Source of the DNA: an uncultured Chloroflexia bacterium
GTDB taxonomy: Bacteria; Chloroflexota; Limnocylindria; Limnocylindrales; CSP1-4
DNA length: 64,000 nucleotides
Direction: 5' to 3'
NCBI GenBank assembly: GCA_963712745.1
Contig: CAVQJC010000005.1
Span: 288,001 to 352,000, forward strand
Positions within the stretch are counted from its first letter, which is position 1. Each line of letters begins with the position of its first letter. Of this stretch, positions 1 through 64,000 are shown piece after piece. The translations under genes were made by a program, and so were the position numbers. The notes below the pieces were generated by a model. It was given only the letters and a program-made list of their open reading frames with translations, ran no database searches and was not told where the DNA came from.

Positions 1-2
1 TT

Positions 3-62
3 CGTCTCGACGTCCACGAGATCTTCGCCAACATCACCGAGGCCGGCGTTCAGTCATCATGA
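3..62 (+). CDS. 3' end of an upstream CDS (partial)
   Basis: Open frame RLDVHEIFANITEAGVQSS* with GC3-rich codons, ending at TGA 60-62 just before the next ATG. Confidence 0.4.
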   Translation, partial: RLDVHEIFANITEAGVQSS

Positions 63-69
63 GCCGGAC

Positions 70-1452
70 ATGAGCGTCCACCCCATCCTGGCGAGGCTCC
101 AGGCCAGCCTGCCCGACCTGCGCGTGCTCACATCGCCCTCGGACACCGCCCCCTTTCGTCGCGACGAGACCGAGTTCGTGCCCGATGGGCAGCCGCTGGC
201 GGTGGTCTTCCCCTCGTCCACCGCCGAGGTCAGCACCGTCGTCCGGCACTGTGCCCGGCAGCGGGTGCCGGTGGTCGTGCGAGGAGGCGGCTCCGGTCTC
301 TCCGGCGGTGCCAACGCGGTGGAGGGTTGCATCGTGCTGGTCATGACTGGCATGGACCGCATCCTGGAGATCGACCCCCACAACCTGGTCGTGGTCACCC
401 AGGCCGGCGTCATCACCGCCGACCTCGAGCACGCCGTCGAAGCACAGGGTCTGCTCTACCCGCCCGATCCAGCCAGCCACGAGATCAGCTGCATCGGCGG
501 CAACATCGCCGAGAACGCGGGCGGCCTGCGCTGTGTCAAGTACGGGGTCACCCGCGACTACGTGCTGGGCCTGGAGGTCGTGCTCGCGGACGGCGAGGTC
601 ATCCGCACCGGTGGCCGCAACGTCAAGGACGTGGCCGGCTACGACCTGACCCGGCTCATGGTCGGATCGGAGGGGACACTCGGCATCATCACCGAGGCCA
701 CCCTTCGGCTGCGCCCGCTGCCGGCGCCCAAGACGACCTTGCTGGCCTTCTTTCCCAGCGTGCGGCAGGCGGGGGACGCGGTCTCGCGCATCACCGCGGC
801 CGGCGTCGTGCCGGTGACTCTGGAGATGCTCGACCGCCACATCATCGACGCCGTCGAGTCGGCCCTTCACCTGGGACTCGACCCAGCCGCCGGTGCCATG
901 CTGATGATCGAATCCGACGCGGGCGGCGAGCTGGCCGACCGCGAGCTGGAGGCAGCGGCGGGGGCCTGCGAGGCTGCCGGCGCCACCTCGTTGGACCGGG
1001 CCACCGATGAGGCCGAGGCGGATGCGATGCGTGAAGCCCGCCGCAAGGCGCACTACTCGCTCGAGCAGCTGGGGCAGGCACGGACCGAGGACGTCAGCGT
1101 GCCCCGCAGCCGGGTCGGCGACCTGATCGAGGCCATCGCCGGCATCTCCGAGCGACACGGCATGGAGATCGGCGTCTTCGGCCACGCCGGCGACGGCAAC
1201 TTCCACCCGGCCTACGTGACCGGGCATGACGACCCGCGTGCCGAGGAGCGCACGGACGCGGTGCGGGCCGAGGTGTACACCGCGGTGCTCGCGCTTGGCG
1301 GCTCCATCACCGGGGAGCACGGTACGGGCCTGACCAAACGGAGCTTCCTCGAGCAGCAGGTCGGGCCCCGGGGCCTGGCGGTCATGCGCGCTATCAAGGC
1401 CGCGCTCGACCCCGACGGCATCCTCAACCCGGGCAAGGTGCTGCCCGACTGA
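70..1452 (+). CDS. FAD-linked oxidase, glycolate oxidase GlcD / D-lactate dehydrogenase family
   Basis: RGGGSGLSGGA, PPDPAS, IGGNIAENAGG, GSEGTLGIIT, GHAGDGNFH, GEHGTG and LDPDGILNPGK motifs. Confidence 0.9.
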   Translation: MSVHPILARLQASLPDLRVLTSPSDTAPFRRDETEFVPDGQPLAVVFPSSTAEVSTVVRHCARQRVPVVVRGGGSGLSGGANAVEGCIVLVMTGMDRILEIDPHNLVVVTQAGVITADLEHAVEAQGLLYPPDPASHEISCIGGNIAENAGGLRCVKYGVTRDYVLGLEVVLADGEVIRTGGRNVKDVAGYDLTRLMVGSEGTLGIITEATLRLRPLPAPKTTLLAFFPSVRQAGDAVSRITAAGVVPVTLEMLDRHIIDAVESALHLGLDPAAGAMLMIESDAGGELADRELEAAAGACEAAGATSLDRATDEAEADAMREARRKAHYSLEQLGQARTEDVSVPRSRVGDLIEAIAGISERHGMEIGVFGHAGDGNFHPAYVTGHDDPRAEERTDAVRAEVYTAVLALGGSITGEHGTGLTKRSFLEQQVGPRGLAVMRAIKAALDPDGILNPGKVLPD

Positions 1453-1570
1453 GACGACCGCTCAGGCTGCTGGCCGGCATCAGCGCCGGCTGCGGACCCA
1501 CGTGGAGGCGGTGAAGACGGCCCTGCCGGCACTCATCGCCTCCTACATCGCCGAGCCGGCACGACCGGCG

Positions 1571-1969
1571 ATGGCGAGACCCCAGTCGGCCCGAGGAACG
1601 CGGCCGCCACCTATCTCGTCACCGTCGCCATCAACGGCGCGGCGGTGGCTCTGCCCCTCAACGGGCTCGCGGCCGCAGATCTCCGATCGGTTCCCGGTCC
1701 TGGTCACGCCGGCGGCGGCCGGCGTGGCCATCGCGGCTATGATGCTCGTCCGCGAGTCCGATTGGGCCTTCGCCCTGGTCATCATCTGGGCCTACGTCGG
1801 CATCGCGGTGAAGCAAGAGGCCGTCGTCGCGGTCGCGGCTGCGGTGGCGGTAGCGATCGTGGTGGGTGTGCTCATCGCCTACGTGCTGCTCCGTTCACGG
1901 CAGACGGAGCCGGGGGCCCACCGCCCCACCTGGGGCCGGCTGGGGCGCAGCCGTGCGCCGCGCCCGTGA
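1571..1969 (+). pseudogene. Disrupted tryptophan-rich sensory (TspO/MBR-like) membrane protein
   Basis: YLVTVAINGAAVALPLNG in one frame joins QISDRFPVLVTPA in another (shift near 1675), then jumps to the C-terminal AFALVIIWAYVGIAVKQ; the middle of the family sequence appears deleted. Confidence 0.5.
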
Positions 1970-2064
1970 CAGCGACGCCAGTGGGCGCCACAATGTCGGC
2001 TTCGCGCGAGCGGCGGTCGTGACCGCGCGGCGTGCGATCGAGGAGGATAGGGAGGAGCGGAGCC

Positions 2065-3516
2065 ATGGCAGGGACGCCCCGGGCGGTGCACGCCTATCAG
2101 CAGTGGATCGCGGGCGCTTGGGTCGACAGCGCCAGCGGCCAGACCACCGAGGTCCTCAACCCAGCAGACGGCGAGGTCATCGCATCGGTGCCAGCGTCAG
2201 GCCCCGAGGACGTCGATCGCGCCGCCAACGCAGCCGCGGCGGCCTTCGAGACCTGGGGGCATACCACGCCGCAGGATCGGAGCCTGATGCTGCTCAAGCT
2301 GGCCGACGCGCTCGAGGCCCGGGCAGATGAGCTGGGCGCCCTCGAGAGCCGCAACTGTGGCAAGCCCCGCGGCGCGGCCGTGGACGAGGTCACGACCATG
2401 GCCGACAACCTGCGCTTCTTCGCGGGAGCAGCACGAGTCATGGAGGGCAAGGCCGCCAACGAGTACATCGCCGACCGGACCTCCCTCATCCGTCGGGACC
2501 CGGTCGGGGTGGTGGCATCCATCGCTCCCTGGAACTACCCCATCTACATGGCCGGCTGGAAGATCGGGCCGGCACTTGCAGCCGGCAACACGGTCGTGCT
2601 CAAGCCGTCCATCCGGACGCCGCTGACCTCGCTGGCGCTGGCGGAGATCGCGGCGGACATCTTCCCGCCCGGCGTACTCAACGTCATCACCGGCAGCGGC
2701 GAAGCCATCGGCGATGCGCTGGTGACCCACCCGCGCGTGGACATGGTCTCCGTCACCGGCGACACCGCCACCGGCCAGCGCATCGCGCGCAACGCGGCCG
2801 ATTCGGTCAAGCGACTCCACCTCGAGCTGGGCGGCAAGGCGCCAGTCCTCGTCTTCGACGACGCGGACGTAGCCCTGGCGGCGCAGACGATCCGTTCGGC
2901 CGGCTTCTGGAACTCCGGCCAGGACTGCACCGCGGCCTGCAGGGTCATCGCCGGCCCGGCCGTCTACGACCGCTTCGTGGCCGCGCTCTCCGACGAAGTG
3001 CGGGCCATCCGCTGGGGCGACCCTGCGACCCAGGAGGACCTGGAGATGGGCTCGCTCATCGGGCCGGGCCAGGTGGACAGGGTGGCAGGCATGGTCGAGC
3101 GCGCTGGCTCCGGCGCCGAGATCGTGGTCGGCGGGGTCCGCCCCGATCGTGCCGGCGCGTACTACGAGCCCACGCTCATCGCCGGACCGGACCAGGGCAG
3201 CGAGATCATCCAGGACGAGGTCTTTGGCCCGGTGGTGACGGTCCAGCGGGTCAGCGACGAGGAGACGGCGGTGGCCTGGGCCAACGACGTGCGTTACGGG
3301 CTGGCCGCGTCGGTCTTCACACGCGACATCGGCCGGGCCATGCGGGTGTCCAAGGCCCTCCAGTACGGGACGGTCTGGGTCAACGACCACTTCACGCTCG
3401 TCTCGGAGATGCCGCACGGCGGGTTCAAGCAGTCGGGCTGGGGCAAGGACCAGTCGATGTACGCGGTCGAGGACTACACCGTCGTCAAGCACGTGATGAT
3501 CAACACCGGCGTGTGA
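2065..3516 (+). CDS. patD: Aminobutyraldehyde dehydrogenase (aldehyde dehydrogenase family)
   Basis: [40 protein letters not shown] motifs; GGAGGAG RBS; adjacent polyamine ABC genes. Confidence 0.85.
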
Positions 3517-3570
3517 GGTGGCCGACGACATGACGAAGCGGGCACCGATCCCCCCAGCGCCGAGGATGCA

Positions 3571-4695
3571 TTGAGCATACGGGCGGGCGCAGCCGGGCCC
3601 GGGCCGGCCACCGCTGCCGTTGCCGACACCGACGTGGCGGTGAGCCTCGAGAACCTCACCAAGGACTACGGCGAGGTGACCGCCGTGGACGGCATCGACC
3701 TGCAGATCCGCAAGGGCGAGTTCTTCTCGCTGCTGGGACCCTCGGGCTCGGGCAAGACCACCACCCTGCGCATGATCGCCGGCTTCGAGCTGCCGACAGC
3801 GGGGCGCGTCCTGCTCGATGGGCGGGACGTCTCGCGGTTGCCGCCGTACGAGCGCGACGTGAACACCGTCTTCCAGGACTACGCCCTGTTCCCGCACATG
3901 TCGGTCGGCGACAACGTGGCCTACGGGCTGATGATCCGCAAGGTATCCCGCGCTGAGCGCCGGGAGCGGGCCGGGGAGGCCTTGCGCATGGTCCGACTGG
4001 AGGGCTACGAGGCACGCAAGCCGGGCCAGCTCTCCGGCGGCCAGCGCCAGCGAGTGGCGCTGGCGCGTGCCCTGGTCAACCGCCCCAGCGTGCTGCTGCT
4101 CGACGAGCCGCTGGGCGCGCTCGACCTGAAGCTCCGCCAGCAGATGCAGATCGAGCTCAAGACCATCCAGCAGGACGTAGGCATCACCTTCATCTACGTC
4201 ACCCACGACCAGGACGAGGCCCTCGCCATGAGCGACCGCATGGCCATCTTCGACCGCGGGCGCATCGAGCAGGTGGGGCCTCCGGCGGAGGTCTACGAGG
4301 CTCCGGCGACCGCCTTCGTGGCGGGCTTCGTGGGCACGTCGAACATCCTCAGCGGAGCCGCTGCGGAGGCCATCCTGGGCGCCGGCGGTACCTTCACCGT
4401 GCGGCCCGAGAAGATCCATCTCGAAGAAGCCGGTGCGACCGTGCCCGATAGCTCCGTGGCGGCCGACGGCCGAGTCCACGACGTGGTCTACCTGGGCTCG
4501 GACACGAAATACCACGTCGAGCTCGATGCGGGCGGCACACTGGAGGTCATCAAACAGAACGTGGCCACCTCATCGACCGAAGCACTGGCGCTCAAGGGCG
4601 CGCGCGTGCGACTGGTGTGGGAACGGCGCCACGTGCTCCCCGTTCTATCCGAACCATCCCCTGCAGGCGGCGATCCGAGGGCGCCTGCGTCCTGA
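3571..4695 (+). CDS. Polyamine ABC transporter ATP-binding protein (PotA/YdcT-like); start uncertain
   Basis: [28 protein letters not shown]-terminal TOBE-like region. Confidence 0.9.
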
Positions 4696-4749
4696 ACTCG
4701 GTCCCCCCAACCAAGAGGAGAGGACAAGACATTGGAGGTAGGAAGAAAC

Positions 4750-5940
4750 ATGAGAACCCCTGTCCGTGTTCGGGCAGCCGTCGGCCTGGCCGTCGTGCTC
4801 AGTCTGGCCGCCACGCCCGTGGTGCTGGCCCAGGAGCTGCCCGTGCCTGAGGGCGCCCTCACAGAGATCGGCGAGCCCGAAGGCTCGGTCGAGGTCGTAG
4901 CCTGGGCAGGCTACGTGGAGGACGGCTCGAACGACCCGGCCATCGACTGGGTCAGTTCCTTCGAGGAGTCCACCGGCTGCGAGGTCAACGTCACGCTGGG
5001 TAACACGTCCGACGAGATGTTCACACTCATGCAGACGGGCAACTACGACCTCGTCTCGGCATCGGGCGACGCGTCGAACCGCCTCATCGCGTCAGGCACG
5101 GTCCAACCCATCAATCTCAACCTCATCCCCAACTACGCCGACGTCTTCGAGGGCCTGAAGAACCAGCCCCACAACACGGTCGACGGCGTGGCCTACGGGG
5201 TGCCACACGGCCGCGGTGCCAACCTGCTCATGTACAACACCGAAGAGGTGAGCCCGGCCCCGGACAGCTGGGCTGTGGTTTGGGAGCCCGACTCCGAGTG
5301 GGCCGCGCAGGTGGCCGGCAAGGTCACCGCCTACGACAGCCCCATCTACATCGCCGACGCAGCCGTCTACCTGATGGCCACCCGGCCCGAGCTGGGCATC
5401 CAGAACCCCTACGCGCTCGACGACACGCAGTTCGCCGCAGCGGTCGACCTGGCCAAGCAGCAGCGCGAGCTCATCGGCCGCTACTGGGCCCTCTACACCG
5501 ATGAGATCGCCCAGTTCCAGGCCGGTGACTCCAACGTGGGCACCACCTGGCAGGTCATCGCCAACGTCCTCCAGGGCAGCGAGCCGGTCACGCCCATCGA
5601 CGTGGTCCTGCCCAAGGAAGGCTCGACCGGCTGGTCCGACACCTGGATGCTGGCCAGCGAGGCCGCACATCCCAACTGCGGCTACCTGTTCATGAACCAC
5701 ATCATCTCGCCCGAGGTGAACGTGGTCGCCACCGAGTACTTCGGCGAGGCACCGTCCAACGCCAAGGCGTGCGACCTCAACCCTGAGCACTGCGACACGT
5801 ACCACGCGACCGACGAGGAGTACTTCTCCAACGTCTGGTACTGGTCGACCCCCCAGGCCCAGTGCCTCGACGGCCGCACCGACGTGGTCTGCAAGGACTA
5901 CTCGGAGTGGACGCAGGCCTGGACCGAGATCAAGGGCTGA
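4750..5940 (+). CDS. Polyamine ABC transporter substrate-binding protein (YdcS/PotD-like)
   Basis: Signal peptide, VVAWAGYVE, ASGDAS, PKEGSTGWSDTWML motifs. Confidence 0.88.
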   Translation: MRTPVRVRAAVGLAVVLSLAATPVVLAQELPVPEGALTEIGEPEGSVEVVAWAGYVEDGSNDPAIDWVSSFEESTGCEVNVTLGNTSDEMFTLMQTGNYDLVSASGDASNRLIASGTVQPINLNLIPNYADVFEGLKNQPHNTVDGVAYGVPHGRGANLLMYNTEEVSPAPDSWAVVWEPDSEWAAQVAGKVTAYDSPIYIADAAVYLMATRPELGIQNPYALDDTQFAAAVDLAKQQRELIGRYWALYTDEIAQFQAGDSNVGTTWQVIANVLQGSEPVTPIDVVLPKEGSTGWSDTWMLASEAAHPNCGYLFMNHIISPEVNVVATEYFGEAPSNAKACDLNPEHCDTYHATDEEYFSNVWYWSTPQAQCLDGRTDVVCKDYSEWTQAWTEIKG

Positions 5941-6039
5941 CCGCCCCATGATGTACGGCGCGGGCGCGTCATGGGCCACCAGGGCCCGGGCCTGCTCGCG
6001 CCCGAGTCACCCCTATGCCACGACGGCGGGTGCGCTCCG

Positions 6040-6936
6040 ATGAGTGCGCCCGCCGTATCGCTGCCTGGCTCGGGCTCGCTGCGCGCTGGCCAGCGCTGGC
6101 TGTACCGGCATCCGCGCGTGCAGCTGGTGGCGCTGCTGGCACTGCCGATCGGCGCCCTCTTCGTGGTCTACCTCGGCTCGCTCGTCGTGCTGCTGGCCAA
6201 CGCGTTCTGGACGCTGGACCCCTTCACTCGGCAGGTGCAGCGCGAGCCGAGCCTGGACAACTTCGCGACCATCCTCAACGGCGCGGTCTACCGCACCATC
6301 ACCTTGCGGACCATCGGCATGGCCGCGCTCGTGACCCTGACCTGCGCCACCATCGGCTTTCCGGTCGCCTACTACATCGCCCGCATCGCCTCGCTGAGAA
6401 GCCGGCGACTGCTGGTGGTCATGGTGCTGCTGCCGCTGTGGGCCAGCTACCTCGTCAAGGTCTTCGCCTGGCGCACCATCCTGCAGCAGAAGGGCCTGCT
6501 CAACTGGGTGCTGGAGCCGCTCGGCCTGGAGGGGCCAGGCTACGGCGACGTGGCGGTGTGGCTGGTGTTCACGTACCTCTGGCTGCCCTACATGATCCTG
6601 CCTATCGTGGCCGGTCTCGAGCGGATCCCCTCATCGCTGCTGGAGGCCTCCGCCGACCTTGGGGGCCGCTCCACCTTCACCTTCCGCAAGGTCATCTTCC
6701 CCCTCGCGCTGCCGGCGGTGGTGGCCGGCTCCATCTTCACGTTCTCGCTGACGCTGGGTGACTTCATCACGCCCTCCCTGGTCTCGAGTACGCAGTTCCT
6801 GGGCAACGTCATCCAGCGGGAGGTAGGCGTGTCAGGCAACCTGCCGCTGGCGGCAGCACTGGCGCTCATCCCGGTCATCGTGATGGTGGTGTACCTGGCG
6901 GTGGCGCGGAAGCTCGGCGCCTTCGAGGCGATGTGA
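6040..6936 (+). CDS. Polyamine ABC transporter permease (PotB/YdcU-like)
   Basis: Hydrophobic helices, PLWASYLVK, EASADLG (EAA loop), FSLTLGDFITP. Confidence 0.88.
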   Translation: MSAPAVSLPGSGSLRAGQRWLYRHPRVQLVALLALPIGALFVVYLGSLVVLLANAFWTLDPFTRQVQREPSLDNFATILNGAVYRTITLRTIGMAALVTLTCATIGFPVAYYIARIASLRSRRLLVVMVLLPLWASYLVKVFAWRTILQQKGLLNWVLEPLGLEGPGYGDVAVWLVFTYLWLPYMILPIVAGLERIPSSLLEASADLGGRSTFTFRKVIFPLALPAVVAGSIFTFSLTLGDFITPSLVSSTQFLGNVIQREVGVSGNLPLAAALALIPVIVMVVYLAVARKLGAFEAM

Positions 6937-6937
6937 C

Positions 6938-7735
6938 GTGAACGAGCCGCGCAGCACCCGCCTGCTCCTGAGTCTCGCCACCGTCGCCGTGCTGGCGTTC
7001 ATCTACGTGCCGCTGGTGGTCATCGGCATCTACGCCTTCAACAGCTCCACCAACCAGGCCTGGCCTATCCCCGGCTTGAGCCTGCAGTGGTTCGAGCGCG
7101 CCCTGGAACAGAGCGGCGTTCGTGACGCCTTGTGGACATCCATCCGCGCGGGCCTGACAGCCACCGGCATCGCGTTGGTGCTGGGCAGCCTGGCCGCGTT
7201 CGCGGTGCAGCGCTACAAGTTCTTCGGCCGCGAGACCATCACCTTCCTGATCATCCTGCCCATCGCGCTGCCGGGCATCGTCACCGGTATCGCCCTGAAC
7301 GCTGCCTTCAACACCGCCGACCTGCCCTTCGGGTTCATGACCATCGTCATCGGCCATGCCACCTTCTGCGTGGTCGTCTGCTACAACAACGTGCTCGCGC
7401 GGGTGCGACGCGTCTCGCGCCACCTGGAGGAGGCGTCGATGGACCTGGGCGCGACGCAGTGGCAGACGTTCCGCTTCGTGACCTTCCCGGCCATCCGGAC
7501 CGCGCTCCTCGCCGGCGGCTTGCTGGCCTTCGCGCTGTCGTTCGACGAGGTCATCGTGACGACCTTCACGACCGGCGGAGGCGAGCGCACGCTGCCCATC
7601 TGGATCCTGCAGAACTATTCGCGCACCAACGGCCTGCCCATCGTCAACGCCGTGGCGCTGATCCTCATCCTCGTGTCGATCGTGCCGGTCTACATCGCCC
7701 AACGCCTGGCCGGCGGATCGGTCCCCGCGCGCTGA
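6938..7735 (+). CDS. Polyamine ABC transporter permease (PotC/YdcV-like)
   Basis: EEASMDLGA EAA loop, FALSFDEVIVT, TLPIWI. Confidence 0.88.
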   Translation: MNEPRSTRLLLSLATVAVLAFIYVPLVVIGIYAFNSSTNQAWPIPGLSLQWFERALEQSGVRDALWTSIRAGLTATGIALVLGSLAAFAVQRYKFFGRETITFLIILPIALPGIVTGIALNAAFNTADLPFGFMTIVIGHATFCVVVCYNNVLARVRRVSRHLEEASMDLGATQWQTFRFVTFPAIRTALLAGGLLAFALSFDEVIVTTFTTGGGERTLPIWILQNYSRTNGLPIVNAVALILILVSIVPVYIAQRLAGGSVPAR

Positions 7736-7837
7736 ACGCGGGTCCAGTCGTGGACCGGCCAAGGAGGCGTTCGGTGGACCGATGTGACTGCCCTTGTCGC
7801 GGACCGGGCCGGTAGGGATGCGTGATTCCGGTGTCGA

Positions 7838-7863
7838 CGGGCGACCCGCTAGAATGTCGCCCG
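7838..7863 (+). promoter_or_regulatory. Probable tRNA promoter -10 box enclosed by an 8-bp inverted repeat
   Basis: TAGAAT at 7850-7855, 10 nt before the tRNA; CGGGCGAC/GTCGCCCG flank it. Confidence 0.45.
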
Positions 7864-7865
7864 AG

Positions 7866-7940
7866 GCCGACATAGCTCAGTGGTAGAGCAGCTGTTTCGT
7901 AAACAGCAGGTCCTCGGTTCAAATCCGAGTGTCGGCTCCA
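7866..7940 (+). tRNA. tRNA-Thr(CGT) with encoded CCA
   Basis: Acceptor stem GCCGACA/TGTCGGC, D arm GCTC-AGTGGTA-GAGC, anticodon arm GCTGT-TTCGTAA-ACAGC, T arm CTCGG-TTCAAAT-CCGAG. Confidence 0.97.
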
Positions 7941-7964
7941 CTCCCCACGCGTGAGACGGCCGCC

Positions 7965-8369
7965 TCAGCGTGACCACAGTCGCAGGTCGACGTGCGGTGC
8001 CATGAGCTCGAAGTCGCGGTCCGTGGTGAGCATGACCAGGTCGTGCCGGCGACAGAGCTGCGCAAGCAGCGCATCGATGGTGCCGACCGAGATGCCGTGA
8101 CGACGACAGACGTTCCGCAGCTCGGCCGCTTCCACATGGTCGGCTCGGTCGGGCACAAGGAGCGGGAGCGCAGCGAAGCGCTCGACGATGGCATCGCGTG
8201 CGTTCGGCCCATGGAACCCCTGTAGCAGCTCCTGTAGCACGAGCCCTGTCGTGAAGACGCCCTCTCCCGTTTCGAGTGCCTGGCGCAAGCGCTCGACAGC
8301 CGGTTCATCGGGCGTGGCGTCACGGCGCAGCGCGAGGGACCACACGCTGGTGTCGACGAAGAGGTCCAC
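7965..8369 (-). CDS. vapC: VapC PIN-domain toxin
   Basis: FVDTSVW, LQELLQG, DALLAQL, LTTDRDF acidic PIN motifs. Confidence 0.92.
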   Translation of the reverse strand: MDLFVDTSVWSLALRRDATPDEPAVERLRQALETGEGVFTTGLVLQELLQGFHGPNARDAIVERFAALPLLVPDRADHVEAAELRNVCRRHGISVGTIDALLAQLCRRHDLVMLTTDRDFELMAPHVDLRLWSR

Positions 8370-8567
8370 TCAGCGGGCGCGCTCAGCCTTGTAGTCGTAC
8401 CGCGGATCCCAGTCGAGGGCCGCGAACAGCTCGACGATGCGCCGCTGCTCATGGCGTGCGACGTACTCGCGCAGCGCACGCGTGACCGCCGCGGTCTTGG
8501 TGCGCTCGCCACTCACCTTCACAGCCTGCTCGAGGAGTCCAGGATCGATATCGAGGTTGGTCGGCAT
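8370..8567 (-). CDS. vapB: VapB antitoxin
   Basis: MPTNLDIDPGLLEQA...TKTAAVTRALREYV; abuts vapC; TGTGCG/CGCACA inverted repeat at 8567-8584 over the start. Confidence 0.88.
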   Translation of the reverse strand: MPTNLDIDPGLLEQAVKVSGERTKTAAVTRALREYVARHEQRRIVELFAALDWDPRYDYKAERAR

Positions 8568-8620
8568 GTGCGGATTGTCGCACAATGCTCTGCACAATGG
8601 CAGCGCCTCAGTCTGGGACA

Positions 8621-8640
8621 TCCTCGCGATCCGTCAACAG
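8621..8640 (+). repeat. Highly decayed att core
   Basis: TCCTCGCGA-TCCGTCA-ACAG matches the TCCTCGCGA-TTCGTAA-ACAG junction seen at 34387 and 58618. Confidence 0.55.
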
Positions 8641-8737
8641 GCCAGATCCCTCATCGAAATACTTGAGCCATCGGGCTGGATCGCCGGTGGCCCGCCTGGC
8701 AGCAGGCCACCGGCTGATCCCAGGGGAGCCCCCTTAT

Positions 8738-10258
8738 CTAGTCGACCGTGACTGCTGCCTGGTCTCCTCCGTCCGTGGCCAACGCGTCCGGGGTGACCTC
8801 GAACGCCAGACGGAAGGCTGGCAGTCGCTCGCCAGGGTGATCGGCTTCGTACGTGAGCTGCGGCGTCCGGAAGTTCTGCACGCCGCCGATGTCCTCACCC
8901 TTGTAGATGCCCGGATAGAGGTCGACGAAGTGCCATCCGGCAGCACCCGTCAGGGGCATGTAGATGGTCACATCGCCCTGGCTGTTGAAGCCACAGGAGT
9001 ACCCGAGGAAGGCGTTGTCGTACACGAGGTTGTAGATGTTCGCGGTCTCCGTCCAGCCAACACCCTTGAGCACGATCTCGGCCATCTCGCCGAAGGGCCC
9101 GCGGACGACCTCCGACGAGACCAGCGACGGGGTGATGGTGACGGAGGCCTCGGCTACCTGGCCGTCATCGGTCGCGGCGATGAGTCGATGCGTGCCGCCA
9201 AGATCGTCAGGGATGGCCCAGGCGAACTCGATCGTCCCGTCGTCTCCCGCGGTCACCGCAGCGACCTCATCGGAGACTTCGTCCCAGCCGCTGCCGGAGA
9301 TGCGGTTGCCCACCACGGACGTCCAGGCCAACGAGACCTCCTGCCCAGGCTCGAAGCCATGCCCGGAGATCATCATCGGCGAGCCGACGGGCCCACTTGC
9401 GACATTCGACCAGAGCGCGGGGCCCTCGCCGTCGGGCGGAGCGGCCACCGTCTCGATCGGAAGGGACTGGCTGGCTGCTGGAGGCGGCATGACCGCGTCG
9501 CCAGACGTGATCTCGAAGTCGAAGGTGTAGTCGAGCCGGTCGGGCCGAGGCGACTGCTGGCCGTTGAGATAGGGCACAGTGAACGCACCGTGGATGATGC
9601 GGATGCGGTGGGGGCCGGCGGCGCCCGTCGCAGGGATAGTGGCCTCGGCCACCCCATCGGAGGTGACCGACGTGAGCACGCCCGTGTACTGGTTGTCGTA
9701 GGTCAGCTGCCAGCTGTTCTCGAGGTAGCCCCAGCCGATGCCTTCCATGCGCACCGTGATGGGCGTGCCCACGGGCCCGGATGCGGGCGAGACGGTGAGC
9801 GTGGGCTCCAGGCGGAAGCCGGCCTTGTTGAGCAGCTGCCCATCGGACTCGACGGTCACGTCATGGGTGAACCCGTAGTCCACGGGGGCCTCGAACACGG
9901 CCTCGAACGAGCCGTCTTCGGCCACGGTCGCACCGCTCATCGGCGTCTTGGTCGGGGTGAACTCGCGGCCCACGAACTCCTCGTTGGCGGCGCCCTCCAG
10001 CAGCCACGAACCATCGACGGAGTTCCAGACGACCTCCACGTCGGTGCCGGGTTCGAACCCATCGCCGGTGATGTTGACCTCGGTGCCGGCGACACCTTTC
10101 CACGGCGTCAGCTCGACGCTGCCGACGTACTCGACGACCTGGGCGTCCTGCTGCGCCAGGACCGGTGCGGCGACCAGGATGGCCAGGATGACCGTCGCGG
10201 CGGCGCGACGTAGGCGCCGACCGGATGGCTGACGTGAAACGACGGGTGTGTCCCTCAT
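8738..10258 (-). CDS. Exported protein with repeated beta-sandwich (Ig-like) modules, unknown function
   Basis: Signal peptide ending VLA-QQD; internal repeats G.GFEPG..V...W and GIGWG/GVGWT...YDN. Confidence 0.8.
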   Translation of the reverse strand: MRDTPVVSRQPSGRRLRRAAATVILAILVAAPVLAQQDAQVVEYVGSVELTPWKGVAGTEVNITGDGFEPGTDVEVVWNSVDGSWLLEGAANEEFVGREFTPTKTPMSGATVAEDGSFEAVFEAPVDYGFTHDVTVESDGQLLNKAGFRLEPTLTVSPASGPVGTPITVRMEGIGWGYLENSWQLTYDNQYTGVLTSVTSDGVAEATIPATGAAGPHRIRIIHGAFTVPYLNGQQSPRPDRLDYTFDFEITSGDAVMPPPAASQSLPIETVAAPPDGEGPALWSNVASGPVGSPMMISGHGFEPGQEVSLAWTSVVGNRISGSGWDEVSDEVAAVTAGDDGTIEFAWAIPDDLGGTHRLIAATDDGQVAEASVTITPSLVSSEVVRGPFGEMAEIVLKGVGWTETANIYNLVYDNAFLGYSCGFNSQGDVTIYMPLTGAAGWHFVDLYPGIYKGEDIGGVQNFRTPQLTYEADHPGERLPAFRLAFEVTPDALATDGGDQAAVTVD

Positions 10259-10334
10259 GGCTCCGCCTCGCTCCTGCTTTGCGTCGTGGCGAGCGGATGG
10301 AGCGCCCTGGCTCGGGCGCTCCGTCCGGCTCGAT

Positions 10335-10889
10335 CTAGGCCTCTTCTTCCTCGATGACGGGCCGGACCTCCTCGGTGATGATCAACCTCGCGGGTGACAC
10401 CCCGAATTGCTCGTAGGTCCCGGAGCGCCCGTCCATCGACGTGGCGCTGACCGTGTACCCGAGCTCGCCCGTTGGGTAGTCCTCCGGGATATCCCAGCCA
10501 TACGTCCAGAAGAAGTCCGCCGGTGTGTCTCGCGGATGCGGTCCGTAGCGCATGTCGAGCACCTGGTCGGGCAGCACCACCTGGACAGACTCGAGCATGG
10601 TGTCGTCCATCGGCTGTCCAGTCAGCGGGTCGAAGATCTTGACGCGCCAGACGATCTCCTCGTTTCGCGCGAAGCGGTTGCTCTGGACGCACGACTTGGA
10701 GACGCGCTCCTCGTCAGGAATGTTGGCGGGGCCCCAGACGGTGTCGGCGTCGATGAACAGCCAGTCGCCTGCTGCCTCTTCCTGGGCGGCTACCGGTACC
10801 GCACCCAGCGCGAGCATCGCACCGAGCACGGCCACCAGGAACCCGAGACTCCGCCTTGTCCGGTTCGTCCGGACGGGTCGGGAATCCAT
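10335..10889 (-). CDS. Exported hypothetical protein
   Basis: Signal peptide ending VAA-QEE, GC3-rich coding, GGGAAAGC RBS. Confidence 0.78.
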   Translation of the reverse strand: MDSRPVRTNRTRRSLGFLVAVLGAMLALGAVPVAAQEEAAGDWLFIDADTVWGPANIPDEERVSKSCVQSNRFARNEEIVWRVKIFDPLTGQPMDDTMLESVQVVLPDQVLDMRYGPHPRDTPADFFWTYGWDIPEDYPTGELGYTVSATSMDGRSGTYEQFGVSPARLIITEEVRPVIEEEEA

Positions 10890-11607
10890 GGCTTTCCCCT
10901 TTCCCTCGCCTTGAGCGAGCTACCCTGGTTGCGGGCCCGACCCGGCGCCGGGCACTTCCGCGCTGACTTCGATCCGGAGCGCCTTGATCGCTCCGGCGAG
11001 ATGAACGAACCCTGAGCAGGGTGAGCACGGTCACGCTGATGAGCACGACCCAGACGAAGACGACGGCGGCGCCGATAGCGAGGGGCATCACATCGGCCAG
11101 CGGCCGCAGTTGCGGGTCCACGATTCCGCCTCGTGGGACTTCTTCGGGGATGACCACGGTCTCGGCCGGGAAGACGACGTCATCCTCCACCTGCGACGAG
11201 GCCAGCGAGTCATTGCCGCTGTACGAGGCGGTCACCTTGTAGGTGTCCTCGCGAGGCACGATGGCCACGCGCGCGATCCCGGCGTTGTCCGTGGGCGCTC
11301 GGCCGATGGTCACCGTACGTCCACCGAAGACGTCCACCACACGCCGAATGCTCACGCGTTCGCCGACCACGGCAGAGCCGTCCTGTGCCAGCAGGCGAGC
11401 CGCCAGATAGTGGGGGATGCCCGTCATCGACGACGCCTCGAACGCGATGCTGAGCGACGTGGCCTCCTTCGCGGGGGGCGACTCTGGCGCATCCTCCTGG
11501 GCACCGGTGACATGGCCCACGAGCGCGACGCAGACGATGGCGAGCGCCAGCGCCGGCAGACCCTGATGCACGCGCCGAGCGACGAGTGAAGACGTCGGCC
11601 TTGCCAT
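10714..11607 (-). CDS. Exported protein with Ig-like domain and C-terminal membrane anchor; true 3' end probably near 10890
   Basis: Signal peptide, PTDNAGIARV..YKVTASYSG, C-terminal TM helix; as read, it overlaps the next gene by 176 bp, suggesting an indel. Confidence 0.65.
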   Translation of the reverse strand: MARPTSSLVARRVHQGLPALALAIVCVALVGHVTGAQEDAPESPPAKEATSLSIAFEASSMTGIPHYLAARLLAQDGSAVVGERVSIRRVVDVFGGRTVTIGRAPTDNAGIARVAIVPREDTYKVTASYSGNDSLASSQVEDDVVFPAETVVIPEEVPRGGIVDPQLRPLADVMPLAIGAAVVFVWVVLISVTVLTLLRVRSSRRSDQGAPDRSQRGSARRRVGPATRVARSRRGKGESHGFPTRPDEPDKAESRVPGGRARCDARAGCGTGSRPGRGSRRLAVHRRRHRLGPRQHS

Positions 11608-13019
11608 CACGCGGGGCGCTCCGTGGGCGCGGCCTGCGTCGTCTGCGCCGCCTGAGTCGCCTCGCGCGCACGCCGTTCCGCTTGTTCCCGCTCGATCTCG
11701 GTCGATCTCGAAGACCGACAGGACCGGGAAGACGCGGAAGAGGAGCATCACGATGAGGGGGATCCGGCGGCAGCGCCGATGACCACGAGCAGCTCGACCA
11801 GGCTGGGTGTATAGGACCCGGTGCCGCCACCGATCAGAGGCTGGGTCTGGGGCGGAACGGTGATGAGATAGCGCTTGACGAACATCGACACGATGACCAG
11901 CGTCGAGGCCACTGAGATCCCCACCGGGGTCCGCGTCCTCGGGATCGCGATGAGCAACACCGGCAGTACCAGCCCAAGTAGCACGAAGCCCCAGAAGAAG
12001 GGAGCGAACTCGTCGAGAACGAGGGCGAAGAGCACGCTCGCGTCAGCCGTCTCGCTGACGTAGCCCTCGGTGGTGACCTCGGTGAAGGTGGCGTACCCAT
12101 AGGCCACGGCGAGCGCGACGAGGATGTAGCCGAGGTTGCGGATGACACGGTCGTCGATCCAGCGACCAAGCCCGTACGCCATGCGATAGGACACGGCCGC
12201 GAGGATCACGACCGCGACGCCGGAGTAGATGGCGCCGATGACGAAGTACGGCCCAAAGATCGTGCTGTGCCAGCCGGGCCGGCTGGTGAGCGAGAACGCA
12301 TAGGAGAGGACCGTGTGGACGATGATCGCCAGCGGCACGATGAGGATGGCTACGATGGTCAACGCCCGTTCGAGGCTGAGGCGCTGCCGGTCGGTGCCAT
12401 TCCAGCCGAAGGACAGCCACCCGTAGAGCCGCCGCCGCCATCCACGGATGCCAGGGCGATCGCGCAGCATGCCCATGTCGGCGACAAGCGGCAACCCGAA
12501 GAGGACGAGTGTGGCCAGCAGATACGTGGAGATGGCCACCATGTCCCACACGATGGGACTGTTGATCTGCGGCCGGACCACGACCTCCCAGAGGCGCTCT
12601 GGCCGACCGACGTGGATGATCGGGAAGAGTGCGCCCATCAGCAGCGTCGCGAGAGCCGTGGCCTCGGCAATGCGCGAGACGCCTCCGCGCCACGGCACGC
12701 CGGTGAAGCGCAGGATGGCGGAAACGAGGGCGCCGCCGTAGCTGAAGCCGATGAACGTCACGAGCGTCGCGGTGTAGACACCCCAGAAGACCTGGTCGTT
12801 GAGGCCGGTCGTGCCGATGCCGTTGACGATCTGGTACCCGTAGGCCGCGACGCCGGTGAGTGCCAGCAAGATCAGCACCGACAGGTGCACCTTGAAGCCG
12901 ATACCCGCGCGGAGGGCGGGACGCATGGCAGCCTCGAAGAGCTCGTCGTCCGCGGGCTGCTCATCGACGCTCGCCGCTTCGGTCGGCCGGACGGTACCGG
13001 GGACGGGGTCTGCCATCAT
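11607..13019 (-). CDS. nrfD: NrfD/PsrC-family membrane quinol-interacting subunit; two compensating indels near 11760 and 11700
   Basis: VFWGVY, SRIAEA, HVGRPERLW, SPIVWDM, RPGWHSTIFGPYFVIGAIYSG; tail LLFRVFPVLSVFEI lies in a shifted frame; in-frame TGA overlaps the next ATG at 11607. Confidence 0.85.
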
Positions 13020-13873
13020 CAGTAGTCCAGGTCCTGCCCGTGGCCAGCCACGTAGTAGACGCGCGGTTCCGTGCCGAGGTGCTCTTTCAGCCGATAGACG
13101 TCGTGCTCGCGCAGGTACTGCGAGAGTCCGACGGTCTCGCGGCCGTTGGTCGCGACATCGGTCACGAGGTCACCGATGTAGACCGCTTCCATGCCGCACT
13201 TGCTGACACAGGCAGGCAGCTCCCCTTCCCTCGCGAGATGGGCGCAGTTGTCGCACTTGCCGACCGTCCCCTGCACCTGCGGGATCTGCAGTTCAGGCCC
13301 GTCATGTCGTGCCTCCGCGGGGACGTCAACCGGCTCATCCCAGTTGAAGGTCCGGACGCCATAGGGACACGCCGCCATGCACATGCGACAGCCGATGCAG
13401 ACGCTCTGGTCGATGGCGATCGGCCCATCCGCGGTGCGGTACGTGGCGGTGACCGGGCAGACCTGCACGCAGGGCGGCCGCTCGCACATCTGGCACATCA
13501 CCGGCAGGAAGTAGTCACCGCCGGACGCATCGGTCAGGCGATAGACCCGGATCCACTCCTGGTGGGCCGGCAGGAAGTGCTCGGTCTGGCAGGCGGTCGT
13601 GCATTCAGCGCAGCCGTCGCAGCGACGCAGATCGATGATGAAGACCCACTGGTGTTCTGCGCCTGGTCCGGTAGCCGGCAGATCACTGGCCCTGACGCGC
13701 TCGAGAAGGCCGAGCATGGTGGCCGCCTGACCGCCGGCGACGAGTGCGGCACCAACGGCCACGAGCTTCAGGAAGGTTCGCCGCTCCATGCCACTGGCGC
13801 CGTTGGGCCGGGGCGGAGGGGCAGTCAGCGGGACTTCACTCTGGACATTCGGAGGCGTCGTGTCGGTGTCCAT
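13019..13873 (-). CDS. Tat-exported 4Fe-4S dicluster protein (NrfC/DmsB family)
   Basis: RRTFLK twin-arginine signal; CDGCAECTTAC, CQMCERPPCVQVCP, CIGCRMCMAACPY, KCDNC...PACVSKC. Confidence 0.9.
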   Translation of the reverse strand: MDTDTTPPNVQSEVPLTAPPPRPNGASGMERRTFLKLVAVGAALVAGGQAATMLGLLERVRASDLPATGPGAEHQWVFIIDLRRCDGCAECTTACQTEHFLPAHQEWIRVYRLTDASGGDYFLPVMCQMCERPPCVQVCPVTATYRTADGPIAIDQSVCIGCRMCMAACPYGVRTFNWDEPVDVPAEARHDGPELQIPQVQGTVGKCDNCAHLAREGELPACVSKCGMEAVYIGDLVTDVATNGRETVGLSQYLREHDVYRLKEHLGTEPRVYYVAGHGQDLDY

Positions 13874-14061
13874 GACGATCGTCCGATGCTCGCTGCATCG
13901 ATGGGTCGCGCCAACCGTGTAAACCACGATGAGCAACAGCGAGAAGCCGAACCACCGGCTGCGGAACCCCGCAGCTTGGTGTTCGGTGGACCGCACGCAG
14001 AACGCGGGTTTTGCCGATACGGCGAGCCCACCAGCGGTGTAGGCTCCCGCGGGAGAGCCTC

Positions 14062-14733
14062 ATGAAAAGCCCACACGAGCCGATCAGCGTCCTGCTCGCC
14101 GATGATCACGCCCTTGTGCGCGAGGGGACGCGACAAATGCTCGAACGGCACGCCGAGATCACCGTCGTGGGCGAGGCGGTGGACGGCGAGACGGCTATCG
14201 AGATGGTCAGGGATCTCCGACCCGACGTGCTGGTGCTCGACATGAGCATGCCCGTCGCCAATGGGGTGGAGGTCACCACGGTCGTGCGCTCCGCTCCGGA
14301 CCCTCCCCAGGTCCTGATCCTGAGCGCATATGACGACGGCGACTACGCCTCGGCGGCGCTGCGGGCCGGAGCCTCGGGATATCTGCTCAAGACCGCCGGT
14401 GGTGAAGACCTGTACGCGGCCATCCTGGCCGTGGCGCGAGGCGAAGTCGTGCTCCACCCCACGATCGCGGCGCGGGTGCTCGAATCACACCCCGGCCATG
14501 AGCACGACCACGTCATGACCCTCTCCGAGCGCGAGCTGGAAGTCCTGAGCCACGCCTCACGGGGGCTCAGGACCGCGGACATCGCCGATGAGCTTTCGGT
14601 GAGCTCACGAACGGTCGAGAGTCACTTCACGAGCATCTTCAACAAGCTCGGCGTGGCCAACCGAACGGCAGCAGTCCTGCATGCCGCATCGCAGGGCTGG
14701 ATCGCGACCGATCGTGCCGATCGTGACGGGTGA
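14062..14733 (+). CDS. NarL/LuxR-family response regulator
   Basis: LADDHALVREG, VLDMSMP, GYLLK, LSERELEVL...TVESH HTH. Confidence 0.92.
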   Translation: MKSPHEPISVLLADDHALVREGTRQMLERHAEITVVGEAVDGETAIEMVRDLRPDVLVLDMSMPVANGVEVTTVVRSAPDPPQVLILSAYDDGDYASAALRAGASGYLLKTAGGEDLYAAILAVARGEVVLHPTIAARVLESHPGHEHDHVMTLSERELEVLSHASRGLRTADIADELSVSSRTVESHFTSIFNKLGVANRTAAVLHAASQGWIATDRADRDG

Positions 14734-14782
14734 ACGCGTAGGGCCGCAGCTGGAGGGGACGGGCGAGCGCGAGGCGCCGCGT

Positions 14783-16201
14783 ATGACCGCGACACGCGCT
14801 CAACTGAGATCGTGGCTACCTCCCATCGAGGACCGCCGCTTCTGGCTCGTGCAGGTCCTGGTGGTGCTGGTCGCGGTGCTGCACACAGTGGTGGAGTACG
14901 GAGAGGCCCTGGACGCCCACAGCCCGATCTACCTGCTGCCCACGACGCTCTTCCTCATCCCGGTCCTCTACGCAGCGGTGACCTTCGGGCGCCGTGGAGC
15001 CATCCTCACGGCCGTCTGGGCTGCAGTCCTGGTGCTGCCCAATATCTCCGTCCTGCATGATCCCGTGGAGGCCGTGGGCGAGCTCACGCAGGTCGCATGG
15101 ATCACGGTGGTCGCCATGTTCGTCGGTGGAAGGGTGGAGCGCGAGCGCCGCGCCCGACACGTGGCCGAGTTCAGAGAGGAACGTCGACGAGATTCGGAGG
15201 AGCGCTACCGGGCGATCGTCAACAACGTCGGCGAGCCCATCGTGATCCTCGACGCCGATCAGAACGTCATCGAGGCCAACGACGCGGCCACGGCGCTGTT
15301 CGGGCAGGGTGACCTGACCATCCGGGGCGGCCGACTGCATGGCGAAGCCGGTGAGGCCATGCAAGCGCTCCTGGGCGCCGCCGGGGATGAGCCTCCGGCG
15401 TCGCGCATCCAGCTTGGTCAGCCGCAGCGCTGGTACGAGCCGGTCGCCTACGCAAGCACGGACGCCAGGGGTGCTTCGACCACGCAGATCCTGCTCGTTG
15501 ACGTGACCGACAGCACCGAGCGCGAGCAGGGCCTCGAGAGTATCGCGCGCCGCACCATCGCGACGCGCGAGGAAGAGCAGCGGCGCATCTCGCGCGAGCT
15601 CCACGACGGACCCCTCCAGCTGCTCATGACGCTGTGGCGAAACCTCGACTCGATGACGCTCGAGGCAGAGGACCCGCTTCGCGGAGACCTGGTGCGCGCA
15701 CGCGGAACGACCGAAGACGTGGCCGACCAGCTGCGACGCTTCAGCCGCGATCTCCGACCCTCGATCCTGGACGACCTGGGCATCGCAGCAGCGCTGCGGT
15801 CCGAGGCCGAGCGGATGGCCGCCGAGTCGTCGCTCGACGTCCGGGTCGAGATCATCGGCAAACCGCGTCGCTTGGGCTCCGATCCCGAAATCGCACTGCT
15901 GCGGATCGCCCAGGAGGCGCTCCGCAATGTCGTCCGGCATTCGGGAGCCTCGAAGGCCACGGTGACCCTCCATTTCGGCCAATCAGACGTGTACATGAAT
16001 GTCGCGGACGACGGAGTCGGCCTCGAGTCCATGCCGACACCATCGGAGTTGCTACGCGGCAGCCACCTCGGCCTCATCGGGATGCAGGAGCGCGCGCGGA
16101 TGGTGGGCGGCTCCGTCCGGTTCGCTCAAGCTGCCCTCGGCGGCCTGGAGGTCGTCGTCGAGCTCCGCGACCAGGGTCGAACAGCAATCCACCACGCCTA
16201 G
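14783..16201 (+). CDS. Membrane PAS sensor histidine kinase (HisKA_3)
   Basis: TM helices, PAS-like region, EEQRRISRELHDG, QEALRNVVRHS, DDGVG, GLIGMQER. Confidence 0.9.
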   Translation: MTATRAQLRSWLPPIEDRRFWLVQVLVVLVAVLHTVVEYGEALDAHSPIYLLPTTLFLIPVLYAAVTFGRRGAILTAVWAAVLVLPNISVLHDPVEAVGELTQVAWITVVAMFVGGRVERERRARHVAEFREERRRDSEERYRAIVNNVGEPIVILDADQNVIEANDAATALFGQGDLTIRGGRLHGEAGEAMQALLGAAGDEPPASRIQLGQPQRWYEPVAYASTDARGASTTQILLVDVTDSTEREQGLESIARRTIATREEEQRRISRELHDGPLQLLMTLWRNLDSMTLEAEDPLRGDLVRARGTTEDVADQLRRFSRDLRPSILDDLGIAAALRSEAERMAAESSLDVRVEIIGKPRRLGSDPEIALLRIAQEALRNVVRHSGASKATVTLHFGQSDVYMNVADDGVGLESMPTPSELLRGSHLGLIGMQERARMVGGSVRFAQAALGGLEVVVELRDQGRTAIHHA

Positions 16202-16424
16202 TGTCTCGTGCCGCTATTGTCTAGCGGCATAGGGCTGGGTCCGCCACGGTCGGGGCATGGCTCAAGCACCTGCCCCACCACTGTCCGTCCCCGAGGCCGA
16301 CAAGGCCGTCCTCGAGGCCGTCATCCGGGCACCCACGAGCGAGCAGCGTCTCGTGACCTGCGCCCACATCGTGCTGCGTTCGGCCGAGGGCATCGCGATG
16401 GAGCACGTCGCGCGCGAGCTGGGC
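16199..16424 (+). mobile_element. IS630-family remnant (left end and transposase N-terminus only)
   Basis: ATG 16257 gives MAQAPAPPLSVPEADKAVLEAVIRAPTSEQRLVTCAHIVLRSAEGIAMEHVARELG; begins at a CTAG/TA site. Confidence 0.6.
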
Positions 16425-16488
16425 GCTCACCACTGACCTTCACGGCCTGCTCGAGGAGTCGAGGGTCGATATCGAGGTTCGTCGCCAT
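16421..16488 (-). pseudogene. vapB: Truncated second vapB copy
   Basis: MATNLDIDPRLLEQAVKVSGER; 16422-16555 is a diverged copy of 8502-8636. Confidence 0.8.
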
Positions 16489-16539
16489 GTGCGGATCGGC
16501 GCACAACGCTGCACGATGGCCACGCCTCAATCCGGGGCG

Positions 16540-16570
16540 TCCTCGCGATCCGTAGGCAGCAGGTCCTCGG
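16540..16570 (+). repeat. Decayed att core
   Basis: TCCTCGCGA-TCCGTAG-GCAGCAGGTCCTCGG. Confidence 0.65.
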
Positions 16571-16676
16571 GCACGAGCCGACCTACTGGAACGGCCTGCG
16601 GACGCTGGAGGCGGCCGGCTGGCCGGAAGCCGACGGGTCGAAGGTTCACGGTGGCCTGGCGGCAACGTCCTCTACA

Positions 16677-16721
16677 TTCGTAAACAGCAGGTCCTCGGTT
16701 CAAATCCGAGTGTCGGCTCCA
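16677..16721 (+). repeat. att copy 1: tRNA-Thr 3' 45 bp, identical
   Basis: Matches 7896-7940; CGACCCCT/TGACCCCT pair at 16780 and 16792. Confidence 0.95.
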
Positions 16722-16849
16722 CTCTCTCACGCGTGAAACCGGCCGATGTCGGGGTGTGTGCGGCTGCCTGCGCGCGGCCCGACCCCTACGCTGACCCCTG
16801 GAAGTCAAGCTTGCGAATCCTGCGAGTGGCCCTGGAGTTGCACGCTCCC

Positions 16850-17285
16850 GTAGGACCTGCTCCCAACGAATCCATTGCCCCTTTGGCTCCTGCGAATTCG
16901 GCATGTGTGCTGCCTTCGGGTCGCCTGTTGGAGGAACGAGCGGTGACTGGTATGGGTTGTCCGGGGAGCCACCCGCGATTGGATCGTAGGCCTGGAGTAT
17001 GGAGTCAGCAGTCTGGAACGCGCCGTGGCGTCGGAGTTCCCGTTGGCGAATGGAGCTGAAGGACTGCAGCATGTGTTCGGCCTGTGCGCGGCCGAGGCCG
17101 TAAAGCCTGAACAAAGCCGCGTCCAGCTCGGCCCGAGGGCTCTTCGACGGTCGGAATTCCAGATGAATGGCGGCCTGGACCAGCCAAGGGCCAAGGCGAA
17201 GTGGCGGAGCGACTTCGATGTGTACACGAGCTCCGCTACGTACGGTCTGATGAAGTCGCGGAGTGGCTCACCACTCCCGAGATCC
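16850..17285 (-). pseudogene. C-terminal remnant of a large Eco57I-like/type IIG DNA methyltransferase
   Basis: FIRPYVAELVYTS...PPFIWNSDRRRAL then, in a shifted frame, ELDAALFRLYGL...HMLQSFSSIRQRELRRHGAFQTADSILQAYD; recalled family resemblance, no 5' part. Confidence 0.55.
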
Positions 17286-17419
17286 GCTTCTCGGCTCGAG
17301 GCCGAACGGTTCGAACCCTCGCAAAGGCCAGGCACGCAGCGCACCATCTGGCCCGATCCCAGCCTCGAGGAGGTGGCGGTCATCGGCGAACGCGGCGCAG
17401 CGCAGCACCACCGGCTCAC

Positions 17420-19843
17420 CTAGTCGAGCGGCAGGTCGAGTTGCCAGATCTCCATCTCGACGTTGGTCTGCAGGCGCGTGGACTGTGCCTCATCGCCCAT
17501 GCTGACGGTGTAGGCCGAGTCGGTCATGCCCGAGCTTCGGGCGTGAGGGTTGACCCTTGTGAGGTCCACGTCCTGGGTCGCCGAGGCTTCGGACGTCCAT
17601 GCGTCGAGGTGCGCGTCCATCAGGTCCGGCAGGGCCTCGAGGGTCATCGGCTGGGGCTCGGCGTCCATGCGCGTGTCCGACAGGAGCCTGATCCTCGAGT
17701 CGTCGATGATCTCGCCCAGCGTGACCGTCGTGGTTCCCTGAGCGACGAAGCCCAGACCACCGGGTGTCACCGTGGACACCTCCCACTGGGCACCTGCGCC
17801 AACCGGGTCGATCGGCAGTGGGCTGACGAAGTCCTTGCTCATAGCGTCGAACTGACCTGCCGTCAGCAAGCCGCCGAGGGCGTCCGCCGGCGATGACGTC
17901 TCAGCGGAGAGGACCCGACCCCGATCGTCGATCAGCAGCATCTGCCTGGTGCCTACGAACGACGACAGCTGTGACTCCATCTCTTCGAGCTGGTTCGCCG
18001 AGAGCTGCGCCGACCCTTTCGGCACGCTGATGTCGGTATAGAGCAACGCGACCTCCCAGGTGCCAGCGCCGACGGCGGCAGACACCGTGGACGTTACGGC
18101 GAACCGGATGGCCGGAGCCGCCACCCAGGGGGTCCACACCCCGTCAACGAGCGCACGGGTCCCCTGCCGCAGCTCCATGGCAACGTCCTCGACCAGCCCT
18201 TCTGTCCAGGCGTATCGCAGCTGGCGCCTCGGCTCGACACCGGGATCGAGCACCGTGACCTCTGTCACGCCAGCGTCTCCCCGACTCGGCGGTTCGTCGG
18301 CCGGCGCCGGGGAAGCTGGGCCGTCGCCCGGCGACGAAACGGCGACCTCGATCTCCTCGATAGGCGGTAGGGACAGCCAATCCTCGTGGCTCAGATCGTC
18401 GGGCATGCCGACCTGCGCGGAGCGGGTCTGCATCGCGAACGAGGAAGTAGCTCCGTCCTGCACGGCCGTGAAGTCCACCCTCACGCCATCGGTCGTGGAG
18501 GTCGCCTGGGCGAGTCGGGCGATGTCGATGCGGGTCCGGCCGCTGCCCTCGCCGCTCATCGCCATCGAGGTTTCGGCATCGGGCAGCCACTCTGGGGAAG
18601 TGGTCGGCTGCATCGGCGCCACGAACGCCGCCTCGGTGAGGATCCTATGCACGTTGCTGCCCTCGGTCCCGATGAGCGTCTTGGTGTAGGTCGCGATGCC
18701 GGCGGGAGCTTCGCCCGTATCGGTGACGACCTCCTGCCACACGCCGCCCTCGCCGATCGGCGCCGTTGGCAGCCTGGGAGCGAGATGCCTGATATTCCCC
18801 TTGACCAGGTCCCTGACACGATGGAGTCCGGACGTGTCCTCGACGGGGTCGATAACAAGCGATCCGAGCAAGTACCCCTGGTCGTCGAGCCGCTCTACTA
18901 GCCGCAGGCCGACGAGGGTCTGGATGTCTTCGTGAAGGCGTCGCTCGTCGTCGTCGATCGCCTTCGGTGAGATCAGCTCAGCGCCCTCCACCACGGTCTC
19001 GATCAGGGCCGTGCCATTCGCGTCGATCTCCACCACGGTGATCGACAGGTACACACGCAGAGGGATGGCACGCTCGGAAGGAACGATAAGGTCTTCCATG
19101 CGCATGGCCGCCGCCTCCCACATGTCGACCACCATCGAGTCGGTCTGTCCCGTGGTCCAGCGGTATCGGAGCTCTCGCCGCGGGGCCAGACCTGGGTCGA
19201 TGACGTGCGCCGTCACCCTGTAAGTCGGTACCTCCAGGTTGGCCGGTGCACCGCTCAACTCGAACGTGTCGGCGATGGAATGCCAGGAGTCTTCTGGCAG
19301 CTGGTTTCCGTAGCAGGTCAGCCAGAAGATCCCATCCGGCGTGTCCAGATCGAACCCTGAGCTGAAGCCGGGGCCGCCGTCCTCGTCATGGCGCCAATCC
19401 GTTCGTATCGCGTCGAGCCCAGCGACAGCTTCGCGTACCACCGCGAGACGCTCACGTCTCGGACCTCCCGTCGACCCGATCTGCTCCGCTTCAATCCGAT
19501 CCAAGTCGATGTTCCAAGACTCTGGGTACCTACCCACGCTGCAGCTCTGGCCCATCAGGTCGTACGCGATGAGCAGGGCTGGGCTCGAGTCTGGGTCGGC
19601 GGCGGGGTCCAGGTCGCGGATCTCGGTGGTCCACGAAGCCGGGAACGACAGTGCGATGCCAGCCTCGGCAACTTCTACCCGGGTGCTGTCCTCGGACTGG
19701 TCGGTCCCTTCCGCCCCTTTGGCTCCGGAACCACCGATGGCCAGGCACCCGACTGCCACCGCGATAGCGAACGTGCGACGTAGCACCCCCTGCCCTCCTA
19801 GCAGCACTGGCCCAAACATCCGGTTGGAGGGGGCAGTGGTCAA
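17420..19843 (-). CDS. Large exported protein with two homologous domains; start uncertain
   Basis: Signal-like N-terminus; repeats DPGLAPRRELRYRW / DPGVEPRRQLRYAW and LPTAPIGEGGVW / LPIDPVGAGAQW. Confidence 0.75.
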   Translation of the reverse strand: MTTAPSNRMFGPVLLGGQGVLRRTFAIAVAVGCLAIGGSGAKGAEGTDQSEDSTRVEVAEAGIALSFPASWTTEIRDLDPAADPDSSPALLIAYDLMGQSCSVGRYPESWNIDLDRIEAEQIGSTGGPRRERLAVVREAVAGLDAIRTDWRHDEDGGPGFSSGFDLDTPDGIFWLTCYGNQLPEDSWHSIADTFELSGAPANLEVPTYRVTAHVIDPGLAPRRELRYRWTTGQTDSMVVDMWEAAAMRMEDLIVPSERAIPLRVYLSITVVEIDANGTALIETVVEGAELISPKAIDDDERRLHEDIQTLVGLRLVERLDDQGYLLGSLVIDPVEDTSGLHRVRDLVKGNIRHLAPRLPTAPIGEGGVWQEVVTDTGEAPAGIATYTKTLIGTEGSNVHRILTEAAFVAPMQPTTSPEWLPDAETSMAMSGEGSGRTRIDIARLAQATSTTDGVRVDFTAVQDGATSSFAMQTRSAQVGMPDDLSHEDWLSLPPIEEIEVAVSSPGDGPASPAPADEPPSRGDAGVTEVTVLDPGVEPRRQLRYAWTEGLVEDVAMELRQGTRALVDGVWTPWVAAPAIRFAVTSTVSAAVGAGTWEVALLYTDISVPKGSAQLSANQLEEMESQLSSFVGTRQMLLIDDRGRVLSAETSSPADALGGLLTAGQFDAMSKDFVSPLPIDPVGAGAQWEVSTVTPGGLGFVAQGTTTVTLGEIIDDSRIRLLSDTRMDAEPQPMTLEALPDLMDAHLDAWTSEASATQDVDLTRVNPHARSSGMTDSAYTVSMGDEAQSTRLQTNVEMEIWQLDLPLD

Positions 19844-20049
19844 GGGCCGGTCGGCACACGTACTGGGGCCGGCTAGCGACGCTGGTCGGACTCCTGGACC
19901 GAACGAGGGCCTTCCTGGATTCTTCTAGAGCCCCAAGTCCGACAGGCCCGGAACGTCATCGGGCCGGCGACCAGTTGGCCACCGATAGCTCGTCGGCGAG
20001 TTGGCGCAGCGCCGGCTCAGCGTGGCCTCCACAAGTGCGTCGGGTCCGG

Positions 20050-21072
20050 CTACCGCCAGCCAAGCTCCGGGGCCACGTATCTGAGGATGCTCTCGATGGC
20101 GTGGGTGTTGTACTCGACGCCGAGCTGGTTCGGGACCGTCAGGAGGAGAGTGTCAGCCGCCTGGATCGCTGTGTCTCCGGCGAGCTCCTTGGCGAGGACG
20201 TCGGGCTCTGCGGCATACGAACGCCCGAAGATCGCCTTGGTCTGCGCGTCGATGTAGCCGACCTGATCCGACCCTTGGTTGCTCCGCCCGAAATAGACCC
20301 GATCGCGGTCGTCGATGAGCGCGAAGATGCTCCGACTGACCGACACCCGTGGCTCGCGCTCATGCCCGGCCGCGGCCCACGCCTCGTGGAACAGCCGGAT
20401 CTGCTCGGCCTGCAACTCGTGGAACGGCACACCCGCGTCTTCGGTCATCAGCGTCGACGACATCAGGTTCAAGCCCTGCTGGGCCGTCCATTCCGCGGTC
20501 GCGCGCGATCCAGCGCCCCACCAAATCCGGTCGCGGAGCCCGGGCGAGTGTGGCTCGGGGCGGAGCAATCCCGGCGGGTTCGGGAACATCGGGGACGGGT
20601 TCGGCTCGGCGAACCCGACGCCGGAGAGGGCCTCGAGGAAGACCTCGGTGTGCTGGCGGGCCATGTCAGCGTCGGTCCCGCCTTCGGTCGGCACGTAGCC
20701 GAAATGTCGGAAACCATCGATGACCTGCTCGGGTGATCCGCGGCTGATCCCGAGCTGTAGGCGACCTCCCGCGATGAGGTCGGCGGCACCGGAATCTTCG
20801 ACCATGTAGAGCGGGTTCTCGTAGCGCATGTCGATGACGGCCGTCCCGATCTCGATGCGCTTCGTTCGGGCGCCGATCGCCGCCAGCAGCGGAAAGGGCG
20901 ACGCGAGTTGCTGCGCGAAGTGGTGGACGCGGAAATACGCGCCGTCCGCACCGAGGCCCTCGACCGCCTCGGCGAGCTCGATCGACTGGATCAGCGCGTC
21001 CGACGCCGAACGCACCTTCGAGTGGGGCGCTGCCGACCAGTGCCCGAACGAGAGGAACCCCAGCTTCTTCAT
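20050..21072 (-). CDS. LLM-class (luciferase-like) flavin-dependent oxidoreductase
   Basis: GFLSFGHW, YFRVHHFA, IEIGTAVIDMRYENP, GISRGSPE. Confidence 0.92.
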   Translation of the reverse strand: MKKLGFLSFGHWSAAPHSKVRSASDALIQSIELAEAVEGLGADGAYFRVHHFAQQLASPFPLLAAIGARTKRIEIGTAVIDMRYENPLYMVEDSGAADLIAGGRLQLGISRGSPEQVIDGFRHFGYVPTEGGTDADMARQHTEVFLEALSGVGFAEPNPSPMFPNPPGLLRPEPHSPGLRDRIWWGAGSRATAEWTAQQGLNLMSSTLMTEDAGVPFHELQAEQIRLFHEAWAAAGHEREPRVSVSRSIFALIDDRDRVYFGRSNQGSDQVGYIDAQTKAIFGRSYAAEPDVLAKELAGDTAIQAADTLLLTVPNQLGVEYNTHAIESILRYVAPELGWR

Positions 21073-21129
21073 CCAGGGATTCTATGGGTGACGGCCGTGA
21101 CCCGCGCCGGGCTGCTGTCTCGCCGGTCA

Positions 21130-21395
21130 GCGTTGAGTCGCTGGCAGTTGGGACACGGATGTGGCGGTCCGAACCTGGACCGGAAGTGATCCGGATGGGG
21201 ATCGTCTCCTGGCGATTTGCGCGATCGACGTATCAGGCACAGCCGGCTGCGGGACCTGCGTCGCAAAGCTCGAGCCGGCAAGATGACGCCATTTCGACGC
21301 ATCGAGTGCCAGCAACGGGCACGCCACGACAAGCAGGTGACTACCAACCACTACATCTGCTACTCACCGGCCATTGCTTATGGCCAAGCCATCCC
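21130..21395 (+). pseudogene. Probable decayed tyrosine-integrase C-terminus
   Basis: IRHSRLRDLRR...QQRARHDKQVTTNHY resembles box II (RLHDLRH...QERLGH..I.VT...Y); lies directly before arm repeats and an att core. Confidence 0.45.
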
Positions 21396-21398
21396 CGG

Positions 21399-21418
21399 TG
21401 ACCCCTGTGCTGACCCCT
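21399..21418 (+). repeat. Upstream arm-type direct repeat pair TGACCCCT
   Basis: TGACCCCT at 21399 and 21411, 168 bp before att copy 2. Confidence 0.75.
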
Positions 21419-21566
21419 GCGAGAGCGAGCCGCAAGGGCGCGACAGGGCCGTCGTGTGGGATGCCGAGGAGACACGAGCGCCAAGCTCGGCCAGGCACGG
21501 GCGCGTGTGCGGGGATGTGCCGCGCTGGGGCGCCCAGATGGGTGCCTGGCGCATCGGTCCTCGCGA

Positions 21567-21611
21567 TTCGCAAACAGCAGGTCCTCGGTTCAAATCCGAG
21601 TGTCGGCTCCA
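21567..21611 (+). repeat. att copy 2 (loop TTCGCAA)
   Basis: 44/45 match to tRNA 3' end, followed by CTCCCCACGCGTG. Confidence 0.95.
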
Positions 21612-21823
21612 CTCCCCACGCGTGTACCGGCGTGCTCGGGCCGACGTTTGGCGTCTACTCGGGGACTGTCAAGCCTGAACGGCGTCCGCCAGCTGAGCAC
21701 CAGACTGACCGGAGCAGGGTCGATCACGATGCCGCCTCGCAGCCCGCGGCGTGGCATCACGAGGCTGGCTAGCCCGCGACCGCGGGCGTACGATCGATAC
21801 CGTGACGGAGGGGAGGTGCACGG

Positions 21824-22036
21824 ATGTCCGAGGGGAACGATCCAGAGGACGCGATCGGGCAGGTCACCCACTACTTCAGCCACCTATCGGTGGCGGCGAT
21901 CTCACTGGAGGCGCCACTTGCGGCCCTCTAGCCCATCCACATCCGCGGTCACACGACCGATGTGGTCCAGGAGGTCGAGCACGCTGCGGTCGATCGCGCC
22001 GGGCCGGGTTCCATACTGGTCGACGTCACGGATTGA
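21824..22036 (+). pseudogene. Small translation-factor-like beta-barrel protein, interrupted
   Basis: IGQVTHYFSHLSVAAI...IHIRGHTTD..QEVE with in-frame TAG at 21929; GGAGG RBS. Confidence 0.55.
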
Positions 22037-22146
22037 TACCCTCCATCGCACGTCGACAGGTTGGTCGAGCCACGTCGACCTGGGTGCTGAGCTCCCGTAT
22101 GGTGAGGGCTCCGGTAACCGCAACAGCCCGGGACGCTGAAGCAGAG

Positions 22147-22944
22147 ATGACCATCGAGCTACGACACCTGAACGAGGTCAGGCGCGCCGCGGAGCAGGAG
22201 GTGCCCGTGGTCACGTTCACCATGCAGCGGCCCGAGGCCAGGCTGGCGGTAGCCGGCGAGGTCAGCTTCCAGGCGGTCCTCGAGCGCTTCAGCGGTGGTC
22301 GCGATGAGGACGGAGCGGTATTCCGACACCACGCTGCCGTGCTCATACCGGAGCCCTACAACCGCTTCGACCACGAGGCCATCAGTGTCCGCATCTGTGA
22401 CGAGCTGGGAGCGACCGACCAGATCGGCTACTTGTCGCACGACGACGCCGTCGCCATCGCGCCGATACTGGATCTCGTGAGTCCTGCGATCCCGATGTCT
22501 CTCGTCACGCTCGAGGGTGGCTGGGACCGGGGGCTTGGCGACCGGGCGTACCTCAGCGCAGTGCTCAACATCGGCTCTCCCGCGGAGATGGCGGCTGAGT
22601 GGTACTACCATCGGCGCCCGCCGCGGATTGAGCACCGGTGGTCCGGCATGACTGTCGCGTTCGTCGGCGACAGCCTGCACTCCATCGCAGGCATGCGACT
22701 GGACCGGGGGGCGCAGGCCTTCCTGGCCACTCAAGCCGGTTGCAGCGTCGAGCGGTATGTGGAACCGACGGTCCAAGTCTGCGTGACTGGGCGAGTCGAG
22801 GCCAGGTCGACTGAACTCCGCTCTGCCCGGCGCAACCGCATCCAGATCGTCCCCGAGGAGCAGTTCTGGCACGAGGTCGACTGCTACCTTCAGGGGGCCG
22901 ACCTCGAAGACACCGACATGCAGCCGCGTCGCGGTCCCGCCTAG
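22147..22944 (+). CDS. HIRAN-like plus BRCT-like domain protein
   Basis: VAGEVSFQ...LIPEPYNRFDHEAISVRI...IGYL (HIRAN); GMTVAFVG...VCVTG...ARRNRIQIVPEEQFW (BRCT). Confidence 0.65.
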   Translation: MTIELRHLNEVRRAAEQEVPVVTFTMQRPEARLAVAGEVSFQAVLERFSGGRDEDGAVFRHHAAVLIPEPYNRFDHEAISVRICDELGATDQIGYLSHDDAVAIAPILDLVSPAIPMSLVTLEGGWDRGLGDRAYLSAVLNIGSPAEMAAEWYYHRRPPRIEHRWSGMTVAFVGDSLHSIAGMRLDRGAQAFLATQAGCSVERYVEPTVQVCVTGRVEARSTELRSARRNRIQIVPEEQFWHEVDCYLQGADLEDTDMQPRRGPA

Positions 22945-23051
22945 ACTGGGGTCGTCAGGCAAAGCGCCCTCGATCGCTGCGGATGGACATGCTGCCGATA
23001 GCGTTCGGACGGAGCAGTCGCATCTGCCCGCAGGCGAGAAACGGAGAAGCG

Positions 23052-24041
23052 ATGCGTTGGGACCGCACCCTCTGGCTCATGTCGATGATGGCGCTGGTCG
23101 CGACCATCTCCATGTCGGGAACGGTGCTCGCCCGAGATCCGGAGGAGCTTGAGATCGGCTTCGTGCCGTCGGTCGAGGTAGGCGCGCTGGCGGAGGATAT
23201 CCAGCCGCTCGCTGACTACCTGACCATCGCGCTCGACATGCCAGTGAGAGGCCGGGTGACGAGCTCATACCCCGCACTCGTCACGGCCTTGCAGATCGGG
23301 CAGACCCACATCGGCGCGCTGCCGCCGCTGGGCATGGTCCAGGCGATCGACATGGCCGGCGCGGAAATCCTCCTCCAGTCAGTGCGTTTCGGTAGCCCCA
23401 CCTACCACACGCAGTTCTTCACCAATGCCCCTGACAAGTACTGTGCCGACGAACCGGTCGTCAACGAGCGCAGAGAGGCGGGGGAGATGCTGCCCTTCCG
23501 GAACTGCAACGGGACCGATCGAGCGTTCGACGAGACACGCGTCGGGCCGATCGGACTCGATGCGCTACAGAAGGTAGATCGCGGCACGACCGTCGCGTTC
23601 ACGCGCGCCGGGTCCTCGTCGGGGTACATCTTTCCGGCTACCGTCTTCGCAAACCAGGGTATCGACCCCAGGACAGATCTGTACGCCATCTTCACCGACG
23701 AGCACGACCGCTCCGTCATCGCCGTGTGCACGGGTGAGGCCGAGGTGGGCGTCAGCTACGACGACGCCCGCCCCGACACGACCACCGACTGTGACGTCTC
23801 GCGGACCGTCGTCGTCTTCGCTTATGGGCCGGAGATCCCCAACGATGGCATCGCGGTCTCTGGCGACCTGTCCGACAGCCTGAGGGACCGTGTCAAACAA
23901 GCTCTGCTCGACTACGTGGCAACGGAGGAGGGAGCCGCAGTCCTGGACACCATCTACGACATCAATGCCTTCGCGGATCCGGACATCGAGTCCCTGCAGC
24001 TCATCCGCGACGCGGTGGAGAAGCTTGGCTACGGACAGTAG
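23052..24041 (+). CDS. Phosphate/phosphite/phosphonate-binding protein (PhnD family), orphan
   Basis: Signal peptide, IGFVPS, SYPALVTAL, SSSGYIFP, HDRSVIAV, IPNDGIAV. Confidence 0.82.
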   Translation: MRWDRTLWLMSMMALVATISMSGTVLARDPEELEIGFVPSVEVGALAEDIQPLADYLTIALDMPVRGRVTSSYPALVTALQIGQTHIGALPPLGMVQAIDMAGAEILLQSVRFGSPTYHTQFFTNAPDKYCADEPVVNERREAGEMLPFRNCNGTDRAFDETRVGPIGLDALQKVDRGTTVAFTRAGSSSGYIFPATVFANQGIDPRTDLYAIFTDEHDRSVIAVCTGEAEVGVSYDDARPDTTTDCDVSRTVVVFAYGPEIPNDGIAVSGDLSDSLRDRVKQALLDYVATEEGAAVLDTIYDINAFADPDIESLQLIRDAVEKLGYGQ

Positions 24042-24105
24042 CGCCAGCGAGCCGCGCGTGAGCTTCGGCGCAACCCTGCTCCTCGGGCGCACCTCGACTC
24101 GCCCG

Positions 24106-26445
24106 TTAACCTGAACCAATGGGGCTGCGAACGACGACCACGAGCGCCATGTCGTCAGATTGGGGCGCAGCGCCCACGAAGGCATCGACCCGCGCGATCA
24201 CGGCTTCCTGCACCTCCGCAGCCGAGCGCCCCAGACTGGCGCGGGCAATCTCCCGCAGCCGCTCCTCGTCGAAGAAGCCCTCCTGGGCGTCCTGCGCCTC
24301 GGTGATTCCGTCGGTGTAGAGCATCAGCACCGCACCGGGAGCGAGGTGGACGCTCCGCTGCTGCCATGTGGCGCTGTCGAGGATGCCCAAAGGCACGCCT
24401 GTCCGCTCGAGCTCATCGATCGTGTCGCCGTCGCGAGCATCGACTAGGTACGCCGGGTTGTGCCCGGCGTTGGCGTAGGTCAGCTCACCTGAGTCCGGGT
24501 CGAGGACGCCGTAGAACACCGTCACGAACAACCCTGCGTGCGTGTCCGCGAGGATCCGGCGGTTGGCCGCGGTGAGAACCGCCGCCGGCTGCGCGCCTGG
24601 CTCGACGGCGAATGTCCGGATGAGGGTGCGGCTGAGGGCCATGAAGAGGGCCGCGCCCATGCCCTTGCCCACGACATCAGCGATGAGGACGCCCAAGCGC
24701 TCCCCGGGGAGCAAGAAGACGTCGTAGAAGTCACCTGATGTCGTCCTCGCCGGCTCGAGCATCGCCGCAAGCTGCCAGCCGGGAACGTCAGGCAGGGTGT
24801 CAGGCAGGAAGTTGGCCTGTATCTCCCCGGCCAGCGCCATCTCTCGATTGACACTCTCATGAGCCAGTTCCTGCGCGTGGACCTTGGCCCCGTGGAGCGC
24901 CGAGGAGATCTGTGCCGCGAGGGACTGGGTGGCCGGCAGGACGCTTTCGGCCATATCCCGGTCGCTTGGGAATGACAGCTGAATCCCGCCGATCGGTTCC
25001 TTCGTTTCGACGTCGAGGATCGGTGCTACGACGACGGCCACAGCCGCTGTCTTGGTGTCCCAGGGCGGCACCTGGCCCGGCGCGACATGCTGGGCCGTGG
25101 GCTGCGTGGCCAGCCACTCCCAGAACGGAGCGTCGGCTCGGGGTGCTATGTCCTGGCTGCGATAGAGGGTTCGATGGGGGAAGATGCGGACCTCGATGCA
25201 GCCGTCCGGGAACATCGCCGGGATGTAGTCGGCGAGCAACCCGGGCAGGGTCGACGCATCCGAGGGTTCGTTGACGATGGCACGCCCGAGCTCCTCGAGC
25301 ACCATCAGCTCTCGCGTGCGGTCGGCGACCTGCCCGGTCATCTGGTTGAAGGAGGTTGCCAGCACGCCGATCTCGTCTCCGGTCGGGGACTCGACCCTCC
25401 TGGAGAGGTCCCCCGCTCCGACGGCTCGGGCCGCCGCGATGAGCTCGTCCACGGGCCGCATGAGGCGGTGGATGCCGATGGCGACGATGACGATGGGCAC
25501 GAGGATGCCCAGAGCGAGCAGAGCCAGCAGGAACTGCTGATAGCCGCGACTGGCGCTGGTCAGCGTCGACCAGGGCGCCTCGGTGACGAGACCCCAGGGT
25601 GTGCCCGGCACCGGCGCGTAGGCGGCCACGACATCCTCGCCGGCCCCGCTGGTGGTGCGAAGCGCGCCGACGCCGGAGGCGAGGACTCGCCGCACGGCGT
25701 CCTCAGCGGAGAGGTCGGTGCCCGTCAACCTGAAATCGCTGTGATAGATGGCTTGGCCCTGCTCGTCCACCAAGTAGACGGACCCACCTTGGCTCAGCCG
25801 GAGGCGGATGATGCGTGCATACAGTGGACTGACAGAGGTGGGGCCGACATCGAACATGCCCACGGTCGTGCCAAGCAGCTCGCCGCCCGAGCCATGGATG
25901 GGCACGCCGAGGGCCACGGTCAGGTCACCTTCGGTTCGATCCCCGATGACATCGGAGAAGACGGGCCGGTCGGAGCGGACCAGCCCAAGGAGGAAGGCGT
26001 TGACCTGCTCACGGGACACTTGCAGTGAGGTCCAGTCCTCGAACGAACCGTCCGTATCCTCGGGATACGAAGCCACTGGCGAACCGAACGTGTCGAGCAC
26101 GACGACGCCCCCGTCGAACAACGAAAGCGCGCCCGAGCTCTGCAACGCGGGTAACCTGGATGACCCGGCGGGCTGTGAGGCGTCCATGGTCCGGCCCACC
26201 TCTTGGAGCGCCTCGATGAACTCGTCCAGCGATGACGAGAGCTGACTGGCCGACCTCTGTGTGAGGTCCTGGTTGCGCTCGGTCACCAGGACGGCCGTGA
26301 CATCCTGATAGGCGAAGTAGTTGGTGGCCGCGACCGACAGGAAGAGCACAGCCGCGGGCACGAAGAACCAGGCCACGATCCTGACTCGGAGCGATCGGCG
26401 CCGCCACCAGTTGGGGGGTCTCGGCGACTCGGCAGGCGACGTCAT
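24106..26445 (-). CDS. Cache-HAMP-PP2C (SpoIIE/RsbU-type) membrane phosphatase
   Basis: Two TM helices, HAMP DEIGVLATSFNQM, SGDFYD, IADVVGKG, YTDGITEA, DDMALVV. Confidence 0.9.
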   Translation of the reverse strand: MTSPAESPRPPNWWRRRSLRVRIVAWFFVPAAVLFLSVAATNYFAYQDVTAVLVTERNQDLTQRSASQLSSSLDEFIEALQEVGRTMDASQPAGSSRLPALQSSGALSLFDGGVVVLDTFGSPVASYPEDTDGSFEDWTSLQVSREQVNAFLLGLVRSDRPVFSDVIGDRTEGDLTVALGVPIHGSGGELLGTTVGMFDVGPTSVSPLYARIIRLRLSQGGSVYLVDEQGQAIYHSDFRLTGTDLSAEDAVRRVLASGVGALRTTSGAGEDVVAAYAPVPGTPWGLVTEAPWSTLTSASRGYQQFLLALLALGILVPIVIVAIGIHRLMRPVDELIAAARAVGAGDLSRRVESPTGDEIGVLATSFNQMTGQVADRTRELMVLEELGRAIVNEPSDASTLPGLLADYIPAMFPDGCIEVRIFPHRTLYRSQDIAPRADAPFWEWLATQPTAQHVAPGQVPPWDTKTAAVAVVVAPILDVETKEPIGGIQLSFPSDRDMAESVLPATQSLAAQISSALHGAKVHAQELAHESVNREMALAGEIQANFLPDTLPDVPGWQLAAMLEPARTTSGDFYDVFLLPGERLGVLIADVVGKGMGAALFMALSRTLIRTFAVEPGAQPAAVLTAANRRILADTHAGLFVTVFYGVLDPDSGELTYANAGHNPAYLVDARDGDTIDELERTGVPLGILDSATWQQRSVHLAPGAVLMLYTDGITEAQDAQEGFFDEERLREIARASLGRSAAEVQEAVIARVDAFVGAAPQSDDMALVVVVRSPIGSG

Positions 26446-27779
26446 GGGGCCGGCTGACTCGCTTCGATCTGGTCACAGACGTCGGCCATCTGATCGACGC
26501 TTCCCTGACCCAGCGTGAGGATGCTGTCCCAGGCCGCGTAGGCAAGCGGTATCGCGTCGGCCATGTTGGGGAACACCTCGGCTGTCACGGAATAGCCCTT
26601 GACATGACCATCGGCAAAGGCTGCGATGTCCATCTCGGCGGCGGCTGCGGGGTACTGCTCGCGGACCATGTCCACCCAGTCATCGACCAGGGACGCCCTC
26701 GCCGGCTGCAGGAAGTTGGCGCGGGCCATGGCCAGAGCGTACTCGTCGCTGATGAGGAACTTCAGCAGCTGCCACGCCTCCTCGGGATGCTGGGTCCCGG
26801 CATAGATGCCGAAGCCGTCGGTCGTGGCCAGGGTGACCCTGCCGGCCGGGCCTGCTGGCAGCGGTGCGACACCAACGCGGAACGGTGCCTTGGCCAGGAT
26901 GTCCTTCAGGGCCCACGAACCATCCTCCACGGTGGCCACCTTGCCCTGGATGAAGGCGTCACGGGTCGCCAGGTTCTGCACATCGAGCAACGTGGCCATG
27001 ACCTTGTCGTCCCACATCCGGGCACGCAGCCATTCCACGGCCGCCAGCGCGGGATCCTCATCGAGCGCACACGAAGTCGGATTCGAGGGATCGACGATGT
27101 TCCCACCCCAGGCGTTCACGTGAACCTGCACGCGATCCCAGGAGACATCGATCATGCCGCCCCAGGTGTCGGTCGCTCCGTCGCCGTCGTCGTCCAGCGT
27201 CAGCTGGCGCATCGCGTCGAGGTATTCGTCCTGGGTCCAGCTATCGTTCGGGTAGGGGATGCCCTGAGCGTCGAAGAGGTCCTTGTTGTAGTAGAGGGCC
27301 AGGGCGCCGTGGAACTTGGGCAGGCCGTACTGCACCCCATCTGGCGTAGCCAAGGCTTCGAATTGGGCGCGATCCCAGTCGCTCAGCAGTCCAGCATCGA
27401 GGTCGCGCTCGATGAAGGGGCGGAGATCGACCAGGTACCCCTCCTGAGCCCAGATCGGGAAGAATGTGCAGCACCCTTGCATGACGTCGGGGGCCGTACC
27501 GGCGCGCATCTCCTCGAGCATGGCCTCAGCGAGGTCGTCGGGGTCGGGGGTGTAGAAGACGATGATGTTGGGGTTGAAAGCGTAGAACCGGCTCAACATC
27601 TCTCGGGCCATCGGGGGGAACCAGTCGGTGCTCCAGTCCTGATAGGTAAGCGTCACTGGCGCCCTGGACGTCGGCTCACCGCTGTCGCTGCAGCCGGTCA
27701 GCGCGACGGCCACGATGAGGGCCAGCAGTAGACCGGGAAGTCGGCGACGTCTGGAGGGAGAGGCGGTGCCGATCGTCAT
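26442..27779 (-). CDS. Sugar-type extracellular solute-binding lipoprotein
   Basis: Lipobox LTGC, AGTAPDV, LYYNKDLFD, PEEAWQLLKFL. Confidence 0.87.
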   Translation of the reverse strand: MTIGTASPSRRRRLPGLLLALIVAVALTGCSDSGEPTSRAPVTLTYQDWSTDWFPPMAREMLSRFYAFNPNIIVFYTPDPDDLAEAMLEEMRAGTAPDVMQGCCTFFPIWAQEGYLVDLRPFIERDLDAGLLSDWDRAQFEALATPDGVQYGLPKFHGALALYYNKDLFDAQGIPYPNDSWTQDEYLDAMRQLTLDDDGDGATDTWGGMIDVSWDRVQVHVNAWGGNIVDPSNPTSCALDEDPALAAVEWLRARMWDDKVMATLLDVQNLATRDAFIQGKVATVEDGSWALKDILAKAPFRVGVAPLPAGPAGRVTLATTDGFGIYAGTQHPEEAWQLLKFLISDEYALAMARANFLQPARASLVDDWVDMVREQYPAAAAEMDIAAFADGHVKGYSVTAEVFPNMADAIPLAYAAWDSILTLGQGSVDQMADVCDQIEASQPAP

Positions 27780-27819
27780 GGCGGGACTGGCTTGGCCGTC
27801 ACCGTGGGCAGGACGCACG

Positions 27820-28240
27820 TCAATGCCCGATGTGCTTGACCATCGTCAGCACATTCGGCCCACCGGACGCCGCAGCCGTGGCGCGCGTCACCTCATCCAT
27901 CAGCTTGTGGATGAGAAGTACCCCCATGCCACCTTCGGCGCGCACCTCCACCGGCACGTCGACCGCCAGATACGCTGCGTCTGCCTCGAAGGACTGGCCC
28001 CAGTCGGTGAGCGTGATCCGAATATCGTCGCCCACGGCCTCCATCCGCACCTGGATGTCTCCCGCCCGACCACGCTGATAAGCGTGGCGCACGATGTTGG
28101 TCGAGGCCTCCTCGACCGCGAGGTCGATGTCGAACAGCACATCGTCGGCCAATCGCAGACGCTGACCCTCGCCCCGAACGAAGTCCGAGAATCCGACGCA
28201 CGTTCTCGATGGTGGCCGCCACCCGCAGCTCGTCCCGCAT
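27820..28240 (-). CDS. rsbW: RsbW-type anti-sigma factor / Ser kinase, frameshifted near 28189
   Basis: MRDELRVAATIENVRRI joins SDFV...DLAVEEASTNIVRHAY...GGMGVLLIHKLMDEV if one base is removed. Confidence 0.8.
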
Positions 28241-28265
28241 GATCAGGCGCGATCCGGGGTCAGGG

Positions 28266-28616
28266 CTAGGACGTGGCGCCGGTCGAGAAGTCGGCGATGG
28301 CAGCCTCAGGCGTGTCGGTGACCGACATCAGGAGGTCGAAGCCGATGATCTTGAAGACGCGGGTCACGCGTTCGTTCAGCGCGGCAAGCTTCATGTCGCC
28401 CCCCTCGTCCCGACACTTGACGAGCACAGCGGCGAGGGAGCGGAGTCCAGCACTGCTGATGTACTCCACCTTGGACATGTCCACGACGATCCTGCTGTGG
28501 CCTTCCGCCACGGCGGTCTGCAAGACCTGATCCAACTGCTCGGCAGCCTCCGTGTCGATCCGACCGTCCGGCTGGACCAAGGTGACACCGTCCTCGATTC
28601 GTTGCGTGATCTCCAT
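28266..28616 (-). CDS. rsbV: STAS-domain anti-sigma factor antagonist
   Basis: GRIDT, VDMSKVEYISSAGLRSL, VFKIIGF. Confidence 0.9.
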   Translation of the reverse strand: MEITQRIEDGVTLVQPDGRIDTEAAEQLDQVLQTAVAEGHSRIVVDMSKVEYISSAGLRSLAAVLVKCRDEGGDMKLAALNERVTRVFKIIGFDLLMSVTDTPEAAIADFSTGATS

Positions 28617-28629
28617 CGGTTCCCGCCTC

Positions 28630-29340
28630 CTAGTGTCTGCTGGCCAGTCGAGCGTCGACCTCCCCGGCGCTCACAAGAAGTCCGTCGCGCACCTCTTCGA
28701 CGCGCGGGATGCGGCCGGCGAGCTCGCGGTCGTGCGTGACCATGACGATGGTCTTGCCCTGCTCCACCAATTCGCCGAAGAGCTCGAAGACCAGACCGGC
28801 TGACACCGTGTCCAGGTTGCCGGTCGGTTCATCGCCGACGATCAGGTCGGGGTCGTTGACCAGGGCCCGCGCGATGGCCGAGCGCTGCTGCTGGCCGCCC
28901 GAGATCTGGCTGGGGTACTTGTCCGCGGTCTCGGGCACTTCGACGAGCTTGAGCACTTCCATGGCTCGCTCCCGGCGCTGCCCCTCGTAGGTGCCGCAGT
29001 ACTGCATCGGCAGCATCACGTTCTCGAGTACGGTCAGGGTCGGCATCAGCTGGAAGAACTGGAACACGACGCCCACGTTCTTGCCGCGCCACTTGGCGAC
29101 CTTGTTCTCGCTCAGCTCTGTCAAGCGTTCGCCGGCCACGTGGACCTCACCTGCCGTGGGACGATCGATGCCGGTCATCATGTTGATGAGCGTGCTCTTG
29201 CCACTCCCCGATGGCCCGACGACCGCAACGAACTCACGAGGCTGGATCTCCAGGTCGACGCCTCGAAGCGCGGTGAATGGGCCCGCCTTCGTCTTGAAGA
29301 CCTTGCGCACCCCTTCGAGGCTGACAAGGGCATCGTTCAT
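28630..29340 (-). CDS. ABC exporter ATP-binding protein (LolD/MacB-like)
   Basis: [32 protein letters not shown]. Confidence 0.92.
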
Positions 29341-29359
29341 CTCTCGTCCTTCTTCGTGC

Positions 29360-31787
29360 TCACTGATACCTGAGGATCTCTGACACTGTCTTGCGCGCAG
29401 CGCTCAGGGAAGGTCCGAGGCTGGCGAGGACGGTGATCACGACCATGCCGATGAGGCCGATCCAGAGGGCGATCGGGTCGAAGCCGATACCCTCTATCCC
29501 GATCTCCATGCTCTCGAGCAGCGCCCCGGCGATGAGGTAGCTCAAGGGCACGGCCACGAGCCAGGCCGACAGGCCCACCAGTATGCCCTCCGTCAGGAAC
29601 TGACTGGCGATGGTGAGCGAGCCGGCACCGATGGAGCGCATGATGCCGATCTCCCTCAGCCGTTCGAAGACACTCATCGAGAGCGTGGACAGCAGGCCGA
29701 TCGCGCCGATGATGGCCATCACGATCGCGGCGATCTGGAAGATGGCGCCGAACATCGTGATCATCTGGGCGATGTCCTCGGCGAACTTGACCTGGTTGAC
29801 CTGGCTGGAAACGATCCCGTCGGCCAGCAGGACCTCGTCAAGCTCGCTGATGACCTCGTCGACCTCTGCGACGGTGGGGTCCGGGTCTGACAGTCGGATC
29901 ATCAGCGTGGTGGGAACCGGCTTGCCTTGCGCGTCGACCGACCCGACCAGCTCAGCCAGTTCCTGCCACTCCATGAACCCTTGGTCGACGAGGAATGACG
30001 CGATACCGATGATCTCGACGTCGACACGCTGTCCCTGGGCCACCAGCGTGACGGTGTCGCCGACGGTCTTGCCCAAGTTATCAGCAACACCTTGGGTCAA
30101 GACGAGACCTGAGCGTACCGGGTCGTCCTGCCATGCCCTGCCAGCCTTGATATCGAGTCTCATCGAGTCGGCCGCGGGGGCCAGCCCAGTCATCTGCAGC
30201 TGGCGCGTGCCGGTGTCTGGAGAGACATAGTCCTCGAGTTCGACGGACAGACCGATGCCCGGGTCCACCGCCTCGATCCGAGGGACTCCATCGAGGACCA
30301 GAGCGCGCACGTGATCGAAGTCCTGTCGCTCGTTCGGGATGACAGTGATCTGGGCGTTGAAGGTATCGAATATCTCGCCGATCTTGTCATTGATCGAGAC
30401 GAACATCCCGAAGATGCCCATGAACGCCGCGGCGGCCAGCGTCAGCGTCAGCCACGTCAGCGCCAGCCGGCCCTTCTTGCGCAGCACGTTGGTGACGGCT
30501 TGCCTGGAATTCGTGGGCAGCGGCACGGACTTGAAGGCGCGGGACCAGCGGCTGGTGCCGTAATCGGCCGAGATGCCCACGTCGGTCATCGCCTGCAGGA
30601 TGGTCACACGAGTTCCGAGGAACACGGGCACGATCGCCGCCAGGAAGGGGATGGCCAGCCCCATCACGAGCCCGACGACGATGGCAACCTGAGAAAGGGC
30701 GAACCCGTCGATATAGGTCAGCATCACCTCATCGATGCCCTGGGCCATGAGGACGCCCAGATAGGAACCAAGGAGTACGCCCGGGATCGCCCCCATCACG
30801 CCGAAGGTGATGGCGATGCCGGCGTAGATGACGAAGTTGTCCCAGCGCGTCGCGCCGAGTGACTTCATCACGCCGATCTGCCGCTTGTCCTCCCCCACGA
30901 TGCTGTTGATGACGTTCAGCACGAGCAGACCGGCAACGATCATGGCGATGATCCCGAGCATGCTGAGCATGCTGGTCATCTCCTCGGTCTGGGTGATGTA
31001 GAAGCTCTCCGTAGGATCGTCGGTGTAGCTGTATACCGCGATGTAGGGCGTCTCCTGGGCGATGGTGGCGTACAGGCCGTCAGCCTGCGCCTGGGCTGTG
31101 GGGTAATCGGTGTAGCGGGCATACAGCGTGCTGAACCCCACGAACCCGCCCAGCGTCTGCGCATCATCGAACGCCGCGAACAGGCTGGCGTCACTGGGGA
31201 CCGGCATTCCCATGCTGCCGTACGAGGCGTAGGGCATGAACATGAGCCCGGTGATGGTCCAGGGTTCTCCCTCAGCGTCACCGCCAGCGGAGCGCAGCAC
31301 GATCTGGTCGCCGACTCTCATCCCGTGCTTGTCCGCCATCCGCTTCTCGACGGCGATCTCGTGCTGGCCGGCGATCGGGTAGCGGCCATCGCCGACGAGC
31401 CGCATCGGCTGGATCGGCGATCTCGTCGAATGGCTCCCAGGCAGCAAGGATGAAGGCGTCCCCGAACTCATCGTCGCCGGGCAGCTTCCACGACAACGGC
31501 TGCACGGCTCGCCCTTCCACGCGTGTGACGCCAGGTACCTCTTGCAGCGCGCCCAGGTAGGCTTCGTTATCCAGCTCGGAACCACCTGGAGCTGATACGA
31601 AGACCGCCTGCATCGCCAGGTCCTCTTCCCTGAGGTCCTGCTTCAGCTGGCTCGTGAGCAGGTCGCCCGCCGACAGGAGCGTCACCACGCCCAGGACTCC
31701 GACGAAGATGGCCGTGGAGGCCATGAGCGCGCGGCTCCTCCTCGCCCACACGTCGCGGAAGATCTTACGTAGACGAGATCCGATCAT
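29360..31787 (-). CDS. FtsX/MacB-like ABC permease, frameshifted near 31415
   Basis: N-terminus RLRKIFRDVWARRSR in one frame; QIGVMKSLGA and ERLREIGIMRSIGA in the other. Confidence 0.82.
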
Positions 31788-31800
31788 GCGTCTGCCCCGC

Positions 31801-32544
31801 CTACAGGCTCGCCAGCCGCGCGGCTTGCCGCTCTCGCGTCCGACGCTTGGCGGCCGCCTCCAGCGGCGTGGAATCGATCAGCCCATCGCTGATCTTCAGC
31901 ACCATGGGCACGTCCTGGACGACCTCTCGATCGTGCGTGACGATGACCACCGTCTGACCCTGATCCATCAACTCGTAGAAGGTCTCGAAGACGACGGCGG
32001 CGCTCATGTGGTCCAGGTTGCCGGTGGGCTCGTCGCCGACGAGGAGCACGGGATCGTTGGCCAGGGCTCGGGCGATGGCGACGCGTTGCTGTTGCCCACC
32101 CGATAGCAGGTCCGGGGTCTTGTGCGCCTGGCTTGCCACGTCGAACCGCTCCAGCAGCGCCAGGGCCTTCTCACTTCGCTCCTGCCGGTCATGAACGCGC
32201 GCGAAGTCCATGGGCATCATCACGTTCTCCAGCACGGTCAGGGTGGGCAGCAGCTGGAAGAACTGGAAGACGATGCCGATGTTGCGTGCACGCCAGCGCG
32301 TCAGCTTGCGTTCACTGGTTGTCGAGACGTCAACGCCGTCGACCACCACCATGCCCGAGGTCGGCCTGTCGATGCCCGTGAGCATGTTCAGGAACGTGGA
32401 CTTGCCGCCGCCAGAGGGACCCACGAGGGCGATGAACTCCCCTCGCCCGATCTCCAGGTCGATGCCCTGCAGGACCCCGAGGGGGCCGGCCGGCGTCTGG
32501 TAGGTCTTCACGAGGTCGTTGATCTGGACCAGCGGCTCAGGCAC
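31801..32544 (-). CDS. ABC exporter ATP-binding protein (LolD/MacB-like), second paralog
   Basis: [25 protein letters not shown]; GTG start with GGAG RBS. Confidence 0.9.
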
Positions 32545-32856
32545 GATTCTTCTCCGCTGTGGACCGGCTCCACGAGATAGTGGGTCCGTAGTGGTCCTGC
32601 GAGAGCATCCGGGTGACCGTCCCGTGAAAGGCGACCCAGAGGCTAGTGCCGGATGGACCCCATGTGCGAGAGTCCTTCCGACCGCAGTGCTGCCAGCCGC
32701 CGGTGCGGGTAACTGATCAAGATGTCGGCCGAGAGGCCGATGGAAGCAACGGATGGAAGCAGCGCCGGCGGACACGTCCGGACACTCGCCACCGATTCCC
32801 CTGATTCGAGCGTGGATGACGTCATCGGCAGACGCCCACGGACACTTCGACGCAGA

Positions 32857-32901
32857 TTCGTAAACAGCAGGTCCTCGGTTCAAATCCGAGTGTCGGCTCC
32901 A
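32857..32901 (+). repeat. att copy 3, identical
   Basis: Matches 7896-7940; followed by CTCCCCAAGCGAGAAGCGGCCCGTTTCGGGCTGTC. Confidence 0.95.
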
Positions 32902-33140
32902 CTCCCCAAGCGAGAAGCGGCCCGTTTCGGGCTGTCCGTGGGCTCAAGCCGCGGGGCCTGAAACCAGCGATGGATCCCTGAGCCCTCGACTATGCGCGAG
33001 AACCTCGATGTCTTCGGATCCGAACTGGCGCCGCCCGATGTCGAGATCACCGAAGCACCAGATCGCGCGTGCGCAAGAACGGTACTGATGGACGTGCATG
33101 AACGGTATTAGACAGCGTGCGAAAGTGGTATCGTCGCGAC

Positions 33141-34373
33141 GTGACCGAGTATCGCCCACGACTCATCGACGACACGCTCGTGGAGATGCTGACAGAGCTT
33201 CCGGCGCTCTTCCTCACTGGACCGCGGGCATCGGGAAAGACCACCACGGCGGCACGGCACGCAGCGACGACCGTGCGCCTCGACCGCAGCGCGGAGGCTG
33301 TGGCGTTCCGAGCTGACCCGGATGCCGCACTCCGCGGTCTGGCTGAGCCCGTCCTGCTCGACGAGTGGCAGGTCGTCCCTGATGTCATCGGTGCCGTCAA
33401 GCGTGCCGTCGATGACGACCCGCGTCCGGGCCGCTTCATCGTGGCCGGCTCCGTTCGAGGCGACTTCCAGGGTGATCTCTGGCCCGGGACGGGCCGCCTG
33501 ACCCGCATCCCGCTCTTCGGCATGAGCGTCCGCGAGCAGCTTGGCCTGACGACCTCCGAACCCTTCCTCGACCGTGTCGCATCCGAGTCGGACCTCCACG
33601 GCGCCGCTGACAGTCCGGACCTTCGGGGCTACGTGGAGTTGCTGCTTCGGAGCGGCTTCCCCGAGCCAGCGCTCCGCCTCGGAGCAGAGGCCAGACGGCG
33701 CTGGCTCGAGAGCTACGTGGAGCACCTGCTTGCCCGTGACGCAGAGGAGGTCGATGGAGGCAGAGACCCAGCTCGACTGCGTCGATACCTCGAGGCGTAC
33801 GCACTCAACACGGCTGGGATCGTGCGCGATACCACCTTCCTCGAGGCCGCTGGGATCAACCGCAAGACCGGATCCGCATACGAGCGCTTGCTTGCCAACC
33901 TCCTCGTGGTCGAATCGATGCCGGCATGGACATCGAACCGGCTGAAGCGGCTAGCCCTGTCACCGAAGCGCTACGTCATCGATCCTGCCATCGCGGCCGC
34001 CGTGCTCGGCCTCGATGTCGACCTGGTGATGCGGAATGGCGATCTGCTCGGACGCCTGCTCGACACGTTCGTCCTCGCCCAGCTGCGAGCTGAGCTCGCT
34101 GTCACGGATGCTCGGCCGCGCCTGTATCACGTACGCCAACGAGAGGGACGGCTCGAGATCGATCTCCTTGCTGAGTTGGCCGGGGGTCGGCTTGTCGCCG
34201 TCGAAGTCAAGGCTGACGCCTCTCCAGGACCTGCTAGTGCGCGTCATCTCGCTGCGCTCCGGGATCGTCACCAGGAGAGGTTCGTGACAGGTGTCGTACT
34301 TCATACCGGTCCGCGAACATACATGCTCGGCGACCGACTGGTGGCTGCCCCGATCTCTACGCTGTGGGCATGA
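33141..34373 (+). CDS. AAA_14 ATPase with DUF4143 / C-terminal PD-(D/E)xK-like domain
   Basis: GPRASGKTT, LLDEWQ, FIVAGS, SGFPE, SPKRYVIDP, EIDLL...VAVEVK. Confidence 0.87.
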   Translation: MTEYRPRLIDDTLVEMLTELPALFLTGPRASGKTTTAARHAATTVRLDRSAEAVAFRADPDAALRGLAEPVLLDEWQVVPDVIGAVKRAVDDDPRPGRFIVAGSVRGDFQGDLWPGTGRLTRIPLFGMSVREQLGLTTSEPFLDRVASESDLHGAADSPDLRGYVELLLRSGFPEPALRLGAEARRRWLESYVEHLLARDAEEVDGGRDPARLRRYLEAYALNTAGIVRDTTFLEAAGINRKTGSAYERLLANLLVVESMPAWTSNRLKRLALSPKRYVIDPAIAAAVLGLDVDLVMRNGDLLGRLLDTFVLAQLRAELAVTDARPRLYHVRQREGRLEIDLLAELAGGRLVAVEVKADASPGPASARHLAALRDRHQERFVTGVVLHTGPRTYMLGDRLVAAPISTLWA

Positions 34374-34395
34374 GCGCGGCGGCACATCCTCGCGA

Positions 34396-34440
34396 TTCGT
34401 AAACAGCAGGTCCTCGGTTCGAATCCGAGTGTCGGCTCCA
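34396..34440 (+). repeat. att copy 4 (T loop TTCGAAT)
   Basis: 44/45 match; TGACCCCT at 34499 and 34511. Confidence 0.95.
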
Positions 34441-34527
34441 CTTCCACAAGCGTGAATTCGCCCGTTTCGGGCTGGTCCTTGGTGGAAGCGGCAGGGCCTG
34501 ACCCCTGCGTTGACCCCTGCGTAACCC

Positions 34528-34590
34528 GTCAATCTGGCATTGACTTTGACGGTTTAGAACCGATACTGCCATCCAAGGCGTCAGAGTCAA
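34528..34590 (+). promoter_or_regulatory. fic promoter region with inverted repeats
   Basis: TTGACTTTGACG (34540-34551) / CGTCAGAGTCAA (34579-34590), 11 of 12 complementary; GTCAAT-N5-ATTGAC at 34528-34544. Confidence 0.55.
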
Positions 34591-34609
34591 CGGGAGATCG
34601 ACAGGCTTC

Positions 34610-35821
34610 ATGACATGGCTTGAACGGCGCTGGGAAGGCGATCCCAGCGCGGTGGGCGGACGGAGGGCACGCCAGTCGTTCACGTACCGCGCGTTCCTGC
34701 CCGACCCGATCGCCGCGATCCGACCGGTCGTCAGCTTCGAGACGGCCGATCTCATCACCCGGGCCGAAGCCGCCATCCGCGACCTCAACGCCGAGGATCG
34801 GGTCCAGGGGCTCGAGGCCATCGGTGCGCTGCTCCTCCGCTCCGAAGCCATCGCCTCCAGCCGGATCGAAGGTATCGAGCTGAGCCAACGGAACCTGGCT
34901 CGAGCCCTCATCGACCCGCGTGCGAGCAAGGGCAGCGCGCGCGCTGTGGCCGCGAACGTGCTGGCCATGGAGGAGGCCATCGAAGATGCCTCGGTCGGCG
35001 CCGATCTGACCGTGGCGAGCATCGAGGCGATCCACCGCACCCTCATGGCCGATGAGCCCGAGCGAGTCATGGGGGGCCGGTTCCGCGCCGAGCAGAACTG
35101 GATCGGTGGTCGTCGCAGCAACCCGTCGGATGCCCGCTACATCCCGCCGCCCGAGGACCAGGTGCCCGCGCTCATGGGCGATCTGGTCGACTTCATCAAC
35201 CGTGATGACCTGCCGGCCGTGGCGCAGGCGGCCATCGCCCACGCGCAGTTCGAGACGATCCACCCGTTCGTCGATGGCAATGGCCGGGTGGGACGCTGCC
35301 TGATCCATGTCGTCCTGCGGCGCAGGGACGTCGCGCGGTCGTTCGTTCCGCCCGTGTCGATCGTGCTCGCTGCCAGGCCGGAGGAGTATGTCTCCGGCCT
35401 GGTCGACTTCCGCGAGGGCAGGCTCGAGTCGTGGTGCGCTGCCTTCGCCGAAGCGTCTCGATTCGCGGCGGAGTCATCGGCCGGCCTGGCCGCGCAAGTG
35501 GCCGCGCTCCAGTCAGAGTGGCGCGAGCGCGCCGGGCGGCCACGGCGAGACTCGGCTGCGGCCCGCATCATCGGCGTCCTGCCGGCGCAGCCGGTCGCCT
35601 CCGCCGCCACCATCCGCGGTGCCATCGGGGCACGCCATCAGCGAGCACTCGAGGGGCTCAAGGTGCTCGCCGACGCGGGGGTGCTGGGGCAGATCAGCGC
35701 CGGGACCTACGACCGCCAGTACGCGGCGGATGAGCTGTTCGAGCTGATCGAGGTCTACGAAGCCGAGGTGGCTGATCGCACCCGACGTGCCGAGAGCCCG
35801 GCAGATACCTCTAGTTCATAG
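34610..35821 (+). CDS. Fic family protein
   Basis: SSRIEG inhibitory motif, HPFVDGNGRVGR catalytic motif, C-terminal HTH-like region. Confidence 0.93.
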   Translation: MTWLERRWEGDPSAVGGRRARQSFTYRAFLPDPIAAIRPVVSFETADLITRAEAAIRDLNAEDRVQGLEAIGALLLRSEAIASSRIEGIELSQRNLARALIDPRASKGSARAVAANVLAMEEAIEDASVGADLTVASIEAIHRTLMADEPERVMGGRFRAEQNWIGGRRSNPSDARYIPPPEDQVPALMGDLVDFINRDDLPAVAQAAIAHAQFETIHPFVDGNGRVGRCLIHVVLRRRDVARSFVPPVSIVLAARPEEYVSGLVDFREGRLESWCAAFAEASRFAAESSAGLAAQVAALQSEWRERAGRPRRDSAAARIIGVLPAQPVASAATIRGAIGARHQRALEGLKVLADAGVLGQISAGTYDRQYAADELFELIEVYEAEVADRTRRAESPADTSSS

Positions 35822-35856
35822 ACCGCAGGTCCTCGTCCACGTCCGAGTGTCGGCTC
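35815..35856 (+). repeat. att copy 5, degenerate
   Basis: TTCATAGACCGCAGGTCCTCGTCCACGTCCGAGTGTCGGCTC then GCCCCACGCGTGA. Confidence 0.8.
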
Positions 35857-36156
35857 GCCCCACGCGTGATGCTGCCGGCGTTGGGCTGCTCGCGGTCAGC
35901 TCGACCGAACGCGGCACCGTGGCTAAACCCTGGGGTTGGTGGCGGATCGACCCGTAGCTGCGAGTCCGCCACATCGAGATGACCGTCTTGGCCTCGCCAT
36001 CGGGTAGTCATGTGCCTTCCAGCAGGTGGCCGTCCGGGTGAGGCTCAGCAGCAGCGAACGGAGAAAAGCGAACCCTTTCGCTCGCTGAACCGTCGAGTGG
36101 GCATGCAGGATCGTCATCGCACCTTGACTGCCCCGCAGACGATGTGGGCAAGGAGG

Positions 36157-36705
36157 GTGGCTCAGGAACGTGAAGCCTTGACTCACAAGCCCGATGCCGA
36201 CGAGCGGGCACGCGTGTTCCGCGAGCTGGCGGAAGACTCACTTCGGGATGCGTACCGGCTCGCTGGGGCGATCCTCCGCGACCCGGTAGAAGCCGAGGAC
36301 GCCACCCATGACGCCTTCGTCACTGGTTGGCAGAAGTGGTCGACGCTGCGGGACGTCACCAAGTTCGAGGCCTGGTTCAGGCGCATCGTCGTGAACGTCT
36401 GCCGGGAACGGCTTCGGAGTAGGAGACGTCGTCCCTCCGCTGGGCTCGACGAGTCTGCGAGCGTCTCGGCTCCGATGCCTGACCTCGATGTCCACGACCA
36501 TCTCCTGCTGGAGCAAGGCATGACTCGGCTCGACGTGGACGACCGCCTCATCCTGGGCCTGCGCTACTACCGCGACCTGACGGTGGAGGACGTGGCGCGT
36601 GCCCTGGACGTGCCCACCGGGACCGTCAAGTCTCGCCTGTCGCGTGCACGAGATCGCTTGCGGGCCGAGCTAGAGGCGTCCGCGCGAAACGGGGGTGCCA
36701 GATGA
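36157..36705 (+). CDS. ECF RNA polymerase sigma factor; start uncertain
   Basis: AEDATHDAF, FEAWFRRIVVN, LRYYRDL..EDVARAL..PTGTVKSRLSRAR. Confidence 0.9.
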   Translation: MAQEREALTHKPDADERARVFRELAEDSLRDAYRLAGAILRDPVEAEDATHDAFVTGWQKWSTLRDVTKFEAWFRRIVVNVCRERLRSRRRRPSAGLDESASVSAPMPDLDVHDHLLLEQGMTRLDVDDRLILGLRYYRDLTVEDVARALDVPTGTVKSRLSRARDRLRAELEASARNGGAR

Positions 36706-38495
36706 TCAACGACAACCAGCTCGACGCTGCGCTCCAATCATTCCATCGCGATCCCGTGACACACGGCGATCTGGAGGGCGTGGTCCATCGCATTCTCGCG
36801 ACCCCCATCGAGGAGACGCCTCGGACGCGAGACCTCCTGCTGCAGTCCGCCACGTGGAGGCTCCAGTCCAAGTTCAGTGCGACCAAGTTCGTCGTCGCCG
36901 GTGCCATCGTGGCGCTGTTCGGAGGATTCCTGCTGGCAGGGATGCTGACCCAGCAGCCGAATGATGACCGACTTCCAGCCGTCGGCGCGTCAGCATCAGC
37001 GACGGCCGAGTCCTCGTCGATGGAGTCGCCGATCGACGAGCGATCCACCCTCCAGCCCGACTACGGGCCGTTCCTGCCCGCCGTCCTGCCCGAGGGCACC
37101 GACTGGGGCGGGTCCGGGAGCGGCGTCCCGAACGGCCAGTCGCGCTGGGTTCACATCGCGGGCAATCCCGAGACTCTCCCCTTCATGGAGCAGGTCCTGC
37201 CGGGCCCGGACGGTCCGCTCCTCTTCGACACAGGCGGTGGAGCCCACCCGTGCTCGACGGTCCCCGAGCGCATCCGCGCCTCGGACCCTGCCGGAGGCTA
37301 CTGCCGAAACAGCCCTGACCTGTGGCGCTCGGCCGACGCGCTCACTTGGGAGCCCCTGACGCTCCCGGTGAAGGCGCAACTGGCCTCACTGACGCTGCTC
37401 GACGCTACGTACTGGTTGGCGACCAACGATCCGACCGAGTTGTGGCGATCGAACGATGCCGAGCAGTGGGAGCCGGTCGACCTCTCTGCACTTGGGCCCA
37501 CGGGTCCAGCGTCGCTCGAGTGGGAGGTGGAGCTGGGCATGCCCGTGACCTCGAACGGGCGGACCGTGGTACCGGTCGTCTACCGGGCCGTGGACGCTGG
37601 CCGACTCCTTGGCCTTCAGGAGGCCGACCTGCAGGGCAAGCGTGGAGGAGGCGGCCTCCAGTGGACCTGGCCCGAGCCGACCGAGACTGCAGGCCGCTAC
37701 GACGTCATGGCGGAGTATCAGGCCGGGGTCGAAGACGAGGGTGAGGTGCTGATCAGGGAGGACCCTTCAGGGCTGGTCTTCACACGGCTCGATGGTTCGT
37801 TCGTCGCAAGGCTCGACGGGGTCGACCTCGGCTTCGTGGAGACATGGTCCGCCAACCACCAGATCGCCGAACCCGGTATGGCCGTGGTAGACGAAGCGGC
37901 GGTCGTACCGGCGTCCGTGGCAGGGGTCATCCCCCCAGCGGGGCCGTGGAGGGCCGGGCCTCCCGCCGTTCTCGCCACTCTCGATGGATTCCGTGCTCAT
38001 CTGCTGGACGATCGCGACGGGACGATCGCGACGTGGCACTCGGGCGACGGCACGATGTGGACCCCAAGGGACGCCGTCAGCTTCGACGGGCCGGTCGAGT
38101 TCCTGGGAGGCGATGGCGGCGTGCAGGGACCGCGACTCTTCGCCGGTGGGGAAGGGTTCGACACGCTGTGGTTCACGGAGGACGGCATCACTTGGGAGCC
38201 CCGAGCCATACCTGGCATACACCTCCCGTGGGGCCCAGCCGACATCCTGTTCCGGAACGACCGCAACACGCTCGAGATCTCCGTCGCGGACACGACCGGC
38301 CAGATGGGAGAACCGGGTGAGTGGTACCCGCTGGTAATCCCTGGGCTGACGTGGGCTCCCGAGGCCGAAGAACCGGCCGGTTCTCGGGTCGCCACCCTCG
38401 GTGACACGATCTTCGTGTGGATCGGCTACCGCGATGGGCTCATCGACCGCCACCTGTGGGTCATCGAACGCTGGGAGCCGACCGATGACGACTAG
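36702..38495 (+). CDS. Putative anti-sigma factor: single TM helix plus large extracytoplasmic domain
   Basis: ATGA overlap with sigma gene, TM FVVAGAIVALFGGFLLAGML, repeated W.S.DG..W (Asp-box-like) motifs. Confidence 0.7.
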   Translation: MINDNQLDAALQSFHRDPVTHGDLEGVVHRILATPIEETPRTRDLLLQSATWRLQSKFSATKFVVAGAIVALFGGFLLAGMLTQQPNDDRLPAVGASASATAESSSMESPIDERSTLQPDYGPFLPAVLPEGTDWGGSGSGVPNGQSRWVHIAGNPETLPFMEQVLPGPDGPLLFDTGGGAHPCSTVPERIRASDPAGGYCRNSPDLWRSADALTWEPLTLPVKAQLASLTLLDATYWLATNDPTELWRSNDAEQWEPVDLSALGPTGPASLEWEVELGMPVTSNGRTVVPVVYRAVDAGRLLGLQEADLQGKRGGGGLQWTWPEPTETAGRYDVMAEYQAGVEDEGEVLIREDPSGLVFTRLDGSFVARLDGVDLGFVETWSANHQIAEPGMAVVDEAAVVPASVAGVIPPAGPWRAGPPAVLATLDGFRAHLLDDRDGTIATWHSGDGTMWTPRDAVSFDGPVEFLGGDGGVQGPRLFAGGEGFDTLWFTEDGITWEPRAIPGIHLPWGPADILFRNDRNTLEISVADTTGQMGEPGEWYPLVIPGLTWAPEAEEPAGSRVATLGDTIFVWIGYRDGLIDRHLWVIERWEPTDDD

Positions 38496-38585
38496 TCGGA
38501 CCAGCGGGTCCACCAGGACCAGCCGGCAATGGGCGCCAAGGCCAGGATCGAACGCGTCCACCAGTGGGGGGAGAGGGAGGTCCCC

Positions 38586-39164
38586 GTGAGGGGTACGAAG
38601 CCCAGTCTCGACGTCATCCTCGTCATCGGCTTGGTGGCAGGTTCAGCCGTGGGGGTCACGGCACAGGATGAAGCGGATGATGCGGTGGCCACAGAGGCGG
38701 AGGCGATGCTTCCGGCGATGGTGACCGGCACCATCAACCACCACTACGAAGCCGGCGAACAGACGGGTCGTGTCGAGACCAACGACCATCGTCTGAACGG
38801 TGACGTAACGTCCGACGGGACCTTCGAGAACTTCCCGGACGTCATGCTCCCCGAGGAGCCGGACCTCGATGCCGACATGGCCAGCCACTACGAGGCAGGT
38901 GGTGCCGAGCTTGCCTGGGGGTCCCTGCGGATCGCGAACGAGGATGGTTCGTGGGATGGCCACCTGGTCTGCACTCCGACACTGCACACGAACGGGTTCG
39001 AGGACCCGTGCTTCATCGAGCTCTCCGGGGCGGGTGCCTACGACGGACTCTCGGCTCTCCTGGTCCAGCGGGACAGGCTCTCAGCCCTCGGCTACGAGCC
39101 CCGCGATGAAACGTACGTGCTGGACGGGCTCGTCTTCCTGGGGGACCTGCCGCCCGATAGGTAG
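38586..39164 (+). CDS. Exported hypothetical protein
   Basis: GGGAGG RBS, signal peptide ending VTA-QDE, GAGAYDGLSA. Confidence 0.75.
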   Translation: MRGTKPSLDVILVIGLVAGSAVGVTAQDEADDAVATEAEAMLPAMVTGTINHHYEAGEQTGRVETNDHRLNGDVTSDGTFENFPDVMLPEEPDLDADMASHYEAGGAELAWGSLRIANEDGSWDGHLVCTPTLHTNGFEDPCFIELSGAGAYDGLSALLVQRDRLSALGYEPRDETYVLDGLVFLGDLPPDR

Positions 39165-39180
39165 GCCACCGGCGTCACTC

Positions 39181-39210
39181 CGGTCCCCCGGCCCTTGGGC
39201 CGGGGGACCG
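39181..39210 (+). terminator. GC-rich hairpin, probable terminator
   Basis: CGGTCCCCCGGCCC-TT-GGGCCGGGGGACCG perfect inverted repeat 16 bp after the stop; no U tract. Confidence 0.55.
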
Positions 39211-39298
39211 CCTGATGGACGATCGGGGACGGGCCGCTGCGTCATCACCTCCGAGGCCGTAGCGGCCACAGTGAAGCTGGGTCGGGGCCCCGATCGTG

Positions 39299-39410
39299 TG
39301 ACCGCCACGTTGACCGCCACGGCGGTGGTCTGTGGCAATCAACGGTGGACGTCAGTGGACGGTCGGCTTGTCGTTCATGCTCGTGATGGACGGTCATGGA
39401 CGTCCATGGA
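39299..39410 (+). repeat. Direct repeats upstream of att copy 6
   Basis: TGACCGCCACG twice (39299, 39311); RTGGAC five times in 10-bp-period groups (39345, 39355; 39386, 39396, 39406). Confidence 0.7.
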
Positions 39411-39425
39411 CCCTGCTCCTCGCGT

Positions 39426-39470
39426 TTCGTAGACAGCAGGTCCTCGGTTCAAATCCGAGTGTCGGCTCCA
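39426..39470 (+). repeat. att copy 6 (loop TTCGTAG)
   Basis: 44/45 match; TGACCCCT at 39528 and 39540. Confidence 0.95.
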
Positions 39471-39872
39471 CTCCCCACGCGTGAAACGGGCCGTTTCGGG
39501 CTGTCTGCCCGCCGAGACCGAGGCTCCTGACCCCTGCGCTGACCCCTACGGGCGCTGCCTGCTCGCGCCTGCGCCACCCGGCGAGGAGATGCTCCTGGAC
39601 TGGCGTCGCCGACGCTCGCCGAGTGCGTCGAGGACGATGGCAGGTGTCGCTCACGACCCGACGGCTCGTGAGCGACTTGGGTTGACGATTTCTTGGACGA
39701 CTGCTGCTCAACGGGTTCTCGCACATACTGATTTCGGGATAATCGGCGACGTCGGCCACCGCGAGCGAAGCACCATCGATTTGAAGGGCTCGCCAGTCGC
39801 GTCGGACCCGGCAGCGGCCAACCAACCCATGATCTAGCGACCTCCAACGCTCGGTTCCGCGGTGCCCGCCCA

Positions 39873-40436
39873 TCACGAAGGCGGGCTCTCGGCCAAGTCG
39901 GGCGAAGGTTCCGGATAGATGAGTTCGGGCGCATCGCGCTGGGATGGCGCCTGGACGATCTCGACGAGGCAGCCGATGTCGTCGCCGTGCTCGTAGTAGG
40001 CGAACTTGCCGTCACGCGAACGACCGAAGCCATCGCCCGTCTGTACCGCGACCCACCCGTCGTCAGCCATGCCGGCGGCGGCTTCGTCGAAGTCGGGGAC
40101 GTAGAAGTTGAAGTGATGGAGGGCGGCGCCCACATGGTCTAGGTACTCATGCCAGATGCTCGGGCCTTCCAGCGGCTGGATGATCTCCATGGTCAACGAG
40201 CCCGACATCGCCAAGCCATAGCGGATCTTGAACTGTGACGGCCGGCCCCGGTAGGTCACGCCCCGAAGGTGAGGGCCGCCGACCGTGTAGACACTCCATG
40301 GCCCGATACCCAACAGCTCCCAGTAGCCGCGGATCGATGCGTCCACGTCGGGTACGACCAGGGCGAGCTGGCCCACCGGAACCCCGAACCGCGAGCCGCC
40401 TGGAAGCGGCGCGTGCAACCACTCGGTTCTCGACAC
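39873..40436 (-). CDS. VOC family protein (methylmalonyl-CoA epimerase-like)
   Basis: QLALVVPD, LLGIGPW, EIIQPLEGPSIWHEYL, LHHF, LVEIV. Confidence 0.85.
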   Translation of the reverse strand: MSRTEWLHAPLPGGSRFGVPVGQLALVVPDVDASIRGYWELLGIGPWSVYTVGGPHLRGVTYRGRPSQFKIRYGLAMSGSLTMEIIQPLEGPSIWHEYLDHVGAALHHFNFYVPDFDEAAAGMADDGWVAVQTGDGFGRSRDGKFAYYEHGDDIGCLVEIVQAPSQRDAPELIYPEPSPDLAESPPS

Positions 40437-40439
40437 TCC

Positions 40440-40492
40440 TTGACACCCCTTTCCACCTGCGACACTATCTGCCGTACTGTAACGTTGTTACG
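40440..40492 (+). promoter_or_regulatory. Sigma70-type promoter plus operator 1
   Basis: TTGACA-17-CACTAT followed by TGTAACGTTGTTACG at 40478-40492. Confidence 0.7.
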
Positions 40493-40526
40493 GTGCACGA
40501 TCCATCTCCATGAGTCGAGGTCACCA

Positions 40527-41282
40527 ATGCTCCAAGAGTTGTTCGGTCTCGACGGACGAGTCGCGGTAATCACCGGAGGTTCAGGAGCCATCGGCCAGGG
40601 CGCTGCCCGGGTCTTCCTCGAGTTGGGAGCGACGGTCATCCTCGCAGGCAGGACCGAAGAGCATCTGACGGCTGCAAGAGCGGCGCTCCCGGCCGGAGAT
40701 CGCGTGATCACGCTGCTGGGCGATGCCCGCGACCCAGCCCATGTCGAGGAGCTGACTGACCTCGCGCGCTCGAACGGCGGCGTGGACATCCTCGTCAATA
40801 GCGTGGGCACGAATCGGCGCAAGCCCATCCTCGAGGCGACGCCAGAGGACCTGGAGTTCCTGTGGCAGGTGAACATGGCTAGCGTCTTCGCCGTCACGCA
40901 GGCTCTCGTCCCACAGATGGTCGAGAAGGCGTACGGCAAGATCATCAACATGTGCTCGATCGGATCGCTTGTGGGCCTCGAGTACAAGACCATGTACGCG
41001 ATCACCAAGGGTGCTCTGGCGCAGCACACGCGGAGTGCCGGGCTTGAGCTCGCGCAGTACGGCATCCGGGTGAATGCGCTGGCGCCCGGGTATGTCGATA
41101 CCCCGATGACACATGCCTGGATCCACTCCGAGCGCGAAGCCGAGTACCTGGCCAAGATCCCACTCGGGCAGTTCGCCCAGGTGTCCGATCTCCTGGGCGC
41201 CTTCGCCTTCCTGGCCTCGCGAGCCTCCGACCACATCACCGGTCAGATCCTGGTGATTGACGGCGGCGAAACCATCTGGTGA
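40527..41282 (+). CDS. SDR oxidoreductase (gluconate 5-dehydrogenase/KduD-like)
   Basis: TGGSGAIG, YAITKG, VNALAPGYVDT, IDGG. Confidence 0.88.
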   Translation: MLQELFGLDGRVAVITGGSGAIGQGAARVFLELGATVILAGRTEEHLTAARAALPAGDRVITLLGDARDPAHVEELTDLARSNGGVDILVNSVGTNRRKPILEATPEDLEFLWQVNMASVFAVTQALVPQMVEKAYGKIINMCSIGSLVGLEYKTMYAITKGALAQHTRSAGLELAQYGIRVNALAPGYVDTPMTHAWIHSEREAEYLAKIPLGQFAQVSDLLGAFAFLASRASDHITGQILVIDGGETIW

Positions 41283-41399
41283 AGGGCGTGGCTGCACCCC
41301 GTCATGGCCTCGTTCGTCACACACTGCTGCACATCGGATGGTGGGTGAGCAAGATCCGATGACCGCCCACATCCCGGATGACCGCCTTGGGGGGACGCG

Positions 41400-42053
41400 A
41401 TGACACACACGAAACAGACCACGCTGACCTCCCTTACCGCATCAGGCGTGGTCGCCGTGGTTCGGGCCGATGCACCCACCGGCCTGATCGCTCTGGCGGA
41501 CGCGCTGCGCGCCGGAGGCGTGGTCCACACCGAGATCACGATGACGGTCCCAGGTGCCCTGGACGCCATCGAAGCGACGGTCCGCGAACTTGGTGACGAC
41601 GTCTTCATCGGGGCCGGCACCGTCCTCGATCAGACGACGGCGCGACTCGCCATCAGCGCCGGTGCCTCGTTCATCGTCGCACCCACCCTCGATCTCGATG
41701 TAATCGCCATGGCCCACCGCTACGGCGTGATGGTGATCCCGGGCTGCCTTACGCCTACGGAGATCATGCAGGCGTGGTCGGCCGGAGCCGACGTCCTGAA
41801 GCTCTTTCCCGGCCGAGTGGCGACGCCTGGCTACTTCTCGGATCTCCGCGGTCCATTCCCCCAGGTTCGACTGATGCCGACCGGCAACGTGGACCTCCGA
41901 ACCACGCCCGAGTACATCGCTGCCGGCGCCGTAGCCGTCGGCGTCGGCAAAGCATTGGTCAATCCGTCAGCATTCCGCGACGAGCAGTGGGCGGTCATCA
42001 CCGAAAACGCTCGTCACTTCCGGGCGATCGTCGACGAGGCTCGGGAGGCGTGA
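41400..42053 (+). CDS. eda: KDPG/KHG aldolase
   Basis: VVAVVR, EITMT, IGAGTVLD, PGCLTPTEI, KLFP, PTGNV. Confidence 0.9.
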   Translation: MTHTKQTTLTSLTASGVVAVVRADAPTGLIALADALRAGGVVHTEITMTVPGALDAIEATVRELGDDVFIGAGTVLDQTTARLAISAGASFIVAPTLDLDVIAMAHRYGVMVIPGCLTPTEIMQAWSAGADVLKLFPGRVATPGYFSDLRGPFPQVRLMPTGNVDLRTTPEYIAAGAVAVGVGKALVNPSAFRDEQWAVITENARHFRAIVDEAREA

Positions 42054-42057
42054 CGAT

Positions 42058-43095
42058 ATGAGTGCCCGCGTGCACCGCGTCATCGCATTCGGAGAGTTGA
42101 TGATGCGGCTCGATCCTCCCCACCACGAGCGCATCGTGCAAGCGAGCGAGTTCGAGGTCCGATACACCGGTGGCGAAGCCAACGCGGCCGCACTCCTGGC
42201 CGCATTGGGCGTGGACTCCGCCTGTGTCTCCAAGGTCCCGGACAACGAGGTCGGCCAGGCGTGCGTCGACTACCTGCGGCGCTTCGGGATCGACACAACG
42301 TACATCGCCCGAGGAGGAGAACGACTCGGCCTGCTCTATGTCGAGACGGGTGCCGCTCAGCGCGCCTCGAAGGTCGTGTATGACCGCGATCACACTTCAT
42401 TGCGCGGCGCCTCGGCCGATGACTTCGACTGGGACGCCATCCTTCACGGCGCTGACTGGCTCCATTTCTCGGGTACGGCACCAGCGTCGGGGGGGGCCGT
42501 CACGGACTTGCTCGAGGCTGGTCTCTCCCAGGCCAAGGACCGTGGCGTCCGTGTCAGCTGCGACCTCAACTACCGAAGCAAGCTGTGGAGCCCGGCCCAG
42601 GCCCGGGAGGCGATGACGCGCCTGATGCCCTACGTGGACGTCCTGATCGGCAATGAAGAGGACGCGACGATCGTCTTCGGGATCTACGCGGAGGGAAGTG
42701 ACGTGGCCGGCGGCGACCTCAAGGTCGAGTCATATCGCACGGTCGCCGAGCAGCTGATGCAGGCGTGGGACCTTGACGCGGTCGCGACGACGCTGCGCAC
42801 CAGCCTCTCCGCCTCGATCAACGATTGGGCAGGACTCCTCTTCGACGGAACGGAGCACCACCTGAGCCGCACGTACCGCATCGATCCCATCGTCGATCGA
42901 GTCGGCGGCGGTGATGCATTCTCTGGTGGGCTCATCTTCGGCATGCTCGAGGGCATGGACTCCCAGGCATGCGTCGAGTTCGCGGTGGCGGCATCGTGCC
43001 TGAAGCACTCGATCCCCGGTGATCTCGCCCTGCTCTCACGCGCTGAGATCGATGCACTCGTCGCCGGGGACGCTTCGGGACGGGTTCAACGTTGA
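42058..43095 (+). CDS. kdgK: 2-keto-3-deoxygluconate kinase (PfkB)
   Basis: FGELMMRL, GGEANAA, DLNYRSKLW, IGNEED, DRVGGGDAFSGG. Confidence 0.9.
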   Translation: MSARVHRVIAFGELMMRLDPPHHERIVQASEFEVRYTGGEANAAALLAALGVDSACVSKVPDNEVGQACVDYLRRFGIDTTYIARGGERLGLLYVETGAAQRASKVVYDRDHTSLRGASADDFDWDAILHGADWLHFSGTAPASGGAVTDLLEAGLSQAKDRGVRVSCDLNYRSKLWSPAQAREAMTRLMPYVDVLIGNEEDATIVFGIYAEGSDVAGGDLKVESYRTVAEQLMQAWDLDAVATTLRTSLSASINDWAGLLFDGTEHHLSRTYRIDPIVDRVGGGDAFSGGLIFGMLEGMDSQACVEFAVAASCLKHSIPGDLALLSRAEIDALVAGDASGRVQR

Positions 43096-43156
43096 CGACG
43101 GCCTGTTCCACCACTCGATGGCAGGGCACGACCGCATGGCGGCCTTGTCATGCACC

Positions 43157-43171
43157 TGTAACGCTGTTACC
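43157..43171. promoter_or_regulatory. Operator 2
   Basis: TGTAACGCTGTTACC palindrome in the intergenic gap. Confidence 0.7.
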
Positions 43172-43209
43172 GTTGGAGTTGGCTGGGAAGGGATCGCGCG
43201 GGAGCTGAC

Positions 43210-44163
43210 ATGGCTACACTCCTTGGTCACACGCTCGGGACGCCTGGCCTGACGCCGCTCGCCGCCCTGGACCTGTTCGCCGGATCCGGACTCGACGGCG
43301 CCGAGCTGATCTGGCAAGACGGGTACCTCGGCGGCATCCCGGAGAGCGACGATGGGCGGATGGTGGCGCAGGTCAAAGAGCGCGCCGGCGAACTTGGCTT
43401 GCGCATCGGCTGCCTGACACCGTACGTGACCCAACTGAACAGCCTTGACGAGACGATTCGCCAGCAGGAGATCGATCGCCTCGAGCGAGCCATCCTGACG
43501 GCCGAAGCGCTCGGGGCTCCGCGGATCCGCGTATACGGCGGAACGCTACTCGGCAACGAACCCGAGGCAGATGTCCCCCGCCTCTGGGGCCGGCTCGTGG
43601 TCTCGCTGCGCCGGTTGGGACCCATCGCCCTGGACCGTGGGGTCGTGCTCTGCATCGAGAACCACTTCGGCACGATGACGGTGTCAGCCGCGGACACGCT
43701 CGCTCTGGTCGAGGAGGTCGACTCGCCGGGCGTGGGCATCCTGTACGACCAAGCCAACCTCGCGTTCACACATCGAGAGCCCTACGACGAAGCCATCCGC
43801 CTGCAGGCTCCCTGGATACGGCACGTCCACGTCAAGGATCTCGAGTTCATCCACCCCGACAGGACCCTCAAGACGAACCAGGTCGCCAGCATCGACAAGT
43901 CGGAGCGGATACACGCCTCACGCATGATCGGTGACGGCATCCTCGACTGGAAAGCCATCGTCGAAGCCTTGCGCGCGGTCGGCTACGACGGCTCCTACTC
44001 GCTCGAATACGAGTACCGCTGGAACCCGGAGGACCTGCCAGCGCCGGAAGTCGGCTTCCCCGAAAGCGCCCGCCGCCTGCGGGCATGCTTCGAGGAGGCA
44101 CCATCGGGGGCAACCGATGGAGTCAGCCCGGGGCCTGCGGTGCGCGCTTCACGGCCGAGGTAG
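43210..44163 (+). CDS. Sugar phosphate isomerase/epimerase (AP endonuclease 2 TIM barrel)
   Basis: IENH, LYDQAN, HVHVKD, GYDGSYSLEYE. Confidence 0.86.
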   Translation: MATLLGHTLGTPGLTPLAALDLFAGSGLDGAELIWQDGYLGGIPESDDGRMVAQVKERAGELGLRIGCLTPYVTQLNSLDETIRQQEIDRLERAILTAEALGAPRIRVYGGTLLGNEPEADVPRLWGRLVVSLRRLGPIALDRGVVLCIENHFGTMTVSAADTLALVEEVDSPGVGILYDQANLAFTHREPYDEAIRLQAPWIRHVHVKDLEFIHPDRTLKTNQVASIDKSERIHASRMIGDGILDWKAIVEALRAVGYDGSYSLEYEYRWNPEDLPAPEVGFPESARRLRACFEEAPSGATDGVSPGPAVRASRPR

Positions 44164-44169
44164 CCCGAG

Positions 44170-45057
44170 GTGGCGACGAACTTCACGCACGATACCCAAC
44201 CAGACTCGATGGTGGCGGATGCCGATGCGCCAATCCCGGATGGGCGGGTCGGAAGCACAAGCATCGGCCGCACGATGAGAACACTGGAGCTCCTCGCGGG
44301 CGAACCTCGCGGCCTCCGTGTCACGGACCTCGCAAACGCGCTCGAGGTGAACCGGGCCATCCCCCATCGCATCCTGTCGGATCTCACGGAGCTCGGCTAC
44401 GTCATCCAGGACCCTCGCACCGAACGGTATAGAGTGACGTTCAAGGTGGGCAGTCTAGGCCTCCGTCAGCTCGAGACCGCCGGCATCATCCGCTGGGCCC
44501 AGGATGAACTCGACAAGCTTGCCGCGAAGACACGCGAGCTTGTCCGTCTCGCCGTCGTTTCGGAGAACACCCTGAGGTGGGTGGCGAAAGCACAAGGTTC
44601 CGCATCCGCCCTGACACTCGATGGAGTCTCCGGGGCAGAGGTAGTGCTGCACGCCACCGCGAGCGGGAAGGCCTGGCTCTCGACATTGCCGCACGATGAG
44701 GCAGCGGCGTACCTGACCGAGCGTGGATTGGCCGCCCAGACCGTGCGGACGGAGACGGACCTCTCGCAGGTGCTGCACGATGTCGCGCTTGCACGGACGC
44801 GCGGATACGCCTTCGTGGAAGAGGAGATGGAAGTCGGCGTGTGCGCCATCGCCGTTCCGATCGTGCCTCCTGAGAGTGCGGATGGCCGATCCGTCGCGAC
44901 CGTCAGCATCGCGGGTCCGGTCGCTCGCTTGAGCCATGACCGGCTCGTCGGCTTCGCCCCTGCCCTGATCGCCGTAGCCCGGCAGCTCGGTGCACAGTGG
45001 CATACCTACGAGTACATGGCCGCACTATCCGAACCCATCACCTTGATGCAGCGGTGA
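44170..45057 (+). CDS. IclR family transcriptional regulator
   Basis: N-terminal HTH, HATASGKAWL, RTRGYA..EE...GVCAIAVPI. Confidence 0.9.
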   Translation: MATNFTHDTQPDSMVADADAPIPDGRVGSTSIGRTMRTLELLAGEPRGLRVTDLANALEVNRAIPHRILSDLTELGYVIQDPRTERYRVTFKVGSLGLRQLETAGIIRWAQDELDKLAAKTRELVRLAVVSENTLRWVAKAQGSASALTLDGVSGAEVVLHATASGKAWLSTLPHDEAAAYLTERGLAAQTVRTETDLSQVLHDVALARTRGYAFVEEEMEVGVCAIAVPIVPPESADGRSVATVSIAGPVARLSHDRLVGFAPALIAVARQLGAQWHTYEYMAALSEPITLMQR

Positions 45058-45062
45058 GCTCG

Positions 45063-45869
45063 ATGATCGATTGGGAGGAACGCCCAAGCGGCATCGGTAT
45101 CATCACGCTGTCGCGCCCACCGGTCAACGCGTTCGACGCGGTATCAAAGCAGGCGTTATGCGGCTTGGTGCACGAGCTCGGGGGGCGCACAGACATCCGA
45201 AGCGTCGTCATCCGTAGCGGCCTGGCGCGGACCTTCTGTGCTGGCTCGGATCTCCGGGAGCTGGCGAGCGAGCACGACCAGATCGGCGTGGCCCTCGAAC
45301 GGACGCGGTTCGAGTTCGATATGTGGCAGCGGCTCTCGAGCCTGCCGCAACCGACCATCGCCGCGATCGACGGACATGCTCTCGGGAGCGGACTGGAACT
45401 GGCGGTAGCATGCGATTTCCGCATCGCGGGCGCTGGGGCGACCCTCGGTCTGCCCGAGATCCGCATCGGTGGCGCACCCGGCATCCAGGTGCTGGCCCGC
45501 CTCCCGGTGCTCGTCGGGCTCAGCGTCGCCACCCGGATGCTCCTGACGGGTGACACCTTGACCGCAGATGAGGCTGCGGCGGCTGGCCTTGTCCACGAGG
45601 TCGCTCCAGCGGGGGCCGCGTTCGAGGTCGCCGAACGTCTCGCGCTGCGGCTCGCGGGGCAGCCTCGGAGTTCCGTGCGGTTCCTCAAGGCGTCGCTCTC
45701 CGCGGCCCTCGACGCCTCGATCGAGCGGGTCGGTGTCGTGGCCGACGATGGCGTCGAGAAGCTGTTCCAGGCGCCCGAGATGCGCGAGGGGATCGCGGCG
45801 TTCCTCGAGAAGCGACAACCTGATTTCACCCCGAAGGCCACGGACCGCGTGACGACGGAGGCGTCGTGA
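45063..45869 (+). CDS. Enoyl-CoA hydratase/isomerase family protein
   Basis: RPPVNA, FCAGSDL, GSGLELAVACD, GLPEIRIG, AFLEKRQP. Confidence 0.9.
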   Translation: MIDWEERPSGIGIITLSRPPVNAFDAVSKQALCGLVHELGGRTDIRSVVIRSGLARTFCAGSDLRELASEHDQIGVALERTRFEFDMWQRLSSLPQPTIAAIDGHALGSGLELAVACDFRIAGAGATLGLPEIRIGGAPGIQVLARLPVLVGLSVATRMLLTGDTLTADEAAAAGLVHEVAPAGAAFEVAERLALRLAGQPRSSVRFLKASLSAALDASIERVGVVADDGVEKLFQAPEMREGIAAFLEKRQPDFTPKATDRVTTEAS

Positions 45870-47437
45870 GCAGGTCAAAGGTCGTGGATGTCACCGAAGC
45901 CGTCGCGCACATCGAAGCCGGCCAGACCGTGGCCGTAGGCGGCAGCGGCCACCTCCTCCAGGTGCCGGATGGCGTCCTCGCTGGCCTAGAGGCTCGCTAC
46001 GAGCAGACGGGCTCGCCCTCGGGACTGACTGTCGTGCATACCATGGGCATCGGCGACAACGCCATCCGCGGCATGGGGCGACTGGCGCATCCCGGTCTCG
46101 TACGTCGGTTCATCGGCTCGCATTACGGCCACAACCCAGAGATCATGCGCATGATCGCCAACGATGAGGTCGAGACACTTGGCATCCCTGGTGGGACGCT
46201 GTCGCTCCTGTACCGCGAGATCGCCGGGCACCGACCAGGCCTGATCACCAAGGTCGGCCTGGGAACCTTCGTCGACCCTCGGGTCGATGGTGGCCGGCTG
46301 AACGCCCGAACCAGCGGCTCGATCGCGGAGGTCATCGAGCTGGCCGGCCAGGAGTGGCTGTTCTACCAGGCATTCCCGATCCACGCCGGGCTCATCCGCG
46401 CGACCACGGCTGATAGCAGCGGGAACCTGACCATGGAGGATGAGGCAGGCCTCGCCGACAACCTTGCGCTGGCGTCGGCAGTGCACAACTCGGGCGGGCT
46501 CGTGATCGCCGAGGTCAAGCGGCTGGCGGAGGCTGGCTCGCTGCCGCCCAAGTCAGTCAGGGTCCCGGGGATCCTCGTCGACGCCATCGTCGTCGATCCC
46601 GACCAGCACCAGACGGGAGCCACCGTCTACAGCCCCTACCTCGCAGGTACGCTCCGAGCACCCGGCGCGACGATCCCGCGACTCGACCTGGGCCCACGCA
46701 AGCTCATCGCACGGCGCGCGGCCGACGAGTTGACGCCGGGCGACGTCGTCAACCTCGGCTACGGCGTCTCGAGTGGCGTCGCCTCCGTGCTCGCCGAGGA
46801 GGGCTGCTACGACCGGATCTCGTTCAGCATCGAGCAGGGGATCGTCGGGGGTGTCCCCGGCGTCGGGCTCGACTCCGGTACCGCCGTGAACGCGGAGGCA
46901 TACATCGACGAAGGCGCGCAGTTCGATCTGTACGACGGAGGCGCGCTCGACGTCTCCTGTGTCGCCTTCGGCGAGGTGGACGCCATGGGCAACGTCAACG
47001 TCAGCAAGCTGGCTGGGCGGGCAGTCGGCCCCGGGGGCTTCATCAATATCACGCAGAACGCCAAGAAGGTCGTGTTCTGCGGAACGTTCACCGGTGGAGG
47101 CCTGGAAGTCGCCATCCACGGCGATCGGGTGGAGATCCTCAAGGAAGGCCGCTACGCCAAGTTCGTCGAGCGGGTCGAGCACATCACATTCTCAGCCACG
47201 CAAGGTCGCTGGCCGGGCGGCGAGATCGCCTACGTCACCGAACGCGCCGTCTTTCGCCTCGTCGACGGCAGCCTCCAGCTGACCGAACTCGCTCCTGGCA
47301 TCGAACTGGAGCGCGATGTCCTTGCGCAGATGGACTTCCGTCCGGACGTCGCGAGCACTCTCAAGACCATGGATTTGCGGCTCTTGCGCGCCGGCGCGAT
47401 GGGGAGTATCGCCGGTTTCGCTGGCGCAGCGGCATGA
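45866..47437 (+). CDS. Family I acyl-CoA:acetate/propionate CoA transferase (YdiF/Pct-like)
   Basis: TKVGLGTFVDPR, VNLGYG, IEQG, GPGGFINITQ, YVTERAVF. Confidence 0.9.
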   Translation: MSRSKVVDVTEAVAHIEAGQTVAVGGSGHLLQVPDGVLAGLEARYEQTGSPSGLTVVHTMGIGDNAIRGMGRLAHPGLVRRFIGSHYGHNPEIMRMIANDEVETLGIPGGTLSLLYREIAGHRPGLITKVGLGTFVDPRVDGGRLNARTSGSIAEVIELAGQEWLFYQAFPIHAGLIRATTADSSGNLTMEDEAGLADNLALASAVHNSGGLVIAEVKRLAEAGSLPPKSVRVPGILVDAIVVDPDQHQTGATVYSPYLAGTLRAPGATIPRLDLGPRKLIARRAADELTPGDVVNLGYGVSSGVASVLAEEGCYDRISFSIEQGIVGGVPGVGLDSGTAVNAEAYIDEGAQFDLYDGGALDVSCVAFGEVDAMGNVNVSKLAGRAVGPGGFINITQNAKKVVFCGTFTGGGLEVAIHGDRVEILKEGRYAKFVERVEHITFSATQGRWPGGEIAYVTERAVFRLVDGSLQLTELAPGIELERDVLAQMDFRPDVASTLKTMDLRLLRAGAMGSIAGFAGAAA

Positions 47438-47449
47438 GAGGCCGACGTC

Positions 47450-48265
47450 GTGGCTAGCGCCACGTCACAGGTACTTCCGGATCGGCGTCGCCTCGCTGGC
47501 AGGGTCGCGGTCGTGACCGGCGCTGCTGGTGGCATCGGGCGAGCCATCGTCGTGAAATTGGCGGCGGAGGGCGCATCGGTCATCGCGACGGCCAGGAGTC
47601 TTGAGTCGGTCGAGGACACCATCGCCGAAGCAACACGAGCTGGCGGCGCGGTGCGGCCCCTGGTCGTCGACATCACTGATCCGGACGGTCCCTCTGCGAT
47701 CGAGCCGGCGACCCAGCGGGAGTTCGGCTCCGCCCCCGACATCCTGGTGTGCTGTGCCGGTGCACAGACGTTCGCGGACATCTTCGACCTCGATGTGGAT
47801 GCATGGGACCACGTCTTCGATGTCAATGCCCGCGGGACCTTTCTCACCATCCGACCGGTCGCCGACGCGATGCGCCGCGCGGGTCGTGGCTCGATCGTGA
47901 CCGTGGCTTCTCTGCAGGGCCGTCTCGGGAACCGCTGGTTCGCCCACTATTCGGCCTCGAAAGCCGCGGTCCTCAGTCTCACCAAGTCGTTCGCGGTCGC
48001 ATTGGCACCGTACCGAGTCCGGGTCAACGCCGTCGCGCCCGGGATCATCGATGCAGGGCTCGCCTACAAGGCGAACGAGGAGCTGGCCCAGCTGCAGGGA
48101 CTCTCGCCGGGCGAGCCGATGCGGCGACGAGTCGCAGACGTGCCCCTGGGCCGGGCGGGAACGCCGGAAGACGTCGCCAATGCGGTCCTCTTCCTAGCCT
48201 CGGACGAGGCCGACTACATCACCGGTGAGTGCATCCACGTCTGCGGCGGGGACCTGATGCTGTAG
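47450..48265 (+). CDS. SDR oxidoreductase
   Basis: TGAAGGIG, YSASKAA, VNAVAPG. Confidence 0.88.
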   Translation: MASATSQVLPDRRRLAGRVAVVTGAAGGIGRAIVVKLAAEGASVIATARSLESVEDTIAEATRAGGAVRPLVVDITDPDGPSAIEPATQREFGSAPDILVCCAGAQTFADIFDLDVDAWDHVFDVNARGTFLTIRPVADAMRRAGRGSIVTVASLQGRLGNRWFAHYSASKAAVLSLTKSFAVALAPYRVRVNAVAPGIIDAGLAYKANEELAQLQGLSPGEPMRRRVADVPLGRAGTPEDVANAVLFLASDEADYITGECIHVCGGDLML

Positions 48266-48320
48266 TCGCTCCGGTCCAAGCCGCGTAGCCGATCGAGACA
48301 GACGAGATTCGTGGGGAGGT

Positions 48321-48827
48321 ATGAAGAAGATGGATCCGGGCGTCCTGCGGTACGAGGACCTGCATGTCGGTCTGGGGTTCGAAAGCCCAACGCGGACCGT
48401 CACCGAGACGGACGTGGTCATGTTCGCCGCCATGACGGGCGACTACTCCGAGCTGCACACGAGCGAGGCGTTCGCCCGGAAGACCCAGTACGGCCGCCGT
48501 GTCGCGCACGGGCTCCTGGGGTTGGCAATCACGCATGGACTGATGTGGCCACGCACCAATGCCCTGCGGGATATCGCCATCGCGTTCCTGGGGATCTCGG
48601 ACTGGCGCTTTCGCGGGCCGATCTTCCTCGGCGACACGGTCCACGTCGTCTATCGGATCGTCGAGATGCGCGACAGCCGCACGTACCCGGATCAGGCCAT
48701 CGTGACGTTCGAGGTGGAGCTCCGGAACGAGGGTGGCGAAGTACTGCAGCAGGGACGGAAAGTGCTCCTTGTCTCGAAGGTCCCGCTCGCGGCGGCGGCG
48801 AGTCACGGTGCGAGCGAGACGGCCTGA
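48321..48827 (+). CDS. MaoC-like (R)-specific acyl-CoA dehydratase
   Basis: RTVTETDV..FA..TGD...H, RVAHGLL, F..PIFLGDT. Confidence 0.88.
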   Translation: MKKMDPGVLRYEDLHVGLGFESPTRTVTETDVVMFAAMTGDYSELHTSEAFARKTQYGRRVAHGLLGLAITHGLMWPRTNALRDIAIAFLGISDWRFRGPIFLGDTVHVVYRIVEMRDSRTYPDQAIVTFEVELRNEGGEVLQQGRKVLLVSKVPLAAAASHGASETA

Positions 48828-48828
48828 C

Positions 48829-50112
48829 ATGACCCTGCCCTACGAAGGCATCACCGTCCTCGACTTCACGCAGCTTGAGCAGGGACCGTCGGGCACGCTC
48901 ATGCTCGCCGACTTCGGGGCCGAGGTTATCAAGGTCGAGCAGATCGACAGCGGCGAGGTGGGGCGCGGGCAGGTGCCGTCGTATCGCGGCATGAGTTGCC
49001 ACTGGGCGGCCAACAACCGCAACAAACTCAGCCTGAGTGTCGACATCAAGCACCCCCAGGGCAAGGAGATCATCCTGCGGTTGGCTCGCGGCGCTGACAT
49101 CGTGGCGAGCAACTTCCGACCAGGCGTGATGGAGCGTCTGGGGTTCGGTTACGAGGCGCTCTCGAAGATCAACCCCCGCATCATCTGTGCGTACGCCTCG
49201 GGATACGGTCAAGCGGGTCCGTACCGCGATCTGCGCGGCCAGGATCTTGCGGCCCAGGCGATCGGCGGGATCATGGACCTGACCGGCGATGCCGACGGTC
49301 CGCCAACACCGATCGGGACCTTTGCCGTCGACTACCTCGCAGCCATGCAGTTCGCAATCGGCATGATGGCCGCCCTGGCGGCGCGCGAGCGAACCGGTGT
49401 CGGCCAGGTCGTGGACAGCTGTCTCCTCAATGCATCCCTGACGCTGCATCACCAGGAAGCCACCGCATTCCTCAACACGGGTCGGCTCTATCCACGAGCG
49501 CCGTACGGCATCGCCCACGCGCACAACACGCCGCTGTACGCGCGCTACCGGTGCGCCGACGATCGCTGGCTGGTCCTGATCGCCGAGTTCTACATCACCG
49601 AGCCCTGGCAGCGCATCTCTCGTGCGCTCTCGCTGGGGCCCAAGGAAGCCGATGACCCACGGTTCGCGACGGTCGACGGCATCGAAGCCAATGCCGAGGC
49701 AGCCCACGGTGTCCTCAGCGAGGCCTTCGGTCGCGTGGGACGAGCAGAGGCCCTGAGTCGATTGACGGCTGAGGACGTGCTCTGTGCGCCGGTCAACTCG
49801 TACCCGGAGGTCGTCGAGGACCCACAACTGCTCTTCAACGACATGGTGATCGAAGCCGAGCGGCCCGAGACAGGCCCCTTCCGGCTGGTGGGCATGCCCA
49901 TCAAGCTGTCGGCCACCCCGGCTCGCTTGCGGCACGCGCCACCGACGGTCGGCGAGCACAACGCGGACATCCTGGCCGCACACGGCTACAGCGCCGAGCA
50001 GATCGCACGACTGCGCGAAGCGGGCGCCATCGGCAGCGAAGTGGACCGTCAACGCGAAGAGGGCATCGTGGCGTGGGGTTCGGATCCGGACCTCAGGGCG
50101 ACCCGGGCATGA
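48829..50112 (+). CDS. Family III CoA transferase (CaiB/BaiF)
   Basis: VLDFTQ..QGP, LADFGAEVIKVE, NRNKLS, NFRPGVMERLG, PTVGEHN. Confidence 0.92.
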   Translation: MTLPYEGITVLDFTQLEQGPSGTLMLADFGAEVIKVEQIDSGEVGRGQVPSYRGMSCHWAANNRNKLSLSVDIKHPQGKEIILRLARGADIVASNFRPGVMERLGFGYEALSKINPRIICAYASGYGQAGPYRDLRGQDLAAQAIGGIMDLTGDADGPPTPIGTFAVDYLAAMQFAIGMMAALAARERTGVGQVVDSCLLNASLTLHHQEATAFLNTGRLYPRAPYGIAHAHNTPLYARYRCADDRWLVLIAEFYITEPWQRISRALSLGPKEADDPRFATVDGIEANAEAAHGVLSEAFGRVGRAEALSRLTAEDVLCAPVNSYPEVVEDPQLLFNDMVIEAERPETGPFRLVGMPIKLSATPARLRHAPPTVGEHNADILAAHGYSAEQIARLREAGAIGSEVDRQREEGIVAWGSDPDLRATRA

Positions 50113-51383
50113 CGGCACCCGCAGGGCGGAACGTTCGCCCCACGAAAGAGCCAGCCCAAGATGTCACGGACAGCTACCCGCCGATGTTTCCTGGTGGCAA
50201 CCGCATCGGACCGGAAGAGGAAGAGGCCGTTCTGCGAGTCGTTCGCTCCAAGCGCCTCTTCCGATACTACGGGACCGTCGATGGGCCCTCGGAAGTCGAG
50301 GCCTTCGAGCTCGCCCTCGCTGAGCTCCTGTCGAGCCATCACGCGCTCGCGGTCGGCTCCGGGACACTGGCCCTGATGACGGCCCTCGCGGCGGCAGGGA
50401 TCGGGCATGGTGACCACGTCATCGTGCCTGCGTACACATGGGTGTCCACAGCAGCCGCGGCGCTCGCGATCGGTGCTATCCCGGTCATCGCCGAGGTAGA
50501 CGAGACTCTGACCCTCGACGTCGAGGATGCGGAGCGTCGCATCACCGCTCGGACGAAGGCGATCGTCCCGGTGCACATGCGAGGAGCGCCAGCAGACATG
50601 GAAGGTGTCCGCCATGTCGCGGACCGGCACGGTCTCGTCGTGGTCGAGGACGCCGCGCAGGCAATCGGCGGTTCCTACAGGGGAAGACGCCTGGGCACGA
50701 TCGGCGATCTCGGCTGCTTCAGCCTGCAGTACAACAAGATCATCACCAGCGGTGAGGGTGGCGTGGTCGTGACTGATGATCCGCTACTTCATGATCGGGC
50801 GTTGATGTACCACGACGTGGCCGCCACTCAGCGCAAGCCCATGGGTGACTCACCCGAGTTCTTCGGTGTCGTATGCCGGATGTCCGAGCTTCAGGGCGCG
50901 GTCGCCGCAGTCCAGTTGCGACGGATGGACGGCATCATCGCGGACTGCCGAGCCAACCGCGCACGGATCGTCGACGCGGTCGGCGATACCGCGCGCAATC
51001 ACGGCTTCCGGCTGCGTGCATGTCACGATGATGAGGGCGATACGGGCATTGCCCTCATCCTCCTGGGCCTCGACCCTAGTCGGGCCAGCGCGGTCGCGAC
51101 CGCGCTCCGATCGTCGGGGGTCCCAGCGCGAGTCCTGCTCGACCCAAACCGGCGCGACCTCCACGTTGCGAGCCACTGGACCCCGATCCTGAAGAAGCGC
51201 GACTGGGCGGGAGCGATGGCGCGCGCCGACGACGACTGGGACGTCAAGTACTCACCTGACTGTTGGGCGAGGACCACCCACTTGCTCAGCCGATCAATTC
51301 ACATCGACGTGAGTCCTGACTTGACGGATGCCCATATCGAGAGCATGGGCCAGTCCATCAACCACGCGTTGACGCGCCACTGA
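50109..51383 (+). CDS. DegT/DnrJ/EryC1/StrS family PLP aminotransferase
   Basis: SGTLAL, VHMRG, EDAAQA, FSLQYNKIITSGEGG. Confidence 0.9.
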   Translation: MTAPAGRNVRPTKEPAQDVTDSYPPMFPGGNRIGPEEEEAVLRVVRSKRLFRYYGTVDGPSEVEAFELALAELLSSHHALAVGSGTLALMTALAAAGIGHGDHVIVPAYTWVSTAAAALAIGAIPVIAEVDETLTLDVEDAERRITARTKAIVPVHMRGAPADMEGVRHVADRHGLVVVEDAAQAIGGSYRGRRLGTIGDLGCFSLQYNKIITSGEGGVVVTDDPLLHDRALMYHDVAATQRKPMGDSPEFFGVVCRMSELQGAVAAVQLRRMDGIIADCRANRARIVDAVGDTARNHGFRLRACHDDEGDTGIALILLGLDPSRASAVATALRSSGVPARVLLDPNRRDLHVASHWTPILKKRDWAGAMARADDDWDVKYSPDCWARTTHLLSRSIHIDVSPDLTDAHIESMGQSINHALTRH

Positions 51384-51399
51384 GGGATGGCCAAGCACC

Positions 51400-51449
51400 T
51401 TGACAGTCCAGTCGAGCGTGGCATAGTAGCAAGGTGTAACGCTGTTACA
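51400..51449 (+). promoter_or_regulatory. Sigma70-type promoter plus operator 3
   Basis: TTGACA-16-CATAGT followed by TGTAACGCTGTTACA at 51435-51449. Confidence 0.7.
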
Positions 51450-51540
51450 CTCATCTGGCGACAGAGGAAGCCATGCGGAGTGAGGCCGAAAGGACCCGCT
51501 CTGGGGGATTCGGACTCGCGCACATGACGAGGGCATCGGA

Positions 51541-52419
51541 TTGCAGTCGAGCGGACGAAGCACGCCGCCCCTGAGCGGCGGCGCTCCAGGCAAGGCCGTC
51601 GCGGGCGAGGATGCGGGCCCGCCCGCGTTGGTGGCCAATCGGTCGCTCACGAACAGGCGCATCCGTCGGATCCTGACAGCAATCGGTCCGCCGGCGATCA
51701 CGTTTGGACTGTTGATCGCCGCATGGTGGTTCCTGGTTGCCTACTTCGAAGTGCCGGTGTACCTGGTTCCGTCACCGGAGCTGGTCCTGCCCGCCCTGTT
51801 CGAGTACTGGCCGGACCTTTGGGAGAACACACAGTTCACTGTTACGGCCGTCCTCCTCGGATTTGGTTTCAGCATCGTCACTGCGATCCCGATGGGTCTC
51901 GCCATCGCGGTGTCGCGCACGACCAAGCAGGCTGCCTATCCGGTCCTCGTATTCATCCAGCTCATCCCCAAGATCGCTATCGCGCCACTCTTCGTCGTCT
52001 GGTTCGGCTTCGCTCTCGAATCCAAGGTGATGCTCACGACGCTGCTTACGTTCTTTCCGCTGCTTCTGGCGAGCATCGCCGGGTTCCAGGCGCTCGATGA
52101 TCGCGTCCTGTACCTCACTCGAACGATGGGGGCGTCGACGTGGCAGACGTTCCGCTTCGTTCGACTGCCGAGTGCACTTCCGGTCATCTTCTCGGGTTTG
52201 AAGGTCTCGGCAACCATCGCGGTCACGGCAGCGATCGTGGCTGAGTTCGTCGGCTCCAACAATGGCCTCGGCTATCGCCTGCTCGTCGCGAGTCAGTACC
52301 TCGACACCCCGCTGATCTTCGCAATCCTGCTGCTGATGACGATCATCGGACTTGGACTCAACTACATCGTCGAGATCGTCGAGTACTTCGTCCTGCCCTG
52401 GCGGCGGGTTTCTTCCTGA
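51541..52419 (+). CDS. ABC permease, SsuC/TauC (NitT/TauT) family; start uncertain
   Basis: PKIAIAPLFVVWFG, LPSALPVIFSGLK, AEFVGSNNGLG. Confidence 0.88.
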   Translation: MQSSGRSTPPLSGGAPGKAVAGEDAGPPALVANRSLTNRRIRRILTAIGPPAITFGLLIAAWWFLVAYFEVPVYLVPSPELVLPALFEYWPDLWENTQFTVTAVLLGFGFSIVTAIPMGLAIAVSRTTKQAAYPVLVFIQLIPKIAIAPLFVVWFGFALESKVMLTTLLTFFPLLLASIAGFQALDDRVLYLTRTMGASTWQTFRFVRLPSALPVIFSGLKVSATIAVTAAIVAEFVGSNNGLGYRLLVASQYLDTPLIFAILLLMTIIGLGLNYIVEIVEYFVLPWRRVSS

Positions 52420-52548
52420 CGCAGAGATCCACGAGGAGGTGGCGATGGCCCAACGTACTAGACGCTGATGGCCTGCACATAAGCGTACGGCTATCCGGGA
52501 TAGGTGACCGCACAACAGGCGGTCACGGAGAAGGAGGAAAGAAAAGGG

Positions 52549-53625
52549 ATGGAAATGACGAATCGGCGCAAGATCCGAGCCGGTCTGGCGCTGCTCGTGG
52601 CGGTCCCTGTGGCTGCCGCGTTCAGCGCTCCATCGGCAATGGCGCAGGAGGCCGAGTCAACGGCGTGTGTGCCGACCGACCCCGCCACGCCCATCAGCTT
52701 CCAGCTCAACTTCACGGCGGGTGGCTACAACGCTCCATTCGCGCTCGCCGAGCTTGAGGGGTACTACGACGACGTCGGCCTCAACGTGGATATCGTCAAG
52801 GGTCAGGGTTCAGGAACCACGGCTCGGCTTGTCGCATCCGGACAGGCTGGTTTGGCCTATGCGGACGCCTCTGCGGTAGCGCAGGTCATCGCCCAGGGCG
52901 CCGACATCAAGATCCTCTCGACCATCTACCAGTCGAGTCCCAATGCCGTCAACGCGCTTGCGGAGACGGGGATCGAATCGGTCGCGGACCTGCGCGGCAA
53001 GAAGCTCGGGGAGCCTACGGGTGAGGCCTCCAGTGCGATGTTCCCACTCCTGCTCGAGGCCAACGGCCTTACCAGGGACGACCTGGAAGTCATCCCCATG
53101 CCGGGCACGTCGCTCGTCGGCGCACTGACGCAGGGGCAGGTGGACGCGGTCCTTGGATCGACCGAGGGGTACAACCTCGTGCTCGAAGAGCAGGGGTTCG
53201 AGGTCACAGTCCTTCCATACGCTGAGTGGGGCGTCCCGACCGTCAGCACCTCGGTCATCGCCTCGGGACGCTTTCTCGAGGAGAATGCCAACGCAGTCCG
53301 CTGCTTCATCGAGGCCAGCCTCAAGGGATGGGACGAAGCGATCAAGCGACCGGATGATGCGATCGCGGCGCTCGTGGAGTACTTCCCCTACGACACCAGG
53401 CCGGAACTGAACAAGCGGCAGCTCGAGTCGGCCATCGACCTCGTCTGTGCCAACGACGCTCAGTTCGTCGGCAAGGCTGAACCTGCGGCCTGGGACACTT
53501 CGGTCCAGATCTGGCAGGACTTCTTCGGTCTCTCGCCAGATGTCCCGGCAACCGACTACTACACGTATGACTTCCTTCCGGACACGCTACCGACATCGTG
53601 CCCGCTGGAGCAGCCAGCCGAATAA
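52549..53625 (+). CDS. NMT1/THI5-like ABC substrate-binding protein
   Basis: Signal peptide, GYYDDVGLNVDI..GQGS, DLRGKKLG. Confidence 0.85.
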   Translation: MEMTNRRKIRAGLALLVAVPVAAAFSAPSAMAQEAESTACVPTDPATPISFQLNFTAGGYNAPFALAELEGYYDDVGLNVDIVKGQGSGTTARLVASGQAGLAYADASAVAQVIAQGADIKILSTIYQSSPNAVNALAETGIESVADLRGKKLGEPTGEASSAMFPLLLEANGLTRDDLEVIPMPGTSLVGALTQGQVDAVLGSTEGYNLVLEEQGFEVTVLPYAEWGVPTVSTSVIASGRFLEENANAVRCFIEASLKGWDEAIKRPDDAIAALVEYFPYDTRPELNKRQLESAIDLVCANDAQFVGKAEPAAWDTSVQIWQDFFGLSPDVPATDYYTYDFLPDTLPTSCPLEQPAE

Positions 53626-53657
53626 CCATCAACCAGGCAGACGTGTGGGGTGAGACG

Positions 53658-54500
53658 GTGACATCAGGGACGAACGGGCGCGGGCAAGCTGGACAACGTG
53701 GGACGTCCATCGACATCGATGGCGCCACGATGGTCTTCAATGCAGACGCCGCCCCGTTCCAGGCCCTCACCGAGATCACACTCAGCGTCAAGCCTGGTGA
53801 GTTCGTTAGCGTGGTGGGGCCGAGCGGCTGCGGCAAGAGCACTCTGATGCTCCTGACCGCCGGGCTGCTTCGGCCTACCACGGGCGAGATCCGTGTCGCA
53901 GACAAGCGACTGGAATCACCCCTGACCGATGTCGGGATCGTCTTCCAGGACGATCTGCTGCTCGAATTCCGCACGGCCGAGAACAACATCCTTCTCCAGG
54001 GCCAGGTCCGGAAGCTCGACATGGACAGGATCCGCGCGCGCACGTCACAGCTCATGGGTCAGCTCGGTGTGGCGCAGGCAGCCGATCGGTATCCGAAGCA
54101 GCTCTCCGGCGGAATGCGCCAACGCGTCGCGATCGCTCGTGCGTTGGTGCATGATCCCTCCCTCCTGCTCATGGACGAACCGTTTGGCGCACTCGATGCG
54201 CTGACACGATTGCAGGTCCGCCATGACCTCGAACAGTTGTGGATGCGTGAACGGCCGACCGTCCTGTTCATCACCCACAGCGTGGAGGAGGCAGTCGGAC
54301 TGTCGGATCGGGTAGTCGTCTTCTCACCTTCTCCAGGTCGCATCGTGGAAGAGGTCATCATCGACCTGCCTCGCCCGCGGCCATTGGCGCTCGGTGAGAC
54401 GAAGGAACTCGCCGACCGTGCCGACGGCATCTATCGGACCTTCGAGGAGATGGGGGTTCTGTCCGAGGAAGATCTGCCCGGCGAAACCAGGTCCCTTTAG
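53658..54500 (+). CDS. ABC ATP-binding protein, SsuB/TauB family; start uncertain
   Basis: GPSGCGKST, LSGGMRQR, MDEPFGALD, ITHSVEEAV. Confidence 0.9.
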   Translation: MTSGTNGRGQAGQRGTSIDIDGATMVFNADAAPFQALTEITLSVKPGEFVSVVGPSGCGKSTLMLLTAGLLRPTTGEIRVADKRLESPLTDVGIVFQDDLLLEFRTAENNILLQGQVRKLDMDRIRARTSQLMGQLGVAQAADRYPKQLSGGMRQRVAIARALVHDPSLLLMDEPFGALDALTRLQVRHDLEQLWMRERPTVLFITHSVEEAVGLSDRVVVFSPSPGRIVEEVIIDLPRPRPLALGETKELADRADGIYRTFEEMGVLSEEDLPGETRSL

Positions 54501-54527
54501 GGCTGACGCCCGTCCGCCGCCGCCGAC

Positions 54528-54950
54528 GTGAGGAGCCTCATCCCCGGCAGCAGCGCCACCACCCTCGCCTTCGGTGCGGTGTACTTCATCTGGGGCTCCA
54601 CGTACCTGGCCATCCGATTCGGGCTCGACAGCTTCCCACCCTTCATCCTCAACGGACTGCGCTATTCCCTGGCAGGGCTTGCGATGTTCCTCGTGCTCAT
54701 GGCGCTGGGGACACCGCTCCCGACCCGACGACAGTGGTGGAACATCGCCCGCGTCGCGGCACTCATGATGGTCGGCGGGGCAGGCCTCGTGACTGTCGCA
54801 CAGGATGTCGGTGTCGGCTCCGGACTCGCTGCCACAGCGGTGGCGATGATCCCGGTGTGGGCGGCCCTCGTCTCTGGCTTCCTGGGGATCTGGCCCCGTC
54901 GCGTCGAGTGGGTGGGACTCGCCGTCGGATTGCTCGGAGTCGCCCTGCTT
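54528..54950 (+). pseudogene. EamA/YedA-type DMT transporter, 3'-truncated
   Basis: VYFIWGSTYLAIRF...; only the first EamA repeat precedes the IS256 junction. Confidence 0.8.
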
Positions 54951-55609
54951 GCCCTCCTTCGGTCCCTCGGGACGGACCGGCAGGTAGATGGCGTCGAGCA
55001 TGAGTGCGAGCAGTCGCACCTCGCCGAGGCTGCGGGCCCGAAAGGCCCGGTAGCGGTCGCGCAGCTCCCGGCAGATGGTCGAGACGGTCGTGCGGCTGAT
55101 GTGGCCGAGGCCGGCTTCGGCCGCGAGGGACTCGATGTCACGATCCGACAGGCCTCGGACGTAGGCCCCGATGACGAGGGCTTCGAGGGGCCGGGTGCGC
55201 ACGATGGCCTTGGTGTCGGGGATGGTGGCGCTCACGAAGCGGGTGAGGCTGTCGCGCACCTGGGGCATGGCCACGCTGATCTCGCCCTCGGCGGTCTGGA
55301 CCCGGCGGGGCCGGGTGCCGTTGCGGGAGCCGGTCGCCTCGGGTGCCCGTTCGTAGCGGACCCGACCGAGGAAGGCGGTCACCTCCTCCTCGACCGCCCG
55401 CTGCAGCACCAGCTGCGCTCCCAGGCGACCGAGCTCACCGACGCGATCGGCATCGTCGAGCCCTCCGAGGAGCACCTCCTCGATGGCTGCCTCGATCTTG
55501 GCACTCGGGGCTATCCTTCGTTCCACGGCGTAGTCCTCCTTGGCGAACTTCCAGGTCCGCTTCGGAGCCTATGCCGTCTCTACTTTTCCAGCGATCTCAG
55601 GACGCCACC
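54951..55609 (-). mobile_element. Truncated IS256-family element (transposase from GTG 55526, about 190 codons)
   Basis: RNGTRPRRVQTAEGEI, AYVRGLSDRDI, ISRTTVS, LMLDAIYL; candidate terminal IR GGTGGCGTCCTGAGATCGCTGGAAAA at 55609. Confidence 0.85.
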
Positions 55610-55883
55610 GGAAGGCACTGCCGTGGTACAGCTTTTCGCAGGATCTTCCCAGGGGGACTGAGGCTACCGTCGGGACTCCACTAGGCTTCCTCGCGTTGTC
55701 GTGGATGGACATCGGACGCAACCTCTTGAGCCCGATCAGCAGATCAGATGTGGCTCGGGCGAGATCACGAGGGTCGGATCGAACGCCTGACGGTCTTCGT
55801 TGGTTCCCCGGCGCACTCTGAGCGGGAGGTTCTTGACGACTGAAGCCCCGGCCCTCTCCGACGCACACGGCACGTACCTCTTG

Positions 55884-55928
55884 TTCGTAAACAGCAGGTC
55901 CTCGGTTCAAATCCGAGTGTCGGCTCCA
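55884..55928 (+). repeat. att copy 7, identical
   Basis: Matches 7896-7940; TGACCCCT at 55986 and 55998. Confidence 0.95.
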
Positions 55929-56340
55929 CTCCCCACGCGTGAAACGGGCCGTTTCGGGCTGTCCCTGGCCGGAGTCAGCAGAGTCTGACCCCTGATGTGA
56001 CCCCTGAGAACACCCGCCAATGTGACCAACTCAGGTAATCACTACCAAGGGTCCCGATCCTGAATTGGCTAGCGGCGTGCGGACCACCTTGACGAGGATC
56101 TCATCGATGCTCGCGACCAGTTCCGTGACCGACAGGAGGCTGCCGTGCTGAGCGGCCTGGCGGCGGAATCTTCGGTTGATCTCAACACCAAGCCGCTAGC
56201 TGGCGACAGGAGAAACCAGGGCGGCAACCAAGCGTGAACTCAAGCTGGTTCAGCGGTCACACGCTTCGTCACACGGCCGGTCGTCAAGGTACGACCCATC
56301 GAGCGCATCCCCGACGCCCGACCGACCGGAGACAGATCGA

Positions 56341-56553
56341 ATGACCGTCACACAGCGAACCGCAGAGCAGCCGGCCCAGCCGGCCCTCACCAACCCACCC
56401 TTGACGCGGCTGCTCGCCGCCACCCGCCGACGCGCGGCGAGCGTTCGTGCTGCCTACGCACAGATCATCATCCGCGGACAGCTTGGGCCAGTCGTGGGCC
56501 AGCGTGATCACCGTCGACCCGAGCCTCCGTTCTCCGGCCCTCGCTTCTACTGA
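56341..56553 (+). CDS. Small hypothetical protein
   Basis: 70-aa ORF with GGAG upstream, directly before the BTAD gene. Confidence 0.4.
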   Translation: MTVTQRTAEQPAQPALTNPPLTRLLAATRRRAASVRAAYAQIIIRGQLGPVVGQRDHRRPEPPFSGPRFY

Positions 56554-56594
56554 GCCTTGTGTCAGGGTCCGATCACGGTCAGGATGTCCAGCCT

Positions 56595-58415
56595 ATGAGT
56601 CTCCAGATCGAACTGCTCGGCGCGCCACGTGTGGCCGTGAGCGGCAACGAGTCGGTACCGCCAAGAGGTCGCAAGGCGTGGGCGCTGCTGGCCTACCTGT
56701 TGTTGACCTCGCGGCCGCAGCCACGGGAGCGGCTCGCCACGCTGCTGTTCGATGAGGCCGCAGATCCGCTGGGTGCGTTGCGCTGGAACCTGGCGCAACT
56801 TCGACGCACGCTCGGCGATCGCGTCGAAGTCGGTGGCGAGCCCCTGACCATCCGCCTGCCGCAGGGCAGCGTCATCGACACCGAAGTCCTCGCCCATGGC
56901 GACTGGACCACGGCAGTCGAGGTCACGGGCCTGGGCCACGAGCTGCTCGAGGGCATCGATCTGCCCGGCAACGCCGCATTCGAGACATGGCTGCTGGCCG
57001 AGCGCCGCCGTTTCGCCGGCATCAGTGCATCGATCCTGCGCGAGGCGGCGACCGCACGACTTGCGGCAGGTGAGGTGATGCCTGCGGTGGATCTCGCCTC
57101 TCGCCTCGTGGCCATCGAAGATTTCGATGAAGAGGCCCACGCGCTGCTGATCCGCGCCTATGCGGCCTCAGGCGATGTGGAGCGGGCGCGGCAGCAGTCC
57201 GTCAGATCGGCGGCGTATCTGCGAGAAGAGCTCGGCGTCGAGCCCTCCGCGACCCTGGGTCGGGCACTCAGCGGCGCGCTGGCGGCACTGGAGCCAGACA
57301 CCCGAACTGTGCCAAGCGAACGGGGCATCGAGGCACTCATCGAGGCTGGACGTGCAGCCTTCAACGCCGGCGCCACAGATGCCGGCATCCAGACGCTTGC
57401 GCGGGCTACCGATGAGGCGAGGGCCCTCTCGTCGACGCAGCTCCAGGCCCGCGCCCAACTGGCTCACGGTGTGGCCCTGGTGCACACGGGTCGGGGCCGT
57501 GATGGCGAGGGTGCGACGATCTTGCACGCGGCGCTGAGCTCTGCCGTTGCCGCAGGAGATGCGCGTATCGCCAGCGAGGCGTCGCGCGAGCTCGGGTACA
57601 TCGAGTTCCTGCGAGGTCGCTACGACCGTGCCCAGACATGGCTGGAGCGGGCCATCGAGTCAGCACCCGATGAGATCGAGCGCGCTTCGGCGCTTGCCAT
57701 CCTCGGGGCCACCGCATGTGACCGCGGCCGGACGGGCACGGCCATCGAAGCGCTCAGCGAAGCCGCCGCGGTCGGGGCACGAGTACAGAAGCCACGCATC
57801 GAGGCCTGGGCGCGTGCGCTCCTGGGCCGTGCACACCGGCTGCGCGGCGAGCTCGACGAGGCCGCCTCAGAGCTAGACCGTGCCGTCGAGATCTGCCGTG
57901 CCGTGGGCTGGATGTCGTTCCTGGGCATGCCGCAGTCGATGCGCGCGGACGTGCACCTGCTGCGTGGCGAGGTGGGACCAGCATCGGACGACTACGAAGC
58001 GGCCTTCGCACTCGGTTGCCAGATCGGCGATCCTTGCTGGGAGGGACTCGGTGCACGGGGCATCGGCCTGGTCCACTTCGAACGAGGGCGCATCGATGAG
58101 GGCTTCGAGTGGCTCAGCGATGCCGCTGTGCGCTGCGTGCGCACCACCGATGCCTATCTCTGGATCGAGGCGTTCTGTCTCGACACGCTCTGTGCTCGCG
58201 GCCTGGAACACGGCCGCCGCGAAGTCGCCGACTGGGCCGGACGACTCGAGACCCTCGCGGCGCGCACCGATATGCGCGAGATGCTCGTGCGCAGCCAGAT
58301 GCATCGAGCCGCCCTTGGTGTCGTTGATGCTGGGGCGGCGGCACGACTCTTCGCTCGCGATGTCGACAATCCTTCGCTCCTGAGAGAGCTATCCGGGACG
58401 CCAGCGCCCGCGTAG
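56595..58415 (+). CDS. BTAD/SARP-type transcriptional regulator with TPR repeats
   Basis: IELLGAPRV, KAWALLAYL, RERLATLL, FETWLLAER, EELGVEPS, helical TPR C-terminus; no NB-ARC P-loop seen. Confidence 0.85.
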   Translation: MSLQIELLGAPRVAVSGNESVPPRGRKAWALLAYLLLTSRPQPRERLATLLFDEAADPLGALRWNLAQLRRTLGDRVEVGGEPLTIRLPQGSVIDTEVLAHGDWTTAVEVTGLGHELLEGIDLPGNAAFETWLLAERRRFAGISASILREAATARLAAGEVMPAVDLASRLVAIEDFDEEAHALLIRAYAASGDVERARQQSVRSAAYLREELGVEPSATLGRALSGALAALEPDTRTVPSERGIEALIEAGRAAFNAGATDAGIQTLARATDEARALSSTQLQARAQLAHGVALVHTGRGRDGEGATILHAALSSAVAAGDARIASEASRELGYIEFLRGRYDRAQTWLERAIESAPDEIERASALAILGATACDRGRTGTAIEALSEAAAVGARVQKPRIEAWARALLGRAHRLRGELDEAASELDRAVEICRAVGWMSFLGMPQSMRADVHLLRGEVGPASDDYEAAFALGCQIGDPCWEGLGARGIGLVHFERGRIDEGFEWLSDAAVRCVRTTDAYLWIEAFCLDTLCARGLEHGRREVADWAGRLETLAARTDMREMLVRSQMHRAALGVVDAGAAARLFARDVDNPSLLRELSGTPAPA

Positions 58416-58461
58416 GTGTTGTCCGCCGGTGGCAGTCGATGCCCCGGCCTTCCGACGACGA

Positions 58462-58481
58462 TGACCCCTGAGCTGACCCCT
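58462..58481 (+). repeat. Upstream arm-type direct repeat pair TGACCCCT
   Basis: TGACCCCT at 58462 and 58474, 165 bp before att copy 8. Confidence 0.75.
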
Positions 58482-58626
58482 GTCAGAAACAGTGGCCGGA
58501 GAGCCGCAGGGCTCTGGCGGGGGAGCACAAAGCCGAGACTGGCTCCCGCTGGTGCGGGCTGACGTGTGGGGTTCGACGTGCTTCGATATCGCAGTCGGAC
58601 GGGGTGCGGGCCCTCGGTCCTCGCGA

Positions 58627-58671
58627 TTCGTAAACAGCAGGTCCTCGGTTCAAGTCCGAGTGTCGGCTCCA
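58627..58671 (+). repeat. att copy 8 (T loop TTCAAGT)
   Basis: 44/45 match; TGACCCCT at 58730 and 58742. Confidence 0.95.
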
Positions 58672-58824
58672 CTTCCCACCGCGTGAATCGGCACGTTCCG
58701 GGCTGTCCATGGCCAGAAACAGCAGGGCCTGACCCCTGATGTGACCCCTGCCCGACCCGTCGATCCGGGTGCGATCTCGACGGGTCGGGAGCCGACGCTG
58801 CCCGCCAAGATCTCGTCTTCCGCC

Positions 58825-58853
58825 TTGACCGCGATATGTTTCACATCTATGGT
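58825..58853 (+). promoter_or_regulatory. Sigma70-type promoter for a near-leaderless transcript
   Basis: TTGACC-17-TATGGT, 10 nt before ATG 58864. Confidence 0.55.
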
Positions 58854-58863
58854 TGTTAGTGAC

Positions 58864-59598
58864 ATGGTTGTGCAACTGGATGACGGGTCGGCGATCGTCG
58901 GCGTAGGCCAAGCCGCGCACATGCTCAGCCTGCGCCCGAGGTCGGTGCTTCGTCTCATCAACGACGGCGAGTTGCCCGCCCAAAAGGAGTTCGGGCGCTG
59001 GCGCATCCTGCGTGCCGATGTCGAGATCCGTCGTGAGCTCGGCGCCCACGATGGCCGGCGATATGCGCCAGCCGCAGCTTGGGGTCTCATCTTCCTCGGG
59101 AGCGGAGGGCAGGCCCCGTGGCTCGATCGCATCTCCCGATGGCGCATCCGGAAGCAGCTCGCCTCACGACCATGGCCGGGACTGCGGCACGCCCTGGCTG
59201 ATCGTGCCTCCCTGAGCCGCTATGCAGCACACCCCAATTCGGTCGCGCGTCTGCGTGACGAGCCGGACCTGATGCATTCCGGCCTCGGGGCGGCCGAGGC
59301 GTCCGGCGTCGGCGTGATCGGCGCCGGCGACCGGTTCGCGGCATACGTGCCCGACGAGCACCTGCCCGACATCATCGGCCGGAATCATCTGCGCCAAGAC
59401 CCGGCCGGGCTGGTAGCCCTCCGAACGGTCCTGCCCGAAGCCCTTCCGAAGCCACTGCCGCCGGTGGCGCCGCAGGTGGCTATCGCGCTCGACCTGCTCG
59501 AAGACCACGAGCCACGGGCCAGGCAGGTCGGACGCGAACTCCTGGCCATGCTCGAGTCGGAGTACCGGGCGGGTGTCGATGGCCCTGCCCGTGGATGA
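58864..59598 (+). CDS. Excisionase-like HTH protein with AbiEi-like C-terminus (putative type IV antitoxin)
   Basis: VGQAAHMLSL..RSVLRLINDGELPAQK.FGRWRI; C-terminal VAPQVAIALDLLEDHEPRARQVG. Confidence 0.65.
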   Translation: MVVQLDDGSAIVGVGQAAHMLSLRPRSVLRLINDGELPAQKEFGRWRILRADVEIRRELGAHDGRRYAPAAAWGLIFLGSGGQAPWLDRISRWRIRKQLASRPWPGLRHALADRASLSRYAAHPNSVARLRDEPDLMHSGLGAAEASGVGVIGAGDRFAAYVPDEHLPDIIGRNHLRQDPAGLVALRTVLPEALPKPLPPVAPQVAIALDLLEDHEPRARQVGRELLAMLESEYRAGVDGPARG

Positions 59599-60318
59599 CA
59601 CGCCGATGCTGGAGATCGAGTCATGGAGCGATGCCGAGGCGCAGCTCTGGGTGACGCTTCGCGAGGTCTGCGAGCTCTTCAGCGGGCTCCCATGGGTCCT
59701 CGTCGGCGGCCTGATAGTGCGTCTCCTCGAGGCCGAGCACGGGCGCGAGACCCAATTCGCGACGATGGACGTCGACGCCATCATCGACGTTCGAGCGATG
59801 ACCTTGGGCAAGCGAGAGGCCGCCCAGCGGCTCCTCGACCATGGTTTCCAACCCGAACGGCCGGACGGCAAGACCGTCTACGGCTCACGCGGGCCGGCGA
59901 CATCGTCGATGTCCTCCCGCCCGATGGGCTCGGATCGAGAGCAGACATCGTGACGGTCCCACCAGCGTCCACTTTCCGGACGGTCGGGGGGTCGAGAGCG
60001 CTACGGGGTCGACGGCGACTCGCGGTGTCGGTCGACACCAAGCAGTTCGAGGTCCCGGTCCCAGACCTCGCCGGGGCGATCGTCATCAAGGCGCGGGCCG
60101 CGACGAGCGCGACGACGAGCGCAACGAAACACGAGCGCGACCTTGCCCGACTGCTCACGCTCGTCGATCATCCGTACGAGATGCGCGACTCCATGTCCGG
60201 AAAGGAGCGCGGCTACGTGCGGCGGCATCACGCACTCTCCGACCCTTGTCACGCCGCGTGGTCACAAGTGGCGGACGCGGACCTTGGCTCACAGGGCCTC
60301 GCCGTCATCTGCGGCTGA
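59573..60318 (+). CDS. Putative nucleotidyltransferase toxin (AbiEii-like), frameshifted near 59881
   Basis: WVLVGGLIV...TMDVDAII, then in a shifted frame IVDVL...VPVPDLAGAIVIKARA...KHERDLARLL. Confidence 0.65.
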
Positions 60319-60465
60319 CTTCGACGTAGGCGGCCGATGATGGCGATCGACCCGGAGCAGCCACGCGTCAGCATCCGGGGTGGTGTTTGCGACGGATCGA
60401 TGGGAGTGTTTGCGGAAGCTTCACAGGTCTAGCCGCGACGAGTAGCACGCGGCGAAACCAGCCTT

Positions 60466-60510
60466 TTCGTCAACAGCAGGTCCTCGGTTCGGATCCGAGT
60501 GTCGGCTCCA
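60466..60510 (+). repeat. att copy 9 (loop TTCGTCA, T loop TTCGGAT)
   Basis: 42/45 match; single TGACCCCT at 60568. Confidence 0.92.
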
Positions 60511-60786
60511 CTCCCCGAGCATGAAGTGGCCCGTTTCGGGCTGCCTGCAAGCGGAAACGGCAGGGCCTGACCCCTGCGCGGCCAACCGCCAATCAGGCCG
60601 AGCCTATGAGTCGTGGCGGGCCTGGATCAACGAGTCGGGGCCGGTCTGGAGCGAGGTCGCAGGTGACATGCCTGTCCCCTGCCATTGACCGCGAAGCTGA
60701 CTGGTCTCGATCGAAGTCAGGGCGGTGCGGCACGCCGCGCCCCGGTCCCAGAGAGGCGGTCCTCCTACAGCAGGATCGTCGTCGGG

Positions 60787-60987
60787 CTAGTCGAAGTCGA
60801 AGATGCCCCGCCCGGCGGAGAACTGGAGCACAAGCCCACAACGCTGGCAGATCTTCATGACGACCTTGTGGCTCGTGATGCCCCAGCGCGAATCAAGACG
60901 GCCCCGCTGCGTGTCGAACTCCGTGCCCTGGCACAGCGGACAGCGCAGCACCGGCCTGGATCGCTCATCAGCCTGCTCCCAGGTCAT
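60787..60987 (-). CDS. Small zinc-ribbon protein
   Basis: CPLC...CQRC in 66 aa; GAGAGG RBS. Confidence 0.7.
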   Translation of the reverse strand: MTWEQADERSRPVLRCPLCQGTEFDTQRGRLDSRWGITSHKVVMKICQRCGLVLQFSAGRGIFDFD

Positions 60988-61270
60988 CGTCCTCTCCCTC
61001 CCTGCCAGTCGCTCGACACCATCCGGCGGCCATGGTCGGCGCGCGGTTCGCCATGGCCTCTCGCCGCCCAGCAGAGTGCCTGATACAACGAGCGACGTGC
61101 AAGAGGTTGGAGTCACCCCAGTCACGATCCGGTGATGCTGCGGACTCCGAACGTGCCGGGCGTTTTCACCTCTCGTAGGACGGGCGAGAGAGGCGTGGTT
61201 CCCGGCGCCGAGCTCGACGCCAGCGGTCTTGCTCCGGGCACCACTGTCCGCCTCGTGGGCGGCTGCCCGG

Positions 61271-61639
61271 TCAGGCGAGGCTAACGAGCGTGCGGCGCCC
61301 GATGGCATCGACGATGCTGACCTGCTGGACGTCACCGGCCTCGTCGCGATGCTGTCGGATGGTTCGAGGCTCGGCGATGACGTAGCTCACCGGCACCGCG
61401 CCCGACCCGTACTTGATGGTGAGGATCTGGCTCCTGCCGAACGTCTCGTATGCGACAGCGACCAGACGCTGGCCCTCCGCGAGGCGCACCTCCCCGGGCG
61501 TCCGGTCGGCCTGGCGCAGCACCAGCTCGCGCCCACCGTGCTCTGCCGTGGCCTTGGCGCACCAGGCGGGCCACTCCTCGCGTGGCACCTCGGTGATGTG
61601 GCCCTGGTCCTCTGCCGTCGTGTCTCGCTTGTCGGTCAT
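61271..61639 (-). CDS. Hypothetical protein (DUF5335-like)
   Basis: EVPREEWPAWC...AEHGGREL..., VIAEPRTI. Confidence 0.6.
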   Translation of the reverse strand: MTDKRDTTAEDQGHITEVPREEWPAWCAKATAEHGGRELVLRQADRTPGEVRLAEGQRLVAVAYETFGRSQILTIKYGSGAVPVSYVIAEPRTIRQHRDEAGDVQQVSIVDAIGRRTLVSLA

Positions 61640-61878
61640 GGCGTGCTCACTTCCCTGCTGGCTGACTGCCTACTAGGCTACCCGGCGTGACCGAATCGCT
61701 GGTGCGCTCCGTCCTCTCTGAGTCATCCGATGCGGCCGGGACCCCTCGCGCTGACGAGATGGTGGCAGGACCCGTTCCGGAGGATCAGCTTGCGTTCGTG
61801 GCGGTGAGCTCGATCAGTCTTCAGCTTCCCAACTCGCCACCATGTCCTCATGTTGCGGTTGCCCGTGTCGTCGCCTGT

Positions 61879-64000
61879 CTAGCTGCTCCCGAACACCTCG
61901 TCCCCGGCGACCTCGGCCAAGGGCTGGCCGCTGGCGTCGTAGCGGCGCATGACGACGCGGTCGAGATCCACCTCGAAGGCCGCGTCGTATGGCCAGGCAC
62001 TGACCCAGACTCCGGCGTCGCTCGCCGCCTCCACCCGGGCATAGCAGTCCCCGGCCACATCGGTGCAGGAATCGACGTCGAGCGACGTCCACCCATCGAA
62101 GGGGGCGTAGCGGACGAAGTCGGCACCGCCGTCGAGCAGTCCACTCATCCAGACGCCGTCGGACACGGGCCAGACGCGCCCGACGGCGGTCGCCCCATCA
62201 GGTGTCGCGACGCGTCCGATGATCGCGCCCGATGCCGGGTCGAACACGAGGACGTCGCGACCGGCGAGCTCGTCGTACAGCGCGACGTTCCCCTCATGGC
62301 CGGCGGCGAGCCGCAGGCGAGGTGTGACGTAGGTGCCCGGCTTGGTGCGCGGCAGCGCCGCATCCACCTCGAGCTCCCGCGGGGTCTTCCGGCCCGGTTC
62401 GACGATGCCCAACCGCAGGGGACGTCGTGCATCCGCCTTGGCGCCCTTCTTCGAGTAGAGGACCACGAGGCCGGATTCTGTCGGGGCCATCGCGACCACC
62501 CGCGGGAAGACCTGCGTCAAACCGCCGGTCCAGCGGTCGAGGCGGGCCAGTGACCAATCGTCGTAGTACTCGAGGGTCGCTTCGGGAGTCTTCTTCCAGG
62601 TGAGAGCCCAGAGATCCTCGCCCTGGGTCGCAGCGGCGTTGATGAAGGTGGGCTTGCGTCCCGTCGGCACCGGATAGGCCTCGAGCTCAGTCGGGCCCTC
62701 GAGTGGGAGACGGATGAAGCACTCGAGCACGGGGGTCTCCCATTGCGCGTCCGCGACCGTGAGCCAGGCGGCCTCGCCGTCCGTCTGGACGTAGGGTTGG
62801 CCGCCATGTGCTGCCGGACAGTCCGGATGCGAGACGTCCCAGCGGTCCAGGACCGCTCCGGTGAGATGACTCACTCGCGTCACTGTGTCGTCTTCGTAGA
62901 ACCAGAGGTCTCGGGCCGCGTCTTGCACAGGGGGTTCCGGAATCGGCTTGTGCTCCACGGGTGTGGGCTGCACGGGCGTGGGCGCACGTGTCGTTTCCGT
63001 GGGTGTGGGTGTCGGTGTGGCTTCGACGGGTGCAGGTGTCGGCGGCTCGGGTACGGCAGTGGCGGGAGTCCTGTCCTCGTCGACCTCCTCGACCGCATCC
63101 GCGGGCAGCCGCGACAGTCGCACCTTGTCGAGCAGCACGCCTATGTTGTCGCCGCCGTGCTGCTGGAACGACAGCCTGGCCTCGATATCTCGGTCCACCT
63201 CGATGTCGCGGACCACATGCTCGAAGCCGGTCATGTCGGGGCCATGGGGCATGCTGAATTCCCCGGTGAAGAGCTCACCCAGCGCCACCGTGACCGTTCC
63301 AGGCCCGGCGTAGGGATGGCCCGCAAGGTCGAACTCGAGCCGATACCGGCCTGGCGCGAGAGCGATCGCCTCTCTCGACACGAGCGTACCGCCGGCGTTG
63401 CGGCTGCCGTCGAGGTCGAGGAAGAGCCCGGGGTCCGGATGGAAGTCGTAGTACTCGTTGCCAAGGAGGTCGACCGTGCCTGACTCCACGGTCCAGTTCG
63501 CGAAGCCGCCGTAGTCGAGCATTCCCGTTTCGTCGTTCTCGTGGTCGAAGTCGTCTTCGAAGAGAACCGACGCTTCGGTGGTTGCCTCGATGCTGGGCCG
63601 CTCGTCTGGTTCGGGGTTCGCAACCACGAAGGTTGGCGGCACCAGCTCAGGCGCAACCGACCGCAACTGGCCCAACAGCTCATCGTCGAGGTCTTCCAGT
63701 CGGAACTCGGCTACCGGTCCGAACGATGTCTCGGCATCGAGAGTCACGGTCTGACCGACCAGGATCTCGGCCATGCCCTCGGAGGCCCGATCGTAGGCTT
63801 CGACCCCCCCTTCGATGGTGTAGATGTCGACGCTGTCTTCAACGTCGGCCAAGACCACGGAGTGCATGACGAGATCCACGCCCGCCATGTCCTCGGCGCC
63901 CATGAAGGCAAACAAGAGGCCGGCTCCGGCTTGGCCTACGCCCCAATGCTGCGCTGAGTCGTCATCGGACGTGGCGACAGTCGGCGTTGGTGTTGGACCC
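61879..64000 (-). CDS. Large multidomain protein, probably exported, 5'-partial
   Basis: Frame stays open to the window edge; Pro/Thr linkers; carbohydrate-binding-like domain (WTVESGTVDLLG, LDLDGS, DNIGVLLDKVRL); propeller-like C-terminus. Confidence 0.75.
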   Translation of the reverse strand, partial: GPTPTPTVATSDDDSAQHWGVGQAGAGLLFAFMGAEDMAGVDLVMHSVVLADVEDSVDIYTIEGGVEAYDRASEGMAEILVGQTVTLDAETSFGPVAEFRLEDLDDELLGQLRSVAPELVPPTFVVANPEPDERPSIEATTEASVLFEDDFDHENDETGMLDYGGFANWTVESGTVDLLGNEYYDFHPDPGLFLDLDGSRNAGGTLVSREAIALAPGRYRLEFDLAGHPYAGPGTVTVALGELFTGEFSMPHGPDMTGFEHVVRDIEVDRDIEARLSFQQHGGDNIGVLLDKVRLSRLPADAVEEVDEDRTPATAVPEPPTPAPVEATPTPTPTETTRAPTPVQPTPVEHKPIPEPPVQDAARDLWFYEDDTVTRVSHLTGAVLDRWDVSHPDCPAAHGGQPYVQTDGEAAWLTVADAQWETPVLECFIRLPLEGPTELEAYPVPTGRKPTFINAAATQGEDLWALTWKKTPEATLEYYDDWSLARLDRWTGGLTQVFPRVVAMAPTESGLVVLYSKKGAKADARRPLRLGIVEPGRKTPRELEVDAALPRTKPGTYVTPRLRLAAGHEGNVALYDELAGRDVLVFDPASGAIIGRVATPDGATAVGRVWPVSDGVWMSGLLDGGADFVRYAPFDGWTSLDVDSCTDVAGDCYARVEAASDAGVWVSAWPYDAAFEVDLDRVVMRRYDASGQPLAEVAGDEVFGSS

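Follow-up and report, generated by a model that had tools for sequence, protein, structure and literature searches.

A probable tandem accretion array of integrase-less modules at tRNA-Thr(CGT) in a Limnocylindria genome

Cis-mobilizable elements (CIMEs) and their tandem accretion were reportedly described by Pavlovic in 2004 and by Bellanger in 2011 for ICESt1 and ICESt3 of Streptococcus thermophilus. The IMEX are recombinase-less elements that accumulate in tandem at dif and are mobilized by the XerCD recombinase of the host. A CIME is described in PMC5704250 as an integrase-less module that is kept between att sites. For Dehalococcoides, a member of the Chloroflexota, PMC3146451 describes 15 islands without an integration module among the tandem islands at ssrA and presents them as possible CIMEs; where the integration module is present, it adjoins attL on the reverse strand. 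For Prochlorococcus, a preprint (bioRxiv 10.1101/2020.12.28.424599) describes tRNA islands in which newcomers push the older elements inward and in which integrase fragments and extra partial tRNAs persist. An earlier reading, made from the sequence alone, held that accretion at tRNA genes usually involves a few large, integrase-carrying elements, which understates the literature as represented by the CIMEs of PMC5704250 and the 15 islands of PMC3146451.

In this report, we describe an array of modules at a tRNA-Thr(CGT) gene in the window, by which we mean the whole stretch of 64,000 nucleotides that was analyzed. As in CIMEs, the modules lie between attL- and attR-type repeats, follow one another from the 3' end of the target gene, and contain no integration or transfer genes that were recognized with Pfam (56 ORFs) or PHROGs (10 ORFs). 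The window fits the CIME model, in which an element integrates and decays and the restored site is then used for a further integration. The array differs from the CIMEs of Streptococcus in having at least ten sites in one array and single-gene modules of 0.7-2.7 kb, in its phylum (Chloroflexota), and in the absence of a functional partner element from this genome. It resembles the ssrA islands of Dehalococcoides, as these are described in PMC3146451, in that the 3' end of a small RNA gene is directly repeated many times downstream of that gene and the islands are in tandem. The Dehalococcoides target is tmRNA, with a 20-bp repeat and the serine recombinase DsiB, whereas the target here is tRNA-Thr(CGT), with a repeat of ~60 bp that starts at the anticodon loop, arm repeats, and other cargo, and the associated recombinase, which is encoded in relatives, is a tyrosine integrase (PF00589). 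Integration at tRNA genes with partial tRNAs left behind is shared with the tycheposons and tRNA islands of Prochlorococcus; however, tycheposons are defined in the preprint by their own integrase and a replication module (helicase/primase), and neither of these was found in the window.

Integrons also consist of small cargo units that are split by recombination sites, with toxin-antitoxin and defense-type genes among the cargo, but the window has no intI, attI, single-stranded attC hairpins, or common promoter. All of its sites are direct, double-stranded copies of the 3' part of tRNA-Thr, and there is no IntI-type recombinase gene beside the array. The tandem pile-up at one chromosomal site and the recombinase from another source are reminiscent of IMEX, but the present site lies in a tRNA gene, and in other genomes recombinases of this family are encoded by the elements themselves. 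Bacterial genomes are already known to gather foreign genes in this way, and the array is a tidy example of large size. The reading that we favor, and consider probable, is that of a tandem accretion array at attB in tRNA-Thr(CGT), built by a family of integrative elements with a tyrosine integrase, with the modules being CIMEs.

The tRNA gene, its tail copies, and the modules

The only tRNA-Thr(CGT) gene found by ARAGORN and Rfam is intact. A 34-nt stretch of its 3' part was found to have 9 matches in the window, the gene included, with 0-2 mismatches, relative to 0 in 100 shuffles. On the plus strand it recurs at 16685, 21575, 32865, 34404, 39434, 55892, 58635, and 60474. A profile built from these copies identified a ninth, degenerate copy at 35815-35869 (E 5.5e-8) and also picked up a fragment at 16551-16570, and a decayed copy at ~8620-8690 was seen by alignment. 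The window therefore contains nine direct tail copies, eight near-perfect and one degenerate, and two more decayed ones, and every one of them starts with the anticodon loop. The start-to-start spacings are 8.78, 4.89, 11.29, 1.54, 1.42, 3.61, 16.46, 2.74, and 1.84 kb. The sequence-only reading gave the same nine copies, the same module sizes, and the same left edge at the anticodon loop. Its 45-bp repeat was correct as to the copies but too short, as ~17 further bases past the CCA are also common to them.

The 7-nt anticodon loop, TTCGTAA, is the left edge of identity in 8 of the 8 clean copies, and the base that precedes it is unlike that of the tRNA. The att sites are tRNA-derived, with their left edge at the anticodon loop. 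The ~100 bases 3' of the core are ~75% alike in six copies. As is expected for an island, an intact tRNA is found at one end and direct repeats of its 3' part are found at the boundaries. The features that demonstrate this anatomy are listed below, where the P' arm denotes two TGACCCCTG repeats on the tRNA side of an element and the P arm denotes the pair at its far end; both would be bound by the integrase.

7866-7940, plus strand: intact tRNA-Thr(CGT) gene; the attL core extends from the anticodon loop to the tRNA 3' end (7896-7940) plus ~15 nt downstream
7965-8369 and 8370-8621, minus strand: VapC (PIN) and VapB (Pfam), the cargo of a ~0.7-kb cassette
8620-8690, plus strand: decayed att that closes the VapBC cassette (alignment)
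8738-16201: module 1b cargo, with TIG/Ig-like proteins, NrfD, 4Fe-4S protein, LuxR response regulator, and PAS histidine kinase
16423-16570, plus strand: remnant of the 5' part of a second vapB and the att fragment (16551-16570)
16677-16738, plus strand: att copy 1, with P' arm repeats following at ~16779-16800
16739-21566: module 2, with a hypothetical 807-aa protein (17420-19843, minus), a luciferase-like monooxygenase (20050-21072, minus), and P arm repeats at 21398-21419
21567-21626, plus strand: att copy 2
21627-32856: module 3, with phosphonate-type binding protein, SpoIIE phosphatase, solute-binding protein, anti-sigma kinase, STAS protein, two ABC ATPases, and FtsX permease
32857-32917, plus strand: att copy 3
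32918-34395: module 4, with a hypothetical 190-aa ORF (33960-34532, minus)
34396-34456, plus strand: att copy 4, with P' arm repeats at 34498-34519
34610-35821, plus strand: SoFic-type Fic protein (Pfam Fic; PADLOC SoFic, E 9.8e-71), the cargo of a 1.4-kb cassette
35815-35869, plus strand: att copy 5, degenerate
35870-39425, plus strand: module 6, with an ECF sigma factor (36010-36705) and hypothetical 597-aa and 211-aa proteins
39426-39486, plus strand: att copy 6, with P' arm repeats at 39527-39548
39487-55883: module 7, with a sugar-acid and CoA-ester catabolic operon and an ABC transporter; at its right end, a truncated EamA gene and an IS256-family transposase remnant (54963-55421, minus)
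55884-55944, plus strand: att copy 7, with P' arm repeats at 55985-56006
55945-58626, plus strand: module 8, whose sole gene encodes a BTAD/TPR (SARP-like) regulator (56559-58415), with P arm repeats at 58461-58482
58627-58687, plus strand: att copy 8, with P' arm repeats at 58729-58750
58688-60465, plus strand: module 9, with an HTH_17/AbiEi-like protein (58741-59598) and small hypothetical ORFs
60466-60576, plus strand: att copy 9, with half a P' arm at 60567-60576

The array comprises about ten gene packets, with the tRNA tail copied at the boundaries of each. Module 8 is an integrase-less mini-element with both arm sets. Several cassettes hold one or two genes (VapBC, SoFic, the SARP-like regulator, and the AbiEi-like HTH protein). 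The cargo occupies both strands, and a common promoter is therefore absent: the minus strand carries VapBC and the ORF of module 4, and the plus strand carries the genes for SoFic, the sigma factor, the SARP-like regulator, and the HTH protein.

The source genome is MAG-like (20 contigs, 84.5% complete, 5% contamination), as would suit an array in which the assembler had chained unrelated pieces across the repeats. We regard such an artifact as hardly credible, since similar arrays are found inside contigs of 0.6-2.2 Mb in the independent genomes G021, G024, G008, and G054, module-att-module junctions recur between genomes, and the base composition is even along the array.

Integrases, arm repeats, and autonomous elements in relatives

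No integrase, relaxase, or phage structural family was found in Pfam scans of the 56 ORFs of the window, and PHROGs returned a single weak match, to a family without a function, for 10 otherwise unexplained ORFs. A tblastn search of the window with six integrase queries of the arm-linked family (one full-length and five truncated or fragmentary) gave no match at either E <= 1 or 1e-4. The search of the rest of the genome for tyrosine recombinases that the sequence-only reading had proposed was run with PF00589, with stops read through, and identified 4 places, none of them on the window stretch. Its statement that no module holds an intact integrase or phage gene was borne out by these searches. 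The assembled genome (84.5% complete) was found to hold no full-length cognate integrase; its only cognate trace is a C-terminal remnant of 50 aa that lies on a different contig and has no neighboring att copy. In none of 49 genomes of the genus was a cognate integrase found adjoining tRNA-Thr, and the best full-length matches in the genus are 52-55% identical and lie at loci without the arm repeat or tRNA-Thr(CGT). In G014, an att copy adjoins a XerC-like gene with a frameshift, but this gene is uninformative for the model because the intact members of its family lie away from this att.

The arm-type repeats are more frequent than expected. With up to one mismatch allowed, CTGACCCCTG occurs 20 times, relative to an expectation of 7.0, and this count was reached in 0 of 100 shuffles. 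Pairs of TGACCCCTG are located ~95 nt after the cores at 16677, 34396, 39426, 55884, and 58627, with half a pair after 60466, and six window modules retain the P' arm. Pairs are also located ~165 nt before the cores at 21567 and 58627, and most window modules have no recognizable P arm pair. In the single-copy genomes of the genus (G010, G001, G015, and G007), other sequence and no arm repeat follows the tRNA, and the arm is therefore element-derived. Both the window and the autonomous elements have pairs at fixed distances, and these empty sites have none; we infer that the repeats are putative arm-type binding sites of an integrase.

The integrase itself is found in relatives. A scan of genome contigs for the core together with the arm repeats identified 25 loci, nearly all of them titled as Chloroflexota, Limnocylindria, or Limnocylindrales MAGs, and in 5 of the 25 (L068, L049, L050, L065, and L066) a cognate integrase gene follows the arm and reads toward the tRNA. 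The L068/L093 integrase, of 386 aa with PF00589 and PF14659, is the sole full-length one among the 25 loci. The others are damaged: those of L049 and L050/L094 are truncated at the N-terminus, that of L065 is frameshifted, and that of L066 is a 45-aa remnant. The L068 and L050 genomes contain exactly two copies of the core each, 16.8 and 15.7 kb apart, and their elements (~16-17 kb) are delimited by the tRNA and one att copy. On the tRNA side of the autonomous elements, the core is followed by a hairpin, two direct TGACCCCTG repeats, and the 3' end of the integrase gene. At the far end are a second TGACCCCTG pair (the P arm) and a TCCTCGCGA motif that abuts the core, and the far ends of L068 and L050 have the same pair and core-proximal motif as modules 2 and 8 of the window. 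No recognized replication module was found among the 10 ORFs scanned of the L093 element. An element-encoded integrase beside att is thus found in no module of the window but is found in relatives whose core and arms are the same. These loci demonstrate the integrase family in relatives, and the window sites are ordinary att sites, double-stranded, that belong to a family of tRNA-Thr-specific elements with a tyrosine integrase in related Chloroflexota MAGs. An IMG/VR contig (L045) with a primase-helicase (Prim-Pol/AAA_25), an HTH_17 protein, an integrase, an attP copy, and a portal gene also uses this core, starting from the anticodon loop, independently and with different arm repeats.

In the favored accretion model, the integrase would exchange strands in or beside the 7-nt anticodon loop. 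The incoming element would supply its own copy of the 3' part of the tRNA, so that each integration would restore the gene and shift the older elements outward. Every module has lost, or never had, an integrase, and the modules are therefore CIMEs by definition. Each internal junction would be an attP-like P-core-P' site, so that the integrase of an incoming autonomous element could excise, reshuffle, or co-mobilize modules. Modules 2 and 8 have kept both arm sets in the layout of the autonomous elements, which makes a trans-acting integrase plausible; these two modules are the best candidates for mobilization in trans, and mobility of this kind may continue at present. Several att sites in the window look unusable: degeneration is seen in the copies at 8620, 16551, and 35815, and no P arm pair is recognizable in most modules.

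The sites may instead mark a graveyard, in which the modules are fixed remnants of once autonomous islands with deleted integrases, nothing moves, and likeness across species reflects shared ancestry or ordinary recombination. Remnants in the arrays of relatives (G056, G016, and L066) show that decay contributes, a remnant is also found in G006, and the integrase series from full-length through truncated and frameshifted to a 45-aa stub is in keeping with this explanation. The degenerate att copies, the absence of a full-length cognate integrase from the genome, the housekeeping-like operons in the large modules, and the description of tandem partners in the review PMC5704250 as generally decayed elements point in the same direction. 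The sequence-only reading had named integrase remnants in each module as the mark of ordinary decayed islands; remnants are present in the arrays of relatives but not in the modules of the window. None of the window modules, which number at least nine, has any integrase trace at E <= 1, though six retain the P' arm, both arm pairs of modules 2 and 8 are laid out as in autonomous elements, and module order differs among genomes. With the identities described in the next section, these results make the graveyard explanation unlikely.

Limnocylindria are an abundant, uncultured lineage of soil and sediment Chloroflexota, and a full-text literature search on Limnocylindria and integrase returned nothing related, as judged by title. 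The family described here is a first integrative element family mapped for this group, with its core, putative crossover region, candidate arms, integrase, and autonomous form. A long integrase-less array can be an ordinary accretion site, and the absence of an integrase in one genome is therefore no evidence for a new mechanism.

Sharing of modules between species

Module exchange between species is demonstrated by modules that are more alike than their surroundings. Module 8 is 94% identical to its counterparts in G013 and G054, where the syntenic gene on the left flank shows identities of 80% and 83%, respectively, and the identity drops to alignment noise immediately outside the att copies. 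The SoFic cassette is 94.7% identical in G014, with a flank gene at 81%, and lies between att copies in G014, G021, G008, G022, and G006. These values argue against the graveyard explanation. A VapBC homologue sits between two att copies in G022:C2, where the right end of module 2 (93% identical) abuts the VapBC cassette instead of module 3. VapBC, SoFic, and module 8 recur between att copies with other neighbors in other species, and at least some of the small modules behave as discrete units. In the 48 other genomes of the genus, matches to the 34-mer number at least two in 19, one in 18, and none in 11, with variable copy spacing. An identical module order in all relatives, which the sequence-only reading had named as evidence against it, was not seen; order and neighbors differ.

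Cassettes might also be swapped or inserted by homologous recombination with DNA from relatives, with the tRNA-derived repeats of 60-130 bp serving as portable homology arms and no integrase involved. The cores are identical or nearly so throughout the genus, in which no integrase was found at the site, and the copies of G016, G022, and G054 on other contigs and in inverted orientation suggest rearrangement between repeats. The end of module 8 homology at the repeats is predicted equally by homologous and by site-specific recombination. Exchange through homology alone leaves unexplained the conserved arm repeats outside the core in integrase-less modules and the origin of the first copies, and sixty base pairs are a short substrate for RecA-dependent exchange. 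We consider this explanation improbable.

The sequence-only reading had gone further and taken the locus for a capture platform, functionally parallel to an integron, in which an integrase that acts in trans inserts or excises small units with only an attP-like site. In its strict form, the platform would be dedicated to capture, and the host would encode an integrase that moves the units in and out routinely. The small cassettes of one or two genes of toxin-antitoxin, defense, or regulator type, the complete arm sets on module 8, and the cassettes common to several species are in keeping with such a platform. Against it stand the absence of an integrase beside the array, of a full-length one in the assembled genome, and of any at the site in 49 genomes, the lack of attC sites, and the cargo on both strands with no common promoter. 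The same sites also serve ordinary autonomous elements with their own integrase in other genera, and a dedicated platform is very unlikely. What survives of the earlier proposal is that small units (module 8, SoFic, and VapBC) are discrete and that a trans-acting integrase is plausible from the arms of modules 2 and 8.

A bolder reading is possible but doubtful. The small modules may be true non-autonomous mini-elements, each a cargo gene framed by complete arm sites, that are traded among Limnocylindria species by a rarely resident integrase, and the locus, which has no integrase itself, would then be an integron-like store of cassettes of the defense, toxin-antitoxin, and regulator types. 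The position of such mini-elements would parallel that of MITEs relative to insertion sequences. Module 8, with one gene, complete att arms, and 94% identity in three species, provides a clean substrate for distinguishing movement in trans from movement in cis with a helper.

The larger modules are of a different character. Modules 3 and 7 look chromosomal and are ordinary operons. Module 3 is syntenic at 79-86% identity in G011:C3 and G014:C8, and the module 7 operon is 86-87% identical in G001; in each case no att was found at E < 0.01 in the flanking sequence fetched. The module 7 operon is located between att copies in G056:C1 and between att fragments in G024:C5. Homologues of module 4 are 83-85% identical in G006 and G056 and 82% identical in G021. 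Element-type sequence runs on to the right of att copy 9, so that one more module, with a decayed far end, probably follows. The counterpart of window positions 60577-61142 precedes the module 9 homologue in G014:C8, which is 76-87% identical and adjoins an att copy.

The att array and its cargo

The window (G000:C5:288001-352000), part of a genome of 4.2 Mb in 20 contigs that is rated 84.5% complete, was searched for copies of the tRNA core. A single tRNA, tRNA-Thr(CGT) at 7866-7940, was located in the window by ARAGORN and Rfam, and Rfam returned nothing else there. A 34-nt piece of the 3' part of this tRNA was found in eight further copies on the same strand with 0-2 mismatches, and shuffled sequences gave no match. 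Using a profile built from the copies, a degenerate ninth copy (35815-35869) and a 20-nt att fragment (16551-16570) were recovered, and alignment of the sequence after vapB with the other copies revealed an additional decayed copy at about 8620-8690. The block common to the att copies extends approximately 17 nt beyond the CCA, and about 100 further bases are common to six of them at about 75% identity. The array of repeated 3'-part copies proposed in the sequence-only reading is real and slightly larger than described, with 11 att-derived sites after the tRNA gene and a longer shared block. The module sizes in that reading match the measured copy spacings, and its statement that the copies start at the anticodon loop is true of all eight clean copies, where identity begins at TTCGTAA and the preceding base differs from that of the tRNA. 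The G+C content is about 0.63-0.71 across the window with no sharp break at the array.

Just past the CCA, at about 7950-7975 and at the same position after every copy, is a short hairpin supplied by the element. Some genomes have a perfect form of it (e.g. at loci L048 and L053), and the form in the window is imperfect. For the restored tRNA it may act as a terminator or as a signal for processing.

Fifty-six ORFs of the window were scanned with Pfam, and ten unexplained ones with PHROGs. The latter gave one weak match whose function is not annotated. The cargo is listed below.

Table. Cargo of the modules between successive att copies.
Module 1a: VapBC
Module 1b: NrfD/4Fe-4S pair and LuxR-type two-component pair
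Module 2: luciferase-like monooxygenase and an 807-aa protein with no family assigned
Module 3: SpoIIE/STAS/anti-sigma set and ABC transporters
Module 5: Fic protein
Module 6: ECF sigma factor
Module 7: sugar-acid and CoA-ester operon, 15 kb, with transporter
Module 8: BTAD/TPR regulator
Module 9: HTH_17/AbiEi-like protein

Over its entire length, the Fic protein of module 5 (the SoFic cassette) matches the SoFic model of PADLOC (E 9.8e-71). Immediately beyond the P' arm of this cassette, at 34520-34570, is an inverted repeat, CCGTCAATCTGGCATTGACTTTGACGG in the window, that is conserved in six genomes (the window and loci L006, L009, L010, L011, and L020). It lies ahead of the Fic gene and looks like an operator.

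At the right end of module 7, the EamA gene is truncated by an N-terminal remnant of an IS256-family transposase (54963-55421, minus strand). A repeat of about 660 bp that overlaps this remnant (54951-55610) occurs in several copies in G022, G055, G049, G003, and G006 at 79-91% identity. Another sequence of about 230 bp (16195-16425), which may be a small mobile repeat, recurs at 78-93% in G005, in G024, and in three places each in G059 and G022. The only family match of a 678-aa ORF at 61879-63915 (minus strand) is a choice-of-anchor C domain, and its DNA is present in three places in G014 and occurs as well in G049, G006, and G056 (77-81% identity).

Arm repeats and the related element family

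Two direct TGACCCCTG repeats, three bases apart, follow five of the att copies about 95 nt past the core, and a sixth copy has half of the pair. Two further TGACCCCTG pairs are found about 165 nt ahead of the cores at 21567 and 58627. With at most one mismatch, TGACCCCTG was observed 20 times versus 7.0 expected, and no shuffle reached 20. In the single-copy genomes of the genus (G010, G001, G015, and G007) the sequence after the tRNA is unrelated, so the repeat-bearing flank is element DNA and not native.

A scan for the pattern of a core, 50-80 nt, and a repeat pair, using one genome per species, identified 25 loci, nearly all titled as Chloroflexota, Limnocylindria, or Limnocylindrales MAGs; the pattern was absent from the IMG/VR search. 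Five of these 25 loci have a tyrosine integrase gene that points toward the tRNA and whose 3' end comes directly after the repeat pair.

Table. Tyrosine integrases adjoining the repeat pair.
L068: full length, 386 aa, PF00589 and PF14659
L049: N-terminally truncated
L050: N-terminally truncated
L065: frameshifted
L066: 45-aa stub

The genomes of L068 and L050 contain exactly two core copies each, 16.8 and 15.7 kb apart, and thus the autonomous element has the tRNA at one end and one att copy at the other. At the far ends of both elements there is a TGACCCCTG pair, about 120 nt ahead of the core, as well as a core-proximal motif resembling TCCTCGCGA of the window. The same far-end layout is found in modules 2 and 8. 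The crossover position and the binding of the integrase to the arm repeats are inferred from the general model for tyrosine integrases with arm-type sites. As judged from this sequence organization, the att sites are assigned to an ordinary family of putative tyrosine-integrase elements, specific for tRNA-Thr and newly mapped in Limnocylindria. The 16.8-kb element (L093) also encodes a second, XerC-like tyrosine recombinase (12585-13559) besides the att-proximal integrase, and a DNA methylase near its far end.

The same core is used elsewhere. L045, a small, viral or satellite-like IMG/VR contig of 13.9 kb, encodes a Prim-Pol/AAA_25 protein, an HTH_17 protein, an integrase, and a portal protein. 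Its attP consists of the loop-to-3' part of tRNA-Thr(CGT) with arm repeats GGCAACAG rather than TGACCCCTG, so this tRNA position is targeted by more than one integrase lineage. At L037 (G024:C2, 7324-11636), an att-like copy with three mismatches lies about 250 nt past the end of a gene for a GpA-type large terminase. Beyond this copy, close to a contig end, come a MarR-like gene and a tyrosine recombinase of 297 aa that is unrelated.

Search for the cognate integrase

No integrase, relaxase, or phage structural family was detected among the 56 window ORFs scanned, and a scan for PF00589 across the whole genome, reading through stops, gave four places, none of them in the window. These results bear out the earlier statement that no module holds an intact gene of these kinds. 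The same reading had proposed an integrase acting in trans and had suggested a genome-wide search for tyrosine recombinases; tblastn with six cognate-family integrases (one full-length, the others truncated or fragmentary) identified no full-length cognate integrase in the 84.5%-complete genome. The sole trace is a 50-aa C-terminal stub on C17, without an adjoining att copy, which was rejected as a cognate integrase because it is fused into another frame. The integrase on C12 was rejected since it adjoins a different partial tRNA-like sequence.

Across the genus (49 genomes), the closest full-length matches are 52-55% identical to the cognate integrase and were rejected because neither tRNA-Thr nor the arm repeat is nearby; at the ten loci around the best matches there is no tRNA-Thr, and the arm motif is absent save for one stray exception. 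Fragments of the cognate integrase (57-81% identity) were found in G056, G016, and G006, indicating that integrase decay is frequent. A frameshifted XerC-like gene adjoins an att copy in G014, but in G007, G003, and G054 the intact homologues of this gene have neither a tRNA-Thr core nor any tRNA to a distance of about 1 kb, and the candidate was dropped after tblastn of the window's genome with the pseudogene pieces found nothing. No resident helper integrase was seen in the window's genome or in the 49 genus genomes.

Probable accretion and movement of the modules

Among 48 other genomes, the 34-mer has at least two matches in 19, one in 18, and none in 11, and array copy number and spacing vary. 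The order of the modules likewise differs in part: in G022:C2 an att copy and a VapBC cassette (80%), rather than module 3, come after the right end of module 2 (93%). The large modules 3 and 7 follow another pattern. In G001 the operon of module 7 has 86-87% identity, and no att copy was found beside it; it is flanked by att fragments in G024:C5, and in G056:C1 two att copies enclose it together with stubs of the cognate integrase. For module 3, synteny is preserved in G011 and G014, and no att copy was detected there at E<0.01 in the flanking sequence examined. A homologue of the post-array flank of the window precedes the module 9 homologue in G014:C8, and thus the array probably extends one module more, with a decayed far site.

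The anatomy of the region matches tandem accretion through site-specific integration at a tRNA gene. On the sequence evidence, the window is best described as a large CIME-type (cis-mobilizable element) accretion array of the tRNA-Thr-specific integrase element family. CIMEs are described in PMC5704250 as retaining attL and attR with the loss of integration and transfer genes, and the window modules likewise retain att sites and have no such genes. The nearest published case, as presented in PMC3146451, is from the same phylum: in Dehalococcoides the ssrA 3' end recurs as numerous direct repeats, accompanied by tandem islands, 15 of which lack an integration module and are read there as possible CIMEs moved by accretion. 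For Prochlorococcus islands, successive integrations are similarly reported to have left behind integrase fragments and partial tRNAs (bioRxiv 10.1101/2020.12.28.424599). An array with integrase-less modules is of an already known kind, and it is the element family that is newly mapped for Limnocylindria.

Some modules nevertheless appear to go beyond mere decay. Module 8 has complete arm sets around one gene and is 94% identical to one module each in G013 and G054, where the syntenic flank gene to the left of the tRNA has identities of just 80% and 83%, respectively; in a sliding comparison, identity was 0.9-1.0 within the module and dropped to alignment noise beyond its att copies. For the SoFic cassette, identity in G014 is 94.7%, versus 81% for the flank gene. 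It is also found between att copies in G021, G008, G022, and G006, and G017 has a Fic gene of 30% identity in its position. The arm sets, the high identities between species, and the att-bounded homology of module 8 indicate that units lacking an integrase move as such. A passing element could account for this movement by providing an integrase, in trans or in cis, as could homologous exchange across the conserved repeats; the data fit either route. The functional parallel to an integron that had been proposed for the array was not supported. The array is not an integron: it lacks a resident integrase, attC sites, and a shared gene orientation. For the small modules, an integron-like reading is considered rather unlikely.

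Of public sequencing data, 24 runs were matched, as Logan contigs only, with at most 0.44 of the sampled words. Contigs from four runs over 21001-41000 are short and shallow. A loose end with the tRNA 5' half before 32857 and a backward joint from 35781 to 32857 were rejected as signs of circles or deletions because the core is identical in the copies: a contig that stems from the genuine tRNA, or from the cassette of a relative, will align to any core copy within the stretch compared, which explains both. Conclusions on circles, deletions, or habitat were not drawn from these contigs.

Core copies are also present on several contigs in G016 (L022, L038, and L040), in G022:C2 (L021), and in G054. 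Those in G016 are in both orientations, and L021, L038, and L040 have no intact tRNA-Thr. This distribution suggests rearrangements between copies or secondary arrays.

Follow-up and report, generated by a model that had tools for sequence, protein, structure and literature searches.

The window, a stretch of 64,000 nt from an uncultured Chloroflexia bacterium, contains a single tRNA-Thr(CGT) gene (ARAGORN), which is followed by eight full and two truncated copies of its own 3' part; ABC transporter and dehydrogenase genes lie to its left. A core pattern of 37 nt taken from the tRNA-Thr 3' part and allowing up to three mismatches matched nine times in the window, always on the plus strand and with 0 matches expected, and the full cores end at 7940, 16721, 21611, 32901, 34440, 39470, 55928, 58671, and 60510. 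The block of identity comprises 45 nt, beginning at TTCGTAA in the anticodon loop and running to the CCA. Across the assembly, at least 18 att-core copies span more than 80 kb of a single contig. The features of the window are:

7866..7940, plus strand: tRNA-Thr(CGT), the intact target gene on the attL side of the array (ARAGORN)
8621..8641, plus strand: truncated att core after TCCTCGCGA, closing a 0.7-kb VapBC mini-island
16540..16571, plus strand: second truncated att core with TCCTCGCGA
16677..16721, plus strand: att core copy, anticodon loop to CCA
16722..21566: island with both putative arms (P' and P pairs) and without an integrase, encoding an 807-aa unknown protein and a luciferase-like monooxygenase
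16780..16799, plus strand: putative P'-arm pair CGACCCCT-N4-TGACCCCT, starts 16780/16792, +59/+71 from the CCA
21399..21418, plus strand: putative P-arm pair TGACCCCT-N4-TGACCCCT, starts 21399/21411, -168/-156 from the core start
21558..21566, plus strand: TCCTCGCGA abutting the core on the left, candidate core-type (C) site
21567..21611, plus strand: att core copy, no pair 3' of the core
32857..32901, plus strand: att core copy
32959..32978, plus strand: remnant of a decayed putative P' pair, TGAAACCA..GGATCCCT, after the core ending at 32901
34387..34440, plus strand: TCCTCGCGA and att core copy
34499..34518, plus strand: putative P'-arm pair, starts 34499/34511, +59/+71; a conserved inverted repeat and a SoFic-like gene lie downstream
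39417..39470, plus strand: TCCTCGCGT and att core copy
39528..39547, plus strand: putative P'-arm pair, starts 39528/39540, +58/+70
55884..55928, plus strand: att core copy
55929..58626: island with both putative arms and without an integrase, encoding a BTAD/TPR regulator
55986..56005, plus strand: putative P'-arm pair, starts 55986/55998, +58/+70
58462..58481, plus strand: putative P-arm pair, starts 58462/58474, -165/-153 from the core start
58618..58671, plus strand: TCCTCGCGA and att core copy
58730..58749, plus strand: putative P'-arm pair, starts 58730/58742, +59/+71
60466..60510, plus strand: att core copy with two T-loop mismatches
60568..60575, plus strand: single TGACCCCT at +58, partner copy lost

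The motif TGACCCCT occurs 15 times in the window against 2.04 expected, a number reached in none of 100 shuffles. All but one of these copies (14/15) lie on the plus strand, which is the tRNA strand, and within att flanks; the lone exception is found at 37922 on the minus strand. At six of the nine full cores, TGACCCCT starts at +58 or +59 from the CCA, and the six coordinates at which a first-pass annotation had placed it are all right, five of them as pairs and 60568 as a single copy. The sequence downstream of the cores ending at 7940 and 21611 lacks TGACCCCT. The same annotation had noted a pair 165-168 nt upstream of two cores, and such pairs indeed precede the core starts 21567 and 58627, at -168 and -165, respectively; only these two window islands retain a P-arm pair. 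TCCTCGCG(A/T) abuts the cores on their 5' side at 21558, 34387, 39417, and 58618, as well as the truncated copies at 8621 and 16540, whose 70 upstream nucleotides resemble each other. The coordinates of this motif had been given correctly, but the assignment to cores 2, 4, 6, and 8 fits no simple count. TCCTCGCGA is kept to the left of the core, but the right side showed no clearly inverted counterpart. The claim that most copies continue with CACGCGTGAAACGGGCCGTTTC after the CCA did not survive: allowing three mismatches, this stretch is present at two copies only (39476 and 55934), and the others carry looser variants. In the genome-wide scan that had been proposed, the motif clusters at att flanks: 18 of 87 TGACCCCT copies fall into 7.3 kb of att flanks, where 0.12 would be expected, without exception on the tRNA strand. 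The complete TGACCCCT-N4-TGACCCCT pair occurs seven times in the genome and adjoins a core each time. Mean pairwise identity among seven modules of this genome is 0.81 across the 21-nt pair, compared to 0.49 in the 24 nt preceding it and 0.30 in the 21 nt following it.

Each island of the window is bounded by core copies. The largest islands reach ~16 kb, several carry defence or toxin-antitoxin genes, and many are single-gene units of this kind (SoFic, PDC-S01, VapBC, AbiEi). Behind the pair at 58741 lies an HTH_17/AbiEi gene. Searches for recombinase genes with PF00589, PF00239, and PF07508 against 51 ORFs, together with six-frame searches of the array, returned none in the window, and the contig lacks a tyrosine recombinase. 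Using the cognate integrase described below as a query, tblastn produced no match in the window, where not even a remnant is left; it is likewise absent from the assembly, which covers 84.5% of the genome and offers at best a remnant of 54 residues on a different contig. The window holds an accretion array of integrase-less islands behind one tRNA-Thr, and these islands are CIME-like because their integrase gene was lost or never carried.

The pair was found in eight of 24 genomes of the same genus and in none of 16 genomes of the sister family, and a control search with the reversed pattern returned nothing. Sixteen pairs lie outside the present genome (G000); 12 of them are located 57-59 nt after the end of a tRNA-Thr core, two are located 157-168 nt before a core, and the remaining two were assigned to neither position. 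Two related genomes, G065 and G067, contain complete elements of 16.8 kb and 15.7 kb, respectively, neither of which carries phage genes. In both, the full tRNA gene is followed by the pair at +59/+71 and, after another ~10 nt, by the stop codon of a convergent gene for a 386-aa tyrosine integrase, and a second pair in the same orientation precedes the attR core at -126/-114. The P-arm distance of these integrase-bearing elements (-126) differs from that in the window (-165/-168). Directly after the pair, eight of 52 loci ascertained by motif contain the cognate integrase, whole or as a remnant; the search pattern demanded the first TGACCCCT, and therefore only the second copy and the flanks are unbiased in these loci. 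Seven of these eight integrases, all from other genomes, are truncated or frameshifted and one is intact.

In many genomes, the pair sits directly 3' of a full tRNA gene, and it might thus be a native sequence behind tRNA-Thr, such as a terminator, a processing signal, or a host-factor site, that was copied along with the core and plays no role in recombination. A strongly stable, terminator-like hairpin between the CCA and the pair in 12 of 73 modules (z < -2) would agree with this explanation. However, the flank after the outermost core in G065 and G067, that is, the displaced original flank beyond attR, contains neither the pair nor a hairpin-like sequence, and both are missing behind tRNA-Thr(CGT) of the sister family. 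The pair is also present upstream of cores, on the P arms, related integrases at other tRNAs have pairs of their own, and RNAalifold recovered no consensus structure. We therefore consider a native origin of the pair highly improbable.

The integrase of the complete elements matches SAM_3 and Phage_integrase in Pfam (PF00589, E 5e-25), and its catalytic residues R206, K244, R324, H347, and Y357 are invariant among 35 homologues. Approximately 60 N-terminal residues are conserved as well, with E8, G9, R14, D16, and W19 being invariant, and the structure model predicts a beta-beta-beta-alpha unit at residues 11-57. The alignment of full-length lambda Int chains begins at model residues 1-9 (1z1b_B, Z 16.3, ranges 6..355 / 8..344), Tn1549 Int yields Z 20.8, and mycobacteriophage integrases rank among the closest named relatives, with ~33% identity across 96-98% of the length. 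Neither the whole integrase nor its first 72 residues matched a Pfam arm-binding family, and in fold searches the N-domain by itself (model pLDDT 66) returned generic, non-specific beta-alpha matches only. Integrase homologues from the same genus (45-55% identity) are not located at tRNA-Thr.

A test across the integrase family, ascertained by integrase rather than by motif, covered 80 metagenome loci. A convergent tRNA lies within 500 nt of the int end in 29 of these, and 26 of the 29 were taken into the repeat test. In 25 of the 26 loci, the interval from the tRNA 3' end to the int stop contains an exact 8-mer repeated at a spacing of 10-13 nt, compared to 0.15 expected from shuffling. The repeat sequence varies with the integrase subfamily (TGACAGCA, TGGTAGCAAC, TACTGCAACC, and others), and one repeat sequence can be common to different tRNA targets (His and Ala; Cys and Asn). 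Mean N-domain identity is 0.58 in pairs of integrases with the same motif, of which there were only 10, and 0.38 in pairs with different motifs. For example, the integrases of L195 and L166 share 85% identity in the N-domain and 47% in the rest of the protein, whereas L143/L164 (0.27 versus 0.43) and L145/L128 (0.38 versus 0.47) behave in the opposite manner. Judged by these sequence comparisons, N-domain identity appears to track the motif in part.

Tandem direct repeats in an att arm are also bound by excisionases of the lambda type, and the pairs could accordingly be sites of another DNA-binding protein encoded by the elements, for instance a directionality factor (HTH_17, excisionase-like) or a regulator. 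The G065 element does encode an HTH_17 excisionase-like protein, the gene after the 58741 pair is of the HTH_17/AbiEi type, and the integrase matched no Pfam arm-binding domain. Yet, most islands with perfect pairs contain no HTH_17 gene, the pairs occupy both arms in one orientation, and the pair abuts the int stop in all but one of the 26 family loci, whatever else the contig holds. The motif groups, moreover, sometimes follow the integrase N-domain better than the remainder of the protein. Taken together, a role for another protein seems improbable to us.

We conclude that a heterobivalent tyrosine integrase of the lambda / L5 / Tn916 class most probably binds the TGACCCCT pairs as its arm-type sites. 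That they are arm-type sites of one integrase family was also the view of the first-pass annotation; it is the best-supported reading, and its support lies outside the window, in related genomes and in the loci of the integrase family. The elements would integrate into tRNA-Thr(CGT), and an intact attP would comprise, from left to right, a P arm whose tandem pair lies ~126-168 nt to the left of the core, the core itself behind a TCCTCGCGA-like sequence, and a P' tandem pair 58-59 nt after the CCA, followed ~10 nt on by the stop of an int gene transcribed toward the tRNA. Binding of the integrase to the repeats, its stoichiometry, and the crossover point we infer: each protomer would contact one 8-9 bp repeat with its N-terminal domain and the core with its core-binding and catalytic domains, and, at one repeat per protomer, a tetramer would have four arm sites. 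These arms would then fold back on the core, and strand exchange would take place in the anticodon-loop region. What the window shows is the outcome of many such integrations, a tandem array in which the P' arm of the following island comes after each core.

Whether the window copies are still used is a separate question. The conserved motif amid diverged flanks had been taken as a sign of selection for recombination, which holds for the element family but is no proof of continued use of the copies in the window; these may be inactive leftovers. We see a slightly better than even chance that every one of them, while once a functional arm site, is now an inert scar, a possibility that concerns present activity and not the identity of the motif. 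The integrase is found in neither window nor assembly, several modules are visibly decayed (32959, 60568, and copies beyond the window), and the cognate integrases beside the pair are broken in all but one case. No clean excision junction turned up in the contigs, which were too short to reveal one. On the other hand, two perfect or near-perfect repeats survive in five modules and both arms in two islands, completeness of the genome is only 84.5%, and a SoFic island without an integrase but with a P' arm occupies different array ranks in different genomes. A more speculative scenario, to which we assign a low probability, is that the tRNA-Thr(CGT) locus serves as an open accretion platform, at which transient elements supply, in trans, the integrase that captures, excises, and reshuffles integrase-less islands with complete arms. 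Such a platform would explain both the persistence of perfect arm sites without an integrase and the changing rank of the SoFic island, and the array would then be a large-unit, tRNA-anchored counterpart of the integron.

With core, both arms, and integrase, an attP has now been worked out for an uncultured lineage; one full-text search of the literature joining Limnocylindria with integrase returned nothing evidently related. The integrase set, each member with its own 8-11 bp repeat pair, offers material for studying how N-terminal domains read arm sites and for building Chloroflexota integration vectors. The array also illustrates how defence and accessory genes pile up at one tRNA gene.

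Similar to integron cassette arrays, though by analogy only, the locus presents a promoter-poor row of cargo, including some defence genes, with recombination sites in between. In contrast to integrons, there is no integrase beside the array, the sites are of the attP/attB type with tRNA identity rather than folded attC sites, and islands measure up to 16 kb. Identity as an integron was rejected, as the contig lacks intI or any tyrosine recombinase and attC-type sites.

CIMEs, according to the portion of PMC5704250 that defines them, have lost integration and transfer genes, have kept attL and attR, and form tandem rows at the 3' end of their target gene. The islands resemble these and related accretion products (ICESt1-type, Streptococcus; PAISt, Streptomyces) in being att-bounded, devoid of integration and transfer genes, and arranged in tandem behind the target gene, whereas the scale is larger here (at least 18 att-core copies, more than 80 kb) and the assembly contains no helper element.

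The layout of the lambda attP is textbook knowledge. It is also described in the introduction of bioRxiv 10.1101/2023.11.06.565760, and our system shares with it an integrase of probably three domains, an int 3' end that abuts the P' arm, and tandem direct repeats, putative arm sites, that are unlike the core in sequence and lie on both sides of it. It differs by having 2+2 putative arm sites instead of five, another repeat sequence, and a tRNA gene as the target. In Cluster J mycobacteriophages, as outlined in the attP-related text of PMC3706429, pairs of direct arm repeats flank a 44-bp tRNA core ~100 bp from the int 3' end. Our elements match this L5 / Cluster J design in their 44-45 bp core from the tRNA anticodon loop, in its distance of ~100 bp from the int 3' end, and in the direct repeat pairs on either side; the repeat consensus, the tRNA, and the host phylum are different, and phage genes are missing from the two complete elements. 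Phage mv4, with an integrase of the Tn916 subgroup, is reported in the same parts of bioRxiv 10.1101/2023.11.06.565760 to have its 11-bp arm sites grouped into two pairs with adjacent, directly repeated members, and again one direct-repeat pair per arm and an attP of ~200-300 bp are features in common. The mv4 sites were tested in binding assays; the conserved unit presented here, a putative arm site, measures 8-9 bp and has a 12-bp period. The attP of these elements is most probably of the lambda/L5/mv4 type.

The window, with a G+C content of 0.67, is an accretion array of islands at its sole tRNA gene, tRNA-Thr(CGT), which lies at 7866-7940. Eight further copies of the segment of this gene spanning anticodon loop to CCA lie on the tRNA strand, and two more copies are truncated; these att copies are referred to here as cores.

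Copies of the tRNA-Thr(CGT) 3' part in the window
Ends at 16721, 21611, 32901, 34440, 39470, 55928, 58671 and 60510; + strand; full core copies, matching the tRNA 3' part
Starts at 8621 and 16540; truncated core copies

The array exceeds the window, since further cores at contig positions 353411, 362249 and 377270 carry it to the end of the same contig, C5. Three more lie on contig C2 (54-60 kb) and one on contig C9 (7.5 kb) of the source genome, whose assembly holds at least 18 core copies and probably broke at the array repeats, leaving pieces on these two contigs. Each integration into the intact tRNA gene would displace the older island outward, so that every core would come to be followed by the P' arm (the flank after the CCA) of the next island. 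The 0.7 kb between the tRNA gene and the truncated core at 8621 are occupied by VapC and VapB genes (7965-8641), and the ~70 nt before this core contain an inverted repeat; a similar stretch precedes the truncated core at 16540 (16470-16571).

The flanks of these cores probably hold the arm-type sites of an integrase, predicted here as pairs of TGACCCCT copies with a 12-bp period. Fifteen TGACCCCT copies were observed in the window against 2.0 expected, 14 of them on the tRNA strand in core flanks. The motif starts 58 or 59 nt from the CCA at six of the nine full cores, as the first-pass annotation had reported with all coordinates correct, and a second copy follows 12 nt further at five of these six; the core ending at 60510 has one copy and no second, and the first repeat at 16780 is CGACCCCT. 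The pairs described 165-168 nt upstream of two cores were likewise recovered, at -168 nt from the core start 21567 and at -165 nt from 58627, and TCCTCGCG(A/T) adjoins four full cores and both truncated ones. The core coordinates of that annotation stand, whereas its core numbers do not fit a simple count, and the exact palindrome-bearing stretch that it placed after the CCA in most copies is present in two only. Its association of the motif with cores extends to the whole 4.2-Mb assembly: 18 of 87 TGACCCCT occurrences fall in 7.3 kb around cores (0.12 expected), and all 18 share one orientation. Among seven modules (core flanks bearing the motif) of this genome, mean identity is 81% in the 21-nt pair, 49% in the 24 nt before it and 30% in the 21 nt after it. 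A single contig of sequencing run X2, at a low depth of 2.7, is missing 12 nt at 55986; this would make it a one-repeat variant and may be an error.

The same arrangement occurs in related genomes. Eight of 24 further genomes in the genus contain the exact pair, compared with none of 16 from the streamlined sister family, and a reversed-pattern control gave zero. Outside the source genome, 12 of 16 pair occurrences lie 57-59 nt past a tRNA-Thr core end, two precede a core by 157-168 nt, and the remaining two have no assigned position relative to a core. Scanning one genome per species for a core end followed after 52-64 nt by TGACCCCT yielded 52 loci, nearly all in MAGs whose titles name Chloroflexota or Candidatus Limnocylindrales. 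In 43 of 73 distinct modules the exact motif is repeated after 12 nt, the second copy being outside the search pattern. A scan of a viral contig collection for core plus motif gave no matches. A conserved hairpin between CCA and pair is not claimed, given that RNAalifold found no consensus structure for this stretch in 58 sequences and single-sequence folding reached z < -2 in only 12 of 73. In one MAG (locus L062, ~2074-2160), seven tandem 12-bp copies of TGACCCCTGCGC past the tRNA are followed by a 25-residue integrase remnant.

The position of an integrase gene ties the pair to a mobile element. Pfam scans of 107 flanking ORFs revealed a tyrosine integrase gene facing the tRNA in convergent orientation, and its frame ends 88-91 nt past the CCA, ~10 nt past the second repeat (L042, L045, L046, L067, L085). 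By tblastn, this 386-aa cognate integrase or its remnant occupies that place in 8 of the 52 loci and is intact in one of the eight only. Two related genomes, G065 and G067, carry complete elements in the order tRNA, pair, integrase, 15-16 kb of genes, second pair (-126/-114) and core copy; the G065 element also encodes an HTH_17 excisionase-like protein and a DNA methylase. The flank beyond the outer core of both is displaced original chromosome and has neither a pair nor hairpin-like sequence. Given this bare outer flank and the second pair before the outer core, the pair belongs to the element and is present on both arms in one orientation. Integrases near modules in two other genomes (G016, G024) were set aside, being either non-adjacent or non-cognate. 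A small XerC-like integrase with a frameshift (L025 17758-18744, on G014:C11) terminates 110 nt upstream of a tRNA-Thr core that lacks a TGACCCCT pair. It was rejected as the motif's partner, since its homologues are found away from tRNA-Thr and have no pair; this tRNA may be used by a second integrase family as well. A further MAG has an integrase gene (L087 1984-3204) on the opposite side of the tRNA-Thr gene and directed away from it.

An association of paired repeats with this integrase family also emerges when the integrase alignment, rather than the motif, is the starting point. Relatives of the integrase are encoded in 567 metagenome loci. In 29 of 80 metagenome loci taken in this way, a convergent tRNA gene, for many different amino acids, is no more than 500 nt from the end of the integrase gene. 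Three loci were omitted (tRNA distant, or several tRNAs), and 25 of the remaining 26 have an exact 8-mer repeated at 10-13 nt between tRNA end and integrase stop, compared with 0.15 of 26 from shuffles. The repeat varies by subfamily (TGACAGCA, TGGTAGCAAC, TACTGCAACC, TGACACCA and others), and an identical repeat is found at different tRNA targets. N-domain identity is 0.58 for integrases sharing a repeat and 0.38 otherwise, and one integrase pair is 85% identical in the N-domain and 47% in the rest. With ten same-motif pairs only and with existing counter-examples, these figures are suggestive, and no more, of an N-domain that may track the repeat sequence.

Among the scored candidates, at least 3657 proteins reaching E 1e-20 or better belong to this family; the closest named relatives are mycobacteriophage and Thermus phage integrases (~33-35% identity). 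Pfam detects SAM-like and catalytic domains in the cognate integrase. Across 35 homologues, neither the catalytic residues nor several positions in a conserved N-terminal segment vary. In the AlphaFold model (pLDDT 80), residues 11-57 form three strands and a helix, the top structural match for residues 66-357 is Tn1549 Int (Z 20.8), and full-length chains of lambda Int can be aligned starting at residues 1-9. Domain and fold searches with the isolated N-domain gave no specific match, and its putative arm-binding identity therefore rests on position and topology.

The islands themselves consist of cargo. Pfam scans of 51 ORFs between cores identified VapBC, NrfD/Fe-S proteins, a two-component system, a luciferase-like monooxygenase, ABC transporters, SpoIIE phosphatase with partner-switching proteins, a DUF4143 ATPase, Fic, a sigma factor, a 16-kb metabolic block, a BTAD/TPR regulator, an HTH_17/AbiEi protein and one Mutator-transposase fragment, and found no recombinase among them. 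The transposase fragment (54324-55526, - strand) overlaps an EamA-like ORF close to where the metabolic island ends on the right. Candidate defence genes predominate in two small islands, 33117-34373 and 34610-35821: of the proteins encoded there, the DUF4143 ATPase matches PADLOC PDC-S01 (E 8e-100) and Fic matches SoFic (E 1e-70). PADLOC had no match for 10 of 12 island proteins tried. The order DUF4143 gene, core, P' pair, Fic gene is repeated in another genome (L076). Between P' pair and Fic gene lies a conserved 40-nt stretch with the inverted repeat CCGTCAA..TTGACGG (34519-34560; also L009, L013, L016, L017, L019), which may be an operator of the Fic gene.

Six-frame searches of the genome located no tyrosine or serine recombinase in the array. 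Live mobilisation of these islands in trans would accord with the retention of both arms in two islands, and with the SoFic island and its P' arm adjoining the tRNA in one genome and lying several ranks out in the source genome. We consider it unlikely, however, as the assembly (84.5% complete) contains no cognate integrase and decay is visible in several modules. Parts of 55000-61000 are contained in 20 sequencing runs, and contigs of four runs were compared with 45000-64000; these contigs are short, and most joints have sides of 20-23 nt. The sole joint between modules, linking 55963 and 58742 across 36 other letters, is a variant module and not an excision product, and the joints count neither for nor against activity.

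The layout is that of the attP of a heterobivalent integrase, and it resembles systems described in the literature. In Cluster J mycobacteriophages, arm-type repeat pairs flank a 44-bp tRNA core ~100 bp from the int 3' end (PMC3706429), and here, too, paired arm repeats surround a tRNA core near the int 3' end. Similarly, the arm sites of phage mv4 form two pairs, each of adjacent sites in direct repeat (bioRxiv 10.1101/2023.11.06.565760), an arrangement matched by the two direct-repeat pairs described here. CIMEs are defined as elements without integration genes that keep their att sites (PMC5704250), and the islands of this array, which have att sites and no integration genes, fit that definition.
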